Shown: positions 1 through 64,000 of the stretch, one piece after another
How positions within the stretch are numbered: position 1 is the stretch's first letter
How the letters are laid out: every line of letters begins with the position of its first letter
Origin: Nitrospinaceae bacterium
GTDB taxonomy: Bacteria > Nitrospinota > Nitrospinia > Nitrospinales > Nitrospinaceae
Direction: 5' to 3'
NCBI GenBank assembly: GCA_965237905.1
Contig: OZ250172.1
Span: 1,664,001 to 1,728,000, forward strand
DNA length: 64,000 bases
Position numbers and translations under genes: made by a program
Notes under the pieces: model-generated
Told to the model about the DNA's origin: nothing
Databases searched by the model: none
Seen by the model: only the letters and a program-made list of their open reading frames with translations

Positions 1-1357
1 CGCTGGCATCTTTCAAGGTGGAACCCACGTTGATTTCGATGGGCGACTGGGTGGACTCGATGGCAAAGGCATCCGGAGTCAACTCTTCTCCATCTTCCAG
101 AACGATGGCCCGCTCGAGGGCATTTTCCAATTGGCGGATATTGCCCGGCCAACCATAACCTTCAAGGTATGCGATCAACCCCTTTTGAACCTTTTTGGGT
201 TTCTCTCCGTCCGGGGTATGTTTCCTTACGAAAAAATTAACCAGATCGGGAATGTCTTCTTTGCGATCCCTGAGAGAGGGCAAATGAAGGTTGATGACAT
301 TGACGCGGTAAAACAAATCCTGCCGGAACGTGCCTTCGCTCACCATTTTGTCCAGATCCTGGTTGGTGGCGGAAATGATTCTGACGTCCACCTCGGTGGG
401 TGTGGTACCGCCCAGCCTTAAAAAAGATTCTTCCTGGATCACACGGAGCAACTTGACCTGCATATCGAGCGGCATCTCACCGATCTCGTCGAGAAACAGA
501 GTGCCGCCGTCGGCCGCTTCAAACAAGCCGATCTTCCGGCTGTCCGCTCCGGTAAATGCCCCCTTTTCATGACCGAACAGCTCGCGCTCCAGAATGGAAG
601 CGGGTAAGGCGCCGCAACTGATAGACACAAAGGGTTTGGTCTGGCGCAGACTGCGGTCGTGAATCAGATGGGCAAACAATTCCTTACCCGTGCCGCTTTC
701 TCCGGTAATCAGAATGGACGCCTTGGAATTGGATACCTTTTCCGCTTGGGTGATGCACTTGCGAATTTGCGGACTTTCCCCCACGATGGTATAGCGCTGA
801 CGGTACTTCTCCTGAAGCCGGTCAAATTCTTCTCCCAGTATCTCATTACTGCGGGTCACCTCGAAAAACATGGCCATGATCCTGGCAAAGCGGCTCAGGA
901 CTTCCATGTCGCTTTCGGAATAGATACTGCCATCCAGCTTGTCCAGGAACTGAACGACACCGATGACCATACCATTCAGAGTCAGGGGATGACAGGCGAT
1001 GGCTTTGACATCCATCTCGGCCATTTCGCTGACTTTGCTCAACCAGCGTTTGTCGTTTTGCACATCATTGGATACAATAGCCTCGCCGGTTTCGGCCACA
1101 ATACCTGCGAGACCAACCCCTTGGGGAATTTCCACCAGTTTCAACTGTCCGGTCTCTTCACCGGAAGCTTGGTAAAACTGCAGTTTGTTGGTTTTTTCAT
1201 CCAACATGAGCAACGAGGCATTGAGCGCCCCGACGGTAACCTGCGCGGTTTCCAGAACAATGTTCAATAACTCATCTACATTCTTGAAAGTGGTTTTGAA
1301 CAGAGACGAGATTTTTCGCAGGGTCAGAATGTTGGCATATTCATTGATTTGTTTCAT
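1..1357 (-). CDS. GAF-domain sigma54-dependent enhancer-binding protein (NifA/FhlA-like architecture), C-terminus beyond window edge
   Basis: Manual translation from ATG at 1357 (MKQINEYANIL...). N-terminal GAF-like region (GVGLAGIVAETGEAIVSNDV), Walker A TGESGTGKE, ELFGHEKGAFTGA, GTLFLDEIGEM, WPGNIRQLEN. Absent from the ORF track because it runs off the edge. Confidence 0.92.
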   Translation of the reverse strand, partial: MKQINEYANILTLRKISSLFKTTFKNVDELLNIVLETAQVTVGALNASLLMLDEKTNKLQFYQASGEETGQLKLVEIPQGVGLAGIVAETGEAIVSNDVQNDKRWLSKVSEMAEMDVKAIACHPLTLNGMVIGVVQFLDKLDGSIYSESDMEVLSRFARIMAMFFEVTRSNEILGEEFDRLQEKYRQRYTIVGESPQIRKCITQAEKVSNSKASILITGESGTGKELFAHLIHDRSLRQTKPFVSISCGALPASILERELFGHEKGAFTGADSRKIGLFEAADGGTLFLDEIGEMPLDMQVKLLRVIQEESFLRLGGTTPTEVDVRIISATNQDLDKMVSEGTFRQDLFYRVNVINLHLPSLRDRKEDIPDLVNFFVRKHTPDGEKPKKVQKGLIAYLEGYGWPGNIRQLENALERAIVLEDGEELTPDAFAIESTQSPIEINVGSTLKDAS

Positions 1358-1652
1358 AATTCGACGCGGACTGGACGGTGAAACCCTTAAAAGGTGAATA
1401 TTTGTTAAAAAAGAATACAGATCCGAAATTTATATCGATCTGTGGGCATCGCCTGAAATATTTATAAAATGGTGGTTTAGCTGTAAAAGGAGTACAAAGT
1501 TACGAGCAAACAGCTTCCTTGTTTATGAATTTTTTATATCATATTAACCATTGTAAACATTTTTTGATATTTTTGGGGCGAAATATCTAATATTTTTAAA
1601 TGTTTACACAACCTTATTTGGGGTATTTAAAACAGTCAATAAATCAAAGAGT

Positions 1653-3605
1653 ATGAAAACACCTCTGTTCAAAAATAATATTGTCACAGCCCTGATTTTG
1701 GTGGGGATAGGGTTTTTAGCCTATGCAGGAACTCTCCAATCGCCTTTTCTGGCTTCAGAAGTTCGAACGCTACTGGAAAATCCGATAATTAACGATTTCT
1801 CAAGGGTCAACGATATTGTCCGGATCGACCAGATTTTCAATGGCTCGCTTCCAAAATTATCCTTTTCCATTAACTATTGGATGGGGCACAGTACCCCCTG
1901 GGGTTATCACCTGGTGAACCTGTTGATTCACTTGGGGGTCAGTCTGGCCTTTTATTGGGTGGTCCGGGAGTGGTTGATCTTTTTTGATCAGAAGGACCCT
2001 CGCTATCTCAATTGGTTGCCCCTGGTCGCTTCCGGAATCCATCTACTCCACCCCCTGAACTCGCAAGCGGTCATTCTCATTTCCTCGCGCCCCATCCTTT
2101 TCGCAAGCCTGTTTTATCTGCTGACTTTTGGATTTTTGGCCCGTTTTCTAAGAGAATTTAGAGAGAACCCGAAAAAGGCCAAGGGCTCGATCGACCTTTT
2201 GATGGTTATGGCCTGTTTCGCGGTAGGGGGTACCAGTGACCCGACAATGGTCACTTTGCCGTTCATGGGATGGATATTTTCCCGATTCTATATGGCCTCT
2301 ACCCGGAAGATAGAAGGGGAGATATTTGCCATGGCGCTGATTCCCTGGATCATTTACCTGATTTACCAGCTCACAACCCCTGCTTCCGAACTGGTGGCCG
2401 GGTTTTCAGGTAAATCCGGTAATCTGGCTACTCTCTATTTTTTGACTCAGATGAAAGCTTTTATTTTTTATTACCTGCCCAAGGCCCTGTTTCCTATTCA
2501 TTTGAATCTGGATCCCGATTTCCGCATGGTGAGCGGGATAGGGGATTGGACATGGATGCTCTCTCTGGGCGCCATTGGGGCACTGTTCGCTTTGGTGCGG
2601 GTTACCCGGTCCAGTCTGGTGCAATGGGCTTTCCTCTGGGCCTTTTTAATTTTCATCAGTTTTTATGCATTAGGAATGGATGATCCGATAGTGTCTGAGC
2701 CCCGGTTTTACCTGCCGGGACTGGGAATCCATCTAATACTGGCAATAGGCCTGGTGGAATTGGGAATCCGCCACCCGATCGCCGGATGGTTGCGTGTGGG
2801 GGTGCCGGCACTTTTCATGATTCTCACGTTCAGCCGGGGTCAGGACTACCGGTCGGAGATATCCCTCTGGAAAGAAACCGCCCAAAGTTCACCCCACAAA
2901 CCACGGGTCCATTACGAACTGGGAAAGGCTTACCTGCAAGGTGGACTCACTGAACAAGCGGAACAGGAACTGATCACAACTCTGGAGCTCAATTCCAAAC
3001 ATATTCCGGCTTTGGTCAAGATGGGAGAGATTTATATTCAGCGAAAAGAATATGCGAAAGCATTGGAGTCCTACCAGGAATTGATCCGCCAGAATATCAA
3101 AGTCCCCGCGGTTCACTTTAATGCCGGTCTGGCCCTGTTGGAAATGGGACAGCCTAAAGATGCCATGCCGTATCTGGAAGAAGCGGTGGCCAAACAACCG
3201 GCTGTCGCCACCTGGCATTTGACCCTGGCCCAGGCTTATCGCAAATCACACCGGCCGCAGAAAGCTTTGAAACATTACCGCGCCAGTCTCCGGATCAACC
3301 CGGACCAGCCGGTGGCGCATAACGAAATGGGTTTGGTGTTCTGGGATTTGAATTCCTTTTTTTTCGCGGACACTGCTTTCCATAGAGCCTATCAATTGGA
3401 TAATCAATATGTAGACGCGTTGAACAATCTGGTCACCTCCAGCATATTGTTCAAACAATACGACCAGGCCATTGATTACATCAATCGCCTGCAGGAGATC
3501 AATCCGGATGACGATAACGCCCAACAATTACTGACGGCCGCCCAGCGATTCCAAAAACAACAGAAATCGCAACCTCCGCCGGCGAAGCTACAGGATTTCC
3601 ATTAA
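1653..3605 (+). CDS. TMTC-like multi-pass membrane protein (GT-C-like N-terminal half) with C-terminal TPR repeats
   Basis: About 10 hydrophobic segments, motifs YHLVNLLIH, HPLNSQAV, LFPIHLNLDPDF, then SLWKETAQSSPHKPRVHYELG and several TPR-like repeats. Confidence 0.8.
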   Translation: MKTPLFKNNIVTALILVGIGFLAYAGTLQSPFLASEVRTLLENPIINDFSRVNDIVRIDQIFNGSLPKLSFSINYWMGHSTPWGYHLVNLLIHLGVSLAFYWVVREWLIFFDQKDPRYLNWLPLVASGIHLLHPLNSQAVILISSRPILFASLFYLLTFGFLARFLREFRENPKKAKGSIDLLMVMACFAVGGTSDPTMVTLPFMGWIFSRFYMASTRKIEGEIFAMALIPWIIYLIYQLTTPASELVAGFSGKSGNLATLYFLTQMKAFIFYYLPKALFPIHLNLDPDFRMVSGIGDWTWMLSLGAIGALFALVRVTRSSLVQWAFLWAFLIFISFYALGMDDPIVSEPRFYLPGLGIHLILAIGLVELGIRHPIAGWLRVGVPALFMILTFSRGQDYRSEISLWKETAQSSPHKPRVHYELGKAYLQGGLTEQAEQELITTLELNSKHIPALVKMGEIYIQRKEYAKALESYQELIRQNIKVPAVHFNAGLALLEMGQPKDAMPYLEEAVAKQPAVATWHLTLAQAYRKSHRPQKALKHYRASLRINPDQPVAHNEMGLVFWDLNSFFFADTAFHRAYQLDNQYVDALNNLVTSSILFKQYDQAIDYINRLQEINPDDDNAQQLLTAAQRFQKQQKSQPPPAKLQDFH

Positions 3606-3669
3606 AAAACCATTCCGCGCCTTTCCCCGTTGTCCTTTTTAGCCGGGTATGATAACTTTTCCCGATCAT

Positions 3670-3756
3670 GCCGAAGTGGTGGAACTGGTAGACGCGCTGG
3701 ATTCAAAATCCAGTGGGGGCAACCTCGTGTCGGTTCGATTCCGACCTTCGGCACCA
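3670..3756 (+). tRNA. tRNA-Leu(CAA)
   Basis: Acceptor GCCGAAG/CTTCGGC, anticodon arm CTGGA-TTCAAAA-TCCAG, long variable arm, GTTCGA T-loop, encoded CCA. Confidence 0.97.
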
Positions 3757-3767
3757 TAGAATTTTCA

Positions 3768-3806
3768 GGGGAGTTGTGGCTTGAGCCGCGACTCCCCTTT
3801 TCTTTT
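3768..3806 (+). terminator. Rho-independent terminator after tRNA-Leu
   Basis: GGGGAGTTGTGGC-TTGA-GCCGCGACTCCCC hairpin followed by TTTTCTTTT. Confidence 0.85.
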
Positions 3807-3902
3807 GTAGCCGACTATCCAGTAACAGATTTTCCAATTTCGGATGCCTTGCACTTGCTACCCCCAATTCTTGCCAGAATGGCAAGGAAAATGAGAAAAA
3901 GC

Positions 3903-4220
3903 TTATCGAGAGGTTTGCACTTCCAGTTGAACCCCTTCTTTTTCCTGGAGAGTGTGGATAATGCCGAACAGATTTTTTGCTGTAGGGTTGCCGCTGGGGC
4001 TGAACATGCGCATCAGGCTTTTAGGAGATTTATGCGTTACGGCACCCAGCTTTTCAAAACCAATGGTGGCGTTGATATAGTCACGCAGAATAACTTTCCC
4101 CGTCTCGGCATCACCGGCCAGCATATTTTCGATGCTTTCTTTGAGCAGGCCTGCGCGAAACTCAGGATCACGCAGGGCGCGGGCCTGAATGGTTTCTTTA
4201 AAAGTACGTGTAATTGCCAT
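3903..4220 (-). CDS. HTH addiction-module antidote (antitoxin)-like protein, no adjacent toxin
   Basis: 105 aa, RDPEFRAGLLKE...LRDYINATIGFEKL...KSLMRMFSPSGNPTAKNLFGII, the pattern of Xre-type antidote proteins. Confidence 0.8.
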   Translation of the reverse strand: MAITRTFKETIQARALRDPEFRAGLLKESIENMLAGDAETGKVILRDYINATIGFEKLGAVTHKSPKSLMRMFSPSGNPTAKNLFGIIHTLQEKEGVQLEVQTSR

Positions 4221-4265
4221 GGCACTGTTGTCTTCACAAAGGCATCCTTTAATCTCATTTATAAT

Positions 4266-4283
4266 AGTAACATATAAGTTACT
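4266..4283. promoter_or_regulatory. Inverted-repeat operator upstream of the antitoxin-like gene
   Basis: AGTAAC-ATATAA-GTTACT with perfect 6-bp arms, 45 nt upstream of the start codon. Confidence 0.55.
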
Positions 4284-4411
4284 TTAATGCGAGTAAAAAA
4301 TTCCAGATGTCTGTAATATTTCAATTCTCCTTTACTTGGAAGACATCTTCTCCGTAGAATGGCGATCCACAGAAATCAAATCGGCAATTTGGAAGAATCG
4401 GGAAAACCCTC

Positions 4412-5305
4412 ATGGCAAAAATCAGGAAAACCCTCATAGCAAAAATTCGGAAGCTGGACAAACAGGAAATCGAATCCCAAAAAAACCAGCTGGAAAGAGC
4501 CGAGTTGAACAACGCGGATCTGGAAGGCATCGATCTGAGCCATGGAGTCCTCAAGGAGGCGCAATTTCAAAAATCCAATCTCAAAAAAGCGAACTTTGAA
4601 CAGGCTGGGTTGAATGGGGCAGATTTTACAGGCAGTTTTCTGGTGGGTGCCAATTTCAAATCGGCACGATTGATCCGCGCCGACTTCACGAAAACCAATC
4701 TGAGCGGGGCGGACTTGAGCGGAACGGATCTCAGCAGTTCCTGGTTCAACAAGGCGGTCGCCCTGAAAGCCGATTTCCACGACTCCAATCTCAACCGGGC
4801 CGAACTAAACCAGGCTCAGTTGAAAGGCTGCGATCTCCGGAATGTGAATCTCAACAAAAGCGATTTGCGGGGGGCGCATCTGATGGAGTCCGACCTGTCT
4901 GGTGCCCGTATTCCCAAATCCCATCTCAGCAAAGCCAACTTTGCCGGGGCAAAGCTCGAAAACACAGATCTCAGCGGGTGCAACCTGAGCGGGTGCGACT
5001 TCAGGGACTCAAATCTCAAGGGAGCCGATTTCTCTGATTCGATTCTGAACCGGGTGTATTTCAAGGGAGCAGATTTGACGGACGCCAATCTGAGCGGTGC
5101 CAACGTCCGGGGTTCCGACCTGGGAGAGACACGCCTCACCCAGACCAACCTGACGGGCGCAGACCTCTCGCTGGCCACTAATCTTTCCAGTGACAATTTA
5201 AAGACGGCGCTTATCGACCGGAAAACCAAACTGCCGGACAACCTCGAAGTGACCTGGACTTCGGAAACAGAATTTGAATGCACCGAATCCGCCGTGGAGG
5301 AGTAG
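4412..5305 (+). CDS. Pentapeptide repeat protein
   Basis: Continuous A(D/N)LxX pentapeptides (ADLEG, ANFEQ, ADFTG, ANLSG...) over most of 297 aa. Confidence 0.95.
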   Translation: MAKIRKTLIAKIRKLDKQEIESQKNQLERAELNNADLEGIDLSHGVLKEAQFQKSNLKKANFEQAGLNGADFTGSFLVGANFKSARLIRADFTKTNLSGADLSGTDLSSSWFNKAVALKADFHDSNLNRAELNQAQLKGCDLRNVNLNKSDLRGAHLMESDLSGARIPKSHLSKANFAGAKLENTDLSGCNLSGCDFRDSNLKGADFSDSILNRVYFKGADLTDANLSGANVRGSDLGETRLTQTNLTGADLSLATNLSSDNLKTALIDRKTKLPDNLEVTWTSETEFECTESAVEE

Positions 5306-5378
5306 ACGCATCGGACCTGGCCGAACCATCCCTTATTGAATGGCAATTTTACCCGAATAAACTATTTTGAAATTTTTG

Positions 5379-5406
5379 TTGTGAAATGGGAAATCATGGC
5401 TATAAT
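5379..5406 (+). promoter_or_regulatory. Putative sigma70 promoter of the DEAD-box helicase
   Basis: TTGTGA-16 nt-TATAAT. Confidence 0.45.
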
Positions 5407-5658
5407 GAACCATCACATTAGGTGGTTGAAGCCGTCTAGAGAATTACTGGTGTCGAACCAGGGAATAGTTTCCTTATTGGTTGAGAAAAGTCCGACCCTC
5501 CGCAAGGCCTAAGTCTGAATTTCTCCCCCGTTTTTTCTCCATATTGCCCAATTTCCTCTAAAGCATAAGAAATCAATCACACCATTCAAACCGAAGCTTG
5601 AGCTTTGTGCTCAGATGATCTGCATGATGCAGCATCATTATTTTACTATGGAGAAAAC

Positions 5659-7029
5659 ATGTTAACCCAATCATTACCCTTGTCCAATCCAGGAGGATTC
5701 GACACTCTCAACCTCATCAGTCCCCTCTGCCGCGCGGTCAGCGAAGAAAAGTACACTCTGCCCACGCCTATTCAGATGGAAGCGATTCCACATCTGTTGC
5801 AGGGACGCGACCTTCTTGGATGTGCACAAACAGGGACCGGTAAAACGGCGGCCTTTGCCTTGCCCATTTTGCAAGGCCTCGCAAAACATAAAGAGAAACC
5901 GAGGCCCAAGGAGGTCCGGGCTCTAATCCTGACACCCACCCGCGAACTGGCGTTGCAAATCGACGAGAGTTTCCAGGTTTACGGACGTTATATAAAATTC
6001 AATCAAGCGGTCGTTTTCGGCGGGGTGAGCGCTAAAAATCAAATCCGCGCGTTATCGCGTGGCGTCGATGTTCTCGTCGCAACACCCGGAAGATTGCTCG
6101 ACCTGTTCAATCAGGGCTGTCTTCGCATGGACAAGATCGACGTGTTTGTCCTCGACGAAGCCGATCAAATGCTCGACATGGGATTTTTGCCCGACGTCAA
6201 AAAAATCTTCACCGCGATTCCGGCAACCCGCCAGACCGTGTTGTTTTCCGCGACTATGCCCGATGAAATCGTTCGCCTCACCCATAAGTTTCTCAACGAC
6301 CCGATCAAAGTCAGCGTTTCCCCTCCATCCAGAACCGTGGATAAAGTGGATCAGCGCATCATGTTTGTGGATCGGGAAAACAAGAGCGCTTTACTTGAAT
6401 CGATTCTCGAAGACGAAAGCGTCTATCGGGTTCTCGTATTCACGCGCACCAAGCACGGCGCCAACCGCGTCGCTAAAACTTTGACTAAAAAACGAATTCG
6501 GACCGAAGCGATTCACGGAAACAAATCACAATCGGCGCGTATGCAGGCATTGAATAAATTCCGCTCCGGACACGTTCGGGTTCTCGTTGCGACAGACGTC
6601 GCCTCCCGCGGCCTCGACGTAGATGACATCACCCATGTCATCAATTACGAATTGCCCAAGGAAGCAGAAAGCTATGTTCATCGAATCGGTCGGACCGCAC
6701 GCGCCGGAGCTACAGGCATAGCGCTTTCATTTTGCGATGCCGAAGAACGCGGTTATTTGCGGATGATCGAAAGAACTATTAATCAGAGTGTGACTGTGGA
6801 TAAGGATCATGCCTATCACTCCGACGCGATTGCATCCAGGTCAAGCCATCGAAGTGGGGATAACGGAAACGGGGGGAGAAGAGGAGCAGGAGCCGGAAAT
6901 AGAAATTCCAATAGGTTTTCTGCAAAGCCCGGTAGCAGACGGTCCTCGCAAAGAACCAACCCATCGGCTCCAGGCGGTTACGCTAAAAAGACCAAGTCTT
7001 TTCACGCCAAGCCACGCTCGGCTCGATAG
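5659..7029 (+). CDS. rhlE: DEAD-box RNA helicase (RhlE-like)
   Basis: Q motif PTPIQ, AQTGTGKT, PTRELA, DEAD, SAT, HRIGRTAR, RG-rich tail. Start set at ATG 5659 behind GGAG. Confidence 0.9.
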   Translation: MLTQSLPLSNPGGFDTLNLISPLCRAVSEEKYTLPTPIQMEAIPHLLQGRDLLGCAQTGTGKTAAFALPILQGLAKHKEKPRPKEVRALILTPTRELALQIDESFQVYGRYIKFNQAVVFGGVSAKNQIRALSRGVDVLVATPGRLLDLFNQGCLRMDKIDVFVLDEADQMLDMGFLPDVKKIFTAIPATRQTVLFSATMPDEIVRLTHKFLNDPIKVSVSPPSRTVDKVDQRIMFVDRENKSALLESILEDESVYRVLVFTRTKHGANRVAKTLTKKRIRTEAIHGNKSQSARMQALNKFRSGHVRVLVATDVASRGLDVDDITHVINYELPKEAESYVHRIGRTARAGATGIALSFCDAEERGYLRMIERTINQSVTVDKDHAYHSDAIASRSSHRSGDNGNGGRRGAGAGNRNSNRFSAKPGSRRSSQRTNPSAPGGYAKKTKSFHAKPRSAR

Positions 7030-7077
7030 CCAGCCAGCGTGATGCTGGACCTGTGTTCTGAATTGCGCTTAAAAAAT

Positions 7078-7120
7078 AAACCCGGAAGATGATTACTCAT
7101 CTTCCGGGTTTTTTCTTTTT
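7078..7120. terminator. Bidirectional terminator between convergent helicase and amt
   Basis: AAACCCGGAAGATGA-TTAC-TCATCTTCCGGGTTT with an A-run on the left and a T-run on the right. Confidence 0.9.
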
Positions 7121-7136
7121 AGAAGGGGATTATGAA

Positions 7137-8369
7137 TCAGGAATATCTTGAGGTAACGTCTTCCGGATTCGACTCCACTTTGTGCACCGTGATGTCCGAG
7201 CCTTGCAGTTCATCGTCTTTTTCCAACCGGATGCCAAACAGGCTGTCCAGAGTTTTATAGACAATGAACCCGGCCACCAAAGCTACCGCCACCGCGGCCA
7301 GCGAGCCGATCAGCTGTGCCATAAAAGTGACGTCGCCTATCCCACCAAAGGACTTGAGCCCGAAAATGCCACAGGCAATGCCGCCCCAGGTTCCGCAAAT
7401 TCCATGCAGGGGCCAGACACCGAGCACGTCGTCGATCTTCAGTTTCTCCTGCTCCCAGGTAAACCCGTAAACGAAAATGACTCCCGCAATGCCGCCGATA
7501 AAAAAAGCGCCGATGGGATGTACTTGGTCCGACCCGGCGCAGATAGCCACCAGTCCCGCCAATGCACCGTTGTGGATAAAACCGGGATCGTTTTTGGAAA
7601 CGACCAGGGCAAACAGAATGCCACCGACCATGGCGAACAGGGAATTCATCGCCACCAGTCCGGAGATGCCCTTGATGGTAGCGGCGGACATGACATTAAA
7701 TCCGAACCAGCCGATGCACAACATCCATGCGCCCAACGCGAGAAAAGGGATATTGCTGACCGGGATGGGCCGGCTTCTGCCCTGCGAATCCCAGCGGCCT
7801 ATACGAGGCCCTAAAACAATAACGCCGACCAGTGCCAGCCATCCGCCCATGGAGTGAACGACGACTGACCCGGCAAAATCGTGGAAGGGAGCTCCGGCAA
7901 ACTTTTCCAACCAGGAACCTCCCTGACCCAGAAAAGTGATTTGCCCCCAGACCATGCCTTCAAAAAAAGAATACACCACGCCTACGAAAATTGCGGCGGC
8001 CACCGCCTGCGTCCAGAACTTGGCGCGCTCCGCGATACCGCCAGAGATGATCGCGGGAACCGCCGCGGCAAAGGTCAGCAGAAAAAAGAAATGCACCAGC
8101 TCATAGCCCTGTTTGTCAGCGACCAGGGTGTCGGCCGATTGATAAAAGTAAATTCCGTAAGCAATGGCATAGCCGATGGTGAAATAGATAACCGTGCTGA
8201 TCGCAAAGTCGACAATGATTTTCACCAAAGCGTTGACTTGATTTTTTTTGCGTACCGTGCCCACCTCAAGGAAGGCAAAACCGCCATGCATGGCAAATAC
8301 CATGGCCGCCCCCAACATCATGAATAGCACGTCTCCACTTTGCTCGAGAGCAAGGACATCATTTTCCAT
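7137..8369 (-). CDS. amt: Ammonium transporter (Amt family)
   Basis: GFAFLEVGTVRKKN, IISGGIAER, DFAGSVVVH, WFGFN, NGALAGLVAI, DDVLGVWPLHG (twin His present). Confidence 0.96.
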   Translation of the reverse strand: MENDVLALEQSGDVLFMMLGAAMVFAMHGGFAFLEVGTVRKKNQVNALVKIIVDFAISTVIYFTIGYAIAYGIYFYQSADTLVADKQGYELVHFFFLLTFAAAVPAIISGGIAERAKFWTQAVAAAIFVGVVYSFFEGMVWGQITFLGQGGSWLEKFAGAPFHDFAGSVVVHSMGGWLALVGVIVLGPRIGRWDSQGRSRPIPVSNIPFLALGAWMLCIGWFGFNVMSAATIKGISGLVAMNSLFAMVGGILFALVVSKNDPGFIHNGALAGLVAICAGSDQVHPIGAFFIGGIAGVIFVYGFTWEQEKLKIDDVLGVWPLHGICGTWGGIACGIFGLKSFGGIGDVTFMAQLIGSLAAVAVALVAGFIVYKTLDSLFGIRLEKDDELQGSDITVHKVESNPEDVTSRYS

Positions 8370-8490
8370 AAGTTCCCCCTTTTTCTACTCGTCCTGAAAC
8401 CTGCCAAGAGTATAATGAATGTGCTCGAAGTATCGGCCGCCCTTGCATGCAAAGGTCCGAATTCACTTCCCCACCCGAGGCTCTGTTGAA

Positions 8491-10485
8491 ATGCCGCAAA
8501 TTATACAAGATTTAGCCCTCCTTTTGTTGGTTTCTTTGCCGATTAATGTGCTTTCCCATCGGATTCGCCTGCCCTCCATTATGGGATTTTTGATTGCCGG
8601 CATCTTGATTGGGCCCCACGGATTGGGAATGATTGGTAATCCTGCTTCAGTGGAAAACCTCGCTGAAATAGGGGTGATCCTGTTGCTGTTTATTATCGGT
8701 CTCGAGTTTTCAATTTCCCATCTGCTTAAAAATATGGCATCGATTACCGGAGCGGGTGTCCTGCAAATGGGTCTGACGATTGCGGCCTGGTATTTTATTC
8801 AAACGCATTACCTGGGAGACTCGGGATCGGTGGGCCTGGCGTTGGCCATGATCATTGCGCTCAGCAGTACCGCCATTGTTCTGAAGATGGTGACCGACCG
8901 TGCCGAACTGGATACCCTGCACGGCCGCACCTCCGTCGGCATCCTCCTGTTTCAGGACCTATGCGTCGTGCCTTTGATGTTGATGATCCCTTTGCTGGCC
9001 AACAGCGGAGAAACATCCGGCATGGATTTCGTCGCGGCCTTCGGTAAAGCTTTCGCCGCCGTGGCGGGAATCTTTTTTCTGTCCCGCCTGCTGGTTCCCC
9101 GATTTCTCGGCACCGTTGCGCGCATGGGAAGCAAGGAACACCTGACGCTTCTGGTGATTCTCATCATCCTGGGAACCGGATGGGTGTCGCACAAGCTGGG
9201 CTTGTCGCTGGCCATGGGCGCCTTTATCGCCGGACTGATCATCTCCGAGTCCGAGTACAGCCACCAGATCATCCTCGATATCCTGCCGCTGAGAGATTAC
9301 TTCAGCAGTATCTTTTTTATATCCATCGGTATGCTGTTGAACATCGGTAATTTTCTCGATGACTTTTCCACCATCCTGTTGCTCACTCTTGCCATCATCG
9401 TTTTAAAAATGGCCTCCGGTTTTCTCTCAGCAGTAGCGGTGGGAAATCCCGCGCGCATTTCTTTCATTGTCGGAATGCGCCTGGCTCAGGTTGGGGAGTT
9501 CTCTCTCATTCTTGCCGGCCTGGCCCTGGCTCAGGGACTGCTCACATCCAGCCACCACCAAATCTTTTTAAGTGTTTCGGTATTAACCATGCTGATCGCT
9601 CCGGTATTGATCCAGATTTCTTCTCCGGTATCCTATTTTCTTTTTTCCAAATGGGCTGGAGGGGGACCCCAGGAAGAACTGCCGGAACAACCGGGTGAAG
9701 AACTCAAAGCACATGTCATTATCGCAGGTTACGACGTCGTGGGCAGAAACCTGGCAAGAGTGCTCAAGGAAACCCACATCCCTTTCACGGTGGTGGAGTT
9801 GGATGGCGAGTTGATCAAACATGCGTTAACGGAGGAAGTGCCTATACTTTATGGAGACGCCAGCAACCGAGCCACGTTGGACCGGGCCGGAATCGCGCAG
9901 GCAAAAATTATCGTGTATTCCATACCCGATCATCAGGCCACCGGACAGTCGGTCCGGCTGGCGCGGACACTCAACCCGGATATCTTCATTATGGTGAAAA
10001 CCCGTTTCTCATCGCAGGTGGATGAGTTGAAGAAAGCCGGGGCTAATCAGGTCATCCCCGAAGAGTTTGAAACCTCCATTGAAATTTTTTCACGCGTGTT
10101 GAGGGAGTTTCGAATGCCCAACAACATCATCGAACAACAGGTGGAATTGGTTCGATTGGAAGGTTACGGGATGTTCCGGGGATTGTCTCTCAATATGGAA
10201 AGCATGCAGAATTTTTCCACCTACTTGACTGCGTCCCTCAGCCAATCGTATCAAGTTACAAAAGATTGCTGGTCTCACGGCAGGCAATTTGACCATTTGG
10301 AGCTGACCCGGAAAACCGGCGCCACGCTGATTGCTGTCGTACGCAACAACCATGCGGAACCCAATCCGCCCGGAGATTATCGTATCGAAACAGAGGATGT
10401 ACTCATTTTATTCGGACGGCACGCTCAAGTGGACCATGCGATGCGGCTACTGCGTTCAGGCCCTGGCGAAGCAACGACATCTTAA
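8491..10485 (+). CDS. CPA2-family cation:proton antiporter with TrkA-N and TrkA-C (RCK) domains
   Basis: SSTAIVLK, GILLFQDL, LAQVGEFSLIL, HVIIAGY, YGDA, C-terminal RCK_C region. Start set at ATG 8491. Confidence 0.92.
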   Translation: MPQIIQDLALLLLVSLPINVLSHRIRLPSIMGFLIAGILIGPHGLGMIGNPASVENLAEIGVILLLFIIGLEFSISHLLKNMASITGAGVLQMGLTIAAWYFIQTHYLGDSGSVGLALAMIIALSSTAIVLKMVTDRAELDTLHGRTSVGILLFQDLCVVPLMLMIPLLANSGETSGMDFVAAFGKAFAAVAGIFFLSRLLVPRFLGTVARMGSKEHLTLLVILIILGTGWVSHKLGLSLAMGAFIAGLIISESEYSHQIILDILPLRDYFSSIFFISIGMLLNIGNFLDDFSTILLLTLAIIVLKMASGFLSAVAVGNPARISFIVGMRLAQVGEFSLILAGLALAQGLLTSSHHQIFLSVSVLTMLIAPVLIQISSPVSYFLFSKWAGGGPQEELPEQPGEELKAHVIIAGYDVVGRNLARVLKETHIPFTVVELDGELIKHALTEEVPILYGDASNRATLDRAGIAQAKIIVYSIPDHQATGQSVRLARTLNPDIFIMVKTRFSSQVDELKKAGANQVIPEEFETSIEIFSRVLREFRMPNNIIEQQVELVRLEGYGMFRGLSLNMESMQNFSTYLTASLSQSYQVTKDCWSHGRQFDHLELTRKTGATLIAVVRNNHAEPNPPGDYRIETEDVLILFGRHAQVDHAMRLLRSGPGEATTS

Positions 10486-10525
10486 ACGGATCGGAAAAGT
10501 TGGAATCGGATAGAAAACGGTGGGG

Positions 10526-11167
10526 TTAAGCCGTCGTTCGCTGGGTGCCCGCTCCTTTTTGTGAAGCTTTTGCTTTCTTCATCGTGGAAGCAACGGACTT
10601 GATGGATCCACCCCGGCCGGCTCGGAACCGGGTTGGAATATGAGTGGGTAAAACAGGAAGCTGGCTCCCTTTAAAGTCAAACGCCTCTGTACGGGCAAAG
10701 GTGGCCAACAACTGGGCGGTATAATGCGCTTGAACAATATCTTCCATCGAGAAACAGTTGACTACCAGTTTTTTACCGCCGCCTTTAAGACCTTTCAAAA
10801 CCAGTTGCGGGATATACTGACCTCTTGCTCTACCCAACACATCCGCCATCACCGTGACTTTTTCCACCAGATTAAACGGAAGGATCTGGGATTTGCCGAA
10901 TTTGGTGATTCCGGACAGGTGAATTTTCCGGGTCCTGCCCGCCAATATAATGGTTGGCCTCCGCTTCAAGTACCATAACGTTCCCCACCACAATCCTCCG
11001 GTCAAGAGAACCCACCAAATGGCGGTACTGAATTCATAAGCGGAAAGAACAAAAGTGAGCAGAATCAGCCCTGCGCATTTGACGTACTTGACCATATCTT
11101 TCAATTCCTCGGTCACGCGAGTGGTCAAGAATACATCGGGATTTATATAATTGGTTTCAAGCGGCAT
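10526..11167 (-). CDS. Hypothetical membrane protein
   Basis: 213-aa ORF with two N-terminal TM segments. Confidence 0.65.
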   Translation of the reverse strand: MPLETNYINPDVFLTTRVTEELKDMVKYVKCAGLILLTFVLSAYEFSTAIWWVLLTGGLWWGTLWYLKRRPTIILAGRTRKIHLSGITKFGKSQILPFNLVEKVTVMADVLGRARGQYIPQLVLKGLKGGGKKLVVNCFSMEDIVQAHYTAQLLATFARTEAFDFKGSQLPVLPTHIPTRFRAGRGGSIKSVASTMKKAKASQKGAGTQRTTA

Positions 11168-11356
11168 AGTGGCAACAGATTTCCAGCATTTCTTAATAAA
11201 GGACTGAACGAAGGGTATCCTTTAAAGTTAAGTGATGCAATGGGGTTTGTCAAAGGGGTTTATCAAACAAACTTTGAGTGGTTTTCAATCCTTTGAAAAA
11301 CCCGGTATTTTATTGATTAGTTAGAGGTAATCCACTTCATATAATATAATAACTCT

Positions 11357-11896
11357 ATGAACTGTCCGGCGTGTCACCACGAATTGAAACTCCTGCAGAT
11401 TACGGGTGTTAAAGTGCATGCCTGTGAAGGCAGTTGCGGCGGTCTCTGGTTCGAGTGGAACCAGCTCAAAAAACTGAAGGACCGGAATGCGGCGGCAGGC
11501 GCCGAATTGCTCCACGTGGAACGGGCCGATGGTGTCCACGTTTTCAGGGATATTCAACATCCCTGCCCCAAATGCATACACACGTTGCTATACCGGCACT
11601 GTTTCAGCAAACCCTTCAATTATGAGGTCGACCAGTGCTCCAAGTGCGGTGGGTTCTGGCTGGATGTGGGTGCCCTGGCCCACCTGTCGCTGAAGTCGCC
11701 AACCGAATCGGATCAACAAACCGCAAAGGCGTATTTCAAAAGCCTGTTCGAGGAAAGTTTAAAGCCTGAAAACCTGACCCATCCGGATACCCAGGAAGCG
11801 GCACAAATCATTTACGATCTGTTCCGCTTCCTGACCCCGCAACCGCTGTTCCCGGCGGAGTACCTCCGCCTCCTACCCGGAGGGGGAACTAGCTGA
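11357..11896 (+). CDS. Double zinc-ribbon (zf-TFIIB-like) protein; last about 14 codons repeat-derived
   Basis: MNCPAC...CEGSCGGLWF and CPKC...VDQCSKCGGFWLD. Confidence 0.85.
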   Translation: MNCPACHHELKLLQITGVKVHACEGSCGGLWFEWNQLKKLKDRNAAAGAELLHVERADGVHVFRDIQHPCPKCIHTLLYRHCFSKPFNYEVDQCSKCGGFWLDVGALAHLSLKSPTESDQQTAKAYFKSLFEESLKPENLTHPDTQEAAQIIYDLFRFLTPQPLFPAEYLRLLPGGGTS

Positions 11897-11972
11897 CCGC
11901 TAGGGACTAAAGAGATTCGCTGAGCGCAATTCAGAAATTGGGTCCCGCGTGACGCTGGCCTCCGGGGAGGAG
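11855..11972 (-). repeat. Modular hairpin repeat (family A) overlapping the gene end
   Basis: GCGGAGTACCTCCGC hairpin, CTCCTACCCGGAGGGGGAACTAGCTGACCG, TGAGCGCAATT, CCCGCGTGACGCTGG. Confidence 0.85.
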
Positions 11973-12332
11973 CTGGGGGATCAAATATTGAATGATCTAA
12001 ATCGCCGCCTCTTCTCTCTAAAGCCTTAAAATTCATCGCTGTGGAGCCTCTTGCCAACGGACACAACCCCTAATATTGATATCCAATTAATTGGGTAATA
12101 TCAGGAAAATCAAAGGTATAAAAAATACCCCTGTTGGGGTATTGTATGAGGTCGATTTGAGCGATACCCTTACATCATACATTTACCCCAGGCACTGTAA
12201 ATATACTTCTTTTGATTGGGTCCGTAGATTGCTTGCTTTTATTATGACCTGAGATTTGAATATTAGTTGTGATTTAAGAACTCAAAAGCTGAAATTTCAT
12301 TTCAATGATATTAGAAATTATCTGAATGGGAC

Positions 12333-13649
12333 ATGAGTATGAAAGCAGAAAATAAAAACAACTCTCACTTTACCCCCTCGCTCCGGAACGAATCCGGGAT
12401 CGCGATGATTTCGGCTCTGCTGCTCCTGGTTGTTATGGTTGCCATGGCGCCTATGGCCGTAAGATTGACAATGGGAGAAATAAACCGGGTTAATGAGTTC
12501 AAGGGAAGCAAGCAAGCGTTTTTTGTCGCCGAGGCGGGATTGGAACATGCCAAACTCTTGATCGAACAAAGTTCCACGGAAGCGGCTCTGTTCGGTCCGG
12601 ACGACGTTGTATCCGCAACGCCCGGTGATTCCGTCAATGACGATAACGGCACTTTCGGCGCCGGAACCTTGTTCACCGGAACCGATGGCAATGTCTACGA
12701 CGAAGTGGCCTTCAACGGCAGTACCTATTATATCCGCGCCTATGACAACGATGATGGTGATGGCGACCCGACGACTGATGCCGATAACCTCATTATGGTG
12801 TCCGCTGTGGGCGTTGTTGATGGCAACACCAGCACGGTGGAAGCTACCATTTATAGTCCTCCCGGAGTAGTAAATGCGGTCACAACCAACGGAAATCTCA
12901 ACATATCAAATCACTCTGACATACTTGGAGATTGTAGCGACATTCATGCCAATGGCGATTTGGATATTACGGGGGGGGTGACTATGGATGGGATTGGCAC
13001 CGCTACCGGAACCTACCAGTACGCCGGTTCAACCGTTTCTACGGGTGATCACGATATTGATGTCCCCTTTCTTGATCCCACTCAATATGAACAATATGCG
13101 GACTACAAACTCGCCGCAGACAGCAATGTCTATGACGCCAATGGTAACTTTGTCTCAAGTTCGCCCTGGAACGGTTGGAATCATTCAGGTTCCAAATGGT
13201 CCTTGTCCGACGACTTTCCCGCAGACGTGTCGCTCTATGTGGAAGGGGACGTCCAGATATCAAATAACCCGACTGGACCATGGGCGGTAACCATTATCGC
13301 CACAGGCTACATTGATGTCTCCAGTGGTAATGGCGAGTTCATAAACAAAAAGAATCCTTCCGATCCGGAAGAAATTCAAAATATATTTATGCTGGCGGGA
13401 ACCGATCTTAAGTTCAAAGGTAACAATATTCATACCATCGAGGGTCTGTTCTATGCCAAGGAACAAATAGACATGAGCGGGGATACCCGTATTGAGGGAG
13501 CCGTCATGGCCTATAATGGCTCTGCGTCAGAAAGTTTGGTAACTGCAAACAAGATCCGTGATGATGTCGCTATTACATATGGTTGTGGTTTGGTCGTACC
13601 GGGACTCTTGGGGCAAGTGAACGTAGTTTCGTGGAACGAGATAAACTGA
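12333..13649 (+). CDS. PilX-like N-terminus protein with C-terminal beta-rich adhesin-like region
   Basis: Prepilin-like NESG/IAMISALLLLVVM and QAFFVAEAGLEHA. Asp/Gly-rich C-terminal region ending VVSWNEIN. Confidence 0.75.
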   Translation: MSMKAENKNNSHFTPSLRNESGIAMISALLLLVVMVAMAPMAVRLTMGEINRVNEFKGSKQAFFVAEAGLEHAKLLIEQSSTEAALFGPDDVVSATPGDSVNDDNGTFGAGTLFTGTDGNVYDEVAFNGSTYYIRAYDNDDGDGDPTTDADNLIMVSAVGVVDGNTSTVEATIYSPPGVVNAVTTNGNLNISNHSDILGDCSDIHANGDLDITGGVTMDGIGTATGTYQYAGSTVSTGDHDIDVPFLDPTQYEQYADYKLAADSNVYDANGNFVSSSPWNGWNHSGSKWSLSDDFPADVSLYVEGDVQISNNPTGPWAVTIIATGYIDVSSGNGEFINKKNPSDPEEIQNIFMLAGTDLKFKGNNIHTIEGLFYAKEQIDMSGDTRIEGAVMAYNGSASESLVTANKIRDDVAITYGCGLVVPGLLGQVNVVSWNEIN

Positions 13650-13726
13650 TTCGTACCCGCGAAATTCCGGCCCAATAAAAATGGCACAGCCGTTTGGGGC
13701 TGTGACCACGGACCGGAATAGGCATA

Positions 13727-14122
13727 ATCCCCCCCGTCCCCCCTTTACAAGGGGGGCTCAAAATCCTGTTCATCCTGCTGATCCCGTTATCCTGTCAAAG
13801 CCCCCGGTCCCTTCTTCGACAAGATCAAGACAGGCTGGCCCTGTTCCTCAGAATGACAAACCGTTTCCCCCTCCTTGAAAAGGAGGGGTTAGGGGTGGTT
13901 GATATCAACCCCTCCCAGCCTCCCCTTAAAAAGGGGAGGAGTATCTGGTTTTCTCCGTGCCCTCTGTGGCCGGGCAAGGCCCGGAGCAAATTTGGGTCCA
14001 GCGGTCACACTGGCCTCCGGGTAGAAAGCGGAGTACCTTCGCAAGTCACTTGAAGCCCTTGATCGCGCCCGGCGAATCTCTTTTGGCGGTAACGGTCAGC
14101 CAGCTCCCCTTCCGGGTAGGAG
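13727..14122. repeat. Mosaic cluster of several REP-like repeat families
   Basis: CCCCTCCTTGAAAAGGAGGGG-type hairpins, AATCCTGTTCATCCTG...ATCCTGTCAAA, CTCAGAATGACA, CTCCGTGCCCTCTGTGG, plus a family A copy at 13969-14122. Confidence 0.85.
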
Positions 14123-14228
14123 CAAATTTTGCCCGATGGGTATTTCTTGCCCGATGATCCCAGGGAACAAACTTCTACCTCCCACCATAACGCACAAAAA
14201 ATCAATAATTTGAAAGATAACTTTTGTT

Positions 14229-14244
14229 TGGCACAGGGCTTGCT
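14229..14244 (+). promoter_or_regulatory. Sigma54 (-24/-12) promoter of fliK-flgD-flgE
   Basis: TGGCAC-AGGGC-TTGCT, exact consensus spacing, about 60 nt before fliK. Confidence 0.85.
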
Positions 14245-14305
14245 CCCTATAAGTCGAATCATTACTCGAATTGTGTGTTTTGATCAATTTTAAGGGAATC
14301 AGTCA

Positions 14306-15970
14306 GTGGTAAATGGAAACAACATTCTAAGCGCAATCCTGGATATCCCGGTCAAACCGGAGCCGTCTTTCCAAGTGTCCCATTTGGAACAGAGCGCCAG
14401 TGAACGGTTTGACCACGTGTTCCAGGCCCGGACGGATTCCCATCAAAACGAGGCTCCTCCGGCTTCATCGCAATCCTTTGAAGCCAGGGAACGCCCGGCT
14501 CCAGAGCATCCAGCTCCGGTTGCAAGAGATGAACACACTCCTCCGCCGCACGCTGAGGATCAACACAACGATTCACGTCCCGTAACCCCGGACAGTGAAC
14601 GGCGAGGTCCGGCTCCATCGCATGTTGATGAGCCGACATCCAAAGCACCCATCAACCCCTTTGCATTACCGCTGGAACGATTGGAGCGGGATTTGAACGC
14701 GACCGATAGCGCTCCGGGTTTGGTTGGTAACACGAATCAAGCCGCGACCGATGTGTTGGCAGGCCTTTTTGATTCTCAGGGTTTGAATCTTGCGGAAACT
14801 CATGGTTTGAACACAGAGGGATCCCCGGCCATCGATATGCTTAAGGAATTGCTGGCGAGTTTGAATATCGATTCGGAAACCATCGACACACTGATCGAAG
14901 CATTGAATAACGGAGACGCGGCGGGCGTGCAAGGCATCCTCAACGCCCTGCGCGGTTTACTCCAGGCGTCTAATCAGGTGGCTCAGGCCCCTGTGGCGGA
15001 ACTCGTTGCTGAAGTTGCGGCGAACCGGTTGAACCAACCGGAACAACGGGCATTGGCCCTCCTGCAACGTGCCGGATTGACGCAGGAAGAAGCGCAACAG
15101 GTGATCCAACAAGTACGCGCCGGTACCACCGCACAACCCGCCACTGACAACTCAACGCAACTGGCAAAAACCGCCATTGATGCCATCGCGTCCAAACTGA
15201 ATTCAGAAAACTCCAACGGCTCCGGGAATCTGCAAAACGGCGACTCCAGTGGTTCCGCCAAAAATGCTTCTGAAGGCCCGCGCAATTTTACGGGACTGGC
15301 GGCGGAGCGGCTGGAAACACTGGCTTCTCTGATTGCACCGGATAAAGCCGGCAACGCGCAAACCAATCCGTTGATTGCAAAACTGTCCGCATCTCCCTTG
15401 TTGAATCTGAACGCATCCGGGCAACCGGCTCAGGGTGTTCTGGCAGAGGGGACGCAGGCTTCCGCAGCGGTAGCCGACGCGGCCTCCAAGGGTGTGGAAT
15501 TTGTGAAACTGGCGGTGACGGAAACGTACAACGGACGAGCATCGATGGATAAGCCCATCACTGCACAGATCATCGAAAAATTCAGCCTGCGGGGTTTTGG
15601 CAATCAGAGGGAAGTGCATATCAAACTGGACCCTCCCTCTCTTGGAACCATTCGCATGAATGTATCGACCAACGGTGAAACCGTGCGTGCCACGATCGTC
15701 GCGGAAAACAGTGTTGTGAAATCAATCATTGAAAACAATTTATCGCAGTTGAAAGACTCTATCACCCATCAGGGCGTCAAGATTGACAGTTTCAACGTAC
15801 TGGTGGGCGGCAATGCCAGCCATTCGGCGGAAGGACATAAATCCGCTTTGGGTTATCTTGGACAATTGGGACGGGAAGGGTCTATGGCCCATGAACAAGC
15901 AGAAGAAGTAGTGACTTTGCACCGACCCATTTTTTTGAATGAAAACCAATCCTTCAGCATCTTCGCCTGA
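14306..15970 (+). CDS. fliK: Flagellar hook-length control protein
   Basis: Low-complexity N-terminus, C-terminal IKLDPPSLGTIRMNV...VKSIIENNLSQLKDSI, directly upstream of flgD. Confidence 0.88.
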   Translation: MVNGNNILSAILDIPVKPEPSFQVSHLEQSASERFDHVFQARTDSHQNEAPPASSQSFEARERPAPEHPAPVARDEHTPPPHAEDQHNDSRPVTPDSERRGPAPSHVDEPTSKAPINPFALPLERLERDLNATDSAPGLVGNTNQAATDVLAGLFDSQGLNLAETHGLNTEGSPAIDMLKELLASLNIDSETIDTLIEALNNGDAAGVQGILNALRGLLQASNQVAQAPVAELVAEVAANRLNQPEQRALALLQRAGLTQEEAQQVIQQVRAGTTAQPATDNSTQLAKTAIDAIASKLNSENSNGSGNLQNGDSSGSAKNASEGPRNFTGLAAERLETLASLIAPDKAGNAQTNPLIAKLSASPLLNLNASGQPAQGVLAEGTQASAAVADAASKGVEFVKLAVTETYNGRASMDKPITAQIIEKFSLRGFGNQREVHIKLDPPSLGTIRMNVSTNGETVRATIVAENSVVKSIIENNLSQLKDSITHQGVKIDSFNVLVGGNASHSAEGHKSALGYLGQLGREGSMAHEQAEEVVTLHRPIFLNENQSFSIFA

Positions 15971-16011
15971 CGGAATTGGAGACAATAAAGTTTTAGCAGG
16001 AGGCAGGACTC

Positions 16012-16671
16012 ATGATTGAAGGAATTATACCCAGCGCAGGATCAACCTCGTCAACCACCCCAACAAGTGCGCAATCGCCGTTGGGTAAGGAGGATTTCCT
16101 CCAGTTGCTGGTGGCCCAGCTCAGCGCTCAGGATCCGTTGAATCCAATGGACAGCCGTGAGTTCAGCGCTCAGTTGGCCCAGTTCAGCGCCCTGGAGCAG
16201 ATGACCAACATCAACACCACTTTGGAAGACCTGGTCAAGGCGCAACAGGCTATGGGTAATTCCTCGCTGATCAGCCTCATCGGCAAACTCGTCGACATCC
16301 CCGGCGATTCGTTTGAGCATACGCAGGGGAAGACGACCAACCTGACGTATAGCCTCAATGCGGAAGCCAGCACGACGAAAATTGAAATCTATAACAGCAC
16401 TGGAGCCCTTGTGAACACCCTCAACGGTCCCGGCGCGAAAGGCGGCAACCTGACCATTTGGAACGGACTCGACAGCCAGGGCAACCCTGTCGGTTCCGGG
16501 TTCTACACCTTTAAGGTTCAAGCAACGGATGCCGCAGGGAAAGTCGTCACTGCCGAGACATTCACCACCGGCTTGGTAACCGACGTGCTGTTTGAGGAAA
16601 ACGAAGCGTTCGCTGTGGTCAACGGTCAGAAACTGCCCGCTGAACAAATTACGAGAGTATCCATCAACTAA
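16012..16671 (+). CDS. flgD: Flagellar hook capping protein
   Basis: [24 protein letters not shown]...[12 protein letters not shown]. Confidence 0.96.
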
Positions 16672-16688
16672 GAAGCAGGAGAAAGGTT

Positions 16689-17945
16689 ATGTCACTTATA
16701 GGAACACTAACAACGGGCGTTTCGGGAGTTTTAACCAATTCCCGCGCACTGAATATCATTGGGGATAACATTTCCAACGTCAATACCACAGGATTTAAAA
16801 GCAGTAAGGCTGTTTTTGGCGACTTGTTCAGCACTTCGCTGTCCGGTGGCACCCTGACTTCGCAGGTGGGCAAGGGCGCTCAGTTACTGGGTTCCCTCCA
16901 ATCGTTCGAGCAGGGAGCCTTCGAAAATTCCACCAGCGCTTTGGACCTCGCTATTGACGGCAACGGATTTTTCATCGTCAACGACGGCACCGGCAACTTT
17001 TACACCCGCGCAGGGCAATTCCGCATAAACGAAAACGGATTGGTAGAAACCCTCACCGGTGAAGTCCTGCAAGGATTTCAAATTACCAATAATGTGGTGG
17101 GCACGACGCTGACGGATGTCAGTTTGACCGGCCTTCAATCCTCGCCCCAGGTCACGACGGCATTTATCCTGGGCGCGCAGTTGGACGGTTCGGAGGTAGC
17201 CGGGTTTACCTTCAACTCACCCATCCAGATTTTCAACTCGGTGGGTAGCCAGGATATTTTGAATGTCCAATTCACCAAGGTAGCCACTGCGGGTAATGAC
17301 TGGACCGTCGCAATCACGTCCTCCATCGGAGTTGTCGCGTCCACGGTCCCAGCTGGACCTTTAACGCTAAACTTTGACACTGCGGGTCAGCTGACAGGAA
17401 TCAACGGCGGCGCCTTGTCGGATGTGACAATCAACCTCACTTATATTGCATCCGCGCCTCCGGCCGCGGCCCAAGCCGTAGTCTGGGATTTGGCAGACGC
17501 TTCCCTCGTCCCCGTCAGCAATGGTGATATGACCGCGTTTGCCACGAGTTCGAGCAACAACTCGGTGATTCAGGACGGATTCGGGTCCGGTATCCTGATC
17601 GGCGTGGCGGTGGATTTCGATGGCACGGTTGCCGGATTATTCGACAACGGTCAATCGCAACCGCTGTTCCAGCTGGGTCTGGCGAACTTTTTGGCGCCGA
17701 CCGGTTTGACGCGGTTGGGACAAAACCTGTTCGGCGAGTCGCGCCTGTCGGGTCAGCCGATTATCTCCCTGCCGGAAACCGGGGCTTTTGGTTCCGTGCT
17801 GGGCAACACGTTGGAATTATCGAACGTGGACCTGGCCGAACAGTTCGTGCAATTGATCAAAACCCAGCAGGCCTTCCAGGCCAGCGCACGAATCATCAGC
17901 ACCACGGATGACTTGCTTACGGAAACGGTGAACCTGACGCGTTAA
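16689..17945 (+). CDS. flgE: Flagellar hook protein
   Basis: IGDNISNVNTTGFK, DLAIDGNGFF, YTRAGQF, LELSNVDLAEQFVQLIKTQQAFQASAR. Confidence 0.95.
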   Translation: MSLIGTLTTGVSGVLTNSRALNIIGDNISNVNTTGFKSSKAVFGDLFSTSLSGGTLTSQVGKGAQLLGSLQSFEQGAFENSTSALDLAIDGNGFFIVNDGTGNFYTRAGQFRINENGLVETLTGEVLQGFQITNNVVGTTLTDVSLTGLQSSPQVTTAFILGAQLDGSEVAGFTFNSPIQIFNSVGSQDILNVQFTKVATAGNDWTVAITSSIGVVASTVPAGPLTLNFDTAGQLTGINGGALSDVTINLTYIASAPPAAAQAVVWDLADASLVPVSNGDMTAFATSSSNNSVIQDGFGSGILIGVAVDFDGTVAGLFDNGQSQPLFQLGLANFLAPTGLTRLGQNLFGESRLSGQPIISLPETGAFGSVLGNTLELSNVDLAEQFVQLIKTQQAFQASARIISTTDDLLTETVNLTR

Positions 17946-17965
17946 TCGTCAACCTCACCAAATTT

Positions 17966-17996
17966 AAAACCCGGACCCCAGGGTCCGGGTTTTTTT
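17966..17996. terminator. Bidirectional terminator
   Basis: AAAACCCGGACCC-CA-GGGTCCGGGTTTT between convergent genes. Confidence 0.85.
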
Positions 17997-18825
17997 ATTG
18001 GGCGCAGCGGAAACCCTGCCAGACTTTGAAGACGTTGGGGTGTTCGTTGAGGCGATATGTGGTGCGCATGTAGTAGGCTTTGTAGTACCAATTGCCGCCG
18101 CGCAGGACTTTGCTGATTCCCGTTTCCGGGCCTTGCGGATCTTTTGCGGGCGAATGCTCGTAATAACTGTCTTCATACCAGTCCGCCGTCCATTCCCACG
18201 CGTTACCTGCCATGTGATGCACACCGTAGGGAGACTGTCCTGCGGGCAGGGTGTCGACCGGTTTCATGGCATCGAATCCGTATTTGGAAAACTTTCGGCG
18301 AAACGTGACGAAATCGTTGTGAGGAAATTGGTTGCCCCAGGGAAAAACCCTTTCATCGGTCCCGCGTGCGGCTTTTTCCCATTCGGCTTCGGTCGGCAGG
18401 CGCTGGCCCAGCGAACGGCAATAGGCATCGGCCCCATACCAGGACACCCGATTGGCAGGATGCTTCTCCAATCCCGGCCGTGGACGATACATGCCATCTA
18501 CTTTTTCGATGGTGACGGCGGTTCCCATTTCGATGTAGCGCTCTGCCTCATCGGAATGGGCGTTTAAAAAGTCAGCGAAGTCTTGAGCGGTCACCTCATA
18601 ACGATCGATGAAATATTCGCTGAGAGTGACTTCGTGGACTGGCTCTTCGTCGGTATCGCCCCACTCGTGTTCGTTTTCGATGACCGCACCCATGAGAAAG
18701 GGTCCGGCGGGAATACGCACCTTATTCTCACTCGAGGGCTGTGTCGGAGTTACTCCGTCACAACTCCAACTCCCGAGACAGAGCACGCATAAAATAAATA
18801 GTTTCCCGGATTCAATGATATTCAT
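17995..18825 (-). CDS. Formylglycine-generating enzyme (FGE/SUMF1) domain protein, probably exported or lipoprotein
   Basis: IPAGPFLMG, RLPTEAEWEKAARG, FPWG, MAGNAWEW, RGG, GFRC. Confidence 0.9.
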   Translation of the reverse strand: MNIIESGKLFILCVLCLGSWSCDGVTPTQPSSENKVRIPAGPFLMGAVIENEHEWGDTDEEPVHEVTLSEYFIDRYEVTAQDFADFLNAHSDEAERYIEMGTAVTIEKVDGMYRPRPGLEKHPANRVSWYGADAYCRSLGQRLPTEAEWEKAARGTDERVFPWGNQFPHNDFVTFRRKFSKYGFDAMKPVDTLPAGQSPYGVHHMAGNAWEWTADWYEDSYYEHSPAKDPQGPETGISKVLRGGNWYYKAYYMRTTYRLNEHPNVFKVWQGFRCAQ

Positions 18826-18896
18826 TTGAACAATAGACCGGTAATTTATGGATCAAAGTAGGAAAAGATTGTAACAGGAAAGAAAGCGTGGAGAAA

Positions 18897-20699
18897 TTAT
18901 TTTTCGGGCGTCGCGGGCTGGGCGTCATCTGTCGTGGAATCGGAATTGCGAGGACTTAACAGGGAGCGTTCCTGTGGAAGAAAAACGTCGAAACAGGTGC
19001 CGCGGCCCGGCTCGCTTTCCACACCGATGTAGCCGGCAAACCGTTCCACAATCTGCCTGACCGTCGGCAGACCCAATCCCACGCCTTCTTCGCGAGTGGT
19101 GAAAAAGGGGTCGAAGATGCTTTCCAGTTCCTCCGGAGGAATGCCTCGGCCCTGGTCTTCCACGATGACCACCACTCCCCGCCGATTCGTTTCAAACTTC
19201 TTGTGTTGGTATCCTTCTACCTTTTTAATAGTCATCGTCAGGTTACCCGATTTATCCATGGCTTGGACTCCATTGATGCACAGGTTCCATATCATTTGCT
19301 TGATTTGGGCTTCTTCGCTCTGAATGATGATATGTTCAGGCGGAGCCACCAATTGGATATTAATACTCGGGTCATATTCATTACTGTTTTTCAGGAGAGT
19401 GACGATGTCCTGGAGCAATTGCGTTAAATCAATGACCGTGGCCTTGCTTTTCCGTGGCTGGGCATAGGACAGAAAATCGGTGACGATACCGTTGACCCGC
19501 TCTGTCTCCTTGAGAACAATATTCATCAACCGTTGCTGTTCTTCGTCGATTTTCAGAGTTGATTGCAGTACCTGAATGGAACCGCTGAGAGAAGCCAGGG
19601 GATTACGGATTTCATGGGCCAGGCCCGCAGAGAATTTCCCCACCGCCGCCAATTGCTCCGACTGTTTCATTTTCTCTTCCATATTATGGATCTCGGTCCG
19701 GTCTTCAAATACGCAAACATATCCTTCCACCTGCTGTTCCAGATTCTTTTTGGCATCCGCTTCCAGGCTTAACAGGTGACTGATTTTCATAGAGATCAAT
19801 ATGATTTCATCATCCCGCCTGACGCATTCTCCCTCCATATGATGGGGCATGGAGAATTGCTTTTCCTTATCCTTGAACAAATCAACCAACTCTCTCATGG
19901 GCAACAATTGATAACAATGCTTACCAATCGATTCATCCAGAGGAAATCCGGTAATACTTTCACAGGCAATGTTGACAGAAGTGATGCGTCCTTCAAGATC
20001 GGTGGTCATCAATCCGGTGACCATATTCTGGACCACATTTCGGTGAAACTCCTGAAGTTTTTTGAAATCGATATCTTTGGTCTGAAGTTCGTCTTTGATG
20101 AGTCTCAAGCGATTATTGAGGATACTACTGAGATACGCTACAGCAAAAAAGGAAGCGACATTGACCGCAATGGTGTAAAAAAGATAGGCCCCTTGAAAGG
20201 ACACAGTGGATTTGGGGAAAAAATAAATCGGTTGAATCACCCTGAAGTATTCCAGGTCAACCAGCAGGCCATAAATGATACTGGCTCCGGATGCGGTGAG
20301 ATAACTTGCCGCCCTGGGAAGCATGACGCTGGAGCCGACGATGACAAACAAGAACAAAAAGGAAAGAGGGCTTTCCACTCCCCCTGTCGCGAATATAATG
20401 CCACCGACCACGCACAGATCCCCCAAGACCTGGAACCAGGCTACCGACAGCAGATTCATTCCTATACGCAGGAAAAGGGCGCTGGTCAGCGCTAGGAAGT
20501 AAGCGGCGCACAGGACTGCGCTCAGGGGAACAATGGGGGTTTCCTGGAGGGAATTGCGCTCAAAGGCTATGACTAATAGAACGAACCCGGTCAGGAAAAC
20601 GATCCTCAAAACCATGGTCGTTTTGACCCGAAGGAGAAGTTCCTTATCCGGGTTTTCCCGCATTGGATTCATAGCGTTACCAGGCGGGAACAAAGCCAT
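18897..20699 (-). CDS. pilS: PAS-domain sensor histidine kinase, PilS-like
   Basis: Multi-TM N-terminus, PAS, AHEIRNPLAS, DQGRGI, FDPFFTT, GLGL; follows pilC. Confidence 0.8.
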   Translation of the reverse strand: MALFPPGNAMNPMRENPDKELLLRVKTTMVLRIVFLTGFVLLVIAFERNSLQETPIVPLSAVLCAAYFLALTSALFLRIGMNLLSVAWFQVLGDLCVVGGIIFATGGVESPLSFLFLFVIVGSSVMLPRAASYLTASGASIIYGLLVDLEYFRVIQPIYFFPKSTVSFQGAYLFYTIAVNVASFFAVAYLSSILNNRLRLIKDELQTKDIDFKKLQEFHRNVVQNMVTGLMTTDLEGRITSVNIACESITGFPLDESIGKHCYQLLPMRELVDLFKDKEKQFSMPHHMEGECVRRDDEIILISMKISHLLSLEADAKKNLEQQVEGYVCVFEDRTEIHNMEEKMKQSEQLAAVGKFSAGLAHEIRNPLASLSGSIQVLQSTLKIDEEQQRLMNIVLKETERVNGIVTDFLSYAQPRKSKATVIDLTQLLQDIVTLLKNSNEYDPSINIQLVAPPEHIIIQSEEAQIKQMIWNLCINGVQAMDKSGNLTMTIKKVEGYQHKKFETNRRGVVVIVEDQGRGIPPEELESIFDPFFTTREEGVGLGLPTVRQIVERFAGYIGVESEPGRGTCFDVFLPQERSLLSPRNSDSTTDDAQPATPEK

Positions 20700-20739
20700 T
20701 CATTGATGGAGCCCCTTCCGGCCTTTGGATATGGAGGAA

Positions 20740-21933
20740 TTAAATGGTTTCGCCCATTTTGAAGATGGGAAGATACATCGCCACCACGATAAAACCAACT
20801 ATGATGCCCAGAAAAACCATCAGCGCGGGTTCGAGTAGAGCGGTCAAATTATCAACAGCGGTATCCACTTCTTCGTCATAAAAATCGGCGATTTTGGACA
20901 ACATGGCGTCCAGGGCACCGGCCGACTCACCGACATCGATCATCTGGATAACCATTGCGGGAAAAACGTTTTCACGGGCAAGCGGGGCGGCGATGGTTTC
21001 ACCCTCTTTGATGGCTTCAATCGTGTTCAAAATGGCCATCTCGACAATCTTGTTTCCCGAAGTCCGGGCACAGATATCCATTCCCTCAATCAAAGGAACG
21101 CCGCTGGAGATAAGGGTTCCCAATGTCCGGGCAAATTTGGCCGTCGATACTTTACGAATGAGTATGCCCACAACAGGAAGTTTCAAGAAAATCCGATCGA
21201 TTTCAATGTTACCCCGTTCTGTGGCATATACTTTTTTGAATAAAATGTAAAATAGAACAGGCCCGAAGAGAATGAAATACCATTGGTTCCTGAAAAAATT
21301 ACTGATGTTCATTACCAGCGCAGTGGGTCCGGGCAGTTCCGCACCTCCGCTTGAAAACATGGTGGCAAAAGTGGGAATAACGAAGTACATCAGAAACGCC
21401 ACAACTACGAAGGCAACCGTGACAATGGCTCCGGGGTAGACCATGGCGGATTTAACTTTCTTTTTCAGAGCCAGCGCTTTTTCAATGTAGTTCGCCAACC
21501 GGCTTAAGATGGTATCCAGAATACCCCCGGCTTCTCCGGCCTCCACCAGGTTGGCATATAAGGCATTGAACACTTTCGGATGCTTTCTCATGGCATCGGA
21601 AAGGTTACTGCCGGATTCAATATCGGTTTTAATTTTCATGATGACTTCGCCGAAGGACGGATTGTCGGATTGCTTTCCCAAAATTTCCAGGCATTGCACC
21701 AGGGGAAGGCCCGCGTCTACCATCGTGGAAAATTGGCGGGTGAAGATTACAATATCCCGCTCGGTAATCGGCTTTTTATTGCTGAGGAAATCGCTTTGAA
21801 ATTTCTTCTTAACGCTGGTGACCTTAATGTTCTTCTGCTTCAACTTCGAAATAGCACCCTGTTCGTCATCGGCTTCTATCTCGCCGCTTTGAACCTTTCC
21901 CTTGATCGTTGTCTTGTATTTATATGTCGGCAT
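20740..21933 (-). CDS. pilC: Type IV pilus platform protein (T2SS F family)
   Basis: FTRQFSTMVDAGLPL, AGEAGGILD, KVKSAMVYP, AMYLPIF. Confidence 0.95.
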   Translation of the reverse strand: MPTYKYKTTIKGKVQSGEIEADDEQGAISKLKQKNIKVTSVKKKFQSDFLSNKKPITERDIVIFTRQFSTMVDAGLPLVQCLEILGKQSDNPSFGEVIMKIKTDIESGSNLSDAMRKHPKVFNALYANLVEAGEAGGILDTILSRLANYIEKALALKKKVKSAMVYPGAIVTVAFVVVAFLMYFVIPTFATMFSSGGAELPGPTALVMNISNFFRNQWYFILFGPVLFYILFKKVYATERGNIEIDRIFLKLPVVGILIRKVSTAKFARTLGTLISSGVPLIEGMDICARTSGNKIVEMAILNTIEAIKEGETIAAPLARENVFPAMVIQMIDVGESAGALDAMLSKIADFYDEEVDTAVDNLTALLEPALMVFLGIIVGFIVVAMYLPIFKMGETI

Positions 21934-21947
21934 ATCCTATTTGAATC

Positions 21948-22367
21948 CTAATGTTGCGATGAAAAAGAGGAAATAATACTACGCGTTTTCCCCAGTTCCA
22001 GACCTATCTTGGATAATTGGTCACTGGTATACCGCAACCGGTCGACCAGGGCTTTGACAATAGCCCGAACATCCTCTGGAAGTTTGGTTACAATAGCTTC
22101 AAATTGTTCTCTTTCAATCACCCCGATGGTCACGTTGCCCACCGCCACCACGCTGGCGCTTCTGACAGACTGGGAAATCAAACCCATTTCTCCAAATACC
22201 TCACCTTTGCTCAAGGTATTGATCAGAATACTTTTCTTGTCCACCTTTTTGGTGATGTTTACTTTTCCTTCAAAAATAATATAGGCATTATTGCTGACAA
22301 TACCTTCCGAAACAATAATATCGCCATTGGAGTATCTTTGAATATTTGGAGTTTCTTGAAATGACAT
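21948..22367 (-). CDS. Stand-alone cyclic-nucleotide-binding domain protein
   Basis: GEVFGEMGLI...RSASVVA phosphate-binding cassette, no HTH. Confidence 0.88.
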   Translation of the reverse strand: MSFQETPNIQRYSNGDIIVSEGIVSNNAYIIFEGKVNITKKVDKKSILINTLSKGEVFGEMGLISQSVRSASVVAVGNVTIGVIEREQFEAIVTKLPEDVRAIVKALVDRLRYTSDQLSKIGLELGKTRSIISSFSSQH

Positions 22368-22369
22368 GA

Positions 22370-23020
22370 TTAAAGTTTTCCGAGAGCAGTCATCGTTTCT
22401 CTATAAACTTTATAAAATGTATCATTATCTCCAATCGACTTCTTCAAAATCGTTTCCAGCTGGTCGAAATCACTTTGATTGATGGCCAAATTAACACTAT
22501 AGGCCAGGGCTTCCATATTATCCATGGTTTTAAAGTTTTCACCCACCATGACAACAAATGTCTTGCGCCGGGTATCCATGGACATATCCCTGATGAATTC
22601 ATAGAGAGGGCTGGTCTCTAAAGTAGAGTCCCCAAATTTTTCATGAAATGCAACCACATGATATTGATTGAATCTCAGCTTATGAACCGCATGTTCAGGG
22701 GATTTGGCTCTTTGAAGTTTATACTCCAATTCGGTTAAAGCAGTGGTCCAGAGATCGTCATTTTTCCGATCGAGAATAAGCGCGATCTTGTCGTGCTCGT
22801 CGTAGATTTCAATTTCTTCTTCGTCGTCCTGAAAATCCTCATCGACCAACATGGAGGTGGCATCCAAGGATCCAGGATCCGACGCCGGGGGCTTTAAATG
22901 CTGGTCCACCCGCATTTTGGTCTTGCAACTGGGGCAGGTCAGACTAAATGCCTGTCCTTTGGGGATTTTATTATCGGGTATATTGATTTCTCTGGCGCAA
23001 CTGGAACATCCTACCTGCAT
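22370..23020 (-). CDS. Zinc-ribbon domain protein with C-terminal alpha/beta domain
   Basis: CSSC...IPDNKIP...CPSC N-terminal finger, acidic linker. Confidence 0.8.
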   Translation of the reverse strand: MQVGCSSCAREINIPDNKIPKGQAFSLTCPSCKTKMRVDQHLKPPASDPGSLDATSMLVDEDFQDDEEEIEIYDEHDKIALILDRKNDDLWTTALTELEYKLQRAKSPEHAVHKLRFNQYHVVAFHEKFGDSTLETSPLYEFIRDMSMDTRRKTFVVMVGENFKTMDNMEALAYSVNLAINQSDFDQLETILKKSIGDNDTFYKVYRETMTALGKL

Positions 23021-23047
23021 ACCAATATCTCCAAAAGGCGGGCTCGA

Positions 23048-24250
23048 TCAGGCCCGTTTCCTCTTTTTAAGTTTAATCTTATTGGTGGTTGCTTTTGTAT
23101 AGCTTTCATCCATGGCAAGACCTTCAATATCCGTGGTTTTCTCACCTTTGCTGGCTTTGATACTGTCAATACCACGGGCCACTATCGCTCTACGGGTTGC
23201 GTAGCCTCTGGCCGTTCGCTCAGAAATCAGACCTTGTGCATACAACTTGACAATGTGCTGATCGAAGGTCCACATGCCGTAGGCATCGCCATCTCTAACG
23301 ATGTCATAAAAAGTTTTGTCTTCGGTTTCGCCATTCAGAATCGTATCTTTCACCCGCATATTGTTATTCATGATTTCGAGCAGAGCAATGCGTCCTCCGC
23401 CTTCTTTGGGCACCAGCCTTTGACTGATAACCCACTGCAAAGAATCGGCCAGGCGAATACGAATCGTCTGTTCCTCATCCTGGTTGAACATACCGATAAT
23501 CCGGTTAATGGTTTGACCGGCGTCAACGGTATGCAACGTACTCATGACCAAATGCCCGGTTTCGGCGGCGCTCATGCCGATTTCGACCGTTTCCCGGTCA
23601 CGCATTTCACCCACCAGAATGACTTTGGGCGCCTGACGCAAAGCGGCCCTGAGACCTGAGGAGAAGGTATCAAAGTCGCTCCCCAGTTCCCTCTGGTTGA
23701 AAGTGGCCTTAAGATGAGGGTGTACAAATTCCACCGGGTCTTCCAGGGTAATGATATGCACGGATTTTTCATGGTTGATCTTGTTGAGCAGAGCCGCCAG
23801 AGTGGTGGTTTTACCACTACCAGTGGCACCCGTTACCAGAACCAATCCGTTTTTCTCTTCCGCGGCTTTGCCAAACTGCGGCGGCAGTTTTAATTCTTCA
23901 ATCGAGGGAATCCGGGTTCCCAGTTTTCTTAAAACAATACTGTAACTGCCGCGTTGGGAAAAAATATTGACACGGAAACGGGCTTTGCCCTGGATAAAAT
24001 ACGAACAATCACAGGAGCCACTCTTAAGAATGATTTCCGTCAGCCGCCGGTCCGAGTTGATCAGGTTCAAGGCGATCACCTCGGCCTGAAATGGGGTTAT
24101 TTTCGGGACCGGAGGATGCACTTTGACTTGCGTTAACTTACCATTGGCTTCCACCTGGAAAGGCTGGCCGACGGTAATATTGAGGTCGGAGATGTTGCCA
24201 TAGGACTCCAACATGGTCGTCAAAAGGTAATCTACTTCTGCTTTTCTCAT
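23048..24250 (-). CDS. pilU: PilT/PilU-family retraction ATPase (second copy)
   Basis: GATGSGKTTT, TLEDPVEF, ALRQAPKVILVGEMRD, GHLVMSTLHT. Confidence 0.85.
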   Translation of the reverse strand: MRKAEVDYLLTTMLESYGNISDLNITVGQPFQVEANGKLTQVKVHPPVPKITPFQAEVIALNLINSDRRLTEIILKSGSCDCSYFIQGKARFRVNIFSQRGSYSIVLRKLGTRIPSIEELKLPPQFGKAAEEKNGLVLVTGATGSGKTTTLAALLNKINHEKSVHIITLEDPVEFVHPHLKATFNQRELGSDFDTFSSGLRAALRQAPKVILVGEMRDRETVEIGMSAAETGHLVMSTLHTVDAGQTINRIIGMFNQDEEQTIRIRLADSLQWVISQRLVPKEGGGRIALLEIMNNNMRVKDTILNGETEDKTFYDIVRDGDAYGMWTFDQHIVKLYAQGLISERTARGYATRRAIVARGIDSIKASKGEKTTDIEGLAMDESYTKATTNKIKLKKRKRA

Positions 24251-24257
24251 AAGTTTC

Positions 24258-25331
24258 CTATAAAAATTCCGGCGGCTCTTTCAGGAATTGGACAAACCGT
24301 TCTTTGACGATGGACTTGTCATAGGCGTCTTCCGGGCTGATTTTCTTGGCCTGCATGGCTTCCAGTATGGCGTCGTCCAAAGACTGCATGCCGTATTTTT
24401 TACCGGTCTGAATCACTGAGGGAATCTGGAAAGTCTTTCCCTCACGAATCAGGTTGGATGTCGCCGGAGTGACCACCAGAATTTCCAGGACCGCGATCCG
24501 GCCTTTCTTGTCGATCCGCTTGAACAGGTTCTGGGCCACTACTCCTTTTAAACTCTCAGACAGAGTGGTGCGAATTTGTGCTTGCTGGTTCGCAGGGAAT
24601 ACGTCGATCACACGATCCACGGTTTTGGCAGCGCTCTGAGTATGCAGAGTGCCGAAGACCAAGTGACCCGTGGAGGCCGCTTCCAATGCCAGTTCGATGG
24701 TTTCCAGATCCCGCATTTCACCGACCAGAATGATGTCCGGGTCTTCACGCAGAGCACCCCGCAACGCGGCTTTAAAACTTTGCGTGTGCATGCCCACCTC
24801 GCGATGGTTGACCACACAGCCCTGGCTTTTATGAACAAACTCGACAGGATCTTCAACGGTGAGGATATGGGACTTTTTATTCCGGTTGACATAGTCCATC
24901 ATCGCCGCCAGAGTGGTGGACTTACCGCTACCGGTGGGCCCCGTCACCAAAACCAATCCTTTGTGTAACATCGCCAGCTTATTGAGCACGGGCGGCAAAC
25001 CCAACTGCTCCGCCGTCAGAATTTCACTGGGAATTTCACGGAAAACCGCACCGATGCCCCACTTCTGCTGAAACAAGTTGCACCGGTAGCGGGCAAGATT
25101 GGGAACTTCGTAACCAAAATCGATGTCTCCCGTTTCTTCAAACACCTTGATTTTGTTTTCCGGACAAATCTCATAAAGAATGGCCTTCAGTTCGTCATTC
25201 TCCATGAGTTTGTATTTGACCCGTTCCAGTTCCCCATGAACGCGCAATATAGGTTGAGAACCGGAAACCAGGTGGAGGTCGGATGCCCCCTGATCATTCA
25301 TCAATTTAAAAAATGCGTCAATTTTTGCCAT
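24258..25331 (-). CDS. pilT: Type IV pilus retraction ATPase
   Basis: ASDLHL, GPTGSGKSTT, ALREDPDIILVGEMRD, NLIREGK, GMQ. Confidence 0.93.
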   Translation of the reverse strand: MAKIDAFFKLMNDQGASDLHLVSGSQPILRVHGELERVKYKLMENDELKAILYEICPENKIKVFEETGDIDFGYEVPNLARYRCNLFQQKWGIGAVFREIPSEILTAEQLGLPPVLNKLAMLHKGLVLVTGPTGSGKSTTLAAMMDYVNRNKKSHILTVEDPVEFVHKSQGCVVNHREVGMHTQSFKAALRGALREDPDIILVGEMRDLETIELALEAASTGHLVFGTLHTQSAAKTVDRVIDVFPANQQAQIRTTLSESLKGVVAQNLFKRIDKKGRIAVLEILVVTPATSNLIREGKTFQIPSVIQTGKKYGMQSLDDAILEAMQAKKISPEDAYDKSIVKERFVQFLKEPPEFL

Positions 25332-25337
25332 AGAGGG

Positions 25338-26324
25338 TTAATTCAGCTGTTCTGCGTTAACGGTTAGGTTTCGAATTACATTGTCCGGACTTTCCGGCAA
25401 ATCCAACTGCTGATCATTCAAGATCAATTGGGTGGCCCGCCGGTTGCCAATGGTCATCACGATCGCGTTTTTTGCCTGGATCGTTTTAGACCCACCCGGC
25501 GGCAAAATGAAATCCTGATCACGTTGATCATCGACCCTCAGGTTAAACCACGAATTCTCGTTCACCTGGATCACCAGTTTTAACGATGAATCCCCCATAG
25601 CTACCTCAGTAGCGGGTTCCATCAGCATCGGAACTGTTTGATCTTGAAGGTCTTTAATTATAACATCTTTTTCAGGAACTGTAACTGTATTTTTAATAGA
25701 CTCTTTGACCCCTGTGGCCTCGGCGGAAGCATTATCTGAGTTCACCTTTACCGGGGGTTCTGACGACCCGGCGGTATCCGTCTGGTTGGATTCGGGGGCG
25801 GGACCCGCTTCTGAAAGCGAGGCGCTTGCTTCCTCTGAAGCAGTGGATCCGGCCTCGCCTTCAATCTCTGGCAAACTGTTATCGATCATCGTTGGGGTTG
25901 CCAACCGGGTCTGCTCGGATTGCCCTGCATTATCAACATTTTCGGAGGTGATCCAGTAAACTCCACCAACAATAATCAATAACGTCGCCCCAAACCCTAG
26001 AATAGCCTTCATCGGGTACTCGAAGTGGCGTTCGGAGGGTTCCTCGGGAAGGGATATGGCAGTATGAGAGGTTTCGGTGTCTTGGCGCTTACTGCTGGAT
26101 TCATGGTAGGCCGCCAACAATTCGTCCACATTCGACCCTATTGCCTGGCCATAAGACCGGATAAACCCCTTAATAAACACTTCCCCCGGCAGATCCTCGA
26201 ACCGGCTTTCCTCGAGAGCCCGAAGAAAACGAATGCTGATTTTAGTGGATTGAGCGATCTCGTCCAGCGGAACCCCACGCAGTTCTCTCTCATGCTTTAA
26301 ATAGGATCCAAAATCTTCAGACAT
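25338..26324 (-). CDS. rodZ: RodZ-like HTH/DUF4115 membrane protein
   Basis: N-terminal HTH FGSYLKHERE...FIKGFIRSY, one TM, C-terminal SWFNLRVD...IGN domain. Confidence 0.85.
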   Translation of the reverse strand: MSEDFGSYLKHERELRGVPLDEIAQSTKISIRFLRALEESRFEDLPGEVFIKGFIRSYGQAIGSNVDELLAAYHESSSKRQDTETSHTAISLPEEPSERHFEYPMKAILGFGATLLIIVGGVYWITSENVDNAGQSEQTRLATPTMIDNSLPEIEGEAGSTASEEASASLSEAGPAPESNQTDTAGSSEPPVKVNSDNASAEATGVKESIKNTVTVPEKDVIIKDLQDQTVPMLMEPATEVAMGDSSLKLVIQVNENSWFNLRVDDQRDQDFILPPGGSKTIQAKNAIVMTIGNRRATQLILNDQQLDLPESPDNVIRNLTVNAEQLN

Positions 26325-26325
26325 A

Positions 26326-27120
26326 TTATTTTTTTACGGACAATGTATTTAAGATTTTCTGCGAAGCCCTGGCCTGTTCACTCAAAGGTTCCAAATGGAT
26401 GACTTCACTAAAATGCTCCTTGGCCTTCCTAAATTTGTTACGTTTGTAGTAGATCTCGCCTAATGCAAAATGAGCGCTGGGCAACTTGGGGTTCATCTCC
26501 AACGCCTTCAGAAGAGAGGCTTGAGCCAAGTCCAGACGATTTCCTTCTTTGTAAATCAGCGCCAAATTCAAACGAACCTTGTCGTTGTCATTAATGTCCA
26601 ACGCCCTCAGCCAGGCCTTTTCTGCCTTGGACAGATCACCTTTCCGGTATTCACTGTAGGCCAGCCAATTATAAAGTTAAACGGGGTTGATCACATTGGG
26701 TTGATTCAAAGCCTGCATCAAATAATGAGTTGCATCGTTCCACTGGCCTTTCTGCATATACAATCGGCCCAGCATACGATAGGTGACCGTATATTGCGGA
26801 TCGGCTTTAATAGCGCTCAGGTACATTTTTTCAGCTTTATCAAGCTTCTCGTCTTTAAAATAGGCATCGCCCAGCCCGAGCCGATAGAGGGGTTCTTTCG
26901 GCGCCATCCGGATCGCCTCCATCAGTTTTTTGTATTTTTCTTTCTTCGAATTCCCGGGGTTTTGAGATTCTTCATACTTCAGCTGGGCCATAAGTCTTTT
27001 TTCTCCGGAACTGGTAGCGCAACCTCCTGACAACACGAGGAGTCCTGCTAAAACTGAAAGCGGGAACCAGATTCTCAATGGCAAAGCATTTTGGGAATGT
27101 GTATTCATAGATTTCCTCAT
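26326..27120 (-). pseudogene. PilF/PilW-like TPR lipoprotein interrupted by an in-frame TAA at 26677-26679
   Basis: Lipobox LSGGC. The frame continues without shift after the stop (NPV*LYNWLAYSEYRKGDLSKAEKAWLRALDIND...) into ORF 26326-26601. Lies upstream of rodZ. Confidence 0.8.
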
Positions 27121-27362
27121 ATTTGATATAAATAAATTAGATCAATTATATCAAATACTTAATAATATACAACCAATTCGAGGTACAGGTTGTGGAAATG
27201 TAAATATGATAATAGATTAACCGAAAATCCGGAAGGGGTGGAAATAAATTTTAAAGAAAAAACTCGCAGGGGAGTTCCCGAAAAAATAGCCCATACAAAC
27301 AAAAATGCCCTCCCCATTTTGAAGGGGAGGGCTCATAATTCAATCGGCAATAAATTGGAGAT

Positions 27363-28370
27363 TTACGTCAAAACCGTCTTCGCGGAATAGATCATGTTCT
27401 GTAGCCCGTTGATGGAATCTTCCACCGCAGTGGCCTCATAACCGCAATGAGCCGTGCAGTCTTTACACTTTTCATGATTGCGATGGCCGTACTTTTCCCA
27501 TTCCGTCTCGTCCATCAGCTCCTGGAACGATTCCGCGTAACCTTCATCCAGCAGGTAACAGGGCTTCTGCCACCCCAGAACCGAATAGCTGGGATTGCCC
27601 CAGGGCGTGCAATCGTAATCGCGTTTGCCTTCCAGAAATTCGAGGTAAAAAGGGGAATGGTTGAAATTCCAGCGGCCGTTATCGTTTTTCGCCAATAACT
27701 CTTTGAAAAATTCCTGGGTCCGTTCCCGGCCGAAAAAATTATTCTGCGTAGGCGCATCCGGGTATTGAAAGGCGGAAGCCACCGTCATCCCGTCGATGTT
27801 CAAAGGCTGAACATGGTCGAGAAATTTTTCGGCTTCCTCCACCGTCACCCCGTCAAAAAACGTGGTGTTGGTAGTAACGCGAAACCCTTTTTGTTTGGCC
27901 AGTTTGATGGCGTCAATGGCTTTGTCGTACACGCCTTCTTCCGCACAGATATGATCGTGATGTTCCTGCATACCGTCGAGATGAATGGAGAACGTCAGGA
28001 GCGAGGTTTTGGGCATCTGGTCGATATAGCGGTCCAGTAACAGGGCATTGGTGCACAGATAAACGTAACGGCCCTGATCGACCAATCCCTTGACAATGTC
28101 CACGATCTCGGGATGGATCAGCGGTTCGCCGCCAGCGATCGACACGATCGGGGCGCCGCATTCGTTCGCCGCTTTCATACAGTCCTCAACACTCAGATAT
28201 TTTTTGAGTATCTCGTTGGGCTTCTGGATTTTCCCGCACCCGATACATTCCAGATTGCACCGGAACAACGGCTCCAGCATCAGCACCAGGGGATACTTCT
28301 TGCGCCTCTTCAATTTTTGTTTGAAAAGGTAAAATCCAACTTTAAGCGCTTGCCCTATAGGTATGGCCAT
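27363..28370 (-). CDS. hpnH: Hopanoid biosynthesis radical SAM protein (adenosylhopane synthase)
   Basis: YPLVLMLEPLFRCNLECIGCGKI, SIAGGEPL, CTPWGNP, GWQKPCYLL, CKDCTAHCGYE. Confidence 0.93.
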   Translation of the reverse strand: MAIPIGQALKVGFYLFKQKLKRRKKYPLVLMLEPLFRCNLECIGCGKIQKPNEILKKYLSVEDCMKAANECGAPIVSIAGGEPLIHPEIVDIVKGLVDQGRYVYLCTNALLLDRYIDQMPKTSLLTFSIHLDGMQEHHDHICAEEGVYDKAIDAIKLAKQKGFRVTTNTTFFDGVTVEEAEKFLDHVQPLNIDGMTVASAFQYPDAPTQNNFFGRERTQEFFKELLAKNDNGRWNFNHSPFYLEFLEGKRDYDCTPWGNPSYSVLGWQKPCYLLDEGYAESFQELMDETEWEKYGHRNHEKCKDCTAHCGYEATAVEDSINGLQNMIYSAKTVLT

Positions 28371-28541
28371 ATCTCATCACTTTCAATACATAAATTAGAA
28401 TTCAATAGTTTGATTTAAAAACACCGACTTAAAATCTGTTTGATCGCGCGCTCTAACCTGTTAAAATTCAATCAGGTCAGTTAGTATATACTGAGTCTGT
28501 GAAACCCATCAATAACTTACACATTAAATAAAATTGGGGCC

Positions 28542-28811
28542 GTGGGAAATAAAGCGATCATCAACCCTGGCAGGTTTTCAATCCCAGGGCGCCTCAAGCT
28601 GAGGAATGACACCTTGAAAAAATTTGCCGTCCTGATGGGCCTCATTATTCTTGCCCTTATCATCGACGGAACAATGAGTTACGATATTTTCGATTTCCAC
28701 ACGGAAACGATTAAAGTGTGGCTTGTTGTGGCCCTGATCGTCATTATAGGACTGGTCATCGTGATTGCCGACAGTTCTAAAACAAACAATAATCAGGACA
28801 ACTCCGAGTGA
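28542..28811 (+). CDS. Small two-TM hypothetical protein
   Basis: Two hydrophobic helices; start uncertain. Confidence 0.5.
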   Translation: MGNKAIINPGRFSIPGRLKLRNDTLKKFAVLMGLIILALIIDGTMSYDIFDFHTETIKVWLVVALIVIIGLVIVIADSSKTNNNQDNSE

Positions 28812-29021
28812 TCCTGAACGCCCGCCCCCTTGCTCTCCGATTTCCAGTAACCTCATCAGAAATAAACACTTAATAGGTTGGGTTTTCCAATATAACCTCC
28901 CGGCAGGAATGGAGCAAGGGGTATTTTATACCCCTCCAAACAATTATTTTAAACAGGCTGAATTCAATTGGGAGGATGGCCTATTCGGACAAGGTCGGTT
29001 CCAGCTGATGGTTGGTCACCC

Positions 29022-29249
29022 GGCCAGCGTGACGGCGTCGAATCGCCGCAGATAAATTTAATACCTTATAAATCGCGCCCAACAATTTTCGCCAGCTGTC
29101 AACCGTCAGCAAGTAGCCCCTCCTGCTAAGGAGTTGCCTCCCTCGCTAGAGGGCCGGGCAAGGCCCGGAGCAAACTTTAAACTATGAATTGTGCTCAACG
29201 ATTAACGATGCGATAAAGCTGTCAACCAACTGCCTCCCTCGCTAGAGGG
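29022..29249 (+). repeat. Tandem family A repeats
   Basis: GAATCGCCGC and CCGGGCAAGGCCCGG hairpins, AATTGTGCTCAACGA, duplicated TGCCTCCCTCGCTAGAGGG. Confidence 0.85.
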
Positions 29250-30540
29250 TCACCCGGCTCAGCAGGGCAAAGGGTTCCACGAGATCGGGACTGGGAATCC
29301 ACACGCACCCGTTGCCGCCATGCGCAACGGAGACTGATTCCCCCTTCTTATTTTCAATGGCTTCGATTTTGAAATAGCGCTGGCCGCCGGGTGAAATGTA
29401 TTCCACCTCGTCGCCCACTTCGATACGGTTTTTGACCTCCACCTCCATCCACCCGCCGTCGCGCTCGCCCTTCACCTGCCCGGCATACACCTGCGGCAAT
29501 TGGTCGTCCTGCGGCGAGTCGAACCGCTCGGTCTCGTGGTCCGCGTTGGGAATAAGGAACGCTGAGGTAAACCCCCGGTTGGCGGTTTTGTTGATTTCCT
29601 CGATCAATTGCGGATCGAACTTCATCCCCTTCGCCATGTCATCAATCGCCCTGCGGTAATTGCGCACCACCACGGACAGATAGTAAATGGTCTTGGAACG
29701 GCCTTCGATCTTGAACGAGCACACCCCGGAATCGCGCAACTGCCTGATAAACTCGATGGCCCGCAGGTCCTTCGAGTTCATGATGTAGGTGCCATACTCG
29801 TCTTCATCGATGGGCATCAACTCGCCGGGACGCTGTTTCTCTTCTATATAATAGTCACCCTGTATAACATCCGGGTTGTGAGTGCTCCGCAGGGGTGCGG
29901 TCTCATCCGCCTGGTTGAACAGATCGTACTCCCAGCGGCAACTGTTGGTGCAGGTGCCCTGGTTGGCGTCGCGGTGATTGAAGTAATTGGACAAGAGACA
30001 CCGCCCGGAGTAGGCGATACAAATCGCGCCATGCACAAAGGACTCCAATTCCATATCCGGCACATGCTGATGAATGTCCTCGATCTCCGTCAGCGACAAC
30101 TCGCGCGACAGGATAATGCGTTGGACGCCCAGCTCCTGCCAGAACTGCACCGACGACCAGTTGATGGTGTTGGTCTGCACCGACAGGTGAACGGGAATCT
30201 CCGGAAACTCTTTCAGCGCGAAGCGGATCATCCCCGGATCGGCCATGATAAAGGCGTCCGGTTTGGCCTCGGCGAAATACGCCAGCGATTTTTGAAACGA
30301 CTCGATCTTGCGGTTGGGCGGCAGGATATTGGCGGTGATGTAAATCTTCTTACCCAGCTGATGCGTCTTTGCGATCGCGTCTCTCAGCGTCGCGTCCTTG
30401 AATGGATTCTCCCGCGCCCGCAGGGAAAACTTCGGAATGCCCGCATACACCGCATCCGCACCATAGGCGAACGCGTAATCCATTTTCTCCGGGCTCCCCG
30501 CCGGAGCCAATAATTCCGGTACCATACTCATGCATTCCAT
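29242..30540 (-). CDS. trhP: U32-family protein, tRNA hydroxylation TrhP/YegQ-like
   Basis: PELLAPAG, GADAVYAG, HGAICIAYSGRCLLS, ANQGTCTNSCRW, KIEGR. Confidence 0.85.
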   Translation of the reverse strand: MECMSMVPELLAPAGSPEKMDYAFAYGADAVYAGIPKFSLRARENPFKDATLRDAIAKTHQLGKKIYITANILPPNRKIESFQKSLAYFAEAKPDAFIMADPGMIRFALKEFPEIPVHLSVQTNTINWSSVQFWQELGVQRIILSRELSLTEIEDIHQHVPDMELESFVHGAICIAYSGRCLLSNYFNHRDANQGTCTNSCRWEYDLFNQADETAPLRSTHNPDVIQGDYYIEEKQRPGELMPIDEDEYGTYIMNSKDLRAIEFIRQLRDSGVCSFKIEGRSKTIYYLSVVVRNYRRAIDDMAKGMKFDPQLIEEINKTANRGFTSAFLIPNADHETERFDSPQDDQLPQVYAGQVKGERDGGWMEVEVKNRIEVGDEVEYISPGGQRYFKIEAIENKKGESVSVAHGGNGCVWIPSPDLVEPFALLSRVTL

Positions 30541-30669
30541 CCTGTGATTTTCATTCGATGCCCTGATTATATAGAAATGCGCTCAAGAGTAAAACCCTTA
30601 ACCCACTTGATGAAAAGGAGGAGAAATTGTCATCCTGAGCCTGTCGAAGGGTGACGAAATTCGAAAAAA

Positions 30670-31344
30670 TTACCTTGGACAATCTCTGGCGGGGGTGAAG
30701 CCCATCTGCCGGGCCTGCTGGAGGCTATGGAGGATGAGTGCCTGTTGGGGTCGAGTCCGCCTGTAGTTCTTACAGGCGGGCCAGCGTACGGTTTTGGTGC
30801 GGCGGTGGCCGACAATCCCATAATGAAAAATCCGGTCGTAATCCACCTGGCGGACGGTCACCGGCAAATCCGGAATATGTGATTCGCGGCGGAACTCCCA
30901 CGGCGGGAGCGGTTCCTTCTCCACCCACAAGCCGAGCTTTTTGGTGAACGCATAATGCTCCAGCCTCTGCAGGCGTTGATTCCTGATGGGATTCACCCGG
31001 TAATACCAAGCGAGGCCGGCATGCACCAACTCCTCATTCAGTACTCCTCCGTCCTCGACGATCACTTCCCCGATCCGGCGGTCATGTCGGTCGATCATGG
31101 AAACATTCACCTGCACCCGGCGTCCCAGCACCCTTTGTTCCGTAAACTGGCGCGCCTGTTTGCCGAACACCTGTCCCATCTCCGGCGCATCGACGTCGGA
31201 CAACCGTACCTTATATAAAGAAGGGCCGCTCTGCACCGTCAGCGTATCGCCATCGTGCACCGCCACCACCTGACCCATCAATGGGTTCACAGGCGCGGCC
31301 GCAAGCCACATCGATAACAGAGCCCCTGTGAAATTCATAAACAT
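30670..31344 (-). CDS. Exported thermonuclease (SNase) family protein
   Basis: VHDGDTL, VRLSDVDAPE, DRHDR, LVHAGLAW, GLW...PPWEFR. Confidence 0.9.
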   Translation of the reverse strand: MFMNFTGALLSMWLAAAPVNPLMGQVVAVHDGDTLTVQSGPSLYKVRLSDVDAPEMGQVFGKQARQFTEQRVLGRRVQVNVSMIDRHDRRIGEVIVEDGGVLNEELVHAGLAWYYRVNPIRNQRLQRLEHYAFTKKLGLWVEKEPLPPWEFRRESHIPDLPVTVRQVDYDRIFHYGIVGHRRTKTVRWPACKNYRRTRPQQALILHSLQQARQMGFTPARDCPR

Positions 31345-31381
31345 CTAACCATTATAAATCACTTGGGAATATAATGGCGGC

Positions 31382-32332
31382 ATGAATATCCTTCTATATG
31401 GTGCGGGGGCGGTGGGACTGGGCCTGGCCTCCTGCCTGTTGAAAGCCGGGGAACAGGTCGACCTGATCGGCCGCAAGGAGACGGTCACCGCGCTCAAACA
31501 AAACGGATTGGAGCGCACCGGCCTCTTCGGTGACTTCACCGCCGCGCCCAAATCCTTCGGGGCGTATTCTTCTTTAAGCGAACTCCCGCAAAACGATTAC
31601 GACTTCATACTGGTCTGCACCAAATCGTTCGACACACGCACCGCGGCGGAACAAGTTGCAAGCCTCCCGTTTCTGAAAAATGCATCGACTGTGTTGTGCC
31701 AGAACGGCTGGGGCAACGCTGAAATCTTCGCCGAACACTTTCCCAAAGAGCGCATCAAAAGCGGGCGCGTGATTACCGGATTCCGCCGTCTGCAAAAACA
31801 TCAGGTCGATATCACTGTGCATGCCGACGCCATTCATTTAGGCTCGTTGTTCGATGACGATGTGTCCGGCCTTGAAAAGTTGAGCGCGGCCATCAGCGCA
31901 GGCGGCATCCCATGCCAAGTGACCTCTACCATCAGCAAAGACCTGTGGGCAAAGATGCTCTACAACTGCATGCTCAACGGACTCAGCACGGTGTTCGATG
32001 TGCCCTACGGCGTGCTTGGCGAATCGCCCCACACGCGCGAACTGATGGAAAACATCGCGCATGAAGTGTACGCGGTGATGATGGCGGCAGGCTACGCCAC
32101 CCATTGGGCCAGCGCCGAAGATTACATCGATACCTTTTACAAACACCAACTGCCGCCGACCTACAGCCACGAACCGTCGATGTTACAAGATGTCCGCTCT
32201 GGCAAACGCACCGAGATCGACGCCCTCAACGGTGCCGTCGTTTCACTCGGCAAACAGCACGGCGTCGCCACCCCCACCAACACCACCGTGTGCCGCATGG
32301 TCCAATTCATGGAAAGCAGAAACCGAGCCTAG
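31382..32332 (+). CDS. panE: Ketopantoate reductase
   Basis: GAGAVG, QNG, LWAKMLYN, SMLQD, TEIDALNG. Confidence 0.92.
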   Translation: MNILLYGAGAVGLGLASCLLKAGEQVDLIGRKETVTALKQNGLERTGLFGDFTAAPKSFGAYSSLSELPQNDYDFILVCTKSFDTRTAAEQVASLPFLKNASTVLCQNGWGNAEIFAEHFPKERIKSGRVITGFRRLQKHQVDITVHADAIHLGSLFDDDVSGLEKLSAAISAGGIPCQVTSTISKDLWAKMLYNCMLNGLSTVFDVPYGVLGESPHTRELMENIAHEVYAVMMAAGYATHWASAEDYIDTFYKHQLPPTYSHEPSMLQDVRSGKRTEIDALNGAVVSLGKQHGVATPTNTTVCRMVQFMESRNRA

Positions 32333-32409
32333 CTAAATTATCGCCCAAATATTCTAAACATCGTTTATCCTGAATCTGTTCGCCGGACATTACTTAATTT
32401 CTTAAAAAA

Positions 32410-33894
32410 TTGGTTATGCTTCAGAAAATTCCCATCATCAAAAACCTGTCTCCCATCCAACGATCCTTCGCAATCACAGTGGGTGCGCTCCTTCTTTATG
32501 AATTGATAGGATATGCCCCACTTACTTTTTTATTTCCAGATACTCATTTTTCAAATGTAGGACCTGATTTCAAGTTTACTAATCATTTTAATTTATTCCT
32601 TTTGGGATTCATGCCGGCCATCTCGGGATTTTTTCTGGTGGAGGTTGGTTCATTCTTTCTGCCCCCTCTAAAATCCTGGCGCATGGAAGGAAAAAGGGGA
32701 CGGAGTCGACTGACGAAATGGTCTCTAATAGTTTCTCTGGCCTTGGCTACTCTACATGCCTCAGCTTTAATCCATTCTTTTACCAGCCGTATCCTTCCCA
32801 ACGGACAGCATCTTTTGGAAGATCCTTCTATTTTTCATCAAGGATTACTGGTGGTTGTGGTAGTGCTGGGATTCGCCATGCTCTGTGGTTTGGCGGAAAT
32901 GATTACACGCCACGGCATCGGCAACGGTTTTGCCGTTATCATCGGTTACGGAATCATTTTCTCCATTCCCCAGTCTATTGTCGACCTATTTACCCAGGAC
33001 GTGGAAATTGAGAATTTATCTCTAGGGCGAAAAAATATCATGACGGGTGAACCGCCCAATCTGGTCGGTATTCTTCTATTCATTTTTGTTCTGGCGGTGC
33101 TTTACAAAAAGTTCTGGCGCGGAGTTCCTTTAACCGTGCTCTACAAAAAGTTCTGGAACAGCGTCCCTGTTTTATTGAAAAGAATCCGCCCGCCACTTCT
33201 AAAAATAAAAGTGAAAAGGAAACCGGTAAACTTCCAACTGCCTTACCTTCCGCAGGGGGTCTTCACTTTTATTTGGCCCTTCACCCTTCTGAGTTATGTG
33301 AACGCCCTTATTTTCAGTTGGGACTGGTCACATAATTATCTTGGCGACAACACCTGGACCTTTTGGCTGATTTATACCGTTCTGCTGGTTGGAACTTCTT
33401 ATCTCGGTTATTTCCTCATCTCCCATCCGGATCGAATCGCGCACAACACTTTGGGGAAAATTAAGTTTCAGGAAGGTTGGGAACAGAAAGTGGATTGGAA
33501 TGCCATCCGCGCCATAATCTTCATCACTCCGGTCTGGTTGCTGTGGAATGCTCCCTTATCGGTCTACGCGGAGGAAAGCATCCTGCTTGGGTCGCTTGGA
33601 CTTGGGAGTATCATTCTCTTGGCGGCATTCATTAAAGATGTGATCGAACAATACCGTTTCATGAAGAATGCCCAAAACCCGCATGTGCTGGCAACATTCG
33701 ATAACGTCCATTTCGTTACTTATCTGAAAGGATTGTTTGAAGCGGAGGGGATCCGGTTCTGCGTCCAGGCTTTTGAGTACCGCCGGTTGTTTTATTTTTT
33801 TGAACCGTTGATCAAAATGCGCGTCCTGGTCGACGGCCGCGACTGGGACAAGGCCAAGCAACTGGCTGATCTGGAAAACGTCACCATTATTTAG
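32410..33894 (+). CDS. Divergent SecY-like membrane protein with C-terminal DUF2007-like domain
   Basis: LFLLGFMPAISGFFLVEV, EGKRGRSRL and AEMITRHGIGNGFAVII match SecY motifs; soluble tail ATFDN...LKGLFEAEGI...MRVLV. Confidence 0.7.
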   Translation: MVMLQKIPIIKNLSPIQRSFAITVGALLLYELIGYAPLTFLFPDTHFSNVGPDFKFTNHFNLFLLGFMPAISGFFLVEVGSFFLPPLKSWRMEGKRGRSRLTKWSLIVSLALATLHASALIHSFTSRILPNGQHLLEDPSIFHQGLLVVVVVLGFAMLCGLAEMITRHGIGNGFAVIIGYGIIFSIPQSIVDLFTQDVEIENLSLGRKNIMTGEPPNLVGILLFIFVLAVLYKKFWRGVPLTVLYKKFWNSVPVLLKRIRPPLLKIKVKRKPVNFQLPYLPQGVFTFIWPFTLLSYVNALIFSWDWSHNYLGDNTWTFWLIYTVLLVGTSYLGYFLISHPDRIAHNTLGKIKFQEGWEQKVDWNAIRAIIFITPVWLLWNAPLSVYAEESILLGSLGLGSIILLAAFIKDVIEQYRFMKNAQNPHVLATFDNVHFVTYLKGLFEAEGIRFCVQAFEYRRLFYFFEPLIKMRVLVDGRDWDKAKQLADLENVTII

Positions 33895-33979
33895 AATTTG
33901 CTAAAAACGTCTTTCTATCACATTTCTCCCTTTGCCCCATACACATAAATCGGCAGTTTTATGTGTATAGAAATCGGGA

Positions 33980-34087
33980 CTCAAAATCCTATTCATCCTG
34001 ATTATCCCGTTATCCTGTCAAAAATCCACCCAGCCCCCTTCACAAAGGGGGAGCAAAATCTCTGTGTCCTCCGTGCCCTCTGTGGTG
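33980..34087. repeat. Mosaic REP-like cluster related to 13727-13970
   Basis: CTCAAAATCCTATTCATCCTGATTATCCCGTTATCCTGTCAAA nearly identical to 13757-13799; CCCCCTTCACAAAGGGGG; CTCCGTGCCCTCTGTGG. Confidence 0.85.
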
Positions 34088-34218
34088 ATAAATCCTTTGA
34101 AAATCGCCAACTTACAACTAATTTCATTTTCTATGTCAACCGATCTCTCCCTGGCGCGTTTTACTGGATAGTGGCAATAAATCCATTACACTATATTAAA
34201 TAAACAAGGAGAGGCACA

Positions 34219-34698
34219 ATGTTGAAGAAAATGATTTCAGGAATATTCAGTCTTTTGATACTAATCCCCGCAACCACCGCGCTGGCAGATGGCCCCGGTC
34301 AGGTCATTCAGGACCGGCTGGATCATCGAGGCGATGTCATCGACGAACGGTTGGACCAGAGGGGTTCCAATATCAACGACCGCTTGGACCAACGAGGTTC
34401 CAACATCAATGATCGGTTGGACCAACGAGGTTCCAATATCAATGACCGGTTGGACCAGAAGTCTCAACAGGCCTTGGACGCCGGGAAACCCGGATTGGCC
34501 AAGCGGTTGGACCGTAAAGGCGACCGGGTTGAAAGACGTATGGACCGCAGAGGCGACCGCGTCGAAAAACGTATGGATCGCAGAGGCGATCGGATTGAAA
34601 AACGCCATGACCGCAGAGGCGACCGCATCAACAAACGTATGGATCGCAAAGGCAAGCGCATCCATAAAAGATCGCATCACCGCCGCGCAAGAAGGTAA
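34219..34698 (+). CDS. Exported protein of 11-aa tandem repeats (RLDQRGSNIND / RMDRRGDRIEK)
   Basis: Signal peptide ending ALA, 33-bp DNA repeats, strong RBS AAGGAG. Confidence 0.85.
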   Translation: MLKKMISGIFSLLILIPATTALADGPGQVIQDRLDHRGDVIDERLDQRGSNINDRLDQRGSNINDRLDQRGSNINDRLDQKSQQALDAGKPGLAKRLDRKGDRVERRMDRRGDRVEKRMDRRGDRIEKRHDRRGDRINKRMDRKGKRIHKRSHHRRARR

Positions 34699-34718
34699 GT
34701 GGCAAGTGGAATCAAATA

Positions 34719-34756
34719 CCGGCGGGGGGATGATGTTCCTCCGCCGGATTTTTTTT
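34719..34756 (+). terminator. Intrinsic terminator between repeat-protein gene and ECF sigma gene
   Basis: CCGGCGGGGG...CCTCCGCCGG hairpin plus T8. Confidence 0.75.
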
Positions 34757-34782
34757 AACGTTCAACCTATTTCAGGAAACGC

Positions 34783-35334
34783 ATGCGGATGGAACGCCCG
34801 ACCATGGACGATTTTCTGGCATCTGTGGAACGCCAGGCCTTCCGCATGGCCGAGTTTGCCACCCGCAACGCCGATGAAGCATTGGACATCGTGCAGGACG
34901 CCATGATAAGTTTGGTGAAAAACTATTCCACGAAACCGGATGGGGAATGGAGGCCGCTGTTCTTTCGGATCGTGCAGAATCGTATCCGTGACTGGCACCG
35001 CAAAAAATCCGTCCGTGACCGTTGGAACGGGATGCGCAATTTATGGCAAGGGCAGGAAAGTGAAGATAAGGAAGATCCGATCCAAACCCTGGCCGACCCC
35101 AAAGGCAAGACTCCCGGCGAACAGGCGGCTCTCAAGAATTCCACGGTAGCGTTGGATTCCGCTCTCAAAACACTGCCGTGGCGCCAGCAACAGGCATTTC
35201 TGCTGCGTGCCTGGGAAGAAATGAGCGTGGCGGAAACCGCCCGCGCTATGAAATGTTCAGAGGGCTCGGTGAAGACTCATTATTCACGCGCCCTGCACAC
35301 TCTACGCAATTTATTGGAAGATCATTGGCCATGA
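34783..35334 (+). CDS. ECF RNA polymerase sigma factor
   Basis: ALDIVQDAM, PLFFRIVQNRIRDWHR, RQQQAFLLR, CSEGSVKTHYSRA. Confidence 0.93.
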   Translation: MRMERPTMDDFLASVERQAFRMAEFATRNADEALDIVQDAMISLVKNYSTKPDGEWRPLFFRIVQNRIRDWHRKKSVRDRWNGMRNLWQGQESEDKEDPIQTLADPKGKTPGEQAALKNSTVALDSALKTLPWRQQQAFLLRAWEEMSVAETARAMKCSEGSVKTHYSRALHTLRNLLEDHWP

Positions 35335-35690
35335 ATGAACAAGACAAGGAAAAACAATTTATCGACAACGTCAAAAAGGCGTTGGACCTCGGTGCGGAAA
35401 ATCTGGACGCGGGCATTCAATCCAAACTCACCCGCGCTCGTCATCAGGCTTTGGACGCCGGTGAACGCAAGGGTTTCGACATCCGGCAATGGTTCACCCT
35501 GCCGGTAGCCGGCTGGGCCTCTGCATGTCTCATCGTGCTGGGGCTGGCGATTTATATACAACAACCCAACGGGACGCTCCCTCCGCTGGAAGACATCGAC
35601 CTGCTCGTCGCCGAAGACAACCTGGAATTTTATGACGGTCTCGAATTCTACGCCTGGCTGGCTGAGGAAAAAATAGATGCCGCCGGGTAA
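35331..35690 (+). CDS. Putative membrane anti-sigma factor (DUF3619-like)
   Basis: ATGA overlap with the sigma gene, SKLTRARHQAL, one TM, DLL...LEFYAWL. Confidence 0.75.
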   Translation: MNEQDKEKQFIDNVKKALDLGAENLDAGIQSKLTRARHQALDAGERKGFDIRQWFTLPVAGWASACLIVLGLAIYIQQPNGTLPPLEDIDLLVAEDNLEFYDGLEFYAWLAEEKIDAAG

Positions 35691-35925
35691 AGGCCCCCTA
35701 TGGAGCACGGTACTTCTGCTGGGACTGTTAAATTTCCCGGCATTTGCGCAGGAACCGGGGCAGGTCCGGGAAGGGTCTGAAAATACGGAAATGCCCTCTC
35801 TGGAATTCCTGGAATTTTTGGGGGATTGGGAAACGGATGACGGTGAATGGATTGATCCGGAAGAGCTGGAACAAATCGCGCTTGATGATCAGGAACAAGA
35901 GGTTGAAGATGAAACACAAAAATAA
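35677..35925 (+). CDS. Small exported acidic protein
   Basis: Signal peptide, PSLEFLEFLGDWETDDGEWIDP; coupled to neighbours. Confidence 0.7.
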   Translation: MPPGKGPLWSTVLLLGLLNFPAFAQEPGQVREGSENTEMPSLEFLEFLGDWETDDGEWIDPEELEQIALDDQEQEVEDETQK

Positions 35926-36514
35926 ATTAGCAGCGGTCACGGGAGGGTTCCTCCTGTTGCTGATGAGTCTGCCGGGCACCGGTTGGACGCAGGAGCCCGG
36001 AGTGCCTTGGGATCAGCTGAGTCCCAATGAGCAAAAGGTGCTGAAACCGTTTGCACAGCGGTGGGATCAACTGCCGCCGGACAAGCAGGCGCGGATGAAA
36101 AAAGGCGCGAACCGTTGGGGCCAACTCTCGCCGCAACAGCGCCAGAACATGAAACGACGGATGAAGACCTGGAAGGGGATGACACCGGAACAGCGCCAAC
36201 AGGTCCGCAAAAAATTCGATCGCTTCAGTAAACTGCCGCCGGAGAAACGCAAACAGTTGCGCCGCTCCCGAAAATGGTTCAACAATCTGCCGCCGGAGAG
36301 AAAACAGCAACTGAAAAAACGCTGGCAGAACTTGCCGCCGGATAAGCGGAAACAATTTCTCAAAAAACGGCAACACCGAGAGCAATCGAGGAAACGAAAA
36401 TTCCGGAATATGACGCCTCAACAACGCCAGCAGTTCCGTAAGAAAAGGCAGGATATGAACCCGGAACAGCGTCGGCAATTCAAAAAAAGGATGCAGAAAC
36501 GGCGGCAGAGGTAA
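35909..36514 (+). CDS. DUF3106-like exported basic repeat protein
   Basis: Repeated W/F-x-x-L-[SP]-P-E-Q-R motif; ATG at 35909. Confidence 0.8.
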   Translation: MKHKNKLAAVTGGFLLLLMSLPGTGWTQEPGVPWDQLSPNEQKVLKPFAQRWDQLPPDKQARMKKGANRWGQLSPQQRQNMKRRMKTWKGMTPEQRQQVRKKFDRFSKLPPEKRKQLRRSRKWFNNLPPERKQQLKKRWQNLPPDKRKQFLKKRQHREQSRKRKFRNMTPQQRQQFRKKRQDMNPEQRRQFKKRMQKRRQR

Positions 36515-36670
36515 ATGCCTTGACGCGAAAAATACCGGGCACACCCTGCGATTAAAAGAGTTGAAAAACGCATTCTTAAGAAAACCCTCTCCATTAATAA
36601 ACCCCTCGTGCATCCCATTGTGTTCTACTGGATACATTACGGAATTATTCAGATCTTTATGGAGAAGAGT

Positions 36671-37030
36671 ATGTTTAAGAAATGTGCTGTCGGAATTTTC
36701 AGCCTGCTGATCTTTATGCCCGGTTCAACGGCCCTGGCCCATGAGGATGGCGCCAGCCAGAATTTCGAGAATCGGTTCGACTATAAAGAAGACCAGATCA
36801 ATCAACACCTGGACCAAAAAAGCGACCGAATCGAAAATCGCCTCGAACGTAAAGGCAATAAAATGGACCGGAAACTGGATCGCAAAAGTCAAAAAGCCCA
36901 TCGCAAGATGCACAAAAAAGGTCAGAAAATAGACCGCAAGATGCATAATACGGGATTCCAGCATGGCATGTCCCAGGCCCTCAACAACGGCAAGGGTAAG
37001 AAAAAAGGATTGCACCGGAAGATGCGCTAA
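36671..37030 (+). CDS. Exported repeat protein, paralogue of 34219-34698
   Basis: Signal MFKKCAVGIFSLLIFMPGSTALA resembles MLKKMISGIFSLLILIPATTALA; 11-aa LDxK repeats. Confidence 0.8.
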   Translation: MFKKCAVGIFSLLIFMPGSTALAHEDGASQNFENRFDYKEDQINQHLDQKSDRIENRLERKGNKMDRKLDRKSQKAHRKMHKKGQKIDRKMHNTGFQHGMSQALNNGKGKKKGLHRKMR

Positions 37031-37040
37031 AAACGGCTGA

Positions 37041-37136
37041 GCGGAGTACCTCCGCCCGTAACTTTAAAACTTTTAGTTGTGCACAAGGATTGTCGTCCGC
37101 TGTTAACGGTCAACAAATTCCCCCTCTGGGAAAGAG
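37041..37136 (+). repeat. Family A repeat
   Basis: GCGGAGTACCTCCGC ... GCTGTTAACGGTCA ... TTCCCCCTCTGGGAAAGAG. Confidence 0.85.
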
Positions 37137-37171
37137 AAAACCCGCCTCCCTTTTGGGGATGGCGGGTTTTT
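37137..37171. terminator. Bidirectional terminator downstream of tRNA-Asn
   Basis: AAAACCCGCC...GGCGGGTTTTT. Confidence 0.85.
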
Positions 37172-37177
37172 CATATC

Positions 37178-37252
37178 TGGCTCCGGAGACAAGATTCGAA
37201 CTTGTAACCCGTCGGTTAACAGCCGACTGCTCTACCATTGAGCCACTCCGGA
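37178..37252 (-). tRNA. tRNA-Asn(GTT)
   Basis: TCCGGAGTGGCTCAATGG...GTCGG-CTGTTAA-CCGAC...GTTCGAATC...GCCA. Confidence 0.97.
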
Positions 37253-37318
37253 ATGGTATTTGGATTCAGTTGGATTGGGGTCCAAGGTTCCCTAATTTAA
37301 GGAAAAATCAGGCCCCGG

Positions 37319-37921
37319 TCAAGTGTCAATTTCCATGCGGCCTTCCATAGATTTTTTGAGCGTGACCGGGTCGGCATATTCGATATCCCCGCCGACAGGT
37401 AGGCCACGTGCGATACGCGTCACCTTCACCCCGGCGTCTTTCAGCATACGGGCGATATAAATAGCGGTCGATTCCCCTTCCATGTCCGGATTAGTTGCCA
37501 GGATCACTTCGCGGGTACCGTTTCGGCCCACCTTCGTTTTTAAATCCTCGGTGGTCAAATCCTGCGGCCCGATGCCGTCGAGCGGCGAGATCACCCCCAT
37601 CAGCACATGGTACTCGCCCTTGTAGTCGCCCATGTTCTCTATCACGTACACGTCGTACGGCTCCTCCACCACGCAGATCTGATGATGGTCGCGTTTCGGG
37701 TCCTGGCAGATGTCGCACGGGTCTATTTCGGTGATGCCGTGGCAATTCGAGCAGAGGATGACCTTTTCCTTGATGTTCACAATCGTACGCGCCAGATTTT
37801 CCACCCGCTCCTTCTCGCCGCGCATCAGGTAAAACGACAGACGTTCCGCCGTCTTCTGGCCGATACCCGGCAGGCGTTTCAATTCTTCGATGAGTTCTTT
37901 AACCGCGGCGGGTCGTTTCAT
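37319..37921 (-). CDS. recR: Recombination mediator RecR
   Basis: LPGIGQKTAERL, C4 zinc finger, YHVLMGVISP, EVILAT, RIARGLPVG. Confidence 0.97.
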   Translation of the reverse strand: MKRPAAVKELIEELKRLPGIGQKTAERLSFYLMRGEKERVENLARTIVNIKEKVILCSNCHGITEIDPCDICQDPKRDHHQICVVEEPYDVYVIENMGDYKGEYHVLMGVISPLDGIGPQDLTTEDLKTKVGRNGTREVILATNPDMEGESTAIYIARMLKDAGVKVTRIARGLPVGGDIEYADPVTLKKSMEGRMEIDT

Positions 37922-37950
37922 GGGAATTTATGGAATAAGGGGTTCTGCGC

Positions 37951-38268
37951 TCAGGGAAAAATGCCGGGGATTTTGATGCCGCCGGTGAGTTTGGTCATCT
38001 CTTCCTGCGCCAGATCCTTGACCTTGCGATGCACTTCGTTGATGGCACCGGCGACCAGGTCTTCCAGAATGGCGCGGTCCTTCATGTTGATCAGTTCTTC
38101 GTCGATGTGAATGTGCAGGATTTCGTTGTTGCCGTTGGCGGTGACTTTCACCATGCCGCCGCCGGTGGAGACCTCGACCTGTTTTTTGGCGAGTTCCTCC
38201 TGCATTTCGGCCATCTTCTCTTTCATCTGCGACGCCTGCTTGAACAGGTCGCCCATACCTTTAAACAT
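37951..38268 (-). CDS. ybaB: YbaB/EbfC nucleoid-associated protein
   Basis: GGGMVKVTANG, LEDLV; between dnaX and recR; start set at ATG 38268 behind AGGAG. Confidence 0.95.
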   Translation of the reverse strand: MFKGMGDLFKQASQMKEKMAEMQEELAKKQVEVSTGGGMVKVTANGNNEILHIHIDEELINMKDRAILEDLVAGAINEVHRKVKDLAQEEMTKLTGGIKIPGIFP

Positions 38269-38279
38269 GATTCTCCTTT

Positions 38280-38448
38280 GCGGCAAATCGCCGCAGACCA
38301 GCGTAACGCTGGACCTGGTTCCGAATTGTGCTCAACAATTTCCCAATGCAGTCAACCGTCAACCAGTTTCATCTCCCCGTGAGGGGAGTTGCGCCCGAGG
38401 ATCATCGCCAGCCGTTAACGGTCAGCCAGTTCCCTGCCCTGGGAAGGG
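38280..38448 (+). repeat. Tandem family A repeats filling the dnaX-ybaB spacer
   Basis: GCGGCAAATCGCCGC, CCAGCGTAACGCTGG, AATTGTGCTCAAC, GCCGTTAACGGTCAGCCAGTT. Confidence 0.88.
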
Positions 38449-40185
38449 CTAGCGGATGACAATGCCGCCGAAAATGTCCAGCGCGTCCTTTAAAACTTCC
38501 TCTTCAGAGGAAGAACCCTTTTTTGTGCGGCCCTTGCCGCCAGCGGCTTCCGGCTCGGGCGGATCGAGGGTGTCTGCCACCGAAGCGGATGTGGGTTTCC
38601 CCAACTGCAATTTGATTTTTATATCCGATTGGCCACACACCTGAGCCACGGCTTCCTTTAAAGCCTCAAAATTTTCTTCCTTCTCTACCAATCCCATGGT
38701 GTAAGGATCGGGAAAACTGAGGCGAATCTCTTTCGCGTCGAGCGCGGTCAACTGGCAATTATCCAGATAAGTACCGAGCGGACGTTTGATGGTCCCGGCC
38801 GCTGAACGAATTTTCTGCCACGCCCCCTCTGACGAGGGAGGCACCGGCGAAGCGCCGGAGCAAATTTCGTTGACCGTTGACGCCTGACGACGGTCTCCCG
38901 GCACATTTGGAGGATCCACCGGCTCATCGCGTTTCGGCGCAGGCTGTGCGGGTTCCGGTGCCGATTTTATGACCGTTGACCCCTGTCGATGATCGCTGGA
39001 CCCTGTTGAATAGCCGGGTCCAGCGTCACGCTGGCCCGCCGGGGAGGGTCCCTCCATGTGATTGATCTTATCGATCAACGCGTCGATTTCCCGCATGGGT
39101 CGAACATCTGTTAATCGTAGAACTGCCATCTCAAACAGGATCTGCGGCAGAGAACTGCGTTTCATTTCCATTTCCGCTTTCGACAACACCTGAAACATCT
39201 GTTGCAATTCATCCGGCTCGAACGAAGCGGCCTGTTTCTTGAGCGTGTCTAAATTCGTGGTCTGCCCGGACAACAACGATTCGGCATTGCCCGCCACTTT
39301 CACCAGCATCAGGTTGCGGAGATATTCGATAAGGTCGCGGCAGAAGTAGCCGAGGTCTTTGCCATGCGCAATGACTTCCGCCACCTGTTGCAGTAAACCG
39401 GCGGCGTCTCTTTGCATCACGCAGTCGACAAAAGCCGCCAGCGCGTTTTGTCCGACGATGCCGAGGACCGACTCCACCGCGCCGGAATCGATCTCTTTCC
39501 CGCAAAACGCGATGACCTGGTCCAACAGGCTTTGCGCGTCGCGCATACTGCCGGCGCCGTTCTTGGCGATCTCTTCCAGGCTGTGCGGATCAATTTGGAT
39601 GCCGTCGTGCTCGCAGATGGCTTGCAACTGGTCGATGATCTGCTGATGCGTGAGCGGTTTGAATTCGAAACACTGGCACCGCGAAAGAATGGTTTCGGGA
39701 ATTTTGGTCAACTCGGTGGTGGCAAAAATGAACACCACCTGCGGCGGCGGTTCCTCCAGCGTTTTGAGTAATGCGTTGAACGCGGCTTTCGACAACATGT
39801 GAATTTCGTCGATGATGTACACTTTGAAACGGCAGGCCGAGGTACTGTACTGAATATTATCGATCAGGTCGCGCACTTCGCCGACGCCGTTGTTGGACGC
39901 ACCATCGATCTCCATCACGTCGACGCTGATGCCATCGCGAATTTCCTTACAGAAATTGCACTGGTCGCACGGTTCGGGTGTCGGGCCTTCGGCGCAGTTG
40001 AGTGCCTTGGCAAGCAGGCGGGCAGTAGTGGTTTTGCCGACGCCGCGGGTGCCGGAAAACAGGTAGGCGTGGGCCACGCGGTCCATCCCGATGGCGTTGT
40101 GGAGGGTGCGGACGATATGCTCCTGTCCGATCAGCTCCGAAAACTTCTGGGGCCGCCATTTGCGGGCCGAAACCTGAAAATCCAT
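38449..40185 (-). CDS. dnaX: DNA polymerase III subunits gamma/tau
   Basis: ARKWRPQKF, GTRGVGKTT, IIDEIHML, SRC, GSMRDA. Confidence 0.97.
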   Translation of the reverse strand: MDFQVSARKWRPQKFSELIGQEHIVRTLHNAIGMDRVAHAYLFSGTRGVGKTTTARLLAKALNCAEGPTPEPCDQCNFCKEIRDGISVDVMEIDGASNNGVGEVRDLIDNIQYSTSACRFKVYIIDEIHMLSKAAFNALLKTLEEPPPQVVFIFATTELTKIPETILSRCQCFEFKPLTHQQIIDQLQAICEHDGIQIDPHSLEEIAKNGAGSMRDAQSLLDQVIAFCGKEIDSGAVESVLGIVGQNALAAFVDCVMQRDAAGLLQQVAEVIAHGKDLGYFCRDLIEYLRNLMLVKVAGNAESLLSGQTTNLDTLKKQAASFEPDELQQMFQVLSKAEMEMKRSSLPQILFEMAVLRLTDVRPMREIDALIDKINHMEGPSPAGQRDAGPGYSTGSSDHRQGSTVIKSAPEPAQPAPKRDEPVDPPNVPGDRRQASTVNEICSGASPVPPSSEGAWQKIRSAAGTIKRPLGTYLDNCQLTALDAKEIRLSFPDPYTMGLVEKEENFEALKEAVAQVCGQSDIKIKLQLGKPTSASVADTLDPPEPEAAGGKGRTKKGSSSEEEVLKDALDIFGGIVIR

Positions 40186-40219
40186 ATTTTACAATGAGTT
40201 GTAAGGGAGTTAAAGCAAA

Positions 40220-40330
40220 GGCAGAATTGCTGGGTATCTCACAGCACCCGGGGATACTTGCTACCGCTGCTTCCTTCCGGATCTGACGGGGTTCACAAGG
40301 CCTCGTTGCGTGAGGCCCAACAAAACTGCC
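40220..40330 (-). ncRNA. ffs: Signal recognition particle RNA (small, 4.5S type)
   Basis: Domain IV motif TCAGATCCGGAAGGAAGCAGC in a long hairpin with paired ends GGCAG/CTGCC, directly upstream of dnaX. Confidence 0.95.
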
Positions 40331-40368
40331 ATTTCGTATTCTGCAGACAATTGTATATCACCGGCTAG

Positions 40369-40797
40369 GCCGGGGCAAATTTAAAACCGGGCAAGGCCCG
40401 ATCAAGTGGCGAATCGCCGCCTCCTGCCCGGAGGGGGAGCTGGTTAATCATTACCTTCAAGCGAGAACCGTTGAGCGCAAATTAACACCTCCCTCCCTCC
40501 TTTTAAAGGAGGGGCTGGGGGTGGTTGATGACCCTTTCATCATTCTGTAGTTGCTCGATTGATCGAGCGGTTTTAAAAGACGCCCCATAAATGGAGCAAC
40601 TACAAAATAGGGAATAAAATTATCAACCCCACCTAACCTCCCCTTTGGAAGGGGAGAAATATTTCAGGTCCAGCGTCACGCTGGCCCCTTCGGGGAGGAG
40701 GCGGAGTACCTCCGCTGGTCACTTAAAAACCTTGAACTGCGCTCAATGATCATCGCCAGCTGTCAACTGTCAGCCAGTTCCCCCTCCGGGGAGGAGA
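40369..40797. repeat. Large mosaic repeat cluster (family A plus other REP-like families)
   Basis: All four 15-nt hairpin types, CCCTCCTTTTAAAGGAGGG, and TGTAGTTGCTC...GAGCAACTACA inverted pair. Confidence 0.88.
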
Positions 40798-41197
40798 GGG
40801 AGGATTTTTCCGCGCCCAGTTTTATCAAATCCTCGCTCCGAAACCCGATGCGTTTCGCCTCTTTATGGTCCTTGCGCCGGACCATGACGGTAAGCATGAC
40901 GTTGGTCTGGGTGACGTGTTGCATCAGCTTGACCGGCTCGCCGGTCATCGCAGCTCCGTAAAAAATGATCATGTCGTTGCCGTGGTAACCGATACCAGTG
41001 ATGTAAAATGGCTTGTCCCCGAACGAGACCATGGACGCGCCCACTTCCTGATCCGGGTTGAGGACGCGTTCGAAATCGGCGATGTGCGCCATCAGCTTTT
41101 TGAACATGCACTCTGCCGCTGACGGAACCCCCGGAATCGGGATGTCGCACGCAACGGTCAAATTGGGACTGGGAACGGGGGATCGATTGTCTTCCAT
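40763..41197 (-). CDS. DUF6173-like hypothetical protein; C-terminal codons repeat-derived
   Basis: IADFERVL...IGYHGNDMIIFYG...LMQHVTQTNVML. Confidence 0.7.
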   Translation of the reverse strand: MEDNRSPVPSPNLTVACDIPIPGVPSAAECMFKKLMAHIADFERVLNPDQEVGASMVSFGDKPFYITGIGYHGNDMIIFYGAAMTGEPVKLMQHVTQTNVMLTVMVRRKDHKEAKRIGFRSEDLIKLGAEKSSLSSPEGELADS

Positions 41198-41289
41198 AAT
41201 ATCACCTCAGGGTTGGTCTGCCTGATGGTTAGTCGGCTTGGGGGACCGGGTCTTACAGGCTATATGATCCCCATCTTAAAACGTCCGGG

Positions 41290-43308
41290 TTATGGGTTCA
41301 ACGATGAAATGATATCGGGAATATCTTTTAAATGCTTGAAGCGTTTTTGTTTCTTATTGAGGAGTTCTTTTAATTTCTCGGGATCGGCTGGTCTCTTTTT
41401 TAAGTAATTCTTGTAGGAGACCTGCCCGAAGTCAACAGCCAGGTCGGGAATTGGACTCAACTTTTTCAATTCACTGCTGGAGGTCAAATCACGCGGTGGC
41501 ATCCAAGCCGATAATGTGACGCAGGTGGGTTTGGGTTCTCCCTCCTTTAGCTCCGATTCCCGGCAATCTCTCACCCCCCAGTTAATATAATCTTTGTCGA
41601 TGATCAGTTTCTCAAACCAGGCGATCACCGCCTCTTGTTCCGCTTCCGTCTCATAGAAATATTTCACGAATATATAGGCTTCGCCGGGTGGAACGAGAGT
41701 CCAAACAATACCCGGAAGATCTTCAATATTCTGGAAGCGATGTTTGATTCCCTTGTATTTCAACAATCCGGATTTTAAAGTAATGTCGGGAGGCACTTCT
41801 TGGAGTTTCCGCAAATGGCTTGGAATCCACCAAAGGGGCCGAACCCCGCCGAACAATCGGACACAGGTTGAAGGAGGCTCCCCTTCCGGCTGTTCTGATG
41901 GTTCGCAATCCTCCGTATTCCAAATCAAATAACTTTTATGGATTACCATTTCTTCCAGCCAGGCCAGGAGCGCCTCGTGCTCTGCTTCGGTTCGGTATTG
42001 ATAATCCATATAAAATTCAGCCTTCTTCAGCGGGGGTTTTTCGACAACACTGGGAGGAGATATCAATGAATTCGGGACAAATGAAGATATTATTTTGGGA
42101 ATATTATCCAGATATTTAATCGGATAGGTCTTGCCGCGGTACATGACCCAACCGGAATCAAAATATACTTTGGGAACTGGATGCCATTTTTCCTTTTCCT
42201 GGCTCCAGGTCAAATCGCGAGGAACCATACTTGCGGAAATTTCCAGGCAGGTGGGAATGAAATGATCCGGCTCCGATGCATCCGCCTTGCAATCCGTTTC
42301 CGATGCGATCACCTCGCCTTTTTCTCCAACCAGCGTTTGCATCCATTGGATCGGAACCTTTTTATCAACCTGGGGTCCGGGAACCACAACAACAAAAATA
42401 TCGACCATGTCCTCCTGAGAAGCTTCCGGTCCCAGCGATGAAATTAAGTCGGGTAGTTCACTCAACAGTCTAAATTTTTTCTTCTTATCCTGATATTTGA
42501 GGAATGAAACACGCATGTAATCATCGAGGTAAAAAAATTCGCTCCACTTCTTTTTTTCTACAGGCGTAAAATCACGGGGAATCATACTTACGGAAATTTC
42601 CAGACAGGTGAAAATAAAGCGATCTGACCCCGCTTCATCTGCTTCATCCGCTTTACAATCTCTTTCTAACTCGCTTACTTTGCCCGTTTCCCCAGCCAAC
42701 CTTTGCATCCATCGGATCAGACCCGTTTTATCAACCTGGGGTCCGGGAACCACAACAACAAAAATATCGACCATGTCCACCTGAGAAGCTTCCGGTCCAA
42801 GCGATGAAATTAAGTCGGGTAATTGACTCAACACCTCAAAATTTTTCTTCTTGCCTTGATATTTAATGAAAGATACATACATGAATGTCTTGATGGAGGG
42901 GAATTCCATCAACTTCTTTTTTTCTTCAGGCGTAAAATTGCGAGGCGCCATCCAGACTTCGATTTCCAAACAGGTAGGAGTATCCACTCCCTCGCCCCGT
43001 TCCGATTCTCCACAATCGTTCAGGGTTTTAGGAATATTATAACGGCCTTCGGGCCCCACCAGGACTTTCAACCAACCCTCCAAGGGTGTGGGCACATAAC
43101 CCTCTCCCACCCCCCAGAGAAAATAAACATAAACTTCCTCCGGAGGCTTGGGTTTCGGACTGGCCGGGGTGGCTGACTCTGTACTCTGGGCGGTAGAAAT
43201 CTCCGGAGTATTCTTCGCATGCTTTCCTAAAGTCAGAACCAATATAAACAGAAAGCAGAGCATGATCAAAATCAAGATTTGCGAGCGATTCGCCGGAGGC
43301 TTTTCCAT
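41290..43308 (-). CDS. Membrane-anchored protein with five tandem about 115-120 aa Cys-pair domains
   Basis: N-terminal TM; five repeats of W...DC...TC...P...Y...[LI]P. Confidence 0.8.
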   Translation of the reverse strand: MEKPPANRSQILILIMLCFLFILVLTLGKHAKNTPEISTAQSTESATPASPKPKPPEEVYVYFLWGVGEGYVPTPLEGWLKVLVGPEGRYNIPKTLNDCGESERGEGVDTPTCLEIEVWMAPRNFTPEEKKKLMEFPSIKTFMYVSFIKYQGKKKNFEVLSQLPDLISSLGPEASQVDMVDIFVVVVPGPQVDKTGLIRWMQRLAGETGKVSELERDCKADEADEAGSDRFIFTCLEISVSMIPRDFTPVEKKKWSEFFYLDDYMRVSFLKYQDKKKKFRLLSELPDLISSLGPEASQEDMVDIFVVVVPGPQVDKKVPIQWMQTLVGEKGEVIASETDCKADASEPDHFIPTCLEISASMVPRDLTWSQEKEKWHPVPKVYFDSGWVMYRGKTYPIKYLDNIPKIISSFVPNSLISPPSVVEKPPLKKAEFYMDYQYRTEAEHEALLAWLEEMVIHKSYLIWNTEDCEPSEQPEGEPPSTCVRLFGGVRPLWWIPSHLRKLQEVPPDITLKSGLLKYKGIKHRFQNIEDLPGIVWTLVPPGEAYIFVKYFYETEAEQEAVIAWFEKLIIDKDYINWGVRDCRESELKEGEPKPTCVTLSAWMPPRDLTSSSELKKLSPIPDLAVDFGQVSYKNYLKKRPADPEKLKELLNKKQKRFKHLKDIPDIISSLNP

Positions 43309-43379
43309 AAAAAAATCAGGTCCTTCAACTGTGAGAGTTACCCCTCCAGTGTAAGGCCTGATTTAAAAATGACCAGTGA

Positions 43380-43547
43380 TTTAAGCGCCCAACCCGGCCA
43401 GCGTGACTCCGGGCGGCGAATCGCCGCAGACCAGCATGACGCTGGACCCAACCGGGCAAGGCCCGGCGCAAATTTTAAAACGGTGAATTGTGCTCAACGA
43501 TTGACGCTTGCTGTTAACGGTCAACCCGTTCCCCCTCTGGGGAAGAG
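43380..43547 (+). repeat. Family A repeat stack abutting the tRNA-Ser(GGA) 3' end
   Basis: Three hairpin types in series, then the core and TTCCCCCTCTGGGGAAGAG. Confidence 0.9.
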
Positions 43548-43637
<90 letters not shown>

Positions 43638-43669
43638 GTTTTAAAATGTGAAGCGCAGGGAAGGGATAC

Positions 43670-43843
43670 TTTGAATTGCGCCCAAGAATTCCCTCTTGCA
43701 ATGAACCGTCAGCCAGCTCCCCCTCCGGGAAGGAGCGGCAAACCGCCGCAGGCCAGCGTGACGCTGGACCCAAATTCTGAATCGCGCTCAACGATCTTCG
43801 TTCGCCGTTAACGGTCGGCAAGTTCCCCCTCCGGGGAGGAGAG
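43670..43843 (+). repeat. Tandem family A repeats between two tRNA-Ser genes
   Basis: Two cores, each ending CCCCCTCCGGG(G/A)AGGAG. Confidence 0.9.
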
Positions 43844-43929
<86 letters not shown>

Positions 43930-43936
43930 AGATATA

Positions 43937-44013
43937 TGGTGCGCCCAGGAGGACTCGAACCTCCGACCTACGGTTCCGCAAACCGTCGCTCTATCCAACT
44001 GAGCCATGGGCGC
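43937..44013 (-). tRNA. tRNA-Arg(GCG)
   Basis: ACGGT-TTGCGGA-ACCGT anticodon arm, acceptor GCGCCCA/TGGGCGC, encoded CCA. Confidence 0.95.
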
Positions 44014-44217
44014 ATGCGGCGAATCGCCGCTGATAATTTTAAAATTCTGGCTGGCGCAAATCGCTGTTCAATTTCGCCATAACACCTTTGCAAAATTTCT
44101 TCCGGGCGTGGCCCGGGCGGCGAATCGCCGCTGATAATTTTAAAACCTTGGTACGCGAACGCAACGGATTGAATTCGCAATCAGCTTCCAGCAAAATTCT
44201 CACCGGGCATGGCCCGG

Positions 44218-44889
44218 TTAGCTGGTCGGGGCCGGGATAAAGTCCATCAATTGCAGACTGTACCGCTTGTGTTCAAACGCGTAGAGGCCGGGATACTTGG
44301 CGAACGTCCAGCCGTTGTAAATCTCCTTGCCCTTTTCCGTAATCACAAGATGAATAGCCGGATTGCCCAGTGTGTTGTCCATCGACGTGTAACGGGTCTG
44401 GTCCAAAACGAAATTTGGAAAAAACGGACCTGCGCTAACGGTGATCCCGCTGTCGCCAAGTTGAAACGTCGAACCCAGTTCCACGGTCTGTATCGTGTTG
44501 CGTTCTTCATCCGATTTATCGCGGACGAGTATTTTAACCGCTTTCCATTTGCCTGCAACACTTTTCGGAACGGTAATTTCGCGGCGGACGTTTTTCTGGT
44601 CTTCGGCGATGGGCGGATGGCCGTCGATATCGGTCCCCGAACCTTCGGCCAACTGTTGATCGGTCAGGGGCGGCGGGGTTTGGGTCTCGGAACCTTCGCT
44701 GGGTTTCGCACCAGTCGTCCCGATTTCCGACAGGTCCACCGCACCCTCAACTTTGCGGTCGGGCTCCTCGCCGCATCCTAAAACCAGAAGCAGGGCCAAA
44801 ACGAGGGGGGTCCATACTTTCATCCATATCAATTTCATATGCTTTCCAAGAGGTTTCATCATTGGTAAGGTGTCTCTCTTTATTACCAT
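44218..44889 (-). CDS. Lipoprotein with DUF2155-like C-terminal domain
   Basis: Lipobox VLGC, NPAIHL...YNGWTFAKYP...FEHKRY; true start probably downstream of the ORF start. Confidence 0.7.
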   Translation of the reverse strand: MVIKRDTLPMMKPLGKHMKLIWMKVWTPLVLALLLVLGCGEEPDRKVEGAVDLSEIGTTGAKPSEGSETQTPPPLTDQQLAEGSGTDIDGHPPIAEDQKNVRREITVPKSVAGKWKAVKILVRDKSDEERNTIQTVELGSTFQLGDSGITVSAGPFFPNFVLDQTRYTSMDNTLGNPAIHLVITEKGKEIYNGWTFAKYPGLYAFEHKRYSLQLMDFIPAPTS

Positions 44890-45134
44890 AAAGAACGCAG
44901 GATTCGCAATGATGTTGTTAATCCAAACAGTTGTCAGTTGGAAATCTCTGCCATCACGGTAAGCAGGCCTAACAGCTCAGCCCCACCCAATCTGGCAACA
45001 CAGGGATCTCGGCCTTCCTTAAGTGGGATCAACCTGGCCCAACGAACACTCATCCAAAAGAGACCCCATAGAAAGTTGTTAAAATATATAGACTTATAAT
45101 ATTATCAAACATGTTTGATTTTTGAGGAAATCCT

Positions 45135-45824
45135 ATGTCTAAAAGCCGAATGACTCCCAAATCGATCCGTAGCCGCCAGAAAATTCTGGATGCAGCTTTG
45201 CTCCTGTTCGTCGAAAAGGGGTATGACAAGGCCACTATGCGGCAGATTGCCGTCCAAGTGGGTATGGCACCGGGCTCGATTTACCACCATTTCCCTACCA
45301 AGGAGCATATTGTCCAGACGTTCTACGACGTGATCCACGAGGAGCACGCGCAGGCCTGTGTGAGCATTCTGCTGAGTGAAATCAAGCTGGAGCATCGCCT
45401 GCGGGAGGTGATCCGGAAAAAAATCCAATTGGCTGAACCCTTTAAAAAGGTTTCCGGCGTGCTGTTCCGGGTGGCCTCGGATCCCCACAATCCGTTGTCC
45501 CCATTCAGCGCCCAATCCTCCCCCACTCGTGACAAGAGTCTGGCCCTGTTCCGGGAGCTAGTGGCGGGTTCCAGCGCCAAACTCCCGGAGGATGTCGACA
45601 TCCTGTTGGCCGATTATCTGTGGCTGTACCAGATGGGGATCATCCTGTACTGGATTCACGATACCTCGGAAAATTCCCGGAAAACCTTCCGGCTCATTGA
45701 CCGGACCGTCAAGCTGATTCAAACACTGGTCGAACTTTCCAGCCTTCCCCTGATTGCCCCCTTCCGTAAAAAATTCACCAAATTGATGCTCGAATTTTTA
45801 CCGGACTGGGGGAGGAGTGAATGA
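45135..45824 (+). CDS. TetR-family transcriptional regulator
   Basis: RQKILDAALLLFVEKGYDKATMRQIA...IYHHFPTKE; C-terminal PLSPFS, LYWIHDTS. Confidence 0.93.
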   Translation: MSKSRMTPKSIRSRQKILDAALLLFVEKGYDKATMRQIAVQVGMAPGSIYHHFPTKEHIVQTFYDVIHEEHAQACVSILLSEIKLEHRLREVIRKKIQLAEPFKKVSGVLFRVASDPHNPLSPFSAQSSPTRDKSLALFRELVAGSSAKLPEDVDILLADYLWLYQMGIILYWIHDTSENSRKTFRLIDRTVKLIQTLVELSSLPLIAPFRKKFTKLMLEFLPDWGRSE

Positions 45825-46975
45825 AAAGCCGACCTATCAACAAAGTACGTATTTACTGGGGAGCGTTCTTCCTGGTGCTGGTGCTGGCTTGCATGATGTA
45901 CCAGTTGCAGGTTTTCTGGGGGGTATGGTTCCTGGTGCCGGCATTGATCGGGTTGGTGTACCAATTGCGAATTTACTGGGGAGTCTTGCTGATAGTACTG
46001 GCGGTAGCCGGCATGATGTATCAGTTTCTGGTGGCCGGACATCTGGAACAGACGTCGGCCCTGTTCATGGGGATCGCCACGGTTCTGGCTCTGGGCCTTT
46101 CTTTGTTGCCGCTGTCCGAAAATGCCACGGGCAATCCAGCACCTAAAAGCACCACGGGTAATATTGTGTTGGGGACCATGATCGCCCTGGCATTGTCGAT
46201 GATTGTGTTTCGGGAGGGGGCCGTATGCATCCTGATGGCCACTCCCTTATTTCTGACGATAGGGGCTTTCATAGGCCAGGGATTGGACGCCGTTAGAAAC
46301 CCAAAAAATAAAGCCCGGATGAGAATGGTGCTGGCATTGATCTTTCTACCGCTTTCGTTGGAGGGAGTGACGGATGAATTGTCTTTCAACCGAAGCGAAA
46401 CCGTCACTGTCAGCCGAGTAGTGGCCCTGTCTCCGGATCGGGTTGAGCAAAACCTGGCCCGCATGCCGGATTTATCCAAAACCCTGCCTGCGTTCCTGCA
46501 ATTGGGTTTCCCCGAACCACAGCACTACAGTGGGGCGGATTTAAAAGTCGGGGCACAACGATGTTTTCATGTTCCGGCCAGGGAAAATCTGTCCGGCGAG
46601 GTGTGCTGGACCATCGAACAGCGAGGCTCCAACCACGTCCTGTTCAAGCTGGTGAAAGACGAGAGCAAAATTGCGCACTGGATGACCTGGCGCACCGCCA
46701 AAGTGGAATGGTCCGCCGAAGGTGGCGGCCAGCGTGACGCTGGGCGGCGAATCGCCGCAGATAATTTAAAATCTGAAATTGCGCCCAGGGAATCTACCTC
46801 GGAGTCAACCGTCAGCCAGTTGCCTCCCCTGCAAAGGGGTAACGGTCGGACCCGTGTGGTGGTCACGCTCAAATTCTGGCGGGAGCTCGACCCGGCGTGG
46901 TATTTCAGCCCGCTGGAACGGTACGCGGTGGGCCTGACGGGTGGTTATCTGATTGAAGCTTATCTGGGGCAATGA
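45821..46975 (+). CDS. Membrane protein with SRPBCC-like C-terminal region, containing an in-frame family A repeat
   Basis: Several TMs, EGAVCILMATP, FLQLGFPEP, RELDPAWYFSP. Confidence 0.7.
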   Translation: MKSRPINKVRIYWGAFFLVLVLACMMYQLQVFWGVWFLVPALIGLVYQLRIYWGVLLIVLAVAGMMYQFLVAGHLEQTSALFMGIATVLALGLSLLPLSENATGNPAPKSTTGNIVLGTMIALALSMIVFREGAVCILMATPLFLTIGAFIGQGLDAVRNPKNKARMRMVLALIFLPLSLEGVTDELSFNRSETVTVSRVVALSPDRVEQNLARMPDLSKTLPAFLQLGFPEPQHYSGADLKVGAQRCFHVPARENLSGEVCWTIEQRGSNHVLFKLVKDESKIAHWMTWRTAKVEWSAEGGGQRDAGRRIAADNLKSEIAPRESTSESTVSQLPPLQRGNGRTRVVVTLKFWRELDPAWYFSPLERYAVGLTGGYLIEAYLGQ

Positions 46976-48330
46976 TTATGGACAAAATAGAACTTGGTCA
47001 ACAAATTATCCAACTCCGAGTGCTGTTTTTGCTCGGCCCCGTTTCCCTTGTGTATCTTCTGCTGTGTTTCCGGGCGATCACCTACCGGCAGTTGACCGGA
47101 ATATATTTGTCCACCCTCTGGTGCTTTTTAAGTCTCCTGTTCCTTAACCCTTTGATCATCGAACTGGGTGGATGGGAGTATAAGGTTTCCAAAATTACGT
47201 TCATGCAAATTCCAATGGATGTGTTGATCGGTTGGGCGGTGTTTTGGGGCGCAATTCCCCATCTTATTAAAATTCCGGGAGGAGTGTTCTCCTGGGTGGC
47301 CCTGCTGTTTCTTTTGGATCTAGCGGTCATGCCCTTGTTGGAACCCTTAGTCCAGATCCAATCGGGGTGGCAGTACTGGGACGCATTGTGTTTACTGATC
47401 GCGTTCGTGCCCTCATGGTACCTGGCCCGATGGACCGCCAGGCGGGATTTTCTGTATGTCCGCAGTTTCATGCAATTAATCATGTTCGTTTTGATCTTTA
47501 ACTGGATGATCCCTGTCTCCTTCGAACCCCATAAAATTGGAATCCTAATCCATTCCCTGATCCTTGGGAAAACGATTACCACCCACGGCATTCAAATGGC
47601 CTTCTGGGATAATAGTGGAATGCGCTGGGAGGGGTTTATCTACTGGGGCACTCTGTTATTGTTCATTACTATCCCCGGGATATCCGCAGTGCAGGAATTT
47701 GCGGCAAGAGGATGGGGCACTCCGTTTCCCCTGGATCCGCCCGTCAAGCTGGTCACCACCGGTCCCTACGCTTACATCGCCAACCCCATGCAGGCGTCAC
47801 AAACATTGATCTATGTGTGGATGGGGGTAGGGTTGAACAGCATCGGGTTTTATTTTGCGGGGTTGATGGTCATCCTGTTCGCTATCGGGTACGCCAAATG
47901 GGAGGAAGAGGAAGAAATCAAAAAGCGATTTGGAAACCGGGCCTTTCGATACAAAGTCTGGGTGCGCAGATTCATTCCACGCTGGAAACCCTGGCGTAAA
48001 AAACCCGCCACGATATACCTGGATTTGTATGGATGCATCGCCTGTTCGAATCTGGGACGGGTGCTTCTTTATCTGCAACCTACCTTATTGATCATCAAGG
48101 ATGCGCGGTTTTACGCCAGCGAAGATTTAATGCGGATGGCTTACAAAGATGTGGATGGTTTTGAAGCGCAGGGAATTCATGCGCTGGGCCGGGCGCTGGA
48201 GCACGTCAACCTGATGTGGGCCCTTGTCGGATGGACGGTGCGTCTGCCTGGAATTAGCCAACTCGGCCAGTGGATCATCGATGCTGTGTTTCCACCCCAC
48301 CGCGTCTGCCGCGTCCCGGAAGTGGAATAG
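46972..48330 (+). CDS. PEMT/ICMT-like membrane methyltransferase fused to a DCC1-like CxxC domain
   Basis: GTPFPLDPPVKLVTTGPYAYIANPMQ, EEEEIKKRFG, RRFIP; tail YLDLYGCIAC. Confidence 0.78.
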   Translation: MIMDKIELGQQIIQLRVLFLLGPVSLVYLLLCFRAITYRQLTGIYLSTLWCFLSLLFLNPLIIELGGWEYKVSKITFMQIPMDVLIGWAVFWGAIPHLIKIPGGVFSWVALLFLLDLAVMPLLEPLVQIQSGWQYWDALCLLIAFVPSWYLARWTARRDFLYVRSFMQLIMFVLIFNWMIPVSFEPHKIGILIHSLILGKTITTHGIQMAFWDNSGMRWEGFIYWGTLLLFITIPGISAVQEFAARGWGTPFPLDPPVKLVTTGPYAYIANPMQASQTLIYVWMGVGLNSIGFYFAGLMVILFAIGYAKWEEEEEIKKRFGNRAFRYKVWVRRFIPRWKPWRKKPATIYLDLYGCIACSNLGRVLLYLQPTLLIIKDARFYASEDLMRMAYKDVDGFEAQGIHALGRALEHVNLMWALVGWTVRLPGISQLGQWIIDAVFPPHRVCRVPEVE

Positions 48331-48427
48331 CCGGGCGGAGCATCTCGTTTTGCAGTCCAGCCGTCATTACATTTCTTTAACAGCACCAATGCGTTTGTTT
48401 GGGTTGTCATTTTGATGAAGTGTTAAA

Positions 48428-49738
48428 GTGATTTTTGGAGAATTTGTGAGAAAACTTATACCTCTTCTACCGGCTCTATGTATTTTTCCGATAGGAGTTC
48501 TACTTATCGAGAGTTCCGTTTTAAGGCTTCTTTGGGCAACCTTAGGGCTGCTCTTTTTACTTAAAGTTGGCTCTGTTATTCGAAATATACAGCTTTCTCT
48601 GTCGTTACCTCAAAAGCTGGGTTGGATTCTCTATTTTTTGTTCTGGCCGGGAATGCGCCCCGAGTCTTTTGCTCGTCGATCTTCACAAGATGAAGAGGTT
48701 GGACATATCTTTGTGAAAGGATTTCTATCCTTTATTTTTGGGGTTGGTATCCAGATTGTTCTTTTTTGTTATTGGAATCAAATTTCTACATTTACTAGAC
48801 AGTATCTGGGACTATTTTCTTTTTTGATTTTAATTCACTTCGGGGTTTCTTCAATGCTGTTTGTTATCTTTAGAATTCTCGGGTGGAAGGTTGAATCTCT
48901 GTTTATGTCTCCTTTCAAAAGCACCTCCCTTAGAGATTTTTGGGGCCGCAGGTGGAATCTTGCCTTCGTCGACATGGATAAACGTCTTTTTCTACCACTT
49001 TTTCCTACAAACCTACCTAAGGCGGTTAGCTTCGTGGGGATTTTTTTGCTTTCTGGTATATTGCACGAAACCGGAATTAGTTACCCTGCGAATTCAGGAT
49101 GGGGCGGACCTTTGCTATATTTTGCTATTCATGGAGCTCTTACCTGGATAGAACCAAAACTTCCAGTAATTAATAGTTCTCGCACGGCAGGCAGAATTTG
49201 GCTTTGGGTATGTATTCTTCTGCCATTGCCTCTTTTGTTTCATCAGCCATTTTTAAAATCTTTTATCGAGCCTTATTTTACTTTTGGACATAACTTGGCG
49301 TCTTCAATGAAATCGATCGAAGTTCTTAAATGGGCTATTCTTGCGTGCGGATTAGGACACTTTCTTGTTTTGGTGGCCACCTTCCAGGTTCCGAAAAAAT
49401 TGAATTGGCACGAAGAGTTTTCAAAGCTTAGCCGGTTCAATAAAAAGATTTTCTGGACCTATGGAGGCTATATTGTTTTCTGCATTGTCTCTTTTGGAAT
49501 TATAGATCTGATCAACGCAAAAGATTTAATGGATATCAATCCCAGCTCACTGGCTATCGCTTTATTCATCTCAATTTTCTGGACTGCGAGAGTTATTGTT
49601 GATTTTTCCTATTATAAACATACCGATTGGCCGCCAGGAGATGAGTTTGTCGTAGGTCACACTTGCCTAACAACACTTTTCTGTTTTTTGGCGTTAACTC
49701 ATTGGAGCCTTGTTCTATGGCAGTTGACGCAAAATTGA
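48428..49738 (+). CDS. MBOAT (wax-synthase-like) membrane O-acyltransferase with extra C-terminal membrane domain
   Basis: PFKSTSLRDFWGRRWN, FLLSGILHE; markedly T-rich codon usage. Confidence 0.82.
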   Translation: MIFGEFVRKLIPLLPALCIFPIGVLLIESSVLRLLWATLGLLFLLKVGSVIRNIQLSLSLPQKLGWILYFLFWPGMRPESFARRSSQDEEVGHIFVKGFLSFIFGVGIQIVLFCYWNQISTFTRQYLGLFSFLILIHFGVSSMLFVIFRILGWKVESLFMSPFKSTSLRDFWGRRWNLAFVDMDKRLFLPLFPTNLPKAVSFVGIFLLSGILHETGISYPANSGWGGPLLYFAIHGALTWIEPKLPVINSSRTAGRIWLWVCILLPLPLLFHQPFLKSFIEPYFTFGHNLASSMKSIEVLKWAILACGLGHFLVLVATFQVPKKLNWHEEFSKLSRFNKKIFWTYGGYIVFCIVSFGIIDLINAKDLMDINPSSLAIALFISIFWTARVIVDFSYYKHTDWPPGDEFVVGHTCLTTLFCFLALTHWSLVLWQLTQN

Positions 49739-49867
49739 AGTTAAGAAATCTCCAAGAGATAGAGGCACATGGATGGATCCCCCTTTTCTTGAATAGTTCT
49801 CGATAAGTTTCACTTTTCATTAACGGTCAGCCACTTTTCCTCCCCGGTTACGGGGCCTGGGAAGGAG

Positions 49868-49959
<92 letters not shown>

Positions 49960-49980
49960 ATTTTAAATTTTATTTGATAT

Positions 49981-50137
49981 CAATTGCGCCCAAGGATTTC
50001 GCTCACCGTCAACGTTCAGCAAGTCTCGTCCCTCGTAGAGGGCCGGGCAAGGCCCGGAGCAAATTTAAAATGCTAAATTGCGCTCCACGGTCGTCGCTCG
50101 CTGTTAACAGTTAGCCAGTTCCCCCTCTGGGGAAGAG
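49981..50137 (+). repeat. Tandem family A repeats between tRNA-Ser(GCT) and tRNA-Ser(TGA)
   Basis: AATTGCGCCCAAGGA, CCGGGCAAGGCCCGG, GCTGTTAACAGTTAGCCAGTTCCCCCTCTGGGGAAGAG. Confidence 0.9.
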
Positions 50138-50220
50138 CGGAGGGAGTAGGATTCGAACCCACGGTACTTTCGTACAACGGTTTTCAAGACCGCCGCCTTA
50201 AACCACTCGGCCATCCCTCC
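50138..50220 (-). tRNA. tRNA-Ser(TGA), CCA not encoded
   Basis: GCGGT-CTTGAAA-ACCGT anticodon arm, acceptor GGAGGGA/TCCCTCC. Confidence 0.95.
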
Positions 50221-50344
50221 CCGCTTGGAACCCTTAGTGGACGCCGAAATCCATCACCCGTGGGTTCAGCCGAACGGTTGTGCAACCGCCGACCGCAACC
50301 CGTGGGTGTTACATGGATTTGTGGGTGTCAATATATCACGATTT

Positions 50345-50983
50345 TTAGATTTTCAAACCGGAAGCTTTGGGGATGCTCCAGGCAGTATATACGGCGAGAC
50401 CGACCCAGAGTAGATCGAAGCCACTGGCCATGGCTACAAGGTCTTCTCCAAAGTACTGGATCATTCCCATTGAGAACATGGACAGCCCTTCGGCGAATTC
50501 GGCCCCTTTCTCCGCAACGACACCGCCTTTTACCCAATCGAAGAAGAACATGTACTTGCCGATCACGATACCCAGCACACTGGCCACCACGGCGATGACT
50601 TGCAACGGCATGCCGCGTTTGCCCTGGGACATCATCACGACGCCCATTCCGCACAGCAGCCCCACACCCCAAGCCACGTACCCGACTTCATAACCGGTCC
50701 AGATGGCGATTGCCCCCCAAATGGCTCCGCTCACAACGGCGGCGATCAAGCCTCCCAACAAAGCAGGGACCAACACCTCGCCGGAAAACTCCTCCTCTTG
50801 AACGCTTTTTTTCAATTGGAAATAAATGCGTTCCACTGCCTGATTGGCTTCCGATTCGGTCATTCCCGACTGAACCAGGTTCCGCACTACTTCCGTCCGG
50901 TTTTTGCCACTCCCTAATTGTTCCGCGATCATTACTTCCAAGTCATCCTTTGATTGCGTTCCTGCCTCTCCCTTGTTCGCCAT
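50345..50983 (-). CDS. Hypothetical membrane protein
   Basis: RBS AGGAGG, soluble N-terminus plus about 4 TMs (TGYEVGYVAWGVG). Confidence 0.75.
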   Translation of the reverse strand: MANKGEAGTQSKDDLEVMIAEQLGSGKNRTEVVRNLVQSGMTESEANQAVERIYFQLKKSVQEEEFSGEVLVPALLGGLIAAVVSGAIWGAIAIWTGYEVGYVAWGVGLLCGMGVVMMSQGKRGMPLQVIAVVASVLGIVIGKYMFFFDWVKGGVVAEKGAEFAEGLSMFSMGMIQYFGEDLVAMASGFDLLWVGLAVYTAWSIPKASGLKI

Positions 50984-51162
50984 CTCAATCCTCCTTTAAA
51001 AATTGTCATAACAAGCACTTTCAATGCATGTTTTAAGTATAAGGAGGGAAACGCGAAAAAGCTAAAAAGTATTTGGAAATAAGGAGTTACAGATGGAAAG
51101 TGATTATGCCCTCCGGGTTCGGTGGGGTTTTTCAATCGGTTTGGGAACAGGATTACCTTTAC

Positions 51163-51361
51163 CTCTTGCCCAGAGGGGGAACTTGTTGACGGTTGACAGC
51201 AGACGGCAATCATTGAGCACAATTGAAAGATTTCAATTGTGCTCCGGGGAGGCGGCGGCGAATCTATGTTTTAAACGTAAACCCAGATTCTTCGTCGCAT
51301 ACGCTCCTCAGAATGACAGAGAAATATTTATTGTCATCCTGAGCGCCAGCGAAGGATCTGT
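51163..51361. repeat. Family A repeat (reverse) plus AGATTCTTC...CAGAATGACA / TGTCATCCTGAGC...GAAGGATCT inverted pair
   Basis: Downstream of serS; related half-sites at 13847-13858 and 30628-30650. Confidence 0.85.
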
Positions 51362-51372
51362 GTTTTAATAAT

Positions 51373-52662
51373 TCACTGACTTAATGCAATATGATCTTGG
51401 CCGTCGAGGTAGGGTTGCAGGGGTTCGGGGATACGGATACTGCCGTCGGCCTGTTGGTAGTTTTCGAGCACGGCGACGAACAGTCGGCCGGCCGCCAATC
51501 CGGACCCGTTCAATGTGTGCACCAATTCCGGTTTGCCGCCGTCTTTGCTTTTATACCGGATCATCGCGCGGCGAGCCTGGTAGTCGGTGAAATTACTGCA
51601 TGAAGAAATTTCCCGATACGTGTTCTGGCTGGGGAGCCAGACTTCGAGATCATACGTTTTGGCGGCGGAGAACCCGAGGTCGCCGGTACATAAATTGACC
51701 ACGCGGTAATGCAGGTTCAACTTTTGCAGAATCGACTCGGCATCGGTCACCAGTTTTTCCAATTCCTCATATGAATGTTCCGGTTTCACGAATTTGACCA
51801 GCTCCACTTTGTCGAATTGATGCTGGCGGATGATGCCCTGCGTGTCTTTGCCGTAAGATCCTGCCTCACGGCGGAAACAAAGCGTGTAGGCGGCGTACTT
51901 GACCGGTAACGATTCCTCCGGAAGAATTTCATCGCGGTGGTAATTGGTAACAGGCACTTCCGCAGTGGGGATGAGAAATAATTCATCGTCCTTCAGTTTG
52001 AATAAATCTTCTTCAAATTTGGGGAGCTGTCCGGTTCCCTCCAGGCTGTCTTTGTTGACCAGCACCGGGGGATACATTTCCTCGTATCCATTGTCACGCG
52101 TTTGCATATTGAGCATAAAGTTGATGAGGGCACGGAGCAGGGCGGCGCCCTGTCCTTTAAACACGGCAAACCGCGCGCCGGAGATTTTGGCAGCGCGTTT
52201 CAAATCGAGCAGACCCAGTTCCTCTCCCAGCTCCAGATGATTCTTTGGCTTAAAATCGAATGACGGTTTTTTACCCCATACCCGCACTTCCTGATTCTGA
52301 GATTCGTCCGCTCCGTCGGGAGTGCTTTCGCTGGGCAGGTTGGGAATGTTGAGGAGAATATCGCGGAGCTTCTCTTGCAGAGGTTTTATATCTTCGTCCT
52401 GCTTCTTAAGCGCAATGTTGATCGCTTTGACAAGCTCCATAAGATCGGAAGCAGCTTGACCTTTCTTTTTAAGTTCTCCGATTTGTTCTGAAGCTGACTT
52501 CTTTTCGTATCTTAGGGTCTGGGAACCGTTGAGCTCAACTCTAAGTTTTTCATCAACCTCAAGTAGCCGGTCCAAGTCCTTCAAGGTTCCGGGTCCGCGC
52601 CGGTTCAACTGGCTTTGGACCGCTTTGGCCTGCTCTCTGATGAGTTTGATATCCAGCATCAA
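51373..52662 (-). CDS. serS: Seryl-tRNA synthetase
   Basis: [46 protein letters not shown]. Confidence 0.98.
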
Positions 52663-53507
52663 CTTTTTCTTCGGTAGCGTTTAGGAATTTTGCGTTTGGT
52701 TTTGCCGCCTTTTTTGATGCGTCCCTCGATGCCTTCCAGTTTCATTTTCAACAGCGCGGGGTATTTATAATCGCCTTCCAGGCTTTTGAACCGGTTGTAG
52801 GCCAGTTTCAATTTGCCTTCCTCTTCCAGGCAGGAGGCCATGACAAATTCCATTTCTCCGGAAAAGGTGCTCTTCGGATAAAGCACCCGAAACTGGGAAT
52901 ATTTTCCCCGGGCATCCACACACCGTTCCATGTTGTGAAGAATTTCGGTACTCCTCAGGTAAGCCTCCTCGGACCACGGATTCCTGGGGTAACTTTCCAC
53001 CAGGATATCGAATTCCACGAGAGCCTGTTCATAGTTGTGTTTTTTAAAATAGATGGCGGCGATACGAAACTGCTGCTCGGGGTGTTCTTCGGGCAGTTTG
53101 TATTCGTTGATCAGTTTCTGATACTCGATGATGGCCTGATCGAGATCCCGGAAATTGAGCTCCACAATTTCGGCGATATATTTTTGCGCTCCGTGGGCAA
53201 ACTCGCCGCGCGGACGGATGTTGACCACTTCCTGAAAATAACTGATCGCCTTGGTCGTTTCCCCCAACCCGAAATAATAAATCTCACCCAGCCGGTACAG
53301 GGCTTCCTCGGCATGAGGGCCGGAGGGAGCAATCTCCAAAACGGCGTTAAACAGTTCAATGGCACTGTGATTGCGCCCTTGAACCCATTCCTCATTGGCT
53401 TTTAGCAACAGATTGTCGACTCGGCTATCCCCGCAACCCAGCATTGTCAGGAGGAGAATGTATATTGCGATGTGATAAACGATTCGGAATCTGAGTTTCA
53501 AGAACAT
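52659..53507 (-). CDS. TPR lipoprotein (BamD/CpoB-like repeats)
   Basis: Lipobox [18 protein letters not shown]-x-x-P motifs. Start moved to ATG 53507 because the longer ORF start lies in a repeat. Confidence 0.75.
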
Positions 53508-53520
53508 CTTCCTAGAGTGA

Positions 53521-53768
53521 TTTAAAACCGCTCGATCAATCGAGCAATTACGAAATAGGGAAAGGGTCATCAACCACCCCCAGCCCCTCCTTTAAAAGGA
53601 GGGGAGAGGTTCAATTGTGCTCAACGATCATTGTTTGCTGTCAACCGCCAACCAACTCCCCCTCCGGGGAGGCGGCGGCGAATCGCCGCAGATAAGCTAA
53701 ACCTTTAATTGCGCCCAACTATTCCCTCTGGGCGGTGACTGTCAGCCAGTTCCCCCTCTGGGGAAGAG
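53521..53768. repeat. Mosaic repeat cluster abutting the gyrA stop codon
   Basis: Inverted copy of 40406-40577 plus a further family A core ending TTCCCCCTCTGGGGAAGAG. Confidence 0.9.
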
Positions 53769-56186
53769 TTATTCAACAAACTTTTCTACGCCGACCACCC
53801 GGGTGTCTTCTTGCATGCGCGCGAGGCGAACCCCCTGAGTGTTCCTGCCAATCACAGATATTTCCTTGACCGCCATGCGAATGATGTTGCCTGTGGAGGT
53901 GACCATCAACAGCTCATCTTCCTCCGTCACCCGTTCGATGCCGACCACATGCCCGATCTTTTCGTTGCACCGAATGGTGATCACCCCCGTCCCTCCGCGG
54001 CCTTGCAACGGATATTCCTCAAGTGAGGTGCGCTTGCCATAACCGTTCGCGGTCACAGTGAGGATCGTATTACCGGATTCCACGATTTCGGCGCCGACCA
54101 CCCGGTCTTCCCCCTTGAACCGGATACCCTGCACCCCGCGGCCCGTACGGCCGATGGCCCGGACATCGGTTTCCTTGAACCGGATTGCCATGCCCGACTG
54201 CGTGGCCAGCAGGATATCCTGTTTGCCGTCGCTGATATTCGCGGAAATCACCTGATCGTCCTCGTCGAGTGTCAGGCCGATGATGCCCCCCTGACGGGCC
54301 TTGCTGTATGCCATCAACGATGTTTTCTTGACGACCCCTTTTTCGGTGGCGCAGAGGACATACTTGTTTTCTTCAAAGGTTTTAACGGAGAGAATGCTGG
54401 CGATTTTTTCATTGGGCTTCAACGCCAGCAGGTTGGCGATGGATTTGCCTTTGGCGGTACGTCCCGCTTCCGGAATGTTGTACACCTTCAACCATTGCAC
54501 TTTGCCGAGGCTGGTGAAAATAAGCAGGGTATCGAGACTGGAGGCGACGAACAACTGGTGGACGACATCCTCCTCCACCACGCCCATGCCTTTGATGCCC
54601 TTGCCGCCCCGCCGTTGGGCGCGATAGTTGCCGGTACTCTGGCGCTTAATGTACCCGCCGCGCGAATAGGTGACCACCATGTCTTCGTCGGCGATCATGT
54701 CTTCGATATCGATTTCCGCTTCTTCCGTTTCGACAATTTCGGTCCTGCGGTCATCACCGTATTTATCTTTGATGGCCGTCAACTCGTCGCGGATGATCTT
54801 CATCTTGACGTCTTCATTGGCGAGAATGTTTTCCAGTCCTTTGATTTCTTTTCGGATCGCTTCCAGGTCGTCGAGAATTTTCTGCCGTTCCAGACCGGTG
54901 AGTCTCTGCAAGCGCATTTCCAGAATGGCTTTCGCCTGGATTTCGGACAACTCGAACTGGCTCATCAACCCGTCGCGTGCTTCTGCCGGGTCTTTCGCGT
55001 TGCGGATCAATTGCACCACCTCGTCCAGATGGTCGAGGGCGATGGTGAGACCTTCCAGAATATGTTCGCGTTCGCGCGCTTTTCTGAGGTCGAACTCGGT
55101 GCGCCGTGTGACGACCTCCCGCCGGAACAACACGAACTGGTGCAGGACGTCTTTCAGGTTCAGCACCTTCGGCTGGCGGCCGACCACAGCCAGCATGATG
55201 ATCCCAAAGGTTTCCTGCATCTGGGTATTTTTATACAAGGTGTTGATCATGACCTGCGAGTTGATGCTCTTCTTGAGCTCGATCACCACGCGGATGCCAT
55301 CGCGGTCCGATTCATCCCGAAGATCGCTGATCCCGTCCAGTTTTTTGTCACGGTGCATCTGGGCAATCTGTTTCACCAGCCGGGCTTTGTTCACCTGAAA
55401 CGGCAGTTCCCGCACGATGATAGATTCCCGATCGCCTTTTGGATTGGTTTCTATTTCCACTCGGGCCCGCACTTTGATCTGGCCCCTGCCCCGGTGGTAA
55501 GCCGCGCGCAGACCCGCCGTTCCGTACACCAGACCGCTCGTCGGGAAATCCGGGCCGGGTACCAATTTGATGAGATCGTCAATCACGCAGTCAGGGTGGT
55601 CGATCAAATGGATAGTGGCGGCAACGATTTCCCGAAGGTTGTGCGGAGGAATGTTGGTCGCCATGCCCACGGCAATACCGGACGAACCGTTGACCAACAG
55701 CTGAGGAAATGCCGCGGGCAATACCGTGGGTTCTTCGAGCGATTCATCGTAGTTGGGAGTGAAGCTCACCGTGTCTTTTCCCAGATCCTCGAGAAGATTC
55801 TGGGTGATCTGCGCCATGCGCACTTCGGTGTAACGCATCGCGGCGGCGGTATCGCCATCGACCGAACCGAAGTTGCCCTTACCATCGACCAGGGGATAAC
55901 GCAGGGAAAAACTCTGAGCCATACGGACCAGTGCATCGTAGACGGCGGTATCGCCGTGCGGGTGAAATTTACCCAACACTTCACCGACGATGGCGGCGGA
56001 CTTTTTGCGCGGCCGGTTGACGACATTGTTCTGCCCATGCATCGCGTATAAAATTCTGCGGTGCACCGGCTTGAGGCCGTCACGCACATCGGGCAGGGCA
56101 CGCCCGATGATGACGCTCATCGCGTAATCGAGATACGAACTGCGCATCTCGTCTTCGATATTGATCAACTCAATGGAATCTGCCAT
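53769..56186 (-). CDS. gyrA: DNA gyrase subunit A
   Basis: [22 protein letters not shown], GyrA-box QRRGGKG. Confidence 0.98.
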
Positions 56187-56213
56187 AGCCTTCTACATTG
56201 GGGGGCGTAACAA

Positions 56214-58817
<2,604 letters not shown>

Positions 58818-59052
58818 CTAATCCAAACAAGTAAAATTTAAGAGTATAAATCTAGTAGTAGTAGTAGGGACTGTGTAAATGGGGGAAACCCGGCTAACTT
58901 ATGTATTATAAATATAACTATTAATGAACAAAAACCTCAGTTTCCGGCTTTCTCCGTGGACGGATGGGGATAGTTTTTAGCCGAAATTATTATACCTTAA
59001 TTTCGATGTTTTTATCATAGTTTTTGCACAGCTTTTTTACAGGTTATCCATT
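58818..59052. other. Probable oriC (DnaA-trios plus DnaA boxes)
   Basis: AT-rich tract, (TAG)5 at 58853-58867, GGAC, TGTGTAAA-TGGGGGAAA boxes; TTTTGCACA at 59022-59030 and further degenerate boxes; immediately downstream of dnaA. Confidence 0.85.
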
Positions 59053-60390
59053 TTCAATCAGCTTGATAATCTCCTGAACCTTCTTCCCCATTTCCTTGTT
59101 TTCATTGAGCATACCGGAAACCTTGCGATAGGAGAAAATGACGGTGGTGTGATCTTTGCCGCCAAACTGGCGGCCGATTTCGGGGAGCGATGCCTGGGTA
59201 AATTCGCGACAGATATACATGGCAATCTGACGCGGAATCGAGATGTCCCGGGAGCGCTTTTTGGACTTCAAATCCGCGACTTTTAATTGGAAAAATTGGG
59301 CCACGGTTTTTTGAATATTAGGTATGGTGAAATGGCGATTTTTGTCGACGGTGAAATCCTTTAAAACTTCTTGCGCCAACTCAAGATTAATTTCTCTGCG
59401 GGTGAATGATCCGTAAGCGATGATCCGCAGTAATAAGCCTTCCAGTTCCCGGATATTGGATTTGATATTGTTAGCCAGAAACATAGCCACATCCTGAGGG
59501 ATGGTTTTTTGGTGGATTTCGGCTTTTTGATACAGGATAGCCATTTTCGTTTCCAGGTCCGGCGGCATGATGTCTGCAATCAACCCGCTTTCGAACCGGG
59601 ATCGTAGCCGCTCCTCGATGTTTTGCATATCCTTGGGATAGCGGTCGCTGGAGATGACAATCTGCTTGTGATACTCGTAAAGGGTATTGAAGGTGTAAAA
59701 GAATTCCTCCTGCGTGCGCTCCTTCCCCGCAATAAACTGAATATCATCTACCAGCAGAACGTCCAATGGCCGGTAGCGTTCACGAAACCCCTGCATTCGC
59801 TCTTTTTTAATGGACTCGATTAAATCCACCGTGAAACTTTCTGCGGAGATGTAACGTACCTGGGTCTGTGGATTGGCTTGCACAATGGCATTGCCAATGG
59901 CGTGGAGGAGATGCGTCTTGCCCAACCCGACCGCTCCGTACAAAAACAGGGGATTGTAATTATGGGCCGGGTTCCCGGCCACTGCTTGGCCCGCGGCGTG
60001 AGCGAACTGGTTATTGGGTCCCACCACAAAATTTTCAAAGTTGTATTTCGGATTTAAGAACCCTTTGTTGAACAGAGGGGTAGGTGGGGGTATATCCTTA
60101 ACTTTTTGCGGTTCCTGGACCTCTGTCGATGAGGACGCATTCTTTTTAAAATCACTATTAACCCGGAAGCGCACTGCCAACTTTTTATTGGACACGGTTT
60201 CCAGAGCGTTCTCAATCAGCTCCAGATAGTTTTCCGTCAGGCATTTTTCATAAAAACGGTTGGGCACGGCGATGGTCAAAACGTTTTCATCTTTGGAGCA
60301 GGCATACGTTGGCGTAAACCACGTATTAAAATTTTCAGGAAGAACTTGCTTCTCTATTTCTTCGAGACAGTTGTTCCAAAGAACCTCCAT
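59044..60390 (-). CDS. dnaA: Chromosomal replication initiator
   Basis: FNTWF, YNPLFLYGAVGLGKTHL, DDIQF, QEEFF, RELEG, GKDHTTV; start set at ATG 60390. Confidence 0.98.
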   Translation of the reverse strand: MEVLWNNCLEEIEKQVLPENFNTWFTPTYACSKDENVLTIAVPNRFYEKCLTENYLELIENALETVSNKKLAVRFRVNSDFKKNASSSTEVQEPQKVKDIPPPTPLFNKGFLNPKYNFENFVVGPNNQFAHAAGQAVAGNPAHNYNPLFLYGAVGLGKTHLLHAIGNAIVQANPQTQVRYISAESFTVDLIESIKKERMQGFRERYRPLDVLLVDDIQFIAGKERTQEEFFYTFNTLYEYHKQIVISSDRYPKDMQNIEERLRSRFESGLIADIMPPDLETKMAILYQKAEIHQKTIPQDVAMFLANNIKSNIRELEGLLLRIIAYGSFTRREINLELAQEVLKDFTVDKNRHFTIPNIQKTVAQFFQLKVADLKSKKRSRDISIPRQIAMYICREFTQASLPEIGRQFGGKDHTTVIFSYRKVSGMLNENKEMGKKVQEIIKLIENG

Positions 60391-60911
60391 ACAGGGCTCC
60401 GAGCACTTGGTTTGAAAATTAAAATATATCAGGTAGGAGGACGGCAATATATAAAACGGGTGGATCGAAATCAACTACAAAAGAAATTTAAAATAGTGTG
60501 GGGGTCCTAAGTAAAGTAATAACATGGTCTTCGCGTTCAAAACTTTTTTAAACTTTATCGCTCGACCTTCCTTCATTTTTTATGCGTGGTGATCACCTTA
60601 TTTTCTGCAAGAGCAACGCATTTAAATCCATGAGTTTATCCCGCCACTCCCTTGCGTTGTTTTGCAACTAACAGAAACCCGCGACACGCGGGCGGCAATT
60701 TCAGGTAGGAATTTGCCTCAGGGTTTTTAACGAAACCTTGCGATTTTAAAAGCGTCGTTGCGAAATCATCGTTGCGGTGCATTGTAATCAACGTTCCAAC
60801 CGGCTTCCGTGCGCAGGAAGCCCAACACCCTTCCTCAAGGGACGGACTGTTCGAAACGGTCCGTCCCAGCCCGCCTTAAACGGTTAACCTAAATTCTAAT
60901 CGGAGAACACC

Positions 60912-61100
60912 ATGCAATGGCTGAAAGGTAAGAAAACCTACATCATCGCCGGCCTGATGGCCTCGGCGTCACTCGTTCACCTCATGTCAGGTGATATGGG
61001 CCTCGCGGAATTCGTCACCAGCGAGCACTTGAGCACTCTTTTGGAAGGCGTGGGCCTGGGGACCCTCCGGGCCGGCGTATCCAGCAATCGTGGTTATTAA
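60912..61100 (+). CDS. Small holin-like membrane protein
   Basis: 62 aa, RBS GGAG, KGKKTYII...GLGTLRAGV with hydrophobic segments; first gene of a phage-like operon. Confidence 0.55.
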   Translation: MQWLKGKKTYIIAGLMASASLVHLMSGDMGLAEFVTSEHLSTLLEGVGLGTLRAGVSSNRGY

Positions 61101-61434
61101 TTTCGCACTCGCCGCGCTGACTGCGCTTGTTCTGGCCGGGAACCCCGCGTCCTCGTCCGACAAGAACCGAATCCTCGATGCCCGTTGGTCGCTCAATCCC
61201 GCCGGGCAGTTGCAGTTGTGGTTTGATCCTCTACACAACGGACGGGATGAATTTGAGGAGACGTACACGGTGATCCTCAATGACCGCGCACCCAAAATGT
61301 GCGGCGACCCGGATGGCACCGGCCGGCATACCTGGTTCTTCACCGATGCCCTCCTGATCGAAGTGGTGCCGGTGCGTTCACAGGCTACCCCAATCTACCC
61401 CCATCCTCAAAAACGTAAGGAACTCCCGCGATGA
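61090..61434 (+). CDS. Exported hypothetical protein
   Basis: Signal-like N-terminus; overlaps both neighbours. Confidence 0.6.
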   Translation: MVINFALAALTALVLAGNPASSSDKNRILDARWSLNPAGQLQLWFDPLHNGRDEFEETYTVILNDRAPKMCGDPDGTGRHTWFFTDALLIEVVPVRSQATPIYPHPQKRKELPR

Positions 61435-61937
61435 CTTTGGAAATATTGCGAACAGTTACGCCCTTCATCACCTTGTTGCTGATGATCGGGGTGTGGGTGA
61501 TCGGCTGGCTGGTCAAGCGCCTCATGACCGAAAGCGGTTTGCATTTTGCCGATCTCAAGAAAGAACTGAAGCACAAGATCGATCAGCGTAGCTGGGAGCT
61601 GGAAAAACGCATGGACAAGCTGGAGCGCGACCTCGAAAAACTCGAAGCCTCCCGCCTCGTCGATCAGAAGTATCTGTACGAGCAGTTCGTGCCCAAGGAA
61701 GGGTTTTACCGCACCATCGGCAAAACCGAAAGCTCCATCGGGCGCATCTTCAAACTCATCAACGAACTCAACAAAACGGTCCACCGACTCCCCTCACGGG
61801 GAGGGGGGGGCGAATCGCCGCAGACCAGCGTGACGCTGGACCCAATTTTTGAATTGTGTCCAACGACCGTCGACAGGAGTCAACAGTCAGCGAGCTCCCC
61901 CTCCGGAGAGGAGTCGCCGCCCCCTTCCCATGAATGA
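61431..61937 (+). CDS. TM plus coiled-coil protein resembling Mu-like pre-terminase (DUF2730-type) proteins; C-terminus repeat-derived
   Basis: N-terminal TM, heptad region, QFVPKEGF motif; family A repeat at 61788-61912 is translated. Confidence 0.6.
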   Translation: MTLEILRTVTPFITLLLMIGVWVIGWLVKRLMTESGLHFADLKKELKHKIDQRSWELEKRMDKLERDLEKLEASRLVDQKYLYEQFVPKEGFYRTIGKTESSIGRIFKLINELNKTVHRLPSRGGGGESPQTSVTLDPIFELCPTTVDRSQQSASSPSGEESPPPSHE

Positions 61938-62418
61938 AGCCCATCACGATGCCTCCCTCCAACAGTTGATGGAGGAAATGGTCGACGCCAAACAGGCCGT
62001 CCAAGCAGTCCTCAAAATTTCGCCGGAAGACATTCAGCTCCACCGCATTCACGGGATGTACACCGGCCATATCCTTGACATCCGCAAAACCATGATGCAG
62101 GAGCAGGCCGTCGACCGCGATCAACTGCTGATCGACACCCTGAAAGGGGTGGTCAATTTCCTGCTCCAGAAAGACGAGGGGGAATCGGCCCAATTCATCG
62201 GCGACAACCTGGAAGAGATAGGAAATAAGGTGAAAGAATTTTGGCAGGATTCAAAAGCATTTCCAAATTGGCCAACGGCTACGACGACATCCGGCAACTC
62301 ATCGCCCGCGCCCTCACGCCCTTCGGCAAAACCACCCCCAAACAAAAAGAGCGGCGCAAAAAACGGGCGCAGAAAGACCTCCGCTTCTTCGCCGAAACCT
62401 ACTTCCCGCATTACCTGA
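61931..62418 (+). CDS. Putative small terminase-like protein
   Basis: Helical about 105-aa core directly before terL (position-based call); tail overlaps terL by 178 nt. Confidence 0.5.
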
Positions 62419-63851
62419 CGGCCCCGCCGTCGGAAATGCACCTGGAATTTTATAAGCTGTTCCAAACGGCGATTAATTCCGCTGCAAAAATTGGCAGTCC
62501 GGGCTTCCGGACCGCGCAGGCGGCGCCGCGGGGTCATGCCAAATCGACTCTCTCCTCCCTCATCCTTCCGCTGTGGTGCATCATCGGCGAGAAACGCCGT
62601 TTCATCGGACTGGTGTCCGACACCACCGAGCAGGCGGCGGACTTTCTCGAATTTATCAAGGCCGAACTCGACGCCAATGAGCGCCTTCGTGAAGATTTCC
62701 CCGAGGCCTGCGGCGAGGGTAAAGTCTGGAAAGCGGGACAAGCCATCACTCGCAACAACGTCCGCCTCAAATGCTGGGGCAAACGCAAAGCCATGCGCGG
62801 TGCACGGCATGGCAGTGTGCGACCGGATTTGATCGTCTGCGACGACCTCGAAGGCGACGAGAACATCGACTCGCCGCAACAGCGCGCGAAAGACCGCGAA
62901 TGGTTTTTCAAAGCGCTCATGAAAATCGGCAGCCGCAGGACGGTGACGGTCGTCGTCGGTACGATTCTTCATTACGATTCGTTACTGGCGCAATTGTTGA
63001 AACGTCCCGGCTGGACCGGCCACAAATGGCAGGCGATCCAACAATGGTCCGCCTCTCCTTTATGGGAACAATGGGAAGCGGTGTACGTGGCGCGCCAGGA
63101 GGACCAGGCCGACCGATTCTTTAACAAGCATCAAAGGGCGATGCTCGACGGCACCGATGTCCTCTGGCCGGAAGTGGAGGATTATTATTACCTCATGAAA
63201 ATGCGCGTGTCCGATGGCCCGGCCTTCTTCGATTCGGAAAAGCAGAACGAGCCGGTGAATCCCGACGACTGCCTGTTCAGGGAAGAGTGGCTGACCTTTC
63301 TCGATGAAGAGCGCGTGCTCCGCAACCTGGAGTGGAAAACCTATAGCGGGTTTTATTGCGCCGTTGACCCGTCACTCGGCAAGCAGTCGAAGGGCGCCGA
63401 CCCGTCCGCCATCATCGTGGCGGGTGTCGATGCCGAAGGCTATGTCGATGTGCTGGAGGCGGATATCCGGAAACGTCCGCCCGACGCCATCATGGAAGAC
63501 TTGTTAACTCTGCATAAGAAATACCGCTTCACCCTGGCGGGGATCGAGGAGATCCAGTTTCAGGAATTATTTAAGGATTGGGTCATCAAGGAAAGCACGA
63601 AGCGCAAACTCTACCTGCCCGTCGAGGGTATCCGTCCCAACAGCGATAAAGTCCTGCGTATCTCCAAAATGCAGCCGCACATCAAAAACGGCATCATCCG
63701 TTTCCAGCGGAACCAGACGCAGTTGATCGACCAACTGAGATACTTCCCGAAAGCCGACCACGACGACGGACCCGATGCCCTCGAGATGGTCTTCAGCCTC
63801 ATCACCCACCACACCAGCTTCGGCCCGCGAATTCGAAATCTATCCGTTTGA
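62241..63851 (+). CDS. terL: Phage terminase large subunit (Mu-like type)
   Basis: FFAETYFPHY, Walker A APRGHAKST, RGARHG-RPDLIVCDDLE, VGTILH, nuclease AVDPS, HDDGPDALE. Confidence 0.92.
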   Translation: MAGFKSISKLANGYDDIRQLIARALTPFGKTTPKQKERRKKRAQKDLRFFAETYFPHYLTAPPSEMHLEFYKLFQTAINSAAKIGSPGFRTAQAAPRGHAKSTLSSLILPLWCIIGEKRRFIGLVSDTTEQAADFLEFIKAELDANERLREDFPEACGEGKVWKAGQAITRNNVRLKCWGKRKAMRGARHGSVRPDLIVCDDLEGDENIDSPQQRAKDREWFFKALMKIGSRRTVTVVVGTILHYDSLLAQLLKRPGWTGHKWQAIQQWSASPLWEQWEAVYVARQEDQADRFFNKHQRAMLDGTDVLWPEVEDYYYLMKMRVSDGPAFFDSEKQNEPVNPDDCLFREEWLTFLDEERVLRNLEWKTYSGFYCAVDPSLGKQSKGADPSAIIVAGVDAEGYVDVLEADIRKRPPDAIMEDLLTLHKKYRFTLAGIEEIQFQELFKDWVIKESTKRKLYLPVEGIRPNSDKVLRISKMQPHIKNGIIRFQRNQTQLIDQLRYFPKADHDDGPDALEMVFSLITHHTSFGPRIRNLSV

Positions 63852-63893
63852 AAACCCCTTGCCCCTCCCGCTCCCGGGCCTTAACCTGAGAGC

Positions 63894-64000
63894 ATGGATC
63901 AAAACCCATCAATCCCTGCGCCTCTACCGGTATTCGAGATTATACGCAACGCCTTGCAGTTTGCCTGGGACAAGCGGGCGCGGATGCTGCGTGCCTTATC
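63894..64000 (+). CDS. Start of a hypothetical protein (truncated by window edge)
   Basis: MDQNPSIPAPLPVFEIIRNALQFAWDKRARMLRAL..., open to the edge; not recognisably a portal protein. Confidence 0.45.
   Translation, partial: MDQNPSIPAPLPVFEIIRNALQFAWDKRARMLRAL

Follow-up and report, generated by a model that had tools for sequence, protein, structure and literature searches.

What are the short hairpin-bearing repeats that crowd the replication-origin region of a Nitrospinaceae genome (G000), and what could move them? The window analysed here, 64 kb of this region, had been described in an initial annotation as holding about 20 copies of a core headed by four interchangeable hairpins. All four hairpins and the core were recovered at the positions given or a few bases away, and the family is larger than first noted. 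A genome-wide count by profile search of the single-contig G000 gave about 95 copies of that core (core I), 21 of them in the window and near full length, and 35 matches to a second, related core (core II), two of them in the window. About 130 non-coding inserts of roughly 100 bases, each end capped by a small swappable hairpin, are present in this marine nitrite oxidiser. The density seen in the window is real, but it is an oriC peak and not typical of the genome. Besides core II and the peak of core I, the swappable nature of both ends and the occurrence of one head far outside the lineage go beyond the initial annotation. These inserts, and the ~36-base inserts that carry one of the caps in unrelated phage genomes, are likely to be very small, widespread mobile DNA moved by a predicted enzyme.

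Anatomy of the elements and their copies in the window

An element consists of a hairpin, 4 nt, an AATT-like motif, the core, a second AATT-like motif, 4 nt and a hairpin, and its edges are sharp joints that coincide with the outer hairpin feet. The heads are 15-nt hairpins (6 bp stem plus 3 nt), with at least 10 end types in use, and the 3′ 'CCCCCTCYGGGGARGAG' is one of several swappable end hairpins. The heads, described at first as differing in sequence, are not unrelated: H1, H5, H2 and H4 are connected by single compensatory pair changes, and H3 leads a second small group. The two ends show mirror-image architecture, arranged on opposite strands, and are of the same head type in only 1/129 core I elements, 0/30 core II elements and 1/33 of a further set. 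Inner tags are ACCC/ACTC, AGGT/AGAT/TGGT and AGCA, with no complementarity seen between the two 4-nt tags (p 0.18–0.79), and outer flanks are variable. The palindrome continues beyond the outer foot at 0 of 182 ends, and the first outer base shows a pyrimidine bias only (H1, 32/35). The inner core is bounded only by a 6–7 bp imperfect inverted repeat.

Heads with perfect stems number 61 (H1), 45 (H3), 27 (H4) and 26 (H2) genome-wide, where ~0.2 of each would be expected, and 20 lie in the window. A head stands directly upstream of the core in 61/93 cases genome-wide and 13/21 in the window, so that hairpins and core are linked, as first proposed. Heads also occur without any core (37/61 H1, 21/45 H3), and coreless dimers exist in which two hairpins are joined through one AATT. 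In head-to-tail arrays the unit begins at the hairpin foot, as in the tandem array of 94–95 bp units at G000 1848624–1849070; modules are also stacked on other hairpins, and 41 of 185 ends adjoin another module. Where heads are stacked, the outer end is precise and the inner ends vary in length.

From the left of the window, a partial element (7034–7075, + strand) with an H1 variant, linker and the first bases of core I lies just after the DEAD-box helicase stop codon. The element at 11855–11958 (−) has an H1-variant head (11944–11958), core and tail (11870–11939) and an H4 head (11855–11869) foot-to-foot with the tail. At 13970–14122 (+), a coreless dimer (H3 joined via the shared AATT to an inverted H1 variant) is followed by an H4 variant (14028–14042) and core I with tail (14053–14122). 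Truncated H1, H2 and core I (29063–29132), an extra tail, H3 (29154–29168) and another core I (29179–29249) make up 29023–29249 (+), where the relatives G008 and G001 have no head or core I. H4, core I and tail at 37041–37136 (+) adjoin the terminator downstream of tRNA-Asn. Stacked H2 and H1 precede two tandem core I copies at 38280–38447 (+), with at most 2 nt between the last tail and the dnaX stop codon. Copies assigned earlier to 38853 and 38965 do contain core I material, but are minus-strand remnants inside the dnaX ORF (38820–39034: tail, H5 at 38844–38858, core I at 38867–38913, H1 at 39020–39034).

Upstream of the SRP RNA gene are an H3 variant, an H2 variant and a minus-strand core I at 40421–40490 (40387–40490, −), and at 40670–40796 (+) H1, a tail, H4 (40701–40715) and core I (40727–40796) are found, the core supplying the stop codon of the DUF6173 gene. 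A stack of four heads (broken H1, H2, H1, H3) and core I occupy 43398–43547 (+), with 0 bases between the tail and the tRNA-Ser 3′ end. Core I, an H2 variant, H1 (43753–43767) and core I (43772–43841) at 43666–43841 (+) abut the next tRNA-Ser. The copies listed at 44016–44217 (+) are not core I but two tandem 101-bp core II elements, each running from H2 through core II to an inverted H3. Next come H1, H2, core I and tail (46729–46837, +), a degenerate core I adjoining tRNA-Ser (49784–49853, +), and core I, H3 (50043–50057) and core I (50068–50137) abutting a tRNA 3′ end (49974–50137, +). A core I with tail lies at 51163–51232 (−). At 53605–53768 (+), core I, H2 (53675–53689) and core I (53699–53768) end in a tail with 0 bases between it and the gyrA stop codon; this element is common to G008 and absent in G010. 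The rightmost (61788–61913, +) comprises an inverted tail, an H2 variant, H1 and core I; the site is empty in G001, and G008 has core I in the opposite orientation. The dnaA gene (59044–60474, −) marks oriC; it serves as a reference point for the density peak and does not belong to the repeat.

Gene ends, the replication origin and core conservation

By our own home-made gene calls, on which the gene-end statistics rest, 91/95 core I and 35/35 core II copies lie outside called genes, and the flanking genes are housekeeping genes. The tail points toward a gene 3′ end in 64/95 core I and 28/35 core II copies. Insertion often falls precisely on a stop codon or the end of a tRNA: among the 82 free ends that face a gene 3′ end, 13 are at exactly 0 nt (~0.5 expected), and no end facing a 5′ end is. 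Core I loci are enriched 9-fold within 50 kb of oriC (23/78 against 2.5 expected), and only two are closer than 300 kb to the terminus (15 expected). Among relatives, 13/58 core I loci are within 50 kb of oriC, and in G020 37/42 copies are in the origin half, as found with a model partly seeded with its own origin-proximal copies.

Another reading is that the host now retains elements that have lost an earlier mobility: core I would offer a chromosome-organising protein a site of fixed spacing near oriC, and the hairpins would stabilise or terminate mRNA 3′ ends. The origin and gene-end biases would fit this, as would a core that is nearly indel-free (78/95 copies), a consensus identical in genera g1 and g4, and a G020 tandem unit terminating in a parS-like palindrome. 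It is nevertheless improbable: element sites differ among relatives and are not conserved across families (5/59 versus 13/198 in controls), an H1 cluster among the matches listed for G015 (2.08–2.35 Mb) lies more than 1 Mb from dnaA, and the presence of H1 in phages (below) is left unexplained. A double-stranded binding site would also need no covariation within the core, but positions 14 and 47 form a Watson–Crick covarying pair in 177/187 cores. The pairing holds in 97/102 after thinning to <80% identity, exceeds all 100 column shuffles and is not a subfamily effect, and the neighbouring G13–C48 is almost invariant.

Otherwise the fold of the inner DNA is hardly stronger than that of shuffled sequence (mean z −0.5 to −0.9), and no consistent RNA fold of the core was found, the consensus fold recovering only the tail hairpin; by eye, the core of lineage g12 resembles a long stem. 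The lack of a consistent RNA fold weighs against a reverse-transcription route, in which the elements would be carried at the 3′ ends of mRNAs and returned to DNA in the manner of tiny bacterial SINEs, with one precise end, one variable end and gene ends as targets. The orientation bias and the stacked heads are in line with such a route, and for the double-hairpin elements of Allomyces mitochondria, which lack target duplications, an RNA route has been proposed (PMC2800124). It remains very doubtful here, given that G000 has no detected reverse transcriptase, that mirror-image ends suggest action on both strands, and that sequence variation among copies is not adenine-specific.

The copies look old, to judge from nearest-neighbour identity (median 0.80, maximum 0.91) and from sites common to relatives and G000, core I being found in G000 at 33/58 sites from relatives under lenient matching. 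Mean identity is 0.64 among core I and 0.57 among core II copies, and the inner length of core II is 69–71 in 20/30 elements.

Insertion sites, phage copies and the search for an enzyme

Heads are found across Nitrospinales with lineage-specific cores, the conserved core spanning 45–65 bp. Comparison of filled and empty sites in relatives, a check proposed at the outset, revealed insertions without target duplication at window positions 18001 (G008 filled), 61800 and 29000. Elements are inserted in the loop of DUF559-type palindromes in G032, and at the apex of another palindrome in G052. The early suggestion of structure-based recognition is supported, because stem changes are compensatory, joints fall at the hairpin foot and the target is not duplicated.

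Among viral sequences H1 was found at 52 loci, and three phage genes show both filled and empty alleles. The shortest of these inserts measures ~36 nt, with 5 of 80 related loci filled; two further sites are filled in 7/42 and 1/80 loci. No target duplication was seen at the tail-gene site. At the capsid site the filled allele contains the ribosome-binding site and first codons twice, the repeat of this gene start being diverged. At the portal site part of the target sequence has been replaced, which leaves a clean joint at only one end. The same H1 20-mer is exact in phages and contigs of GC 0.29–0.67, and the next bases, not part of the query, are also conserved (A in 37/44, T in 32/44 viral contexts), which implies sequence-specific recognition. 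This argues against the view that no dedicated enzyme exists and that general hairpin processing and repair during fork passage (nicking of hairpins, template switching, gene conversion) captures and reshuffles short hairpins at other hairpins. Such a process would suit the targets, which are hairpin feet and loops of unrelated repeats, as well as the origin-half bias and the failure to find a cognate gene, yet we regard it as highly unlikely.

Neither a Y1 transposase (RAYT), a reverse transcriptase nor an IS110 transposase was found in the single-contig G000. Y1 transposases are present in 21 of 101 genomes of the order, but 0 of 24 Y1 loci are flanked by heads on both sides, and no mobile-enzyme family was found recurring beside heads; the clustering around a RAYT/IS200-like, GIY-YIG or reverse transcriptase gene that had been put forward as a check did not appear. 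The modules might instead ride on small nucleases with their own palindromic repeats (DUF559/Vsr-like, GIY-YIG/Ssn, GxxExxY), one of which would cut ssDNA hairpins for host repair to join. G000 carries two DUF559 and two GxxExxY genes, each kind with its own repeats; heads are often fused to these repeats through a shared AATT, tails resemble shortened DUF559 palindromes, and the G032 loops point the same way. Small GIY-YIG loci, however, lack a head in 27/30 cases and have only a weak one in the other three, and the small GIY-YIG of G000 looks like the host YhbQ type. DUF559 was found in only 3/10 other genomes of the genus and not in G001 or G008 (incomplete MAGs), its genes lie between repeats of their own, some with heads in the vicinity that do not bracket the gene, and repeats of these nuclease types show no oriC enrichment, unlike core I. 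Although SsnA cleaves ssDNA beside its hairpin, according to the cited part of one report (PMC11893778), this explanation is unlikely. Ssn/SRM repeats (GIY-YIG, CGTC-tagged) and DUF559 palindromes are likewise small hairpin repeats and pile up together with the present elements between genes (PMC11893778, same part), but they flank their own gene, and the heads flank no gene family.

Relation to known repeats and a proposed mechanism

The likeness to REP/BIME elements and RAYT enzymes proposed earlier holds for behaviour; the tags and the RAYT link do not. REPINs (REP doublets, Pseudomonas; RAYT/TnpA-REP), in the sections cited (PMC3337134; PMC3116915), are ~90–100 bp long, with two terminal hairpins, a preferred-length spacer, conserved ends and unique spacers, and are extragenic, form tandem and higher-order arrays and persist long, all of which is similar here. 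REPIN ends, however, belong to the same REP group and are inverted, pairing into one long hairpin, whereas the elements have unlike ends and an inner part that hardly folds, lack the GTAG tag, carry their conserved tag inside and have no linked RAYT. They are thus not REPINs, although conserved ends and unique preferred-length spacers do fit. E. coli REP/BIMEs are mosaics of interchangeable palindromes and fixed spacer motifs, clustered extragenically near gene 3′ ends and often supplying or abutting stop codons, as described in the consulted portions of two papers (PMC3733652; PMC8266576); the resemblance is close, but there is no GTAG or CGTC tetranucleotide, no bulged stem and no RAYT flanked by the same repeats, which excludes membership of either class, and coreless dimers, the many end types and an end type common to unrelated phages are further differences.

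Non-autonomous IS200/IS605 derivatives, which move by single-strand peel-and-paste, share unlike left and right hairpins, the absence of target duplication and possibly guide pairing, in the part cited (PMC8266576). Here joints lie at the hairpin foot itself and ends are mirror-arranged on opposite strands; a fixed tetra- or pentanucleotide target is absent, and no autonomous TnpA-Y1 parent with the same ends was found, nor any TnpA-Y1 in G000. A DDE-type MITE is disfavoured by the lack of matching terminal inverted repeats (the ends differ) and of target-site duplication at G000-relative or phage tail-gene sites. Integron attC sites have RYYYAAC/GTTRRRY boxes closing a long hairpin and lie in cassette arrays; such boxes are absent from the consensus, and flanking genes are housekeeping. 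Rfam at gathering score found only tRNAs and SRP RNA within the window. Cyanobacterial small dispersed repeats (SDR) are also very small and structure-conserved. Double-hairpin elements of fungal mitochondria, likened by description from part of the source (PMC2800124), are very small and structure-conserved without target duplication, and their enzyme is likewise not known; compared with these and SDR, the present units are bacterial and phage-borne, with a conserved core in Nitrospinales.

The reading we prefer, evenly balanced in our judgement, is that these are gene-less, hairpin-bounded inserts, probably cut at the outer hairpin feet and pasted as ssDNA by a predicted enzyme acting in trans, in a REPIN/BIME- and IS200/IS605-like manner. 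The end module would be the active unit, and modules may be exchanged by crossover at AATT. The 13–14/47–48 pairing could close the core in single strand or represent a guide-to-cleavage-site contact. Repeated adjacent deletions from the active end might erode the flank until an essential base, in a stop codon or at a tRNA end, is reached, and the origin bias could reflect fork-linked insertion or preferential retention. Mechanistic parallels come from IS200/IS605 and TnpA-REP, where cleavage is guide-based and hairpins are recognised (PMC8266576), and from the conservation of REPs while spacers vary (PMC3337134), each as given in the parts cited. The mobilising enzyme itself is a prediction only. 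More tentatively, the ~36-nt hairpin–AATT–hairpin unit may be a minimal mobile element across many bacterial phyla and phages, moved by a predicted structure-guided recombinase that joins hairpin feet, accepts compensatory variants and swaps modules at AATT; in Nitrospinales the unit would have grown a conserved core, and it may move genes or even parS sites between flanking copies.

Intergenic hairpin mosaics docking on stop codons are common in bacteria, and to our knowledge the mover is not known for most of them. The elements described here offer a testable handle: a defined 15-nt hairpin, a base-exact joint, bacterial and phage sites seen cleanly both filled and empty, and a ~36-nt minimal form. 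The predicted enzyme could be caught biochemically using a short oligonucleotide and, if it exists, would be a new compact, structure-guided single-strand joining enzyme. Through the origin bias and a captured parS-like site, small repeats also become connected with how the chromosome is organised in this major group of marine nitrite oxidisers.

Structure of the elements and covariation in the core

The Nitrospinaceae genome (G000) is a single contig of 3.09 Mb, and the window (G000:1664001-1728000) spans oriC, since dnaA, gyrB and gyrA all lie inside it and the minimum of the cumulative GC skew falls there. Rfam matches in the window are tRNAs and the SRP RNA only. The heads (swappable 15-nt hairpins) and the conserved core described in the initial annotation are present where it placed them, at a frequency far above chance, and the linkage it drew between them holds, with a head directly upstream in 61/93 cores. 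A genome-wide profile search found 95 copies of this core (core I) in G000, 78 of them without an indel, with a mean pairwise identity of 0.64. A second, related core (core II) gave 35 hits; its layout is that of core I, usually between two inward-facing 15-nt hairpins, and the commonest total length of the element is 101 bp (12/30). The repeats at 44016–44217, previously assigned to the described core, are present but represent two core II elements. Likewise, the 3′ block exists, but is one of several swappable tail hairpins, and while the four heads do differ in sequence, H1, H5, H2 and H4 are connected by single compensatory pair changes, H3 being the head of a second group.

Every end has the same layout: innermost is an AATT-like motif, then come four bases, and outermost is a hairpin ending at its outer foot, past which the palindrome extended at none of 182 ends. 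Left and right ends are seldom of the same type (1/129 core I, 0/30 core II and 1/33 elements of the g6 lineage). Coreless dimers, such as that at window position 13970, have a single common AATT, and modules may be swapped at this motif. Some heads are solitary, or are fused to the DUF559, GIY-YIG or GxxExxY repeats of G000. One core I copy (G000 2221624) is enlarged by 7-base units, similar to the heptamer arrays of other repeat families.

Positions 14 and 47 of core I covary, being either C14-G47 or T14-A47 in 177/187 unique cores (Fisher p 1e-26). The pairing is seen in 66/73 cores in G000 alone and in 97/102 after thinning, and exceeds all 100 column shuffles; the neighbouring pair, G13-C48, is retained in 130/133 cores. 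This pairing may close the core in the single strand or serve as a contact between guide and cleavage site. Cores with T-A do not form a subfamily (identity 0.645 within, 0.631 between groups). An extended RNA structure of core I was rejected, as no candidate pair besides 14/47 (and a weak 25/29) rose above independence, and a longer fold was looked for and found unsupported. A terminal pair is possible in the g6 core, occurring in 28/34 copies against 21.3 expected, a weak excess. Other functions of the core were also rejected: for coding, no codon periodicity is visible by eye and the frames contain stops; by eye, neither promoters (sigma-70, sigma-54, sigma-28) nor IHF sites fit, judged against consensus sequences; and helical phasing disagrees with the inner length of core I, which is about 61 where the head is H1 and about 68 where it is another.

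Range in the phylum and in phages

Across the whole GTDB collection, the core pattern matched 58 stretches, with titles of Nitrospinaceae, Nitrospina and Nitrospinota, and two assemblies of Nitrospirota/Nitrospirae. The strict core I pattern is present in 11/11 genomes of the genus and 0/30 others, while a looser model matched 12/61 genomes overall, with hits in 4/4 genomes of g4, 1/3 of g3 and once in g17 (related lineages). The heads range across the phylum, H1 occurring in 63/120 genomes and the H3 stem in 76/120 (reversed controls 0 and 0–2, respectively). Other lineages carry their own cores of 60–70 bp behind the same heads, and by eye these retain two boxes, GCG and GC, 33–35 bases apart.

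A 20-mer of H1 was found at 52 loci in viruses and at 122 or more in metagenomes, with GC contents of 0.29–0.67; a rough calculation assuming about 50 billion bases gives a chance expectation of about 0.2 for the viral set. Bases adjoining the 20-mer, outside the search pattern, are conserved as well (A in 37/44 and T in 32/44 viral contexts). The H2/H4-type pattern gave 0 matches in the viral collection, and the cultured phage and plasmid collections gave nothing significant (best matches E 1 or worse). Filled and empty alleles were found at three phage sites. At the end of a tail gene, 5/80 loci are filled with H1, AATT and a second hairpin (about 36 nt, no duplication). At a capsid start 7/42 are filled; in the filled allele the ribosome-binding site and the start occur a second time, and in one phage an H5-type compensatory variant occupies this position. 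The protease start is filled in 1/80.

Insertion sites and position on the chromosome

Matching regions of the related genomes G001, G002, G008 and G010 differ in state, some sites being filled, some empty and some filled in another way. At window 18001, the insert of G008 lies within the last codons of a gene, without duplication, and the site at 61800 is empty in G001 and has a copy of opposite orientation in G008. By lenient matching, 33/58 sites within the genus are common to G000, and the median nearest-neighbour identity of copies is 0.80; the copies are old. Sites are not shared across families (5/59 vs 13/198 in controls). Palindromes also harbour elements, in the loop of DUF559-type ones in G032 and at the apex of a different one in G052. 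General repair as the means of movement is improbable. In the assembled contigs of sequencing runs, the only joints were between paralogous copies.

Within the dnaX ORF, window 38820–39034 holds remnants of a head, a core and a tail; 38820–38918 is missing in G001, and G010 has an H5 at the matching place. A pilin-like gene (12333–13649; 438 aa, PilX/GspK-type N-terminus) has elements on both sides and is not present at the matching site of G008 or G001; it is possibly cargo between the flanking copies. The regions 41290–43308 and 45821–49738 hold two ORFs that hit no family (672 aa and 384 aa) and two membrane-enzyme-like genes; they adjoin the tRNA-Ser cluster and are missing at this place in relatives. 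A divergent SecY-like gene (32410–33894), outside the ribosomal operon and under the NCBIfam cut-off, has no counterpart at the matching position of G001, G002 or G008.

By home-made gene calls, the tail is toward the gene 3′ end in 64/95 core I and 28/35 core II copies, and 41/185 element ends adjoin another module. Among the 82 free ends facing a gene 3′ end, 13 have a distance of exactly 0 nt and 19 a distance between −1 and +2 (chance about 0.6% per position); none facing a gene 5′ end is at 0 nt. The flank would be trimmed to stop codons. Core I-like elements adjoin tRNA 3′ ends in g4 and g17 also (loci L587, L560 and L589), including tRNA-Ser-like genes as in the window.

In G000, 23/78 core I loci lie within 50 kb of oriC, where 2.5 are expected, and 2 lie near the terminus, against an expected 15. 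Core I loci of relatives map within 50 kb of the origin in 13/58 cases, and 37/42 loci of G020 are in the origin half, using a search model partly seeded from origin-proximal G020 copies. In two g6 genomes the 80 kb near dnaA hold 5 and 7 cores vs 0–1 per 20-kb control, counts too low for a firm excess. The H1 cluster listed for G015 lies a long way from dnaA, a counter-example to a general bias. A recent local burst at oriC was rejected, near-near identity (0.655) being close to far-far (0.648). A reading of the elements as sites kept by the host, which is compatible with past mobility, appears unlikely.

Beside dnaA is a cluster of terminase, portal, prohead protease, major capsid, head-tail adaptor and tail-fibre genes (window 62241–63851 and G000 1729961–1740328; L558), partly syntenic in G001, G008 and G010, with a terminase homologue near dnaA in G024. 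The cluster is possibly a domesticated prophage that resembles a gene transfer agent. In G020, a tandem array at L563:4855–5140, some 27 kb before dnaA, consists of three units of about 94 bp; each has an H3-type head and a spacer ending in a 16-bp palindrome, which fits the parS consensus. The element appears to have amplified a parS-like site in G020. Two such palindromes of G000 (1751771 and 1751864) lie upstream of parA/parB, outside any element.

Candidate enzymes and a possible route of movement

Searches for a mobilising enzyme found none in G000, in candidate loci of the order, or beside heads. G000 gave no match to the Y1_Tnp, RVT_1 (reverse transcriptase), IS110 or four-helix-bundle families, and tyrosine recombinases gave five matches. 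With no RVT_1 match in G000, movement by an RNA route has a low probability. The two Y1 genes of the genus are each bounded by their own inverted repeats; at L018 (G002:C17), a truncated H3-core I copy is interrupted by a Y1 transposase element, which has terminal inverted repeats of its own. Across the order, Y1 is present in 21/101 genomes and DUF559 in 53/101, and neither tracks the heads. Heads are nearby at some DUF559 loci, and serve as a gene's own paired flanks at 0 of 24 Y1, 36 DUF559 and 30 GIY-YIG loci, so placing the use of DUF559 or GIY-YIG nucleases for movement among the less plausible readings. The 867 ORFs adjoining heads clustered as host genes only, with no recurring family, and at the viral and metagenome loci a scan of 111 of the 189 ORFs adjoining H1 (E 1e-12) gave one IS4/5-like and one rve hit, again with no recurring family.

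Single-strand cut-and-join in trans, as in IS200/IS605 and TnpA-REP systems (PMC8266576), fits the exact foot joints, the unlike ends, the lack of duplication, the arrays starting at a hairpin foot and the hairpin targets, and we give about an even chance that the elements were moved in this way. The elements work like REPIN/BIME sequences but lack the defining features of these (tag, like ends, long hairpin and RAYT), and MITE tests also exclude them. These comparisons draw on PMC11893778, PMC3733652, PMC8266576, PMC3116915, PMC2800124 and PMC3337134. The family was not found in print by searches including the exact sequence and mentions of Nitrospina, which covered little of the subscription literature. 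Tentatively, and with the balance somewhat against it, the elements could represent a categorically new kind of minimal element together with its enzyme.

What the first reader, a model, noticed from the sequence alone, without database searches (positions are those of the whole stretch)
37118..53768. Repeat ends abut tRNA 3' ends and stop codons to the nucleotide
On the transcribed strand the identical 19-mer CTCTTCCCCAGAGGGGGAA starts at the very next base after the CCA of tRNA-Ser(GGA) (43547), the discriminator of CCA-less tRNA-Ser(TGA) (50137) and the gyrA TAA (53768). Variants directly follow tRNA-Ser(CGA) (43843), tRNA-Ser(GCT) (49867), the dnaX TAG (38448) and the U-tract of the tRNA-Asn terminator (37136), all in the same orientation. 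Such zero-gap, oriented placement suggests a 3'-end-directed insertion mechanism or selection as an RNA processing or stability signal. Leading-strand bias is a confounder because all these genes point away from oriC.
Basis: partly seen in the sequence, partly recalled or inferred. Interest (0 to 1): 0.8.

Follow-up and report, generated by a model that had tools for sequence, protein, structure and literature searches.

The report
Hairpin-capped repeats hugging gene borders
A nitrite-oxidiser-group bacterium carries over a hundred small hairpin-capped DNA repeats that press against the last indispensable letter of the gene before them, probably because the repeats keep rewriting that junction and only harmless outcomes survive, so they mark where genes and proteins really end.

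Summary
The 19-mer is the left hairpin cap of an uncatalogued ~95-bp element (cap, fixed-length unstructured core, AT stretch, second cap): about 93 copies, plus 33 of a sister family. 22 of 57 left caps facing a co-oriented 3' end lie within 1 nt of it (7.3 expected); 11 more supply the gene's stop codon. Polarity follows transcription (50 sense, 17 antisense in tandem spacers), not the replichore (9 leading, 13 lagging). Congeners keep the same border with different caps (dnaX stop 7 of 9; tRNA-Ser(CGA) discriminator 7 of 8). But the border is not only an RNA end: caps also sit where a conserved protein ends (tail displaced or lost), at some promoter boxes, and, in another genus, inside another repeat. 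One array has a 10-nt direct repeat with the old protein tail intact behind it, which shows insertion. Best reading (0.5): a BIME/REPIN-like mobile repeat whose cap-anchored rearrangements are ratcheted by selection to the first indispensable base. True 3'-end targeting stays open (0.25); an RNA signal is unlikely. No mobilising enzyme and no RNA data were found.

The parts
43398..43547 (-).
43548..43637 (-). tRNA-Ser(GGA), CCA encoded
43673..43841 (-). Two core-1 units after CCA-less tRNA-Ser(CGA) (43844-43929); cap 2 nt past the discriminator
44016..44217 (-).
49792..49867 (-). Truncated cap at gap 0 after the CCA of tRNA-Ser(GCT), then a complete cap (49855) and a diverged core
49980..50137 (-). 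Two core-1 units after CCA-less tRNA-Ser(TGA); 19-mer at gap 0 from the discriminator (50138)
53612..53768 (-). Two core-1 units after gyrA; 19-mer at gap 0 from TAA
38280..38448 (-). Array between dnaX and ybaB: cap at gap 0 from TAG; last hairpin ends 11 nt before the ybaB start, next to its ribosome-binding site
37041..37136 (-). Single unit directly after the U-tract of the tRNA-Asn terminator
40670..40796 (-). Array that supplies the last 11 codons and the stop (40763) of a DUF6173 gene
29015..29258 (-). Array in the 3' end of a U32 peptidase gene: supplies the stop (29242), flanked by a 10-nt direct repeat (29249-29258 and 29015-29024)
28981..29019 (-). Displaced old C-terminal tail of the U32 peptidase, still an open frame with its own TAG, same length as in element-free orthologs
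11855..11972 (+). Array that supplies the stop (11896) of a zinc-ribbon protein gene
14028..14122 (-). Single core-1 unit, not at a gene end
40387..40483 (+). Core-1 unit upstream of the SRP RNA gene, opposite strand
51163..51254 (+). Core-1 unit antisense to its neighbours
46729..46838 (-). Core-1 array lying antisense inside the called ORF 45821-46975 (gene call unverified)
61788..61913 (-). Core-1 array lying antisense in the 3' part of the called ORF 61431-61937 (gene call unverified)
38826..39039 (+). Two degenerate copies lying antisense and in frame inside the DnaX linker

Best explanation
These are non-autonomous, mosaic DNA repeats of the BIME/REPIN kind. A unit is a small terminal hairpin (cap), a fixed-length core, an AT stretch and a second cap; read inwards, both ends are hairpin + 4 nt + AA(C/T)T, and caps are interchangeable. 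Shown: units multiply, insert, stack at one another's caps and swap caps at an unchanged nucleotide, so junctions are made exactly at the outer foot of a cap. Inferred: an enzyme acting in trans (not identified; an HUH nuclease that reads single-stranded hairpins is my guess) keeps re-joining the left cap to nearby flanking DNA by insertion or adjacent deletion. Purifying selection removes every outcome that eats into something needed, so over time the cap comes to rest on the first indispensable base: stop codon, tRNA discriminator or CCA, terminator U-tract, last needed codon, promoter box or another repeat module. The sense bias arises because the left cap is the active end and copies whose left cap faces a promoter are lost more often, possibly helped by transcription exposing the non-template strand (both inferred).
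For: Left caps facing a 3' end: 22 of 57 at -1..+1 nt against 7.3 under uniform insertion (p=1e-5), 11 more inside the gene; right caps 1 of 16 (Fisher p=0.015). Controls: 0 of 32 terminator-like hairpins within 1 nt of a stop (median 25.5); 0 of 49 measured ends of other repeat families at 0-27 nt from a 3' end. Same border, different caps: dnaX stop in 7 of 9 genus-g1 genomes with TAA, TAG and TGA; tRNA-Ser(CGA) discriminator in 7 of 8 with 5 hairpin types. Borders that are not RNA ends: in 5 of 6 genes whose stop lies in the element, a filled allele starts within about two codons of the last residue shared with element-free orthologs (CstA could not be judged). Symporter gene: array after the old stop in G002 and G008, inside the gene in G000, G001 and G010 (deletion). 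U32 gene: 10-nt direct repeat and intact displaced tail (insertion). U-tract after tRNA-Asn is 4-6 T in filled and 5-7 T in empty alleles; CCA is missing or supplied by the cap in several congeners, and two CCA-adding/poly(A)-polymerase family genes are present. Mobility: 9 hits at 96% identity or more in G030, copy-number variation in the DnaX linker.
Against: No mobiliser found: no Y1, IS110, Y2 or DDE_1 transposase in this genome, and none of these families, nor DUF559, small GIY-YIG or four-helix-bundle genes, tracks or is bracketed by the element in relatives. Direct repeats of 8 nt or more flank only 2 of 77 own arrays (null 0.11) and 0 of 67 others. The U32 case reached its border in one step with no deletion. 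The promoter test is weak (8 of 20 strong promoters within 10 nt against 3.7, p=0.035; 4 within 3 nt against 2.0, p=0.14). Copies in this genome are old (nearest-neighbour identity median 0.80) yet keep exact spacing (70 of 89), which could mean a host function at each site rather than mobility. The strong sense bias (50 against 17) is explained only by inference.
Confidence: 0.5

Rival explanations
1. 3'-end-directed insertion: the element is delivered to the point where a transcript leaves ribosome or tRNA-fold protection, through an R-loop on the non-template strand or by joining of the cap to an RNA 3'-OH, so new copies start at gap 0 and in sense.
For: Sense bias 50 to 17 in tandem spacers, 21 arrays in 131 convergent against 10 in 383 divergent spacers; left caps much tighter than right caps; caps at true RNA ends: 4 tRNA-Ser, tRNA-Leu(CAG), tRNA-Ala(GGC), tmRNA and a terminator U-tract; no replichore bias.
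Against: Stops are not RNA ends. The U32 insertion lies 10 codons before the old stop. Caps at domain ends, -35 boxes and module junctions, antisense right caps at gap 0 in G013, G001 and G010, and near-identical young copies in G030 far from stops are not predicted.
Confidence: 0.25
2. Sequence-motif targeting plus selection, no ratchet: the element inserts at a loose motif resembling GCCGG-S-TRAC or (G)CTRA^C, which overlaps stop codons, and duplicates 8-10 nt.
For: Both 10-nt direct repeats fit this motif; C at -4 in 55% of 22 zero-gap stops against 22% of all stops; TGA is the commonest trinucleotide before non-adjacent caps (8 of 128); units insert behind their own CTGAC.
Against: Stop trinucleotides precede only 9 of 128 non-adjacent caps (background 4.8%); zero-gap stops follow genome usage (13 TAA, 7 TGA, 2 TAG); tRNA ends (CCA, G, T) and the U-tract do not fit; orthologous dnaX sites keep gap 0 with all three stops.
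Confidence: 0.13
3. Selected RNA signal: the cap is kept next to stops and tRNA ends because it tunes termination, decay or tRNA 3' processing, and ordinary deletion bias closes the gap.
For: The cap covaries (92% paired; 28 double changes against 12.5 shuffled); position after tRNA-Ser(GGA) is kept across two families; E. coli REPs within 15 nt of a stop are reported to stall ribosomes (passages of PMC12306157).
Against: Consensus structure is one 4-bp stem of -3.6 kcal/mol and the core is unstructured; offsets of 0, -7, -27 and -34 coexist; many orthologs lack the element (6 of 10 at gyrA); terminators, which do act as RNA, are not compacted to zero.
Confidence: 0.12

Closest known systems
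REP / BIME elements (GTAG- and CGTC-tagged REPs; PMC3733652, PMC2817692, passages read)
   Same: Many intergenic copies, mosaic tandem modules with mixed hairpins, compensatory stems, preference for tandem and convergent spacers, nearness to 3' ends (<20 bp) and supply of stop codons.
   Different: No RAYT gene here; hairpins are the outermost bases, not preceded by a GTAG foot (GGAG, GTAG, GTGG or AGAG form the 3' arm of the left cap instead); the two ends are different hairpins; single-nucleotide adjacency kept across cap swaps was not described in the passages read.
REPINs (PMC3337134, passages read)
   Same: About 95-105 bp unit with a palindrome at each end and a spacer; old, vertically kept family that still multiplies in some lineages.
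   Different: Ends are not two inverted copies of one REP, the unit does not fold into one long hairpin, no cognate RAYT.
Bacterial MITEs (ERIC, Correia, RUP, RPE; PMC2229807, passages read)
   Same: Under 200 bp, non-coding, in-frame fusions to genes, occasional intragenic copies; two arrays with a direct repeat.
   Different: No sequence-level terminal inverted repeats, no TA target, no long stem-loop, no matching transposase.
Non-autonomous IS200/IS605 derivatives (mechanism as summarised in PMC8266576, passages read)
   Same: A small hairpin at each end, strand asymmetry between ends.
   Different: Hairpins are terminal rather than set back behind a guide; no fixed tetranucleotide target; no TnpA in the genome.

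Membership tests
GTAG-type REP / BIME | High copy number, mostly extragenic | tested here: met
   93 core-1 and 33 core-2 copies, 0 in the reversed genome; exact B hairpins nearly all intergenic
GTAG-type REP / BIME | Modular tandem arrays of palindromes with linkers | tested here: met
   94-bp tandem units and mixed hairpin types
GTAG-type REP / BIME | Palindrome preceded by a conserved GTAG-like tetranucleotide | tested here: not met
   No conserved tetranucleotide before either cap (logos); GGAG/GTAG/GTGG occur as the 3' arm of the left cap, which may hint at descent but is not the REP geometry
GTAG-type REP / BIME | Cognate RAYT gene flanked by the repeats | tested here: not met
   PF01797 in 0 of 1 own genome (96% complete) and 2 of 10 congeners; none of 7 Y1 loci bracketed by the element
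REPIN | Two inverted copies of one REP folding into a long hairpin | tested here: not met
   RNAalifold finds only the 4-bp cap in the 68 aligned columns; left and right caps differ
MITE | Terminal inverted repeats | tested here: not met
   Ends share a grammar, not a sequence
MITE | Target-site duplication | tested here: inconclusive
   10-nt direct repeats at 2 of 77 own arrays (null 0.11), 0 of 67 arrays elsewhere at 8 nt or more
MITE | Autonomous partner with the same ends | tested here: inconclusive
   None among 32 IS110, Y2 and DDE_1 loci and 7 Y1 loci examined; other transposase families were not searched
IS200/IS605 non-autonomous element | Fixed tetra- or pentanucleotide target 5' of the left end | tested here: not met
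   No consensus upstream
IS200/IS605 non-autonomous element | Single-strand, strand-specific cleavage at hairpin ends | not testable with these tools
   Needs a cognate enzyme and a cleavage assay
Known structured RNA (Rfam) | Match at a family's gathering score | tested here: not met
   Only tRNAs and SRP RNA in the window

The most novel reading that the evidence does not exclude
A family of hairpin-capped bacterial repeats with no known transposase partner that is actively joined to gene borders: an unknown enzyme fuses the foot of the cap to DNA (or RNA 3' ends) exposed just where translation or tRNA folding stops, giving sense-oriented, zero-gap, cap-swappable insertions. Unchecked notes of this scan report the same placement in several other phyla, so it could be a general, undescribed targeting rule.
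Probability: 0.2. Interest if true: 0.85.

Novelty: new variant of a known kind. Interest (0 to 1): 0.52.

Why it matters
How REP/BIME-like repeats spread and why they crowd gene ends is still open. Here the junction is fixed to the nucleotide while the hairpin at it is exchanged between close relatives, so filled and empty alleles make ratchet versus targeting directly testable. If the ratchet is right, the repeats are a natural deletion scan that marks the last needed residue of proteins, tRNA ends and promoter edges in a lineage with no genetics. They also rewrite protein C-termini (11 genes here end inside a copy) and can remove or supply tRNA CCA.

Tried and rejected
Replichore bias: rejected (40 leading, 51 lagging copies; zero-gap left caps 9 and 13). 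General compaction of spacers: rejected by terminators and other repeats (ends of those repeats were set by regular expressions and may be inexact). Assembly artefact: not supported (one sample only). Structured RNA core: not found. Mobiliser hunt, all without a link to the element: Y1, DUF559 (17, 19, 20, 78, 82; flanked by its own C-rich repeats), GIY-YIG (79, 82), four-helix bundle (80, 82), IS110, Y2, DDE_1 (104-106, 108), 50 ORFs picked from 110 beside the 23 pattern-hit loci, and genes bracketed by inward-facing caps (one short ORF that looks to me like a uracil-DNA glycosylase, from recall, and one two-gene stretch). Viral contigs: 0 hits with two patterns. No RNA holder listed; laying DNA contigs showed only paralogous joints. 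Internal 7- or 20-nt periodicity of the core: peaks at lags 7, 14, 20, 27, best lag p=0.11, not claimed. Concerted evolution: orthologous cores 0.69, same-genome paralogs 0.67, unrelated 0.66, with fourfold sites of congeners at 0.59-0.77, so identities alone do not separate drift from replacement. Literature: 8 searches listed no paper on this family by title or abstract; one search showed 15 of 18 hits; subscription journals are mostly not held.
Full report
Setting. The window is G000:C1:1664001-1728000 of a 3.09-Mb single contig. It holds dnaA, gyrB, gyrA, dnaX and recR and ends 5 kb from the GC-skew minimum at 1,733 kb. A look-alike of the element in the genome collection is titled Nitrospinota; I take that as the phylum. 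Genes outside Pfam-checked cases come from my own self-trained caller (2,751 genes), so a few large negative gaps are mis-calls or intragenic copies; they stay in the denominators.

1. Observation. All seven placements are in the sequence, with two small corrections.

2. What it is. The 19-mer is the start of a longer unit: left cap (4-6-bp stem, 3-5-nt loop), 4 nt, AA(C/T)T, a core of about 45 nt, an AT stretch and a right cap (6-bp stem, 3-nt loop, several types). nhmmer finds 91-93 copies and 0 in the reversed genome. 64 copies from this genome and congeners align over 68 columns without a gap. Only the cap is predicted to pair, and it covaries. A sister family with another core but the same caps and right end has 33 copies. 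Read inwards, both ends follow hairpin + 4 nt + AA(C/T)T, and right-type hairpins also serve as left caps and cap other repeats. Density is 16.7 per 10 kb of intergenic DNA within 50 kb of the origin against 0.7-4.4 elsewhere, which is why the window is so rich. A covariance model hits 33 of 120 phylum genomes, with at least 20 matches in all 10 congeners. Diverged copies with the same build occur in genera g3, g4, g5, g12 and g18. There is no Rfam match.

3. Placement genome-wide. Without gene calls, a sense ORF ends at gap 0 before 7 of 75 first-in-array copies and at 0-8 nt before 18 of 75 (p=7e-8 and 5e-10); ORFs also end inside the unit at -7, -27 and -34. With caps defined by their stems (199 outer caps): left caps facing a co-oriented 3' end are at -1..+1 nt in 22 of 57 (7.3 expected from uniform insertion in the free spacer), inside the gene in 11; right caps in 1 of 16; unassigned caps in 9 of 40. 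The 22 split 9 leading, 13 lagging. In tandem spacers 50 arrays are sense and 17 antisense (p=7e-5). Terminator-like hairpins (0 of 32 within 1 nt) and other repeats do not behave so. Among 46 ARAGORN calls, caps also follow tRNA-Leu(CAG), CCA-less tRNA-Ala(GGC) and tmRNA at gap 0; my models had missed these, so the counts are lower bounds. Of 22 metagenome hits to a core pattern, one (L153) has no cap; 7 rows have gap 0 to an ORF stop and 2 follow a tRNA CCA, with duplicate rows among them.

4. Orthologs. After dnaX, 7 of 9 genus-g1 genomes have the element at gap 0, behind TAG, TGA or TAA and with different caps; most other genera have a short empty spacer. After gyrA, 4 of 10 have it (gaps 0, 0, 3, 5), and G013 has a reversed copy whose right cap touches the stop. 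After tRNA-Ser(CGA), 7 of 8 start on the base after the discriminator with five hairpin types, three of them supplying CCA; family f2 genomes G019 and G022 have a diverged unit after tRNA-Ser(GGA). I compared 6 of the 11 genes whose stop lies in an element with four congeners and outgroup G017. The cap starts where the conserved protein ends and the variable tail begins. For the U32 peptidase in this window the old tail survives behind the array, with a 10-nt direct repeat: an insertion. For the symporter and the NUDIX gene the tail is gone: deletion or replacement. Downstream of cstA the last hairpin-like module ends 0-1 nt before a -35-like box in all five g1 genomes (read by eye); the genome-wide promoter test is only suggestive. 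In genus g12, 9 hits are at least 96% identical (several at contig ends; one is the query), and the element sits between the halves of a DUF559-type repeat, away from stops.

5. Mechanism. Shown: multiplication, insertion, module stacking, cap exchange at a fixed nucleotide, polarity with transcription, independence of the replichore. Inferred: a trans-acting enzyme re-joins DNA at the cap foot, and selection halts the junction at the first needed base (0.5). Rivals: true 3'-end targeting (0.25), a loose target motif (0.13), an RNA signal (0.12). That HUH enzymes cut single-stranded hairpin substrates and join any fitting 3'-OH is from passages of PMC8266576; that one acts here is not shown, and every mobiliser search failed (see Tried and rejected). 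Exact spacing in old copies (70 of 89) leaves room for a host DNA-binding role, which I could not test.

6. Known kinds. It works like a BIME/REPIN: passages of PMC3733652 report REPs within 20 bp of 3' ends that often supply stop codons, and PMC2817692 describes hybrid modular BIMEs. It fails REP membership on the GTAG foot and the RAYT, REPIN membership on structure, MITE membership on inverted repeats. For all six papers I read only passages returned by word search, no supplements. Earlier notes of this scan describe similar placement in other genomes; they are unchecked and not counted as evidence.

7. Verdict. Real, genome-wide, conserved in kind across the phylum; a new variant of a known kind. 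Interest 0.52.

Noticed in passing
window 38826-39039 (dnaX linker); L055, L058: Antisense element copies are translated in frame inside the DnaX linker; their number varies among congeners (G000, G005, G009 carry them, G001 and G002 do not).
   Followed up: partly
G000:C1:1730024-1734473 (L084): Phage portal, prohead protease and major capsid genes lie at the GC-skew minimum, 2-6 kb beyond the window; the portal gene and a downstream ORF end inside elements. Possibly a domesticated head cluster.
   Followed up: no
L020:1360-2470 (G002): A 331-aa Y1 transposase with its own 29-bp inverted ends sits in the middle of an element upstream of a succinyl-CoA-ligase-like gene (name from recall); only the element's right half remains.
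   Followed up: partly
L001, L002, L125-L131; L134; L148-L149: Three small gene families each travel with their own repeat: DUF559 with C-rich hairpin pairs at varying loci, one GIY-YIG with CGTC-type repeats, four-helix-bundle genes with short tandem repeats.
   Followed up: partly
window 34312-34665 and 36770-36835: 33-nt coding tandem repeats in two small ORFs.
   Followed up: no
window 45840-46032 and 42272-42937: 60-nt and about 366-nt internal coding repeats in two ORFs without Pfam match.
   Followed up: no
window 37178-50220: All four tRNA-Ser genes and a tRNA-Arg with anticodon GCG cluster 19-25 kb from the origin; tRNA-Arg(GCG) is unusual in bacteria (from recall).
   Followed up: no
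   Followed up: partly
window 40225-40322: SRP RNA gene with element and DUF559-type repeats directly upstream.
   Followed up: no

Follow-up and report, generated by a model that had tools for sequence, protein, structure and literature searches.

A virion gene cluster held beside dnaA in Nitrospinales: a candidate gene transfer agent-like lineage of mosaic origin

The window analysed is a stretch of 64,000 nt from contig OZ250172.1 of a Nitrospinaceae bacterium (GCA_965237905.1), covering positions 1,664,001 to 1,728,000 of the forward strand. Near its right edge, beside dnaA, it holds a cassette that forms the left end of an 18-kb virion gene cluster; the remainder lies beyond the window. 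Features within the window are listed first, followed by those to its right in the coordinates of the source genome (G000:C1).

59044..60390, minus strand: dnaA, the host gene anchoring the cluster on the left, divergent from it (Pfam Bac_DnaA, E 5e-71)
60795..60879, plus strand: two-hairpin leader motif, a proposed attenuator (model R1, conserved structure)
60912..61100, plus strand: 62-aa small hydrophobic protein, holin-like by position only (29 genomes, no family match)
61090..61434, plus strand: 114-aa secreted-type protein (4 genomes only, no family match)
61431..61937, plus strand: transmembrane (TM) plus coiled-coil protein of Mu-like packaging cassettes (profile matches in phage loci)
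61930..62418, plus strand: small terminase (TerS) without the N-terminal HTH region (hhalign to full-length relatives)
62241..63851, plus strand: Mu-type large terminase (TerL) with intact motifs (phrog_38)
63894..64000, plus strand: inserted 272-aa membrane-protein gene, only its start inside the window (ORF at the window's edge)
G000:C1 1,727,894-1,729,465: two inserted genes, present in 4 and 2 genomes only
G000:C1 1,729,961-1,731,148: portal
G000:C1 1,731,233-1,731,769: S78 protease
G000:C1 1,731,828-1,733,018: major capsid
G000:C1 1,733,068-1,734,473: 128-aa and 90-aa head genes and adaptor
G000:C1 1,734,470-1,740,328: Dit-like, 105-aa, 1007-aa hub-like, collar, 148-aa and fibre genes
G000:C1 1,740,699-1,740,971, minus strand: response regulator, frameshifted
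G000:C1 1,740,971-1,741,864, minus strand: CI-like repressor
G000:C1 1,741,887 and 1,741,918: operators
G000:C1 1,742,161-1,743,176: two putative activators, facing the repressor
G000:C1 1,751,770: parS-like site

The five overlapping genes described in the first-pass annotation were recovered as plus-strand ORFs at all five positions between 60912 and 63851, divergent from dnaA. The next ORF start was also correctly read as not being a portal; it is the inserted membrane-protein gene. The portal lies 2.1 kb past TerL behind the two inserts, and head, tail-tip and regulator genes follow contiguously, directly right of the window, so the cassette is neither stand-alone nor fragmented. The claimed absence of a repressor holds between dnaA and the cassette but fails for the whole cluster, which carries a CI-like repressor at its far end. 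This continuation is not a complete prophage, because it contains no integrase, excisionase or replication gene. Overall, the cluster is a mosaic of a Mu-type terminase, an HK97/RcGTA-like head and a siphovirus tail common to temperate phages of the same hosts. No clear DnaA-box cluster was seen between dnaA and the cassette.

TerL was assigned to phrog_38 (E 1.5e-111), and its best phage records are the Mu-like Pseudomonas phages JBD24, DMS3 and MP38 (43.5%). A 42-row alignment keeps the Walker A, Walker B and nuclease motifs throughout, in agreement with the initial reading of a Mu-type enzyme with intact ATPase and nuclease motifs. The cluster TerLs (n = 38) form a single clade with a support of 1.0, separate from 35 phage TerLs. 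Sequence searches against solved structures gave no match for TerL or for the adaptor.

The last ~55 codons of TerS overlap terL in a different frame. TerS residues 4-107 correspond to positions 72-175 in full-length relatives (hhalign 99.9%). These relatives in turn align over their whole length with phage pre-TerL proteins (99%) bearing DUF1804/HTH matches. Because of this alignment, we infer that the full-length relatives are phage genes; the genomic context of the closest ones was not found. The cluster TerS has no counterpart to the N-terminal HTH region, about 70 residues long, that its closest relatives carry. A profile of that region gave no significant match in any cluster locus or in G000, which rules out an HTH hidden in another frame and confirms the early remark that none was apparent. 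TerS has presumably lost its end or sequence specificity.

Among the smaller cassette genes, the 62-aa protein occurs in 29 genomes with a median dN/dS of 0.13. Its size, single hydrophobic segment and position agree with the holin-like label, but it has no Pfam or PHROG match and no counterpart in the phage loci. An M15-type endolysin gene stands at the cluster start in 10 genomes and was not found in G000. The 114-aa exported protein, likewise without Pfam or PHROG match, is probably a passenger, because it was found in only 4 genomes. The TM coiled-coil gene is present in 36 genomes (dN/dS 0.09), and its profile matches 4 phage loci, two genes ahead of TerS (E 2e-8 to 6e-6). A host repeat, rightly described as leaving the operon unbroken, lengthens this gene at about 61790-61921 through an in-frame insertion of ~132 bp relative to G001, and the overlap with TerS is preserved. 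The repeat family gave 82 blastn pieces across the genome, self-matches included.

The leader motif comprises a short hairpin with a GCGC-like loop, a C-rich spacer, a strong hairpin and a pyrimidine tail. At E<1e-5, model R1 matched 39 times across 58 loci, and 9 of these matches lay outside the training set; G000 contains one strong copy. Compensatory changes exceeded all 500 shuffles, with register slides of +1/+2 pairing nearly as well. The motif has no Rfam family. RNAalifold on the MAFFT alignment recovered the first hairpin only, the second being visible in individual sequences. We propose that the motif is an attenuator. At the far end of the cluster, the CI-like repressor retains its self-cleavage residues, the response regulator is frameshifted in G000, and the two genes facing the repressor are, by analogy, putative activators of the operon. 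The conserved two-hairpin leader and the conserved operator suggest damage-inducible control. Family f3 retains the regulators without virion genes.

Head and packaging genes are present and intact on the chromosome, as expected of a gene transfer agent (GTA). For the HK97-type portal and capsid, the best solved-structure matches are those of RcGTA; beside these, phage capsids reach 38-45% against the cluster capsid. All five neck/tube genes are retained in 13 of the 14 complete clusters outside family f1, to which the source genome belongs. In f1, the neck and tube are absent in 7/7 complete clusters and the tape measure is lost too, with the tip genes kept under selection. The tape measure of the cluster has 162-372 aa or is missing, and adjoins terL in some genomes. 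Profile and tblastn searches of G000 found no neck, terminator, tube, chaperone or tape-measure gene. As to the dispersed portal, capsid and tail clusters envisaged at first, head and tip are contiguous with the cassette, and dispersed tail genes in G000 were ruled out. Tube matches in G011 and G016, considered as satellite loci, belong to separate lambda-like phage regions. For the 141-aa and 105-aa proteins, fold searches brought no clear match (best Z 2.7 and 5.7), and an atlas search with the 141-aa protein returned unrelated-looking clusters. G032 bears an RcGTA-type tip (DUF2460, hub, NlpC/P60, Rcc01698_C); this DUF2460 Dit/hub/NlpC/P60/megatron tip was found neither in G000 nor, at full length, in the other loci searched.

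The f1 losses, the endolysin gene not found in G000 and the frameshifted regulator are hard to reconcile with ordinary DNA injection. We know of no precedent for a tube-less virion with the tail tip docked on the head without tube or tape measure. A tail lost step by step under continued selection on head and tip, and the f3 regulators kept without virion genes, would suit a domesticated cluster that does not transfer DNA at all: DNA-filled or empty particles, or DNA shredding with lysis, would act as decoys, in abortive infection or in feeding kin, and the tail would be dispensable. We consider this unlikely, as the portal, terminase motifs, adaptor, Dit-like and hub genes are conserved in the manner expected for DNA loading and delivery, and nearly all complete clusters outside f1 keep the neck and tube.

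TerL was detected in 44 Nitrospinales-group genomes and lies beside dnaA in all 39 with an assembled flank. In the remaining five, the flank is cut by contig ends, and none carries TerL elsewhere. The TerS-dnaA distance is 619-2620 bp in 39 of the 43 TerS-bearing genomes. Apart from the source genome, TerL was found in 43/101 genomes of the four families, with 0/6 in f3, many of these genomes being incomplete. All ten core genes were detected in 21 genomes, and host flank gene order is conserved irrespective of the cluster. The cluster tree shares 19 of 22 splits with that of the unlinked RpoB (shuffled mean 0.14), with 0 conflicts at support >=0.95. Median dN/dS values were 0.089 for TerL, 0.056 for portal, 0.073 for capsid, 0.144 for TerS and 0.110 for hub, as compared with 0.047 and 0.057 for host RpoB and DnaA; cluster values span 0.06-0.15 overall, with dS reaching as much as 2 in several genera. 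Two of the checks proposed in the first-pass annotation, terL conservation and selection beside dnaA and congruence with the host tree, were answered positively. Its host-like composition stood in part: GC is 56-60% over terL and the head genes vs 50.5% for the genome, and the GC3 of terL, portal and capsid lies in the 93rd-99th percentile among 1305 long ORFs, whereas cluster GC3 follows host GC3 over 25 genomes (r 0.80). Low dN/dS alone is also compatible with active phages. Taken as a whole, a vertical, selected domestication is very probable.

The unbroken dnaA linkage, as against the position of RcGTA-like clusters near the terminus in Rhodobacterales (PMC9836097, in excerpt), could also mark an origin-anchored lateral transducer. 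Packaging would start in situ at or near the cluster, and particles would carry mostly origin-region DNA including the cluster, helping to restore it in kin. Between G017 and G020, dS is 0.24-0.36 for terL and head genes vs 0.73 for rpoB, which hints at within-genus exchange. We regard this possibility as decidedly improbable: the domain that would recognize a start site is the one lost from TerS, the cluster tree has no supported conflict with the host, and gene order in the host flanks is conserved regardless.

Internal deletions were found in G004, G008, G013, G019, G040, G044, G045, G054 and G069, sparing the cluster ends in several lineages, and frames are broken in G036. Such frequent loss, deletion and breakage speak against a GTA. 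Together with the passengers and repeats that have entered the cluster and the frameshifted response regulator of G000, these many independent deletions would fit an ancestral prophage whose remains are slowly decaying and have no present function. This is very unlikely and already largely refuted by the low dN/dS at high dS in several genera; the full set of core genes in 21 genomes and the conserved leader structure and operator also argue against it.

The locus ORFs of at least 100 aa numbered 158, with 112 representatives; among the 110 other-ORF representatives scanned (two went into separate searches), no tyrosine or serine integrase, Mu transposase, primase or helicase was found. The sole mobile-element traces in the loci are IS3/IS110 pieces in the part-deleted G045, and the nearest integrase in G000 is >0.7 Mb from the cluster. 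No att repeat was seen, the longest direct repeat between the flanks being 10 bp, at chance level. Contigs of three runs were compared with a 20-kb stretch ending 1.2 kb before the cluster's right end; they showed no joint linking the cluster ends, such contigs dropping rare forms, and their joints lay solely at repeat copies or had short sides. An intact temperate prophage would bring an integrase, att repeats, a replication module and a patchy mobile distribution, and a Mu-like transposable prophage would bring a transposase with a Mu-type portal and head; neither set was found. In G016, a related tail belongs to a true prophage, which also encodes an integrase, an excisionase, a replication gene, a terminase of lambda type and a tape measure of 572 aa. 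An active temperate phage or helper-dependent satellite, repeatedly integrating at a hot spot beside dnaA, could account for the prophage-like repressor switch with intact self-cleavage residues and for two IMG/VR contigs bearing cluster genes, but it is highly improbable in view of the missing integrase, transposase, replication gene and att repeat, the host-congruent tree, the single copy at one site, and the nature of both contigs, which are internal fragments without informative ends.

A prophage-derived virion cluster between dnaA and etfB/rsmG-parAB appears to have been fixed in the Nitrospinales ancestor and inherited vertically since. An undescribed GTA is pointed to because the particle genes are inherited, non-excising and non-replicating and the TerS recognition domain is lost. 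Strong support for the domesticated GTA-like system at the origin, as first suggested, comes from the fixed position, the congruent trees, purifying selection and TerS truncation; its fragmented, stand-alone character falls away. Judged from gene content and evolution, the cluster is best described as a candidate new GTA-like lineage of independent mosaic origin, and we favor, with moderate confidence, a GTA that packages host DNA. More tentatively, the main marine nitrite oxidisers may own an independently evolved GTA that combines a Mu-type terminase, its TerS having lost the HTH convergently, with a head of HK97 type and a lambda-like tail. It would have stayed at the origin since the ancestor of the order and, in one family, would be tube-less with the tip docked on the head.

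In such a GTA, the repressor would bind the palindromes and silence the two putative activators until DNA damage led to its RecA-stimulated self-cleavage. The activators would then turn on the operon and permit read-through of the leader hairpin. TerL, with a TerS that no longer recognizes specific ends, would cut chromosomal DNA with little sequence preference, and heads would be filled by the headful rule. Finally, the cell would lyse, and kin would take up the DNA for recombination or repair.

No description of the cluster was found in the searched library, whose scope did not extend to subscription papers and bioRxiv supplements. The word 'phage' is absent from the main text of PMC3578206. 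Phage-related genes and remnants are mentioned in PMC8026999 (main text and 2/6 supplement passages), with no mention of capsid, terminase or transfer agent in its text and searched supplement, one file of which was partial. Known GTA lineages are few, with three families formally proposed (PMC9662315, in excerpt), and discovery is hampered by their resemblance to prophages (passages of PMC6854486). The cluster is an order-wide GTA candidate in another phylum. It also provides a second, apparently independent TerS HTH loss, and therefore the idea that HTH loss defines GTA-type packaging becomes testable. Nitrospinaceae constitute the majority of marine nitrite oxidisers (PMC13768755); cultured relatives exist (PMC8026999, in part), so induction and particle sequencing are feasible. 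The natural full, short-tail, tube-less and deleted versions permit a test of the particle's purpose. Some of the 'phage remnants' and viral contigs attributed to these bacteria may in fact represent this cluster, which belongs to the host.

Among known systems, Dd1 and VTA are independent domestications of phage structural genes. The same applies to BaGTA and VSH-1/BhGTA (PMC9662315, in excerpt). All four differ from the cluster in their hosts. The lambda-like temperate phages of two Nitrospinales genomes (G016:C12 and G011:C2) share the tail terminator, tube (43-46%) and chaperone-like genes with the cluster, and G016:C12 alone the Dit-like, 105-aa and hub genes too. They differ in their lambda-type terminase and portal, their tape measures of 572 and 799 aa, respectively, and a replication-like gene with a DnaA N-terminal-like stretch; G016 adds an integrase and excisionase. 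Mu-like phages of the JBD24/DMS3/MP38 type move by transposition and use headful packaging, their packaged DNA carrying host sequence at the ends. These Pseudomonas phages and uncultured relatives resemble the cluster in TerL (43-54% identical) and in the DUF1804-type TerS and preceding TM coiled-coil gene, in the same order. In contrast, the cluster has no transposase and no Mu-type portal or head, lacks, in the interval from the coiled-coil gene to the core of TerS, both the 100-aa gene and the TerS HTH, and has a portal and protease seen in 0/40 phage loci.

The HK97-type portal and capsid of the cluster find their best solved-structure matches in RcGTA, and the cluster resembles RcGTA and CcGTA in being a vertically inherited head-tail cluster without replication genes. 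TerS lacks the HTH in RcGTA as well (passages of PMC6854486). In Caulobacter, a LexA-like repressor stands above two activators, and a terminator lies near the operon start (PMC9632790 and PMC11150451, in excerpt); a similar arrangement is proposed here, with the CI-like repressor, the two putative activators and the early-operon leader hairpins. The RcGTA TerL groups with P22-like headful enzymes (passages of PMC7947584), and this published grouping sets it apart from the Mu-type TerL of the cluster. The tail tip is unlike that of RcGTA in nearly all genomes, G032 being the exception. Unlike in RcGTA and CcGTA, the regulators are internal, and the repressor keeps the catalytic residues absent from RogA. 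Finally, in contrast to RcGTA, the cluster sits at the origin, in another phylum, and is tube-less in one family.

The cassette that the first-pass annotation had taken to stand alone beside dnaA is the start of a phage-derived virion gene cluster of ~18 kb (1,724,795-1,743,176 in G000, the source genome, a single contig of 3.09 Mb). The five overlapping plus-strand ORFs were recovered at their noted positions, divergent from dnaA. TerL has intact motifs, as had been read by eye: Walker A, Walker B and the nuclease motifs are conserved in the alignment. By its match to phrog_38 (E 1.5e-111) this large terminase is of the Mu type; its nearest phage records are Pseudomonas JBD24, DMS3 and MP38 (43.5% identity). 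That a repeat has inserted into the coiled-coil gene was confirmed, and the insertion is in frame. The holin label of the first ORF found no family support in Pfam, PHROG or the phage loci compared. The 114-aa gene was found in four genomes only. A dispersed GC-rich repeat family with the core CTCCCCGGAGGGGGA yielded 82 blastn pieces across G000, many near the origin.

Layout of the cluster in G000
Window 60912..63851, + strand: five overlapping ORFs, including TerL
After TerL: two inserted genes, then HK97-type portal, S78 protease and capsid
After the capsid: two small head genes, adaptor, Dit-like gene (a weak assignment, resting on one homologue), 105-aa gene
After the 105-aa gene: 1007-aa hub-like gene, collar, 148-aa gene, fibre
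After the fibre, opposite strand: response regulator and CI-like repressor
Facing the CI-like repressor: Cys-rich gene and sigma-region-4 HTH gene
GC-rich repeat copies: window 61790-61921; G000 1,729,789, 1,729,882 and 1,731,107; also genome-wide

Among solved structures, portal and capsid matched RcGTA Rcc01684 and Rcc01687 best (E about 5e-71). The best phage match of the capsid was Azospirillum phage Cd (45%). Close relatives of the capsid are labelled Nitrospinota, Nitrospinaceae or Nitrospina. Beyond the cluster lie the host genes etfB, etfA, rsmG, parA and parB. The GC-skew minimum of G000 falls inside the cluster and its only parS-like site 9 kb past it; this is therefore the origin region. 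Downstream of dnaA, gyrB and gyrA follow directly, without dnaN or recF between. The spacer at window 58817-59044, with a DnaA-box-like site at 59022, may be oriC. In many genomes the terL-portal gap is a passenger hot spot (loci L034, L035, L036, L045, L127), holding dCTP deaminase-like, cytochrome c, thiamine salvage and fibre-like genes as well as relocated tail genes.

A TerL search (E<=1e-20) matched 45 of 120 genomes of the phylum, where a miss is not an absence because many genomes are incomplete. Matches comprised G000, 11/20 genomes in its family (f1), 28/70 in f2, 4/5 in f4 and 0/6 in f3; the other families (18 genomes) gave one distant match (31-35%). TerL adjoins dnaA in 39/44 genomes and lies elsewhere in none of the 44; in G002, G007, G026, G029 and G070 the contig ended before its flank. 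The TerS-dnaA distance was 619-2620 bp in 39/43 genomes (counted across the circular join in G020). All ten core genes were detected in 21 genomes. Internal deletions sparing one or both ends occurred in G004, G008, G013, G019, G040, G044, G045, G054 and G069, four f3 genomes kept the regulator block alone, and the cluster was missing from six examined loci (G011, G015, G022, G027, G039, G046). The distribution is that of one ancestral locus with many losses.

Individual loci illustrate these states. At L146, L147, L148 and L072 (f3), the response regulator, repressor, operator and both putative activators lie beside dnaA with no virion genes found; the block may control something else there. 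L033 (G008) has an intact terL, a portal-to-tail deletion and an inverted regulator block, and this 95% complete genome gave no capsid match. L060 (G056:C1:14875-16062) holds a capsid gene (58%) on its own: the 20 kb examined contain none of the remaining cluster genes. L194 and L195, filed as viruses in IMG/VR, are internal pieces of the cluster; the tube gene is present in one of them and absent from the other.

Inheritance was examined with FastTree in the 25 genomes having RpoB, TerL, portal and capsid. The cluster and RpoB trees have 19/22 splits in common and no conflict at support >=0.95; shuffled labels gave a mean of 0.14 common splits (maximum 3), and RpoB and DnaA trees agree in 20/21. 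Patristic r was 0.91-0.96. The 38 cluster TerLs formed one clade (support 1.0), separate from 35 phage TerLs. Selection was estimated by the Nei-Gojobori method on 20 chosen congeneric pairs, which are not independent (dS 0.05-2 retained).

Median dN/dS (number of pairs)
Head/packaging: TerL 0.089 (17), portal 0.056 (16), protease 0.070 (17), capsid 0.073 (16)
TerS, adaptor and tail: TerS 0.144 (18), adaptor 0.114 (13), Dit-like 0.152 (13), hub 0.110 (8), tube 0.063 (9)
Host genes: RpoB 0.047 (14), DnaA 0.057 (14)

The neck gene was loosest (median 0.22; 0.80 in one low-dS pair). Between G017 and G020, dS of terL and the head genes (0.24-0.36) was below that of rpoB (0.73), which may reflect within-genus exchange. 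It is very probable that the cluster was vertically domesticated under selection.

The 158 other ORFs of at least 100 aa in or beside the clusters gave 112 representatives. Among the 110 scanned by Pfam, none matched a tyrosine/serine integrase, Mu transposase, primase or helicase; the sole mobile pieces were IS3 and IS110, in the part-deleted G045. The five integrase-family genes of G000 each lie >0.7 Mb from the cluster. Direct repeats shared by the two flanks reached 10 bp at most (random stretch pairs most often gave 11).

The f2 and f4 clusters mostly encode a neck, a terminator, a tube (PF18906) and two chaperone-like proteins, and their tape measure is short (162-372 aa). All five neck/tube genes were present in 13/14 complete non-f1 clusters and none in 7/7 complete f1 clusters; the adaptor-to-Dit distance was -1 to 244 bp in eight f1 genomes versus 1.6-6.0 kb in 17 others. 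Among 21 f1 genomes, a tube search found only G011 and G016. In both, the tube gene lies in a distinct lambda-like phage region that encodes a long tape measure (799 and 572 aa, respectively). These phages show what the donor of the tail was like, and which genes a real prophage of these hosts contains. G016:C12 ~3,000-38,500 (L208, L203, L209) is an apparently complete lambda-like prophage with integrase, excisionase, repressor, replication gene, TerL, portal and protease-capsid fusion, and its tail genes are homologous to those of the origin cluster. The region on G011:C2 (L206, L207), a 37-kb contig, has a related terminator, tube, chaperones and the 799-aa tape measure; no integrase was identified in it. 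In G032, L057:35-5228 carries an RcGTA-type tip (DUF2460, hub, NlpC/P60, Rcc01698_C) instead of the usual one, and TerL has a low-complexity in-frame insertion of ~90 aa.

Of 3488 ORFs from Mu-like phage loci, the pre-TerL genes scored highest against the cluster TerS profile, which aligned with their residues 74-171 only (hhalign 91%). A search of 1.84 billion representatives gave closer full-length relatives, of which eight (175-192 aa) were aligned. Residues 4-107 of the cluster TerS correspond to residues 72-175 of these relatives (99.9%), whose alignment with the phage pre-TerL proteins covers the full length (99%). The phage proteins matched DUF1804 in 10/22 cases and HTH_23 in 8/22; the cluster proteins had domain matches in 0/24. 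The eight relatives had no Pfam HTH match, and their genomic context was sought and not found. No cluster locus, nor G000 as a whole, gave a significant match to a profile built from the phage N-terminus. In most genomes the conserved His38 comes only ~35 codons after the stop of the gene upstream, too short a stretch to hold an N-terminal domain. RcGTA TerS also lacks this domain according to Sherlock et al. (PMC6854486), who propose that specificity is lost with it.

The repressor keeps its self-cleavage residues (Ala-Gly site 23/23, Ser 23/23, Lys 22/23), whose roles we take to be those in LexA/CI. Caulobacter RogA, as described in PMC9632790, differs from the cluster repressor in this respect. 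GGGACAnnTGTCCC, a palindrome that is mostly present in two copies and frequently degenerate, lies in the divergent promoter of the repressor in f1, f2 and f3; the search pattern matched 13/23 upstream regions. A two-hairpin motif precedes the first cluster gene in 39/58 loci and occurs once in G000; its compensatory changes exceed those of shuffles, with imperfect register. In the GTA operon of Caulobacter, according to PMC11150451, a terminator near the start is overcome by an anti-terminator, and by analogy such a logic may operate here too. The Cys-rich protein has 64 homologues, the named ones from Nitrospinota except for one Desulfobacteria label. The response regulator of G000 is frameshifted after ~codon 90.

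We favor a gene transfer agent as the most likely function, with moderate confidence. Damage induction would then lead to headful packaging of host DNA by the HTH-less terminase. The frequent loss of the cluster, its tube-less state in f1, and in G000 the missing endolysin match and broken response regulator speak against this function. A particle serving something other than transfer is a tentative alternative, though unlikely. Origin-biased lateral transduction, with the cluster seated at the origin, is somewhat less probable still. A decaying remnant is improbable next to the low dN/dS values, and an active phage, set beside the integrase-free gene content, is the least credible reading. 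No description of the cluster was found in the literature searched, which covered few subscription journals. The cluster is like an RcGTA-type system in its anatomy, but it stands outside the RcGTA family in its TerL and tail tip.
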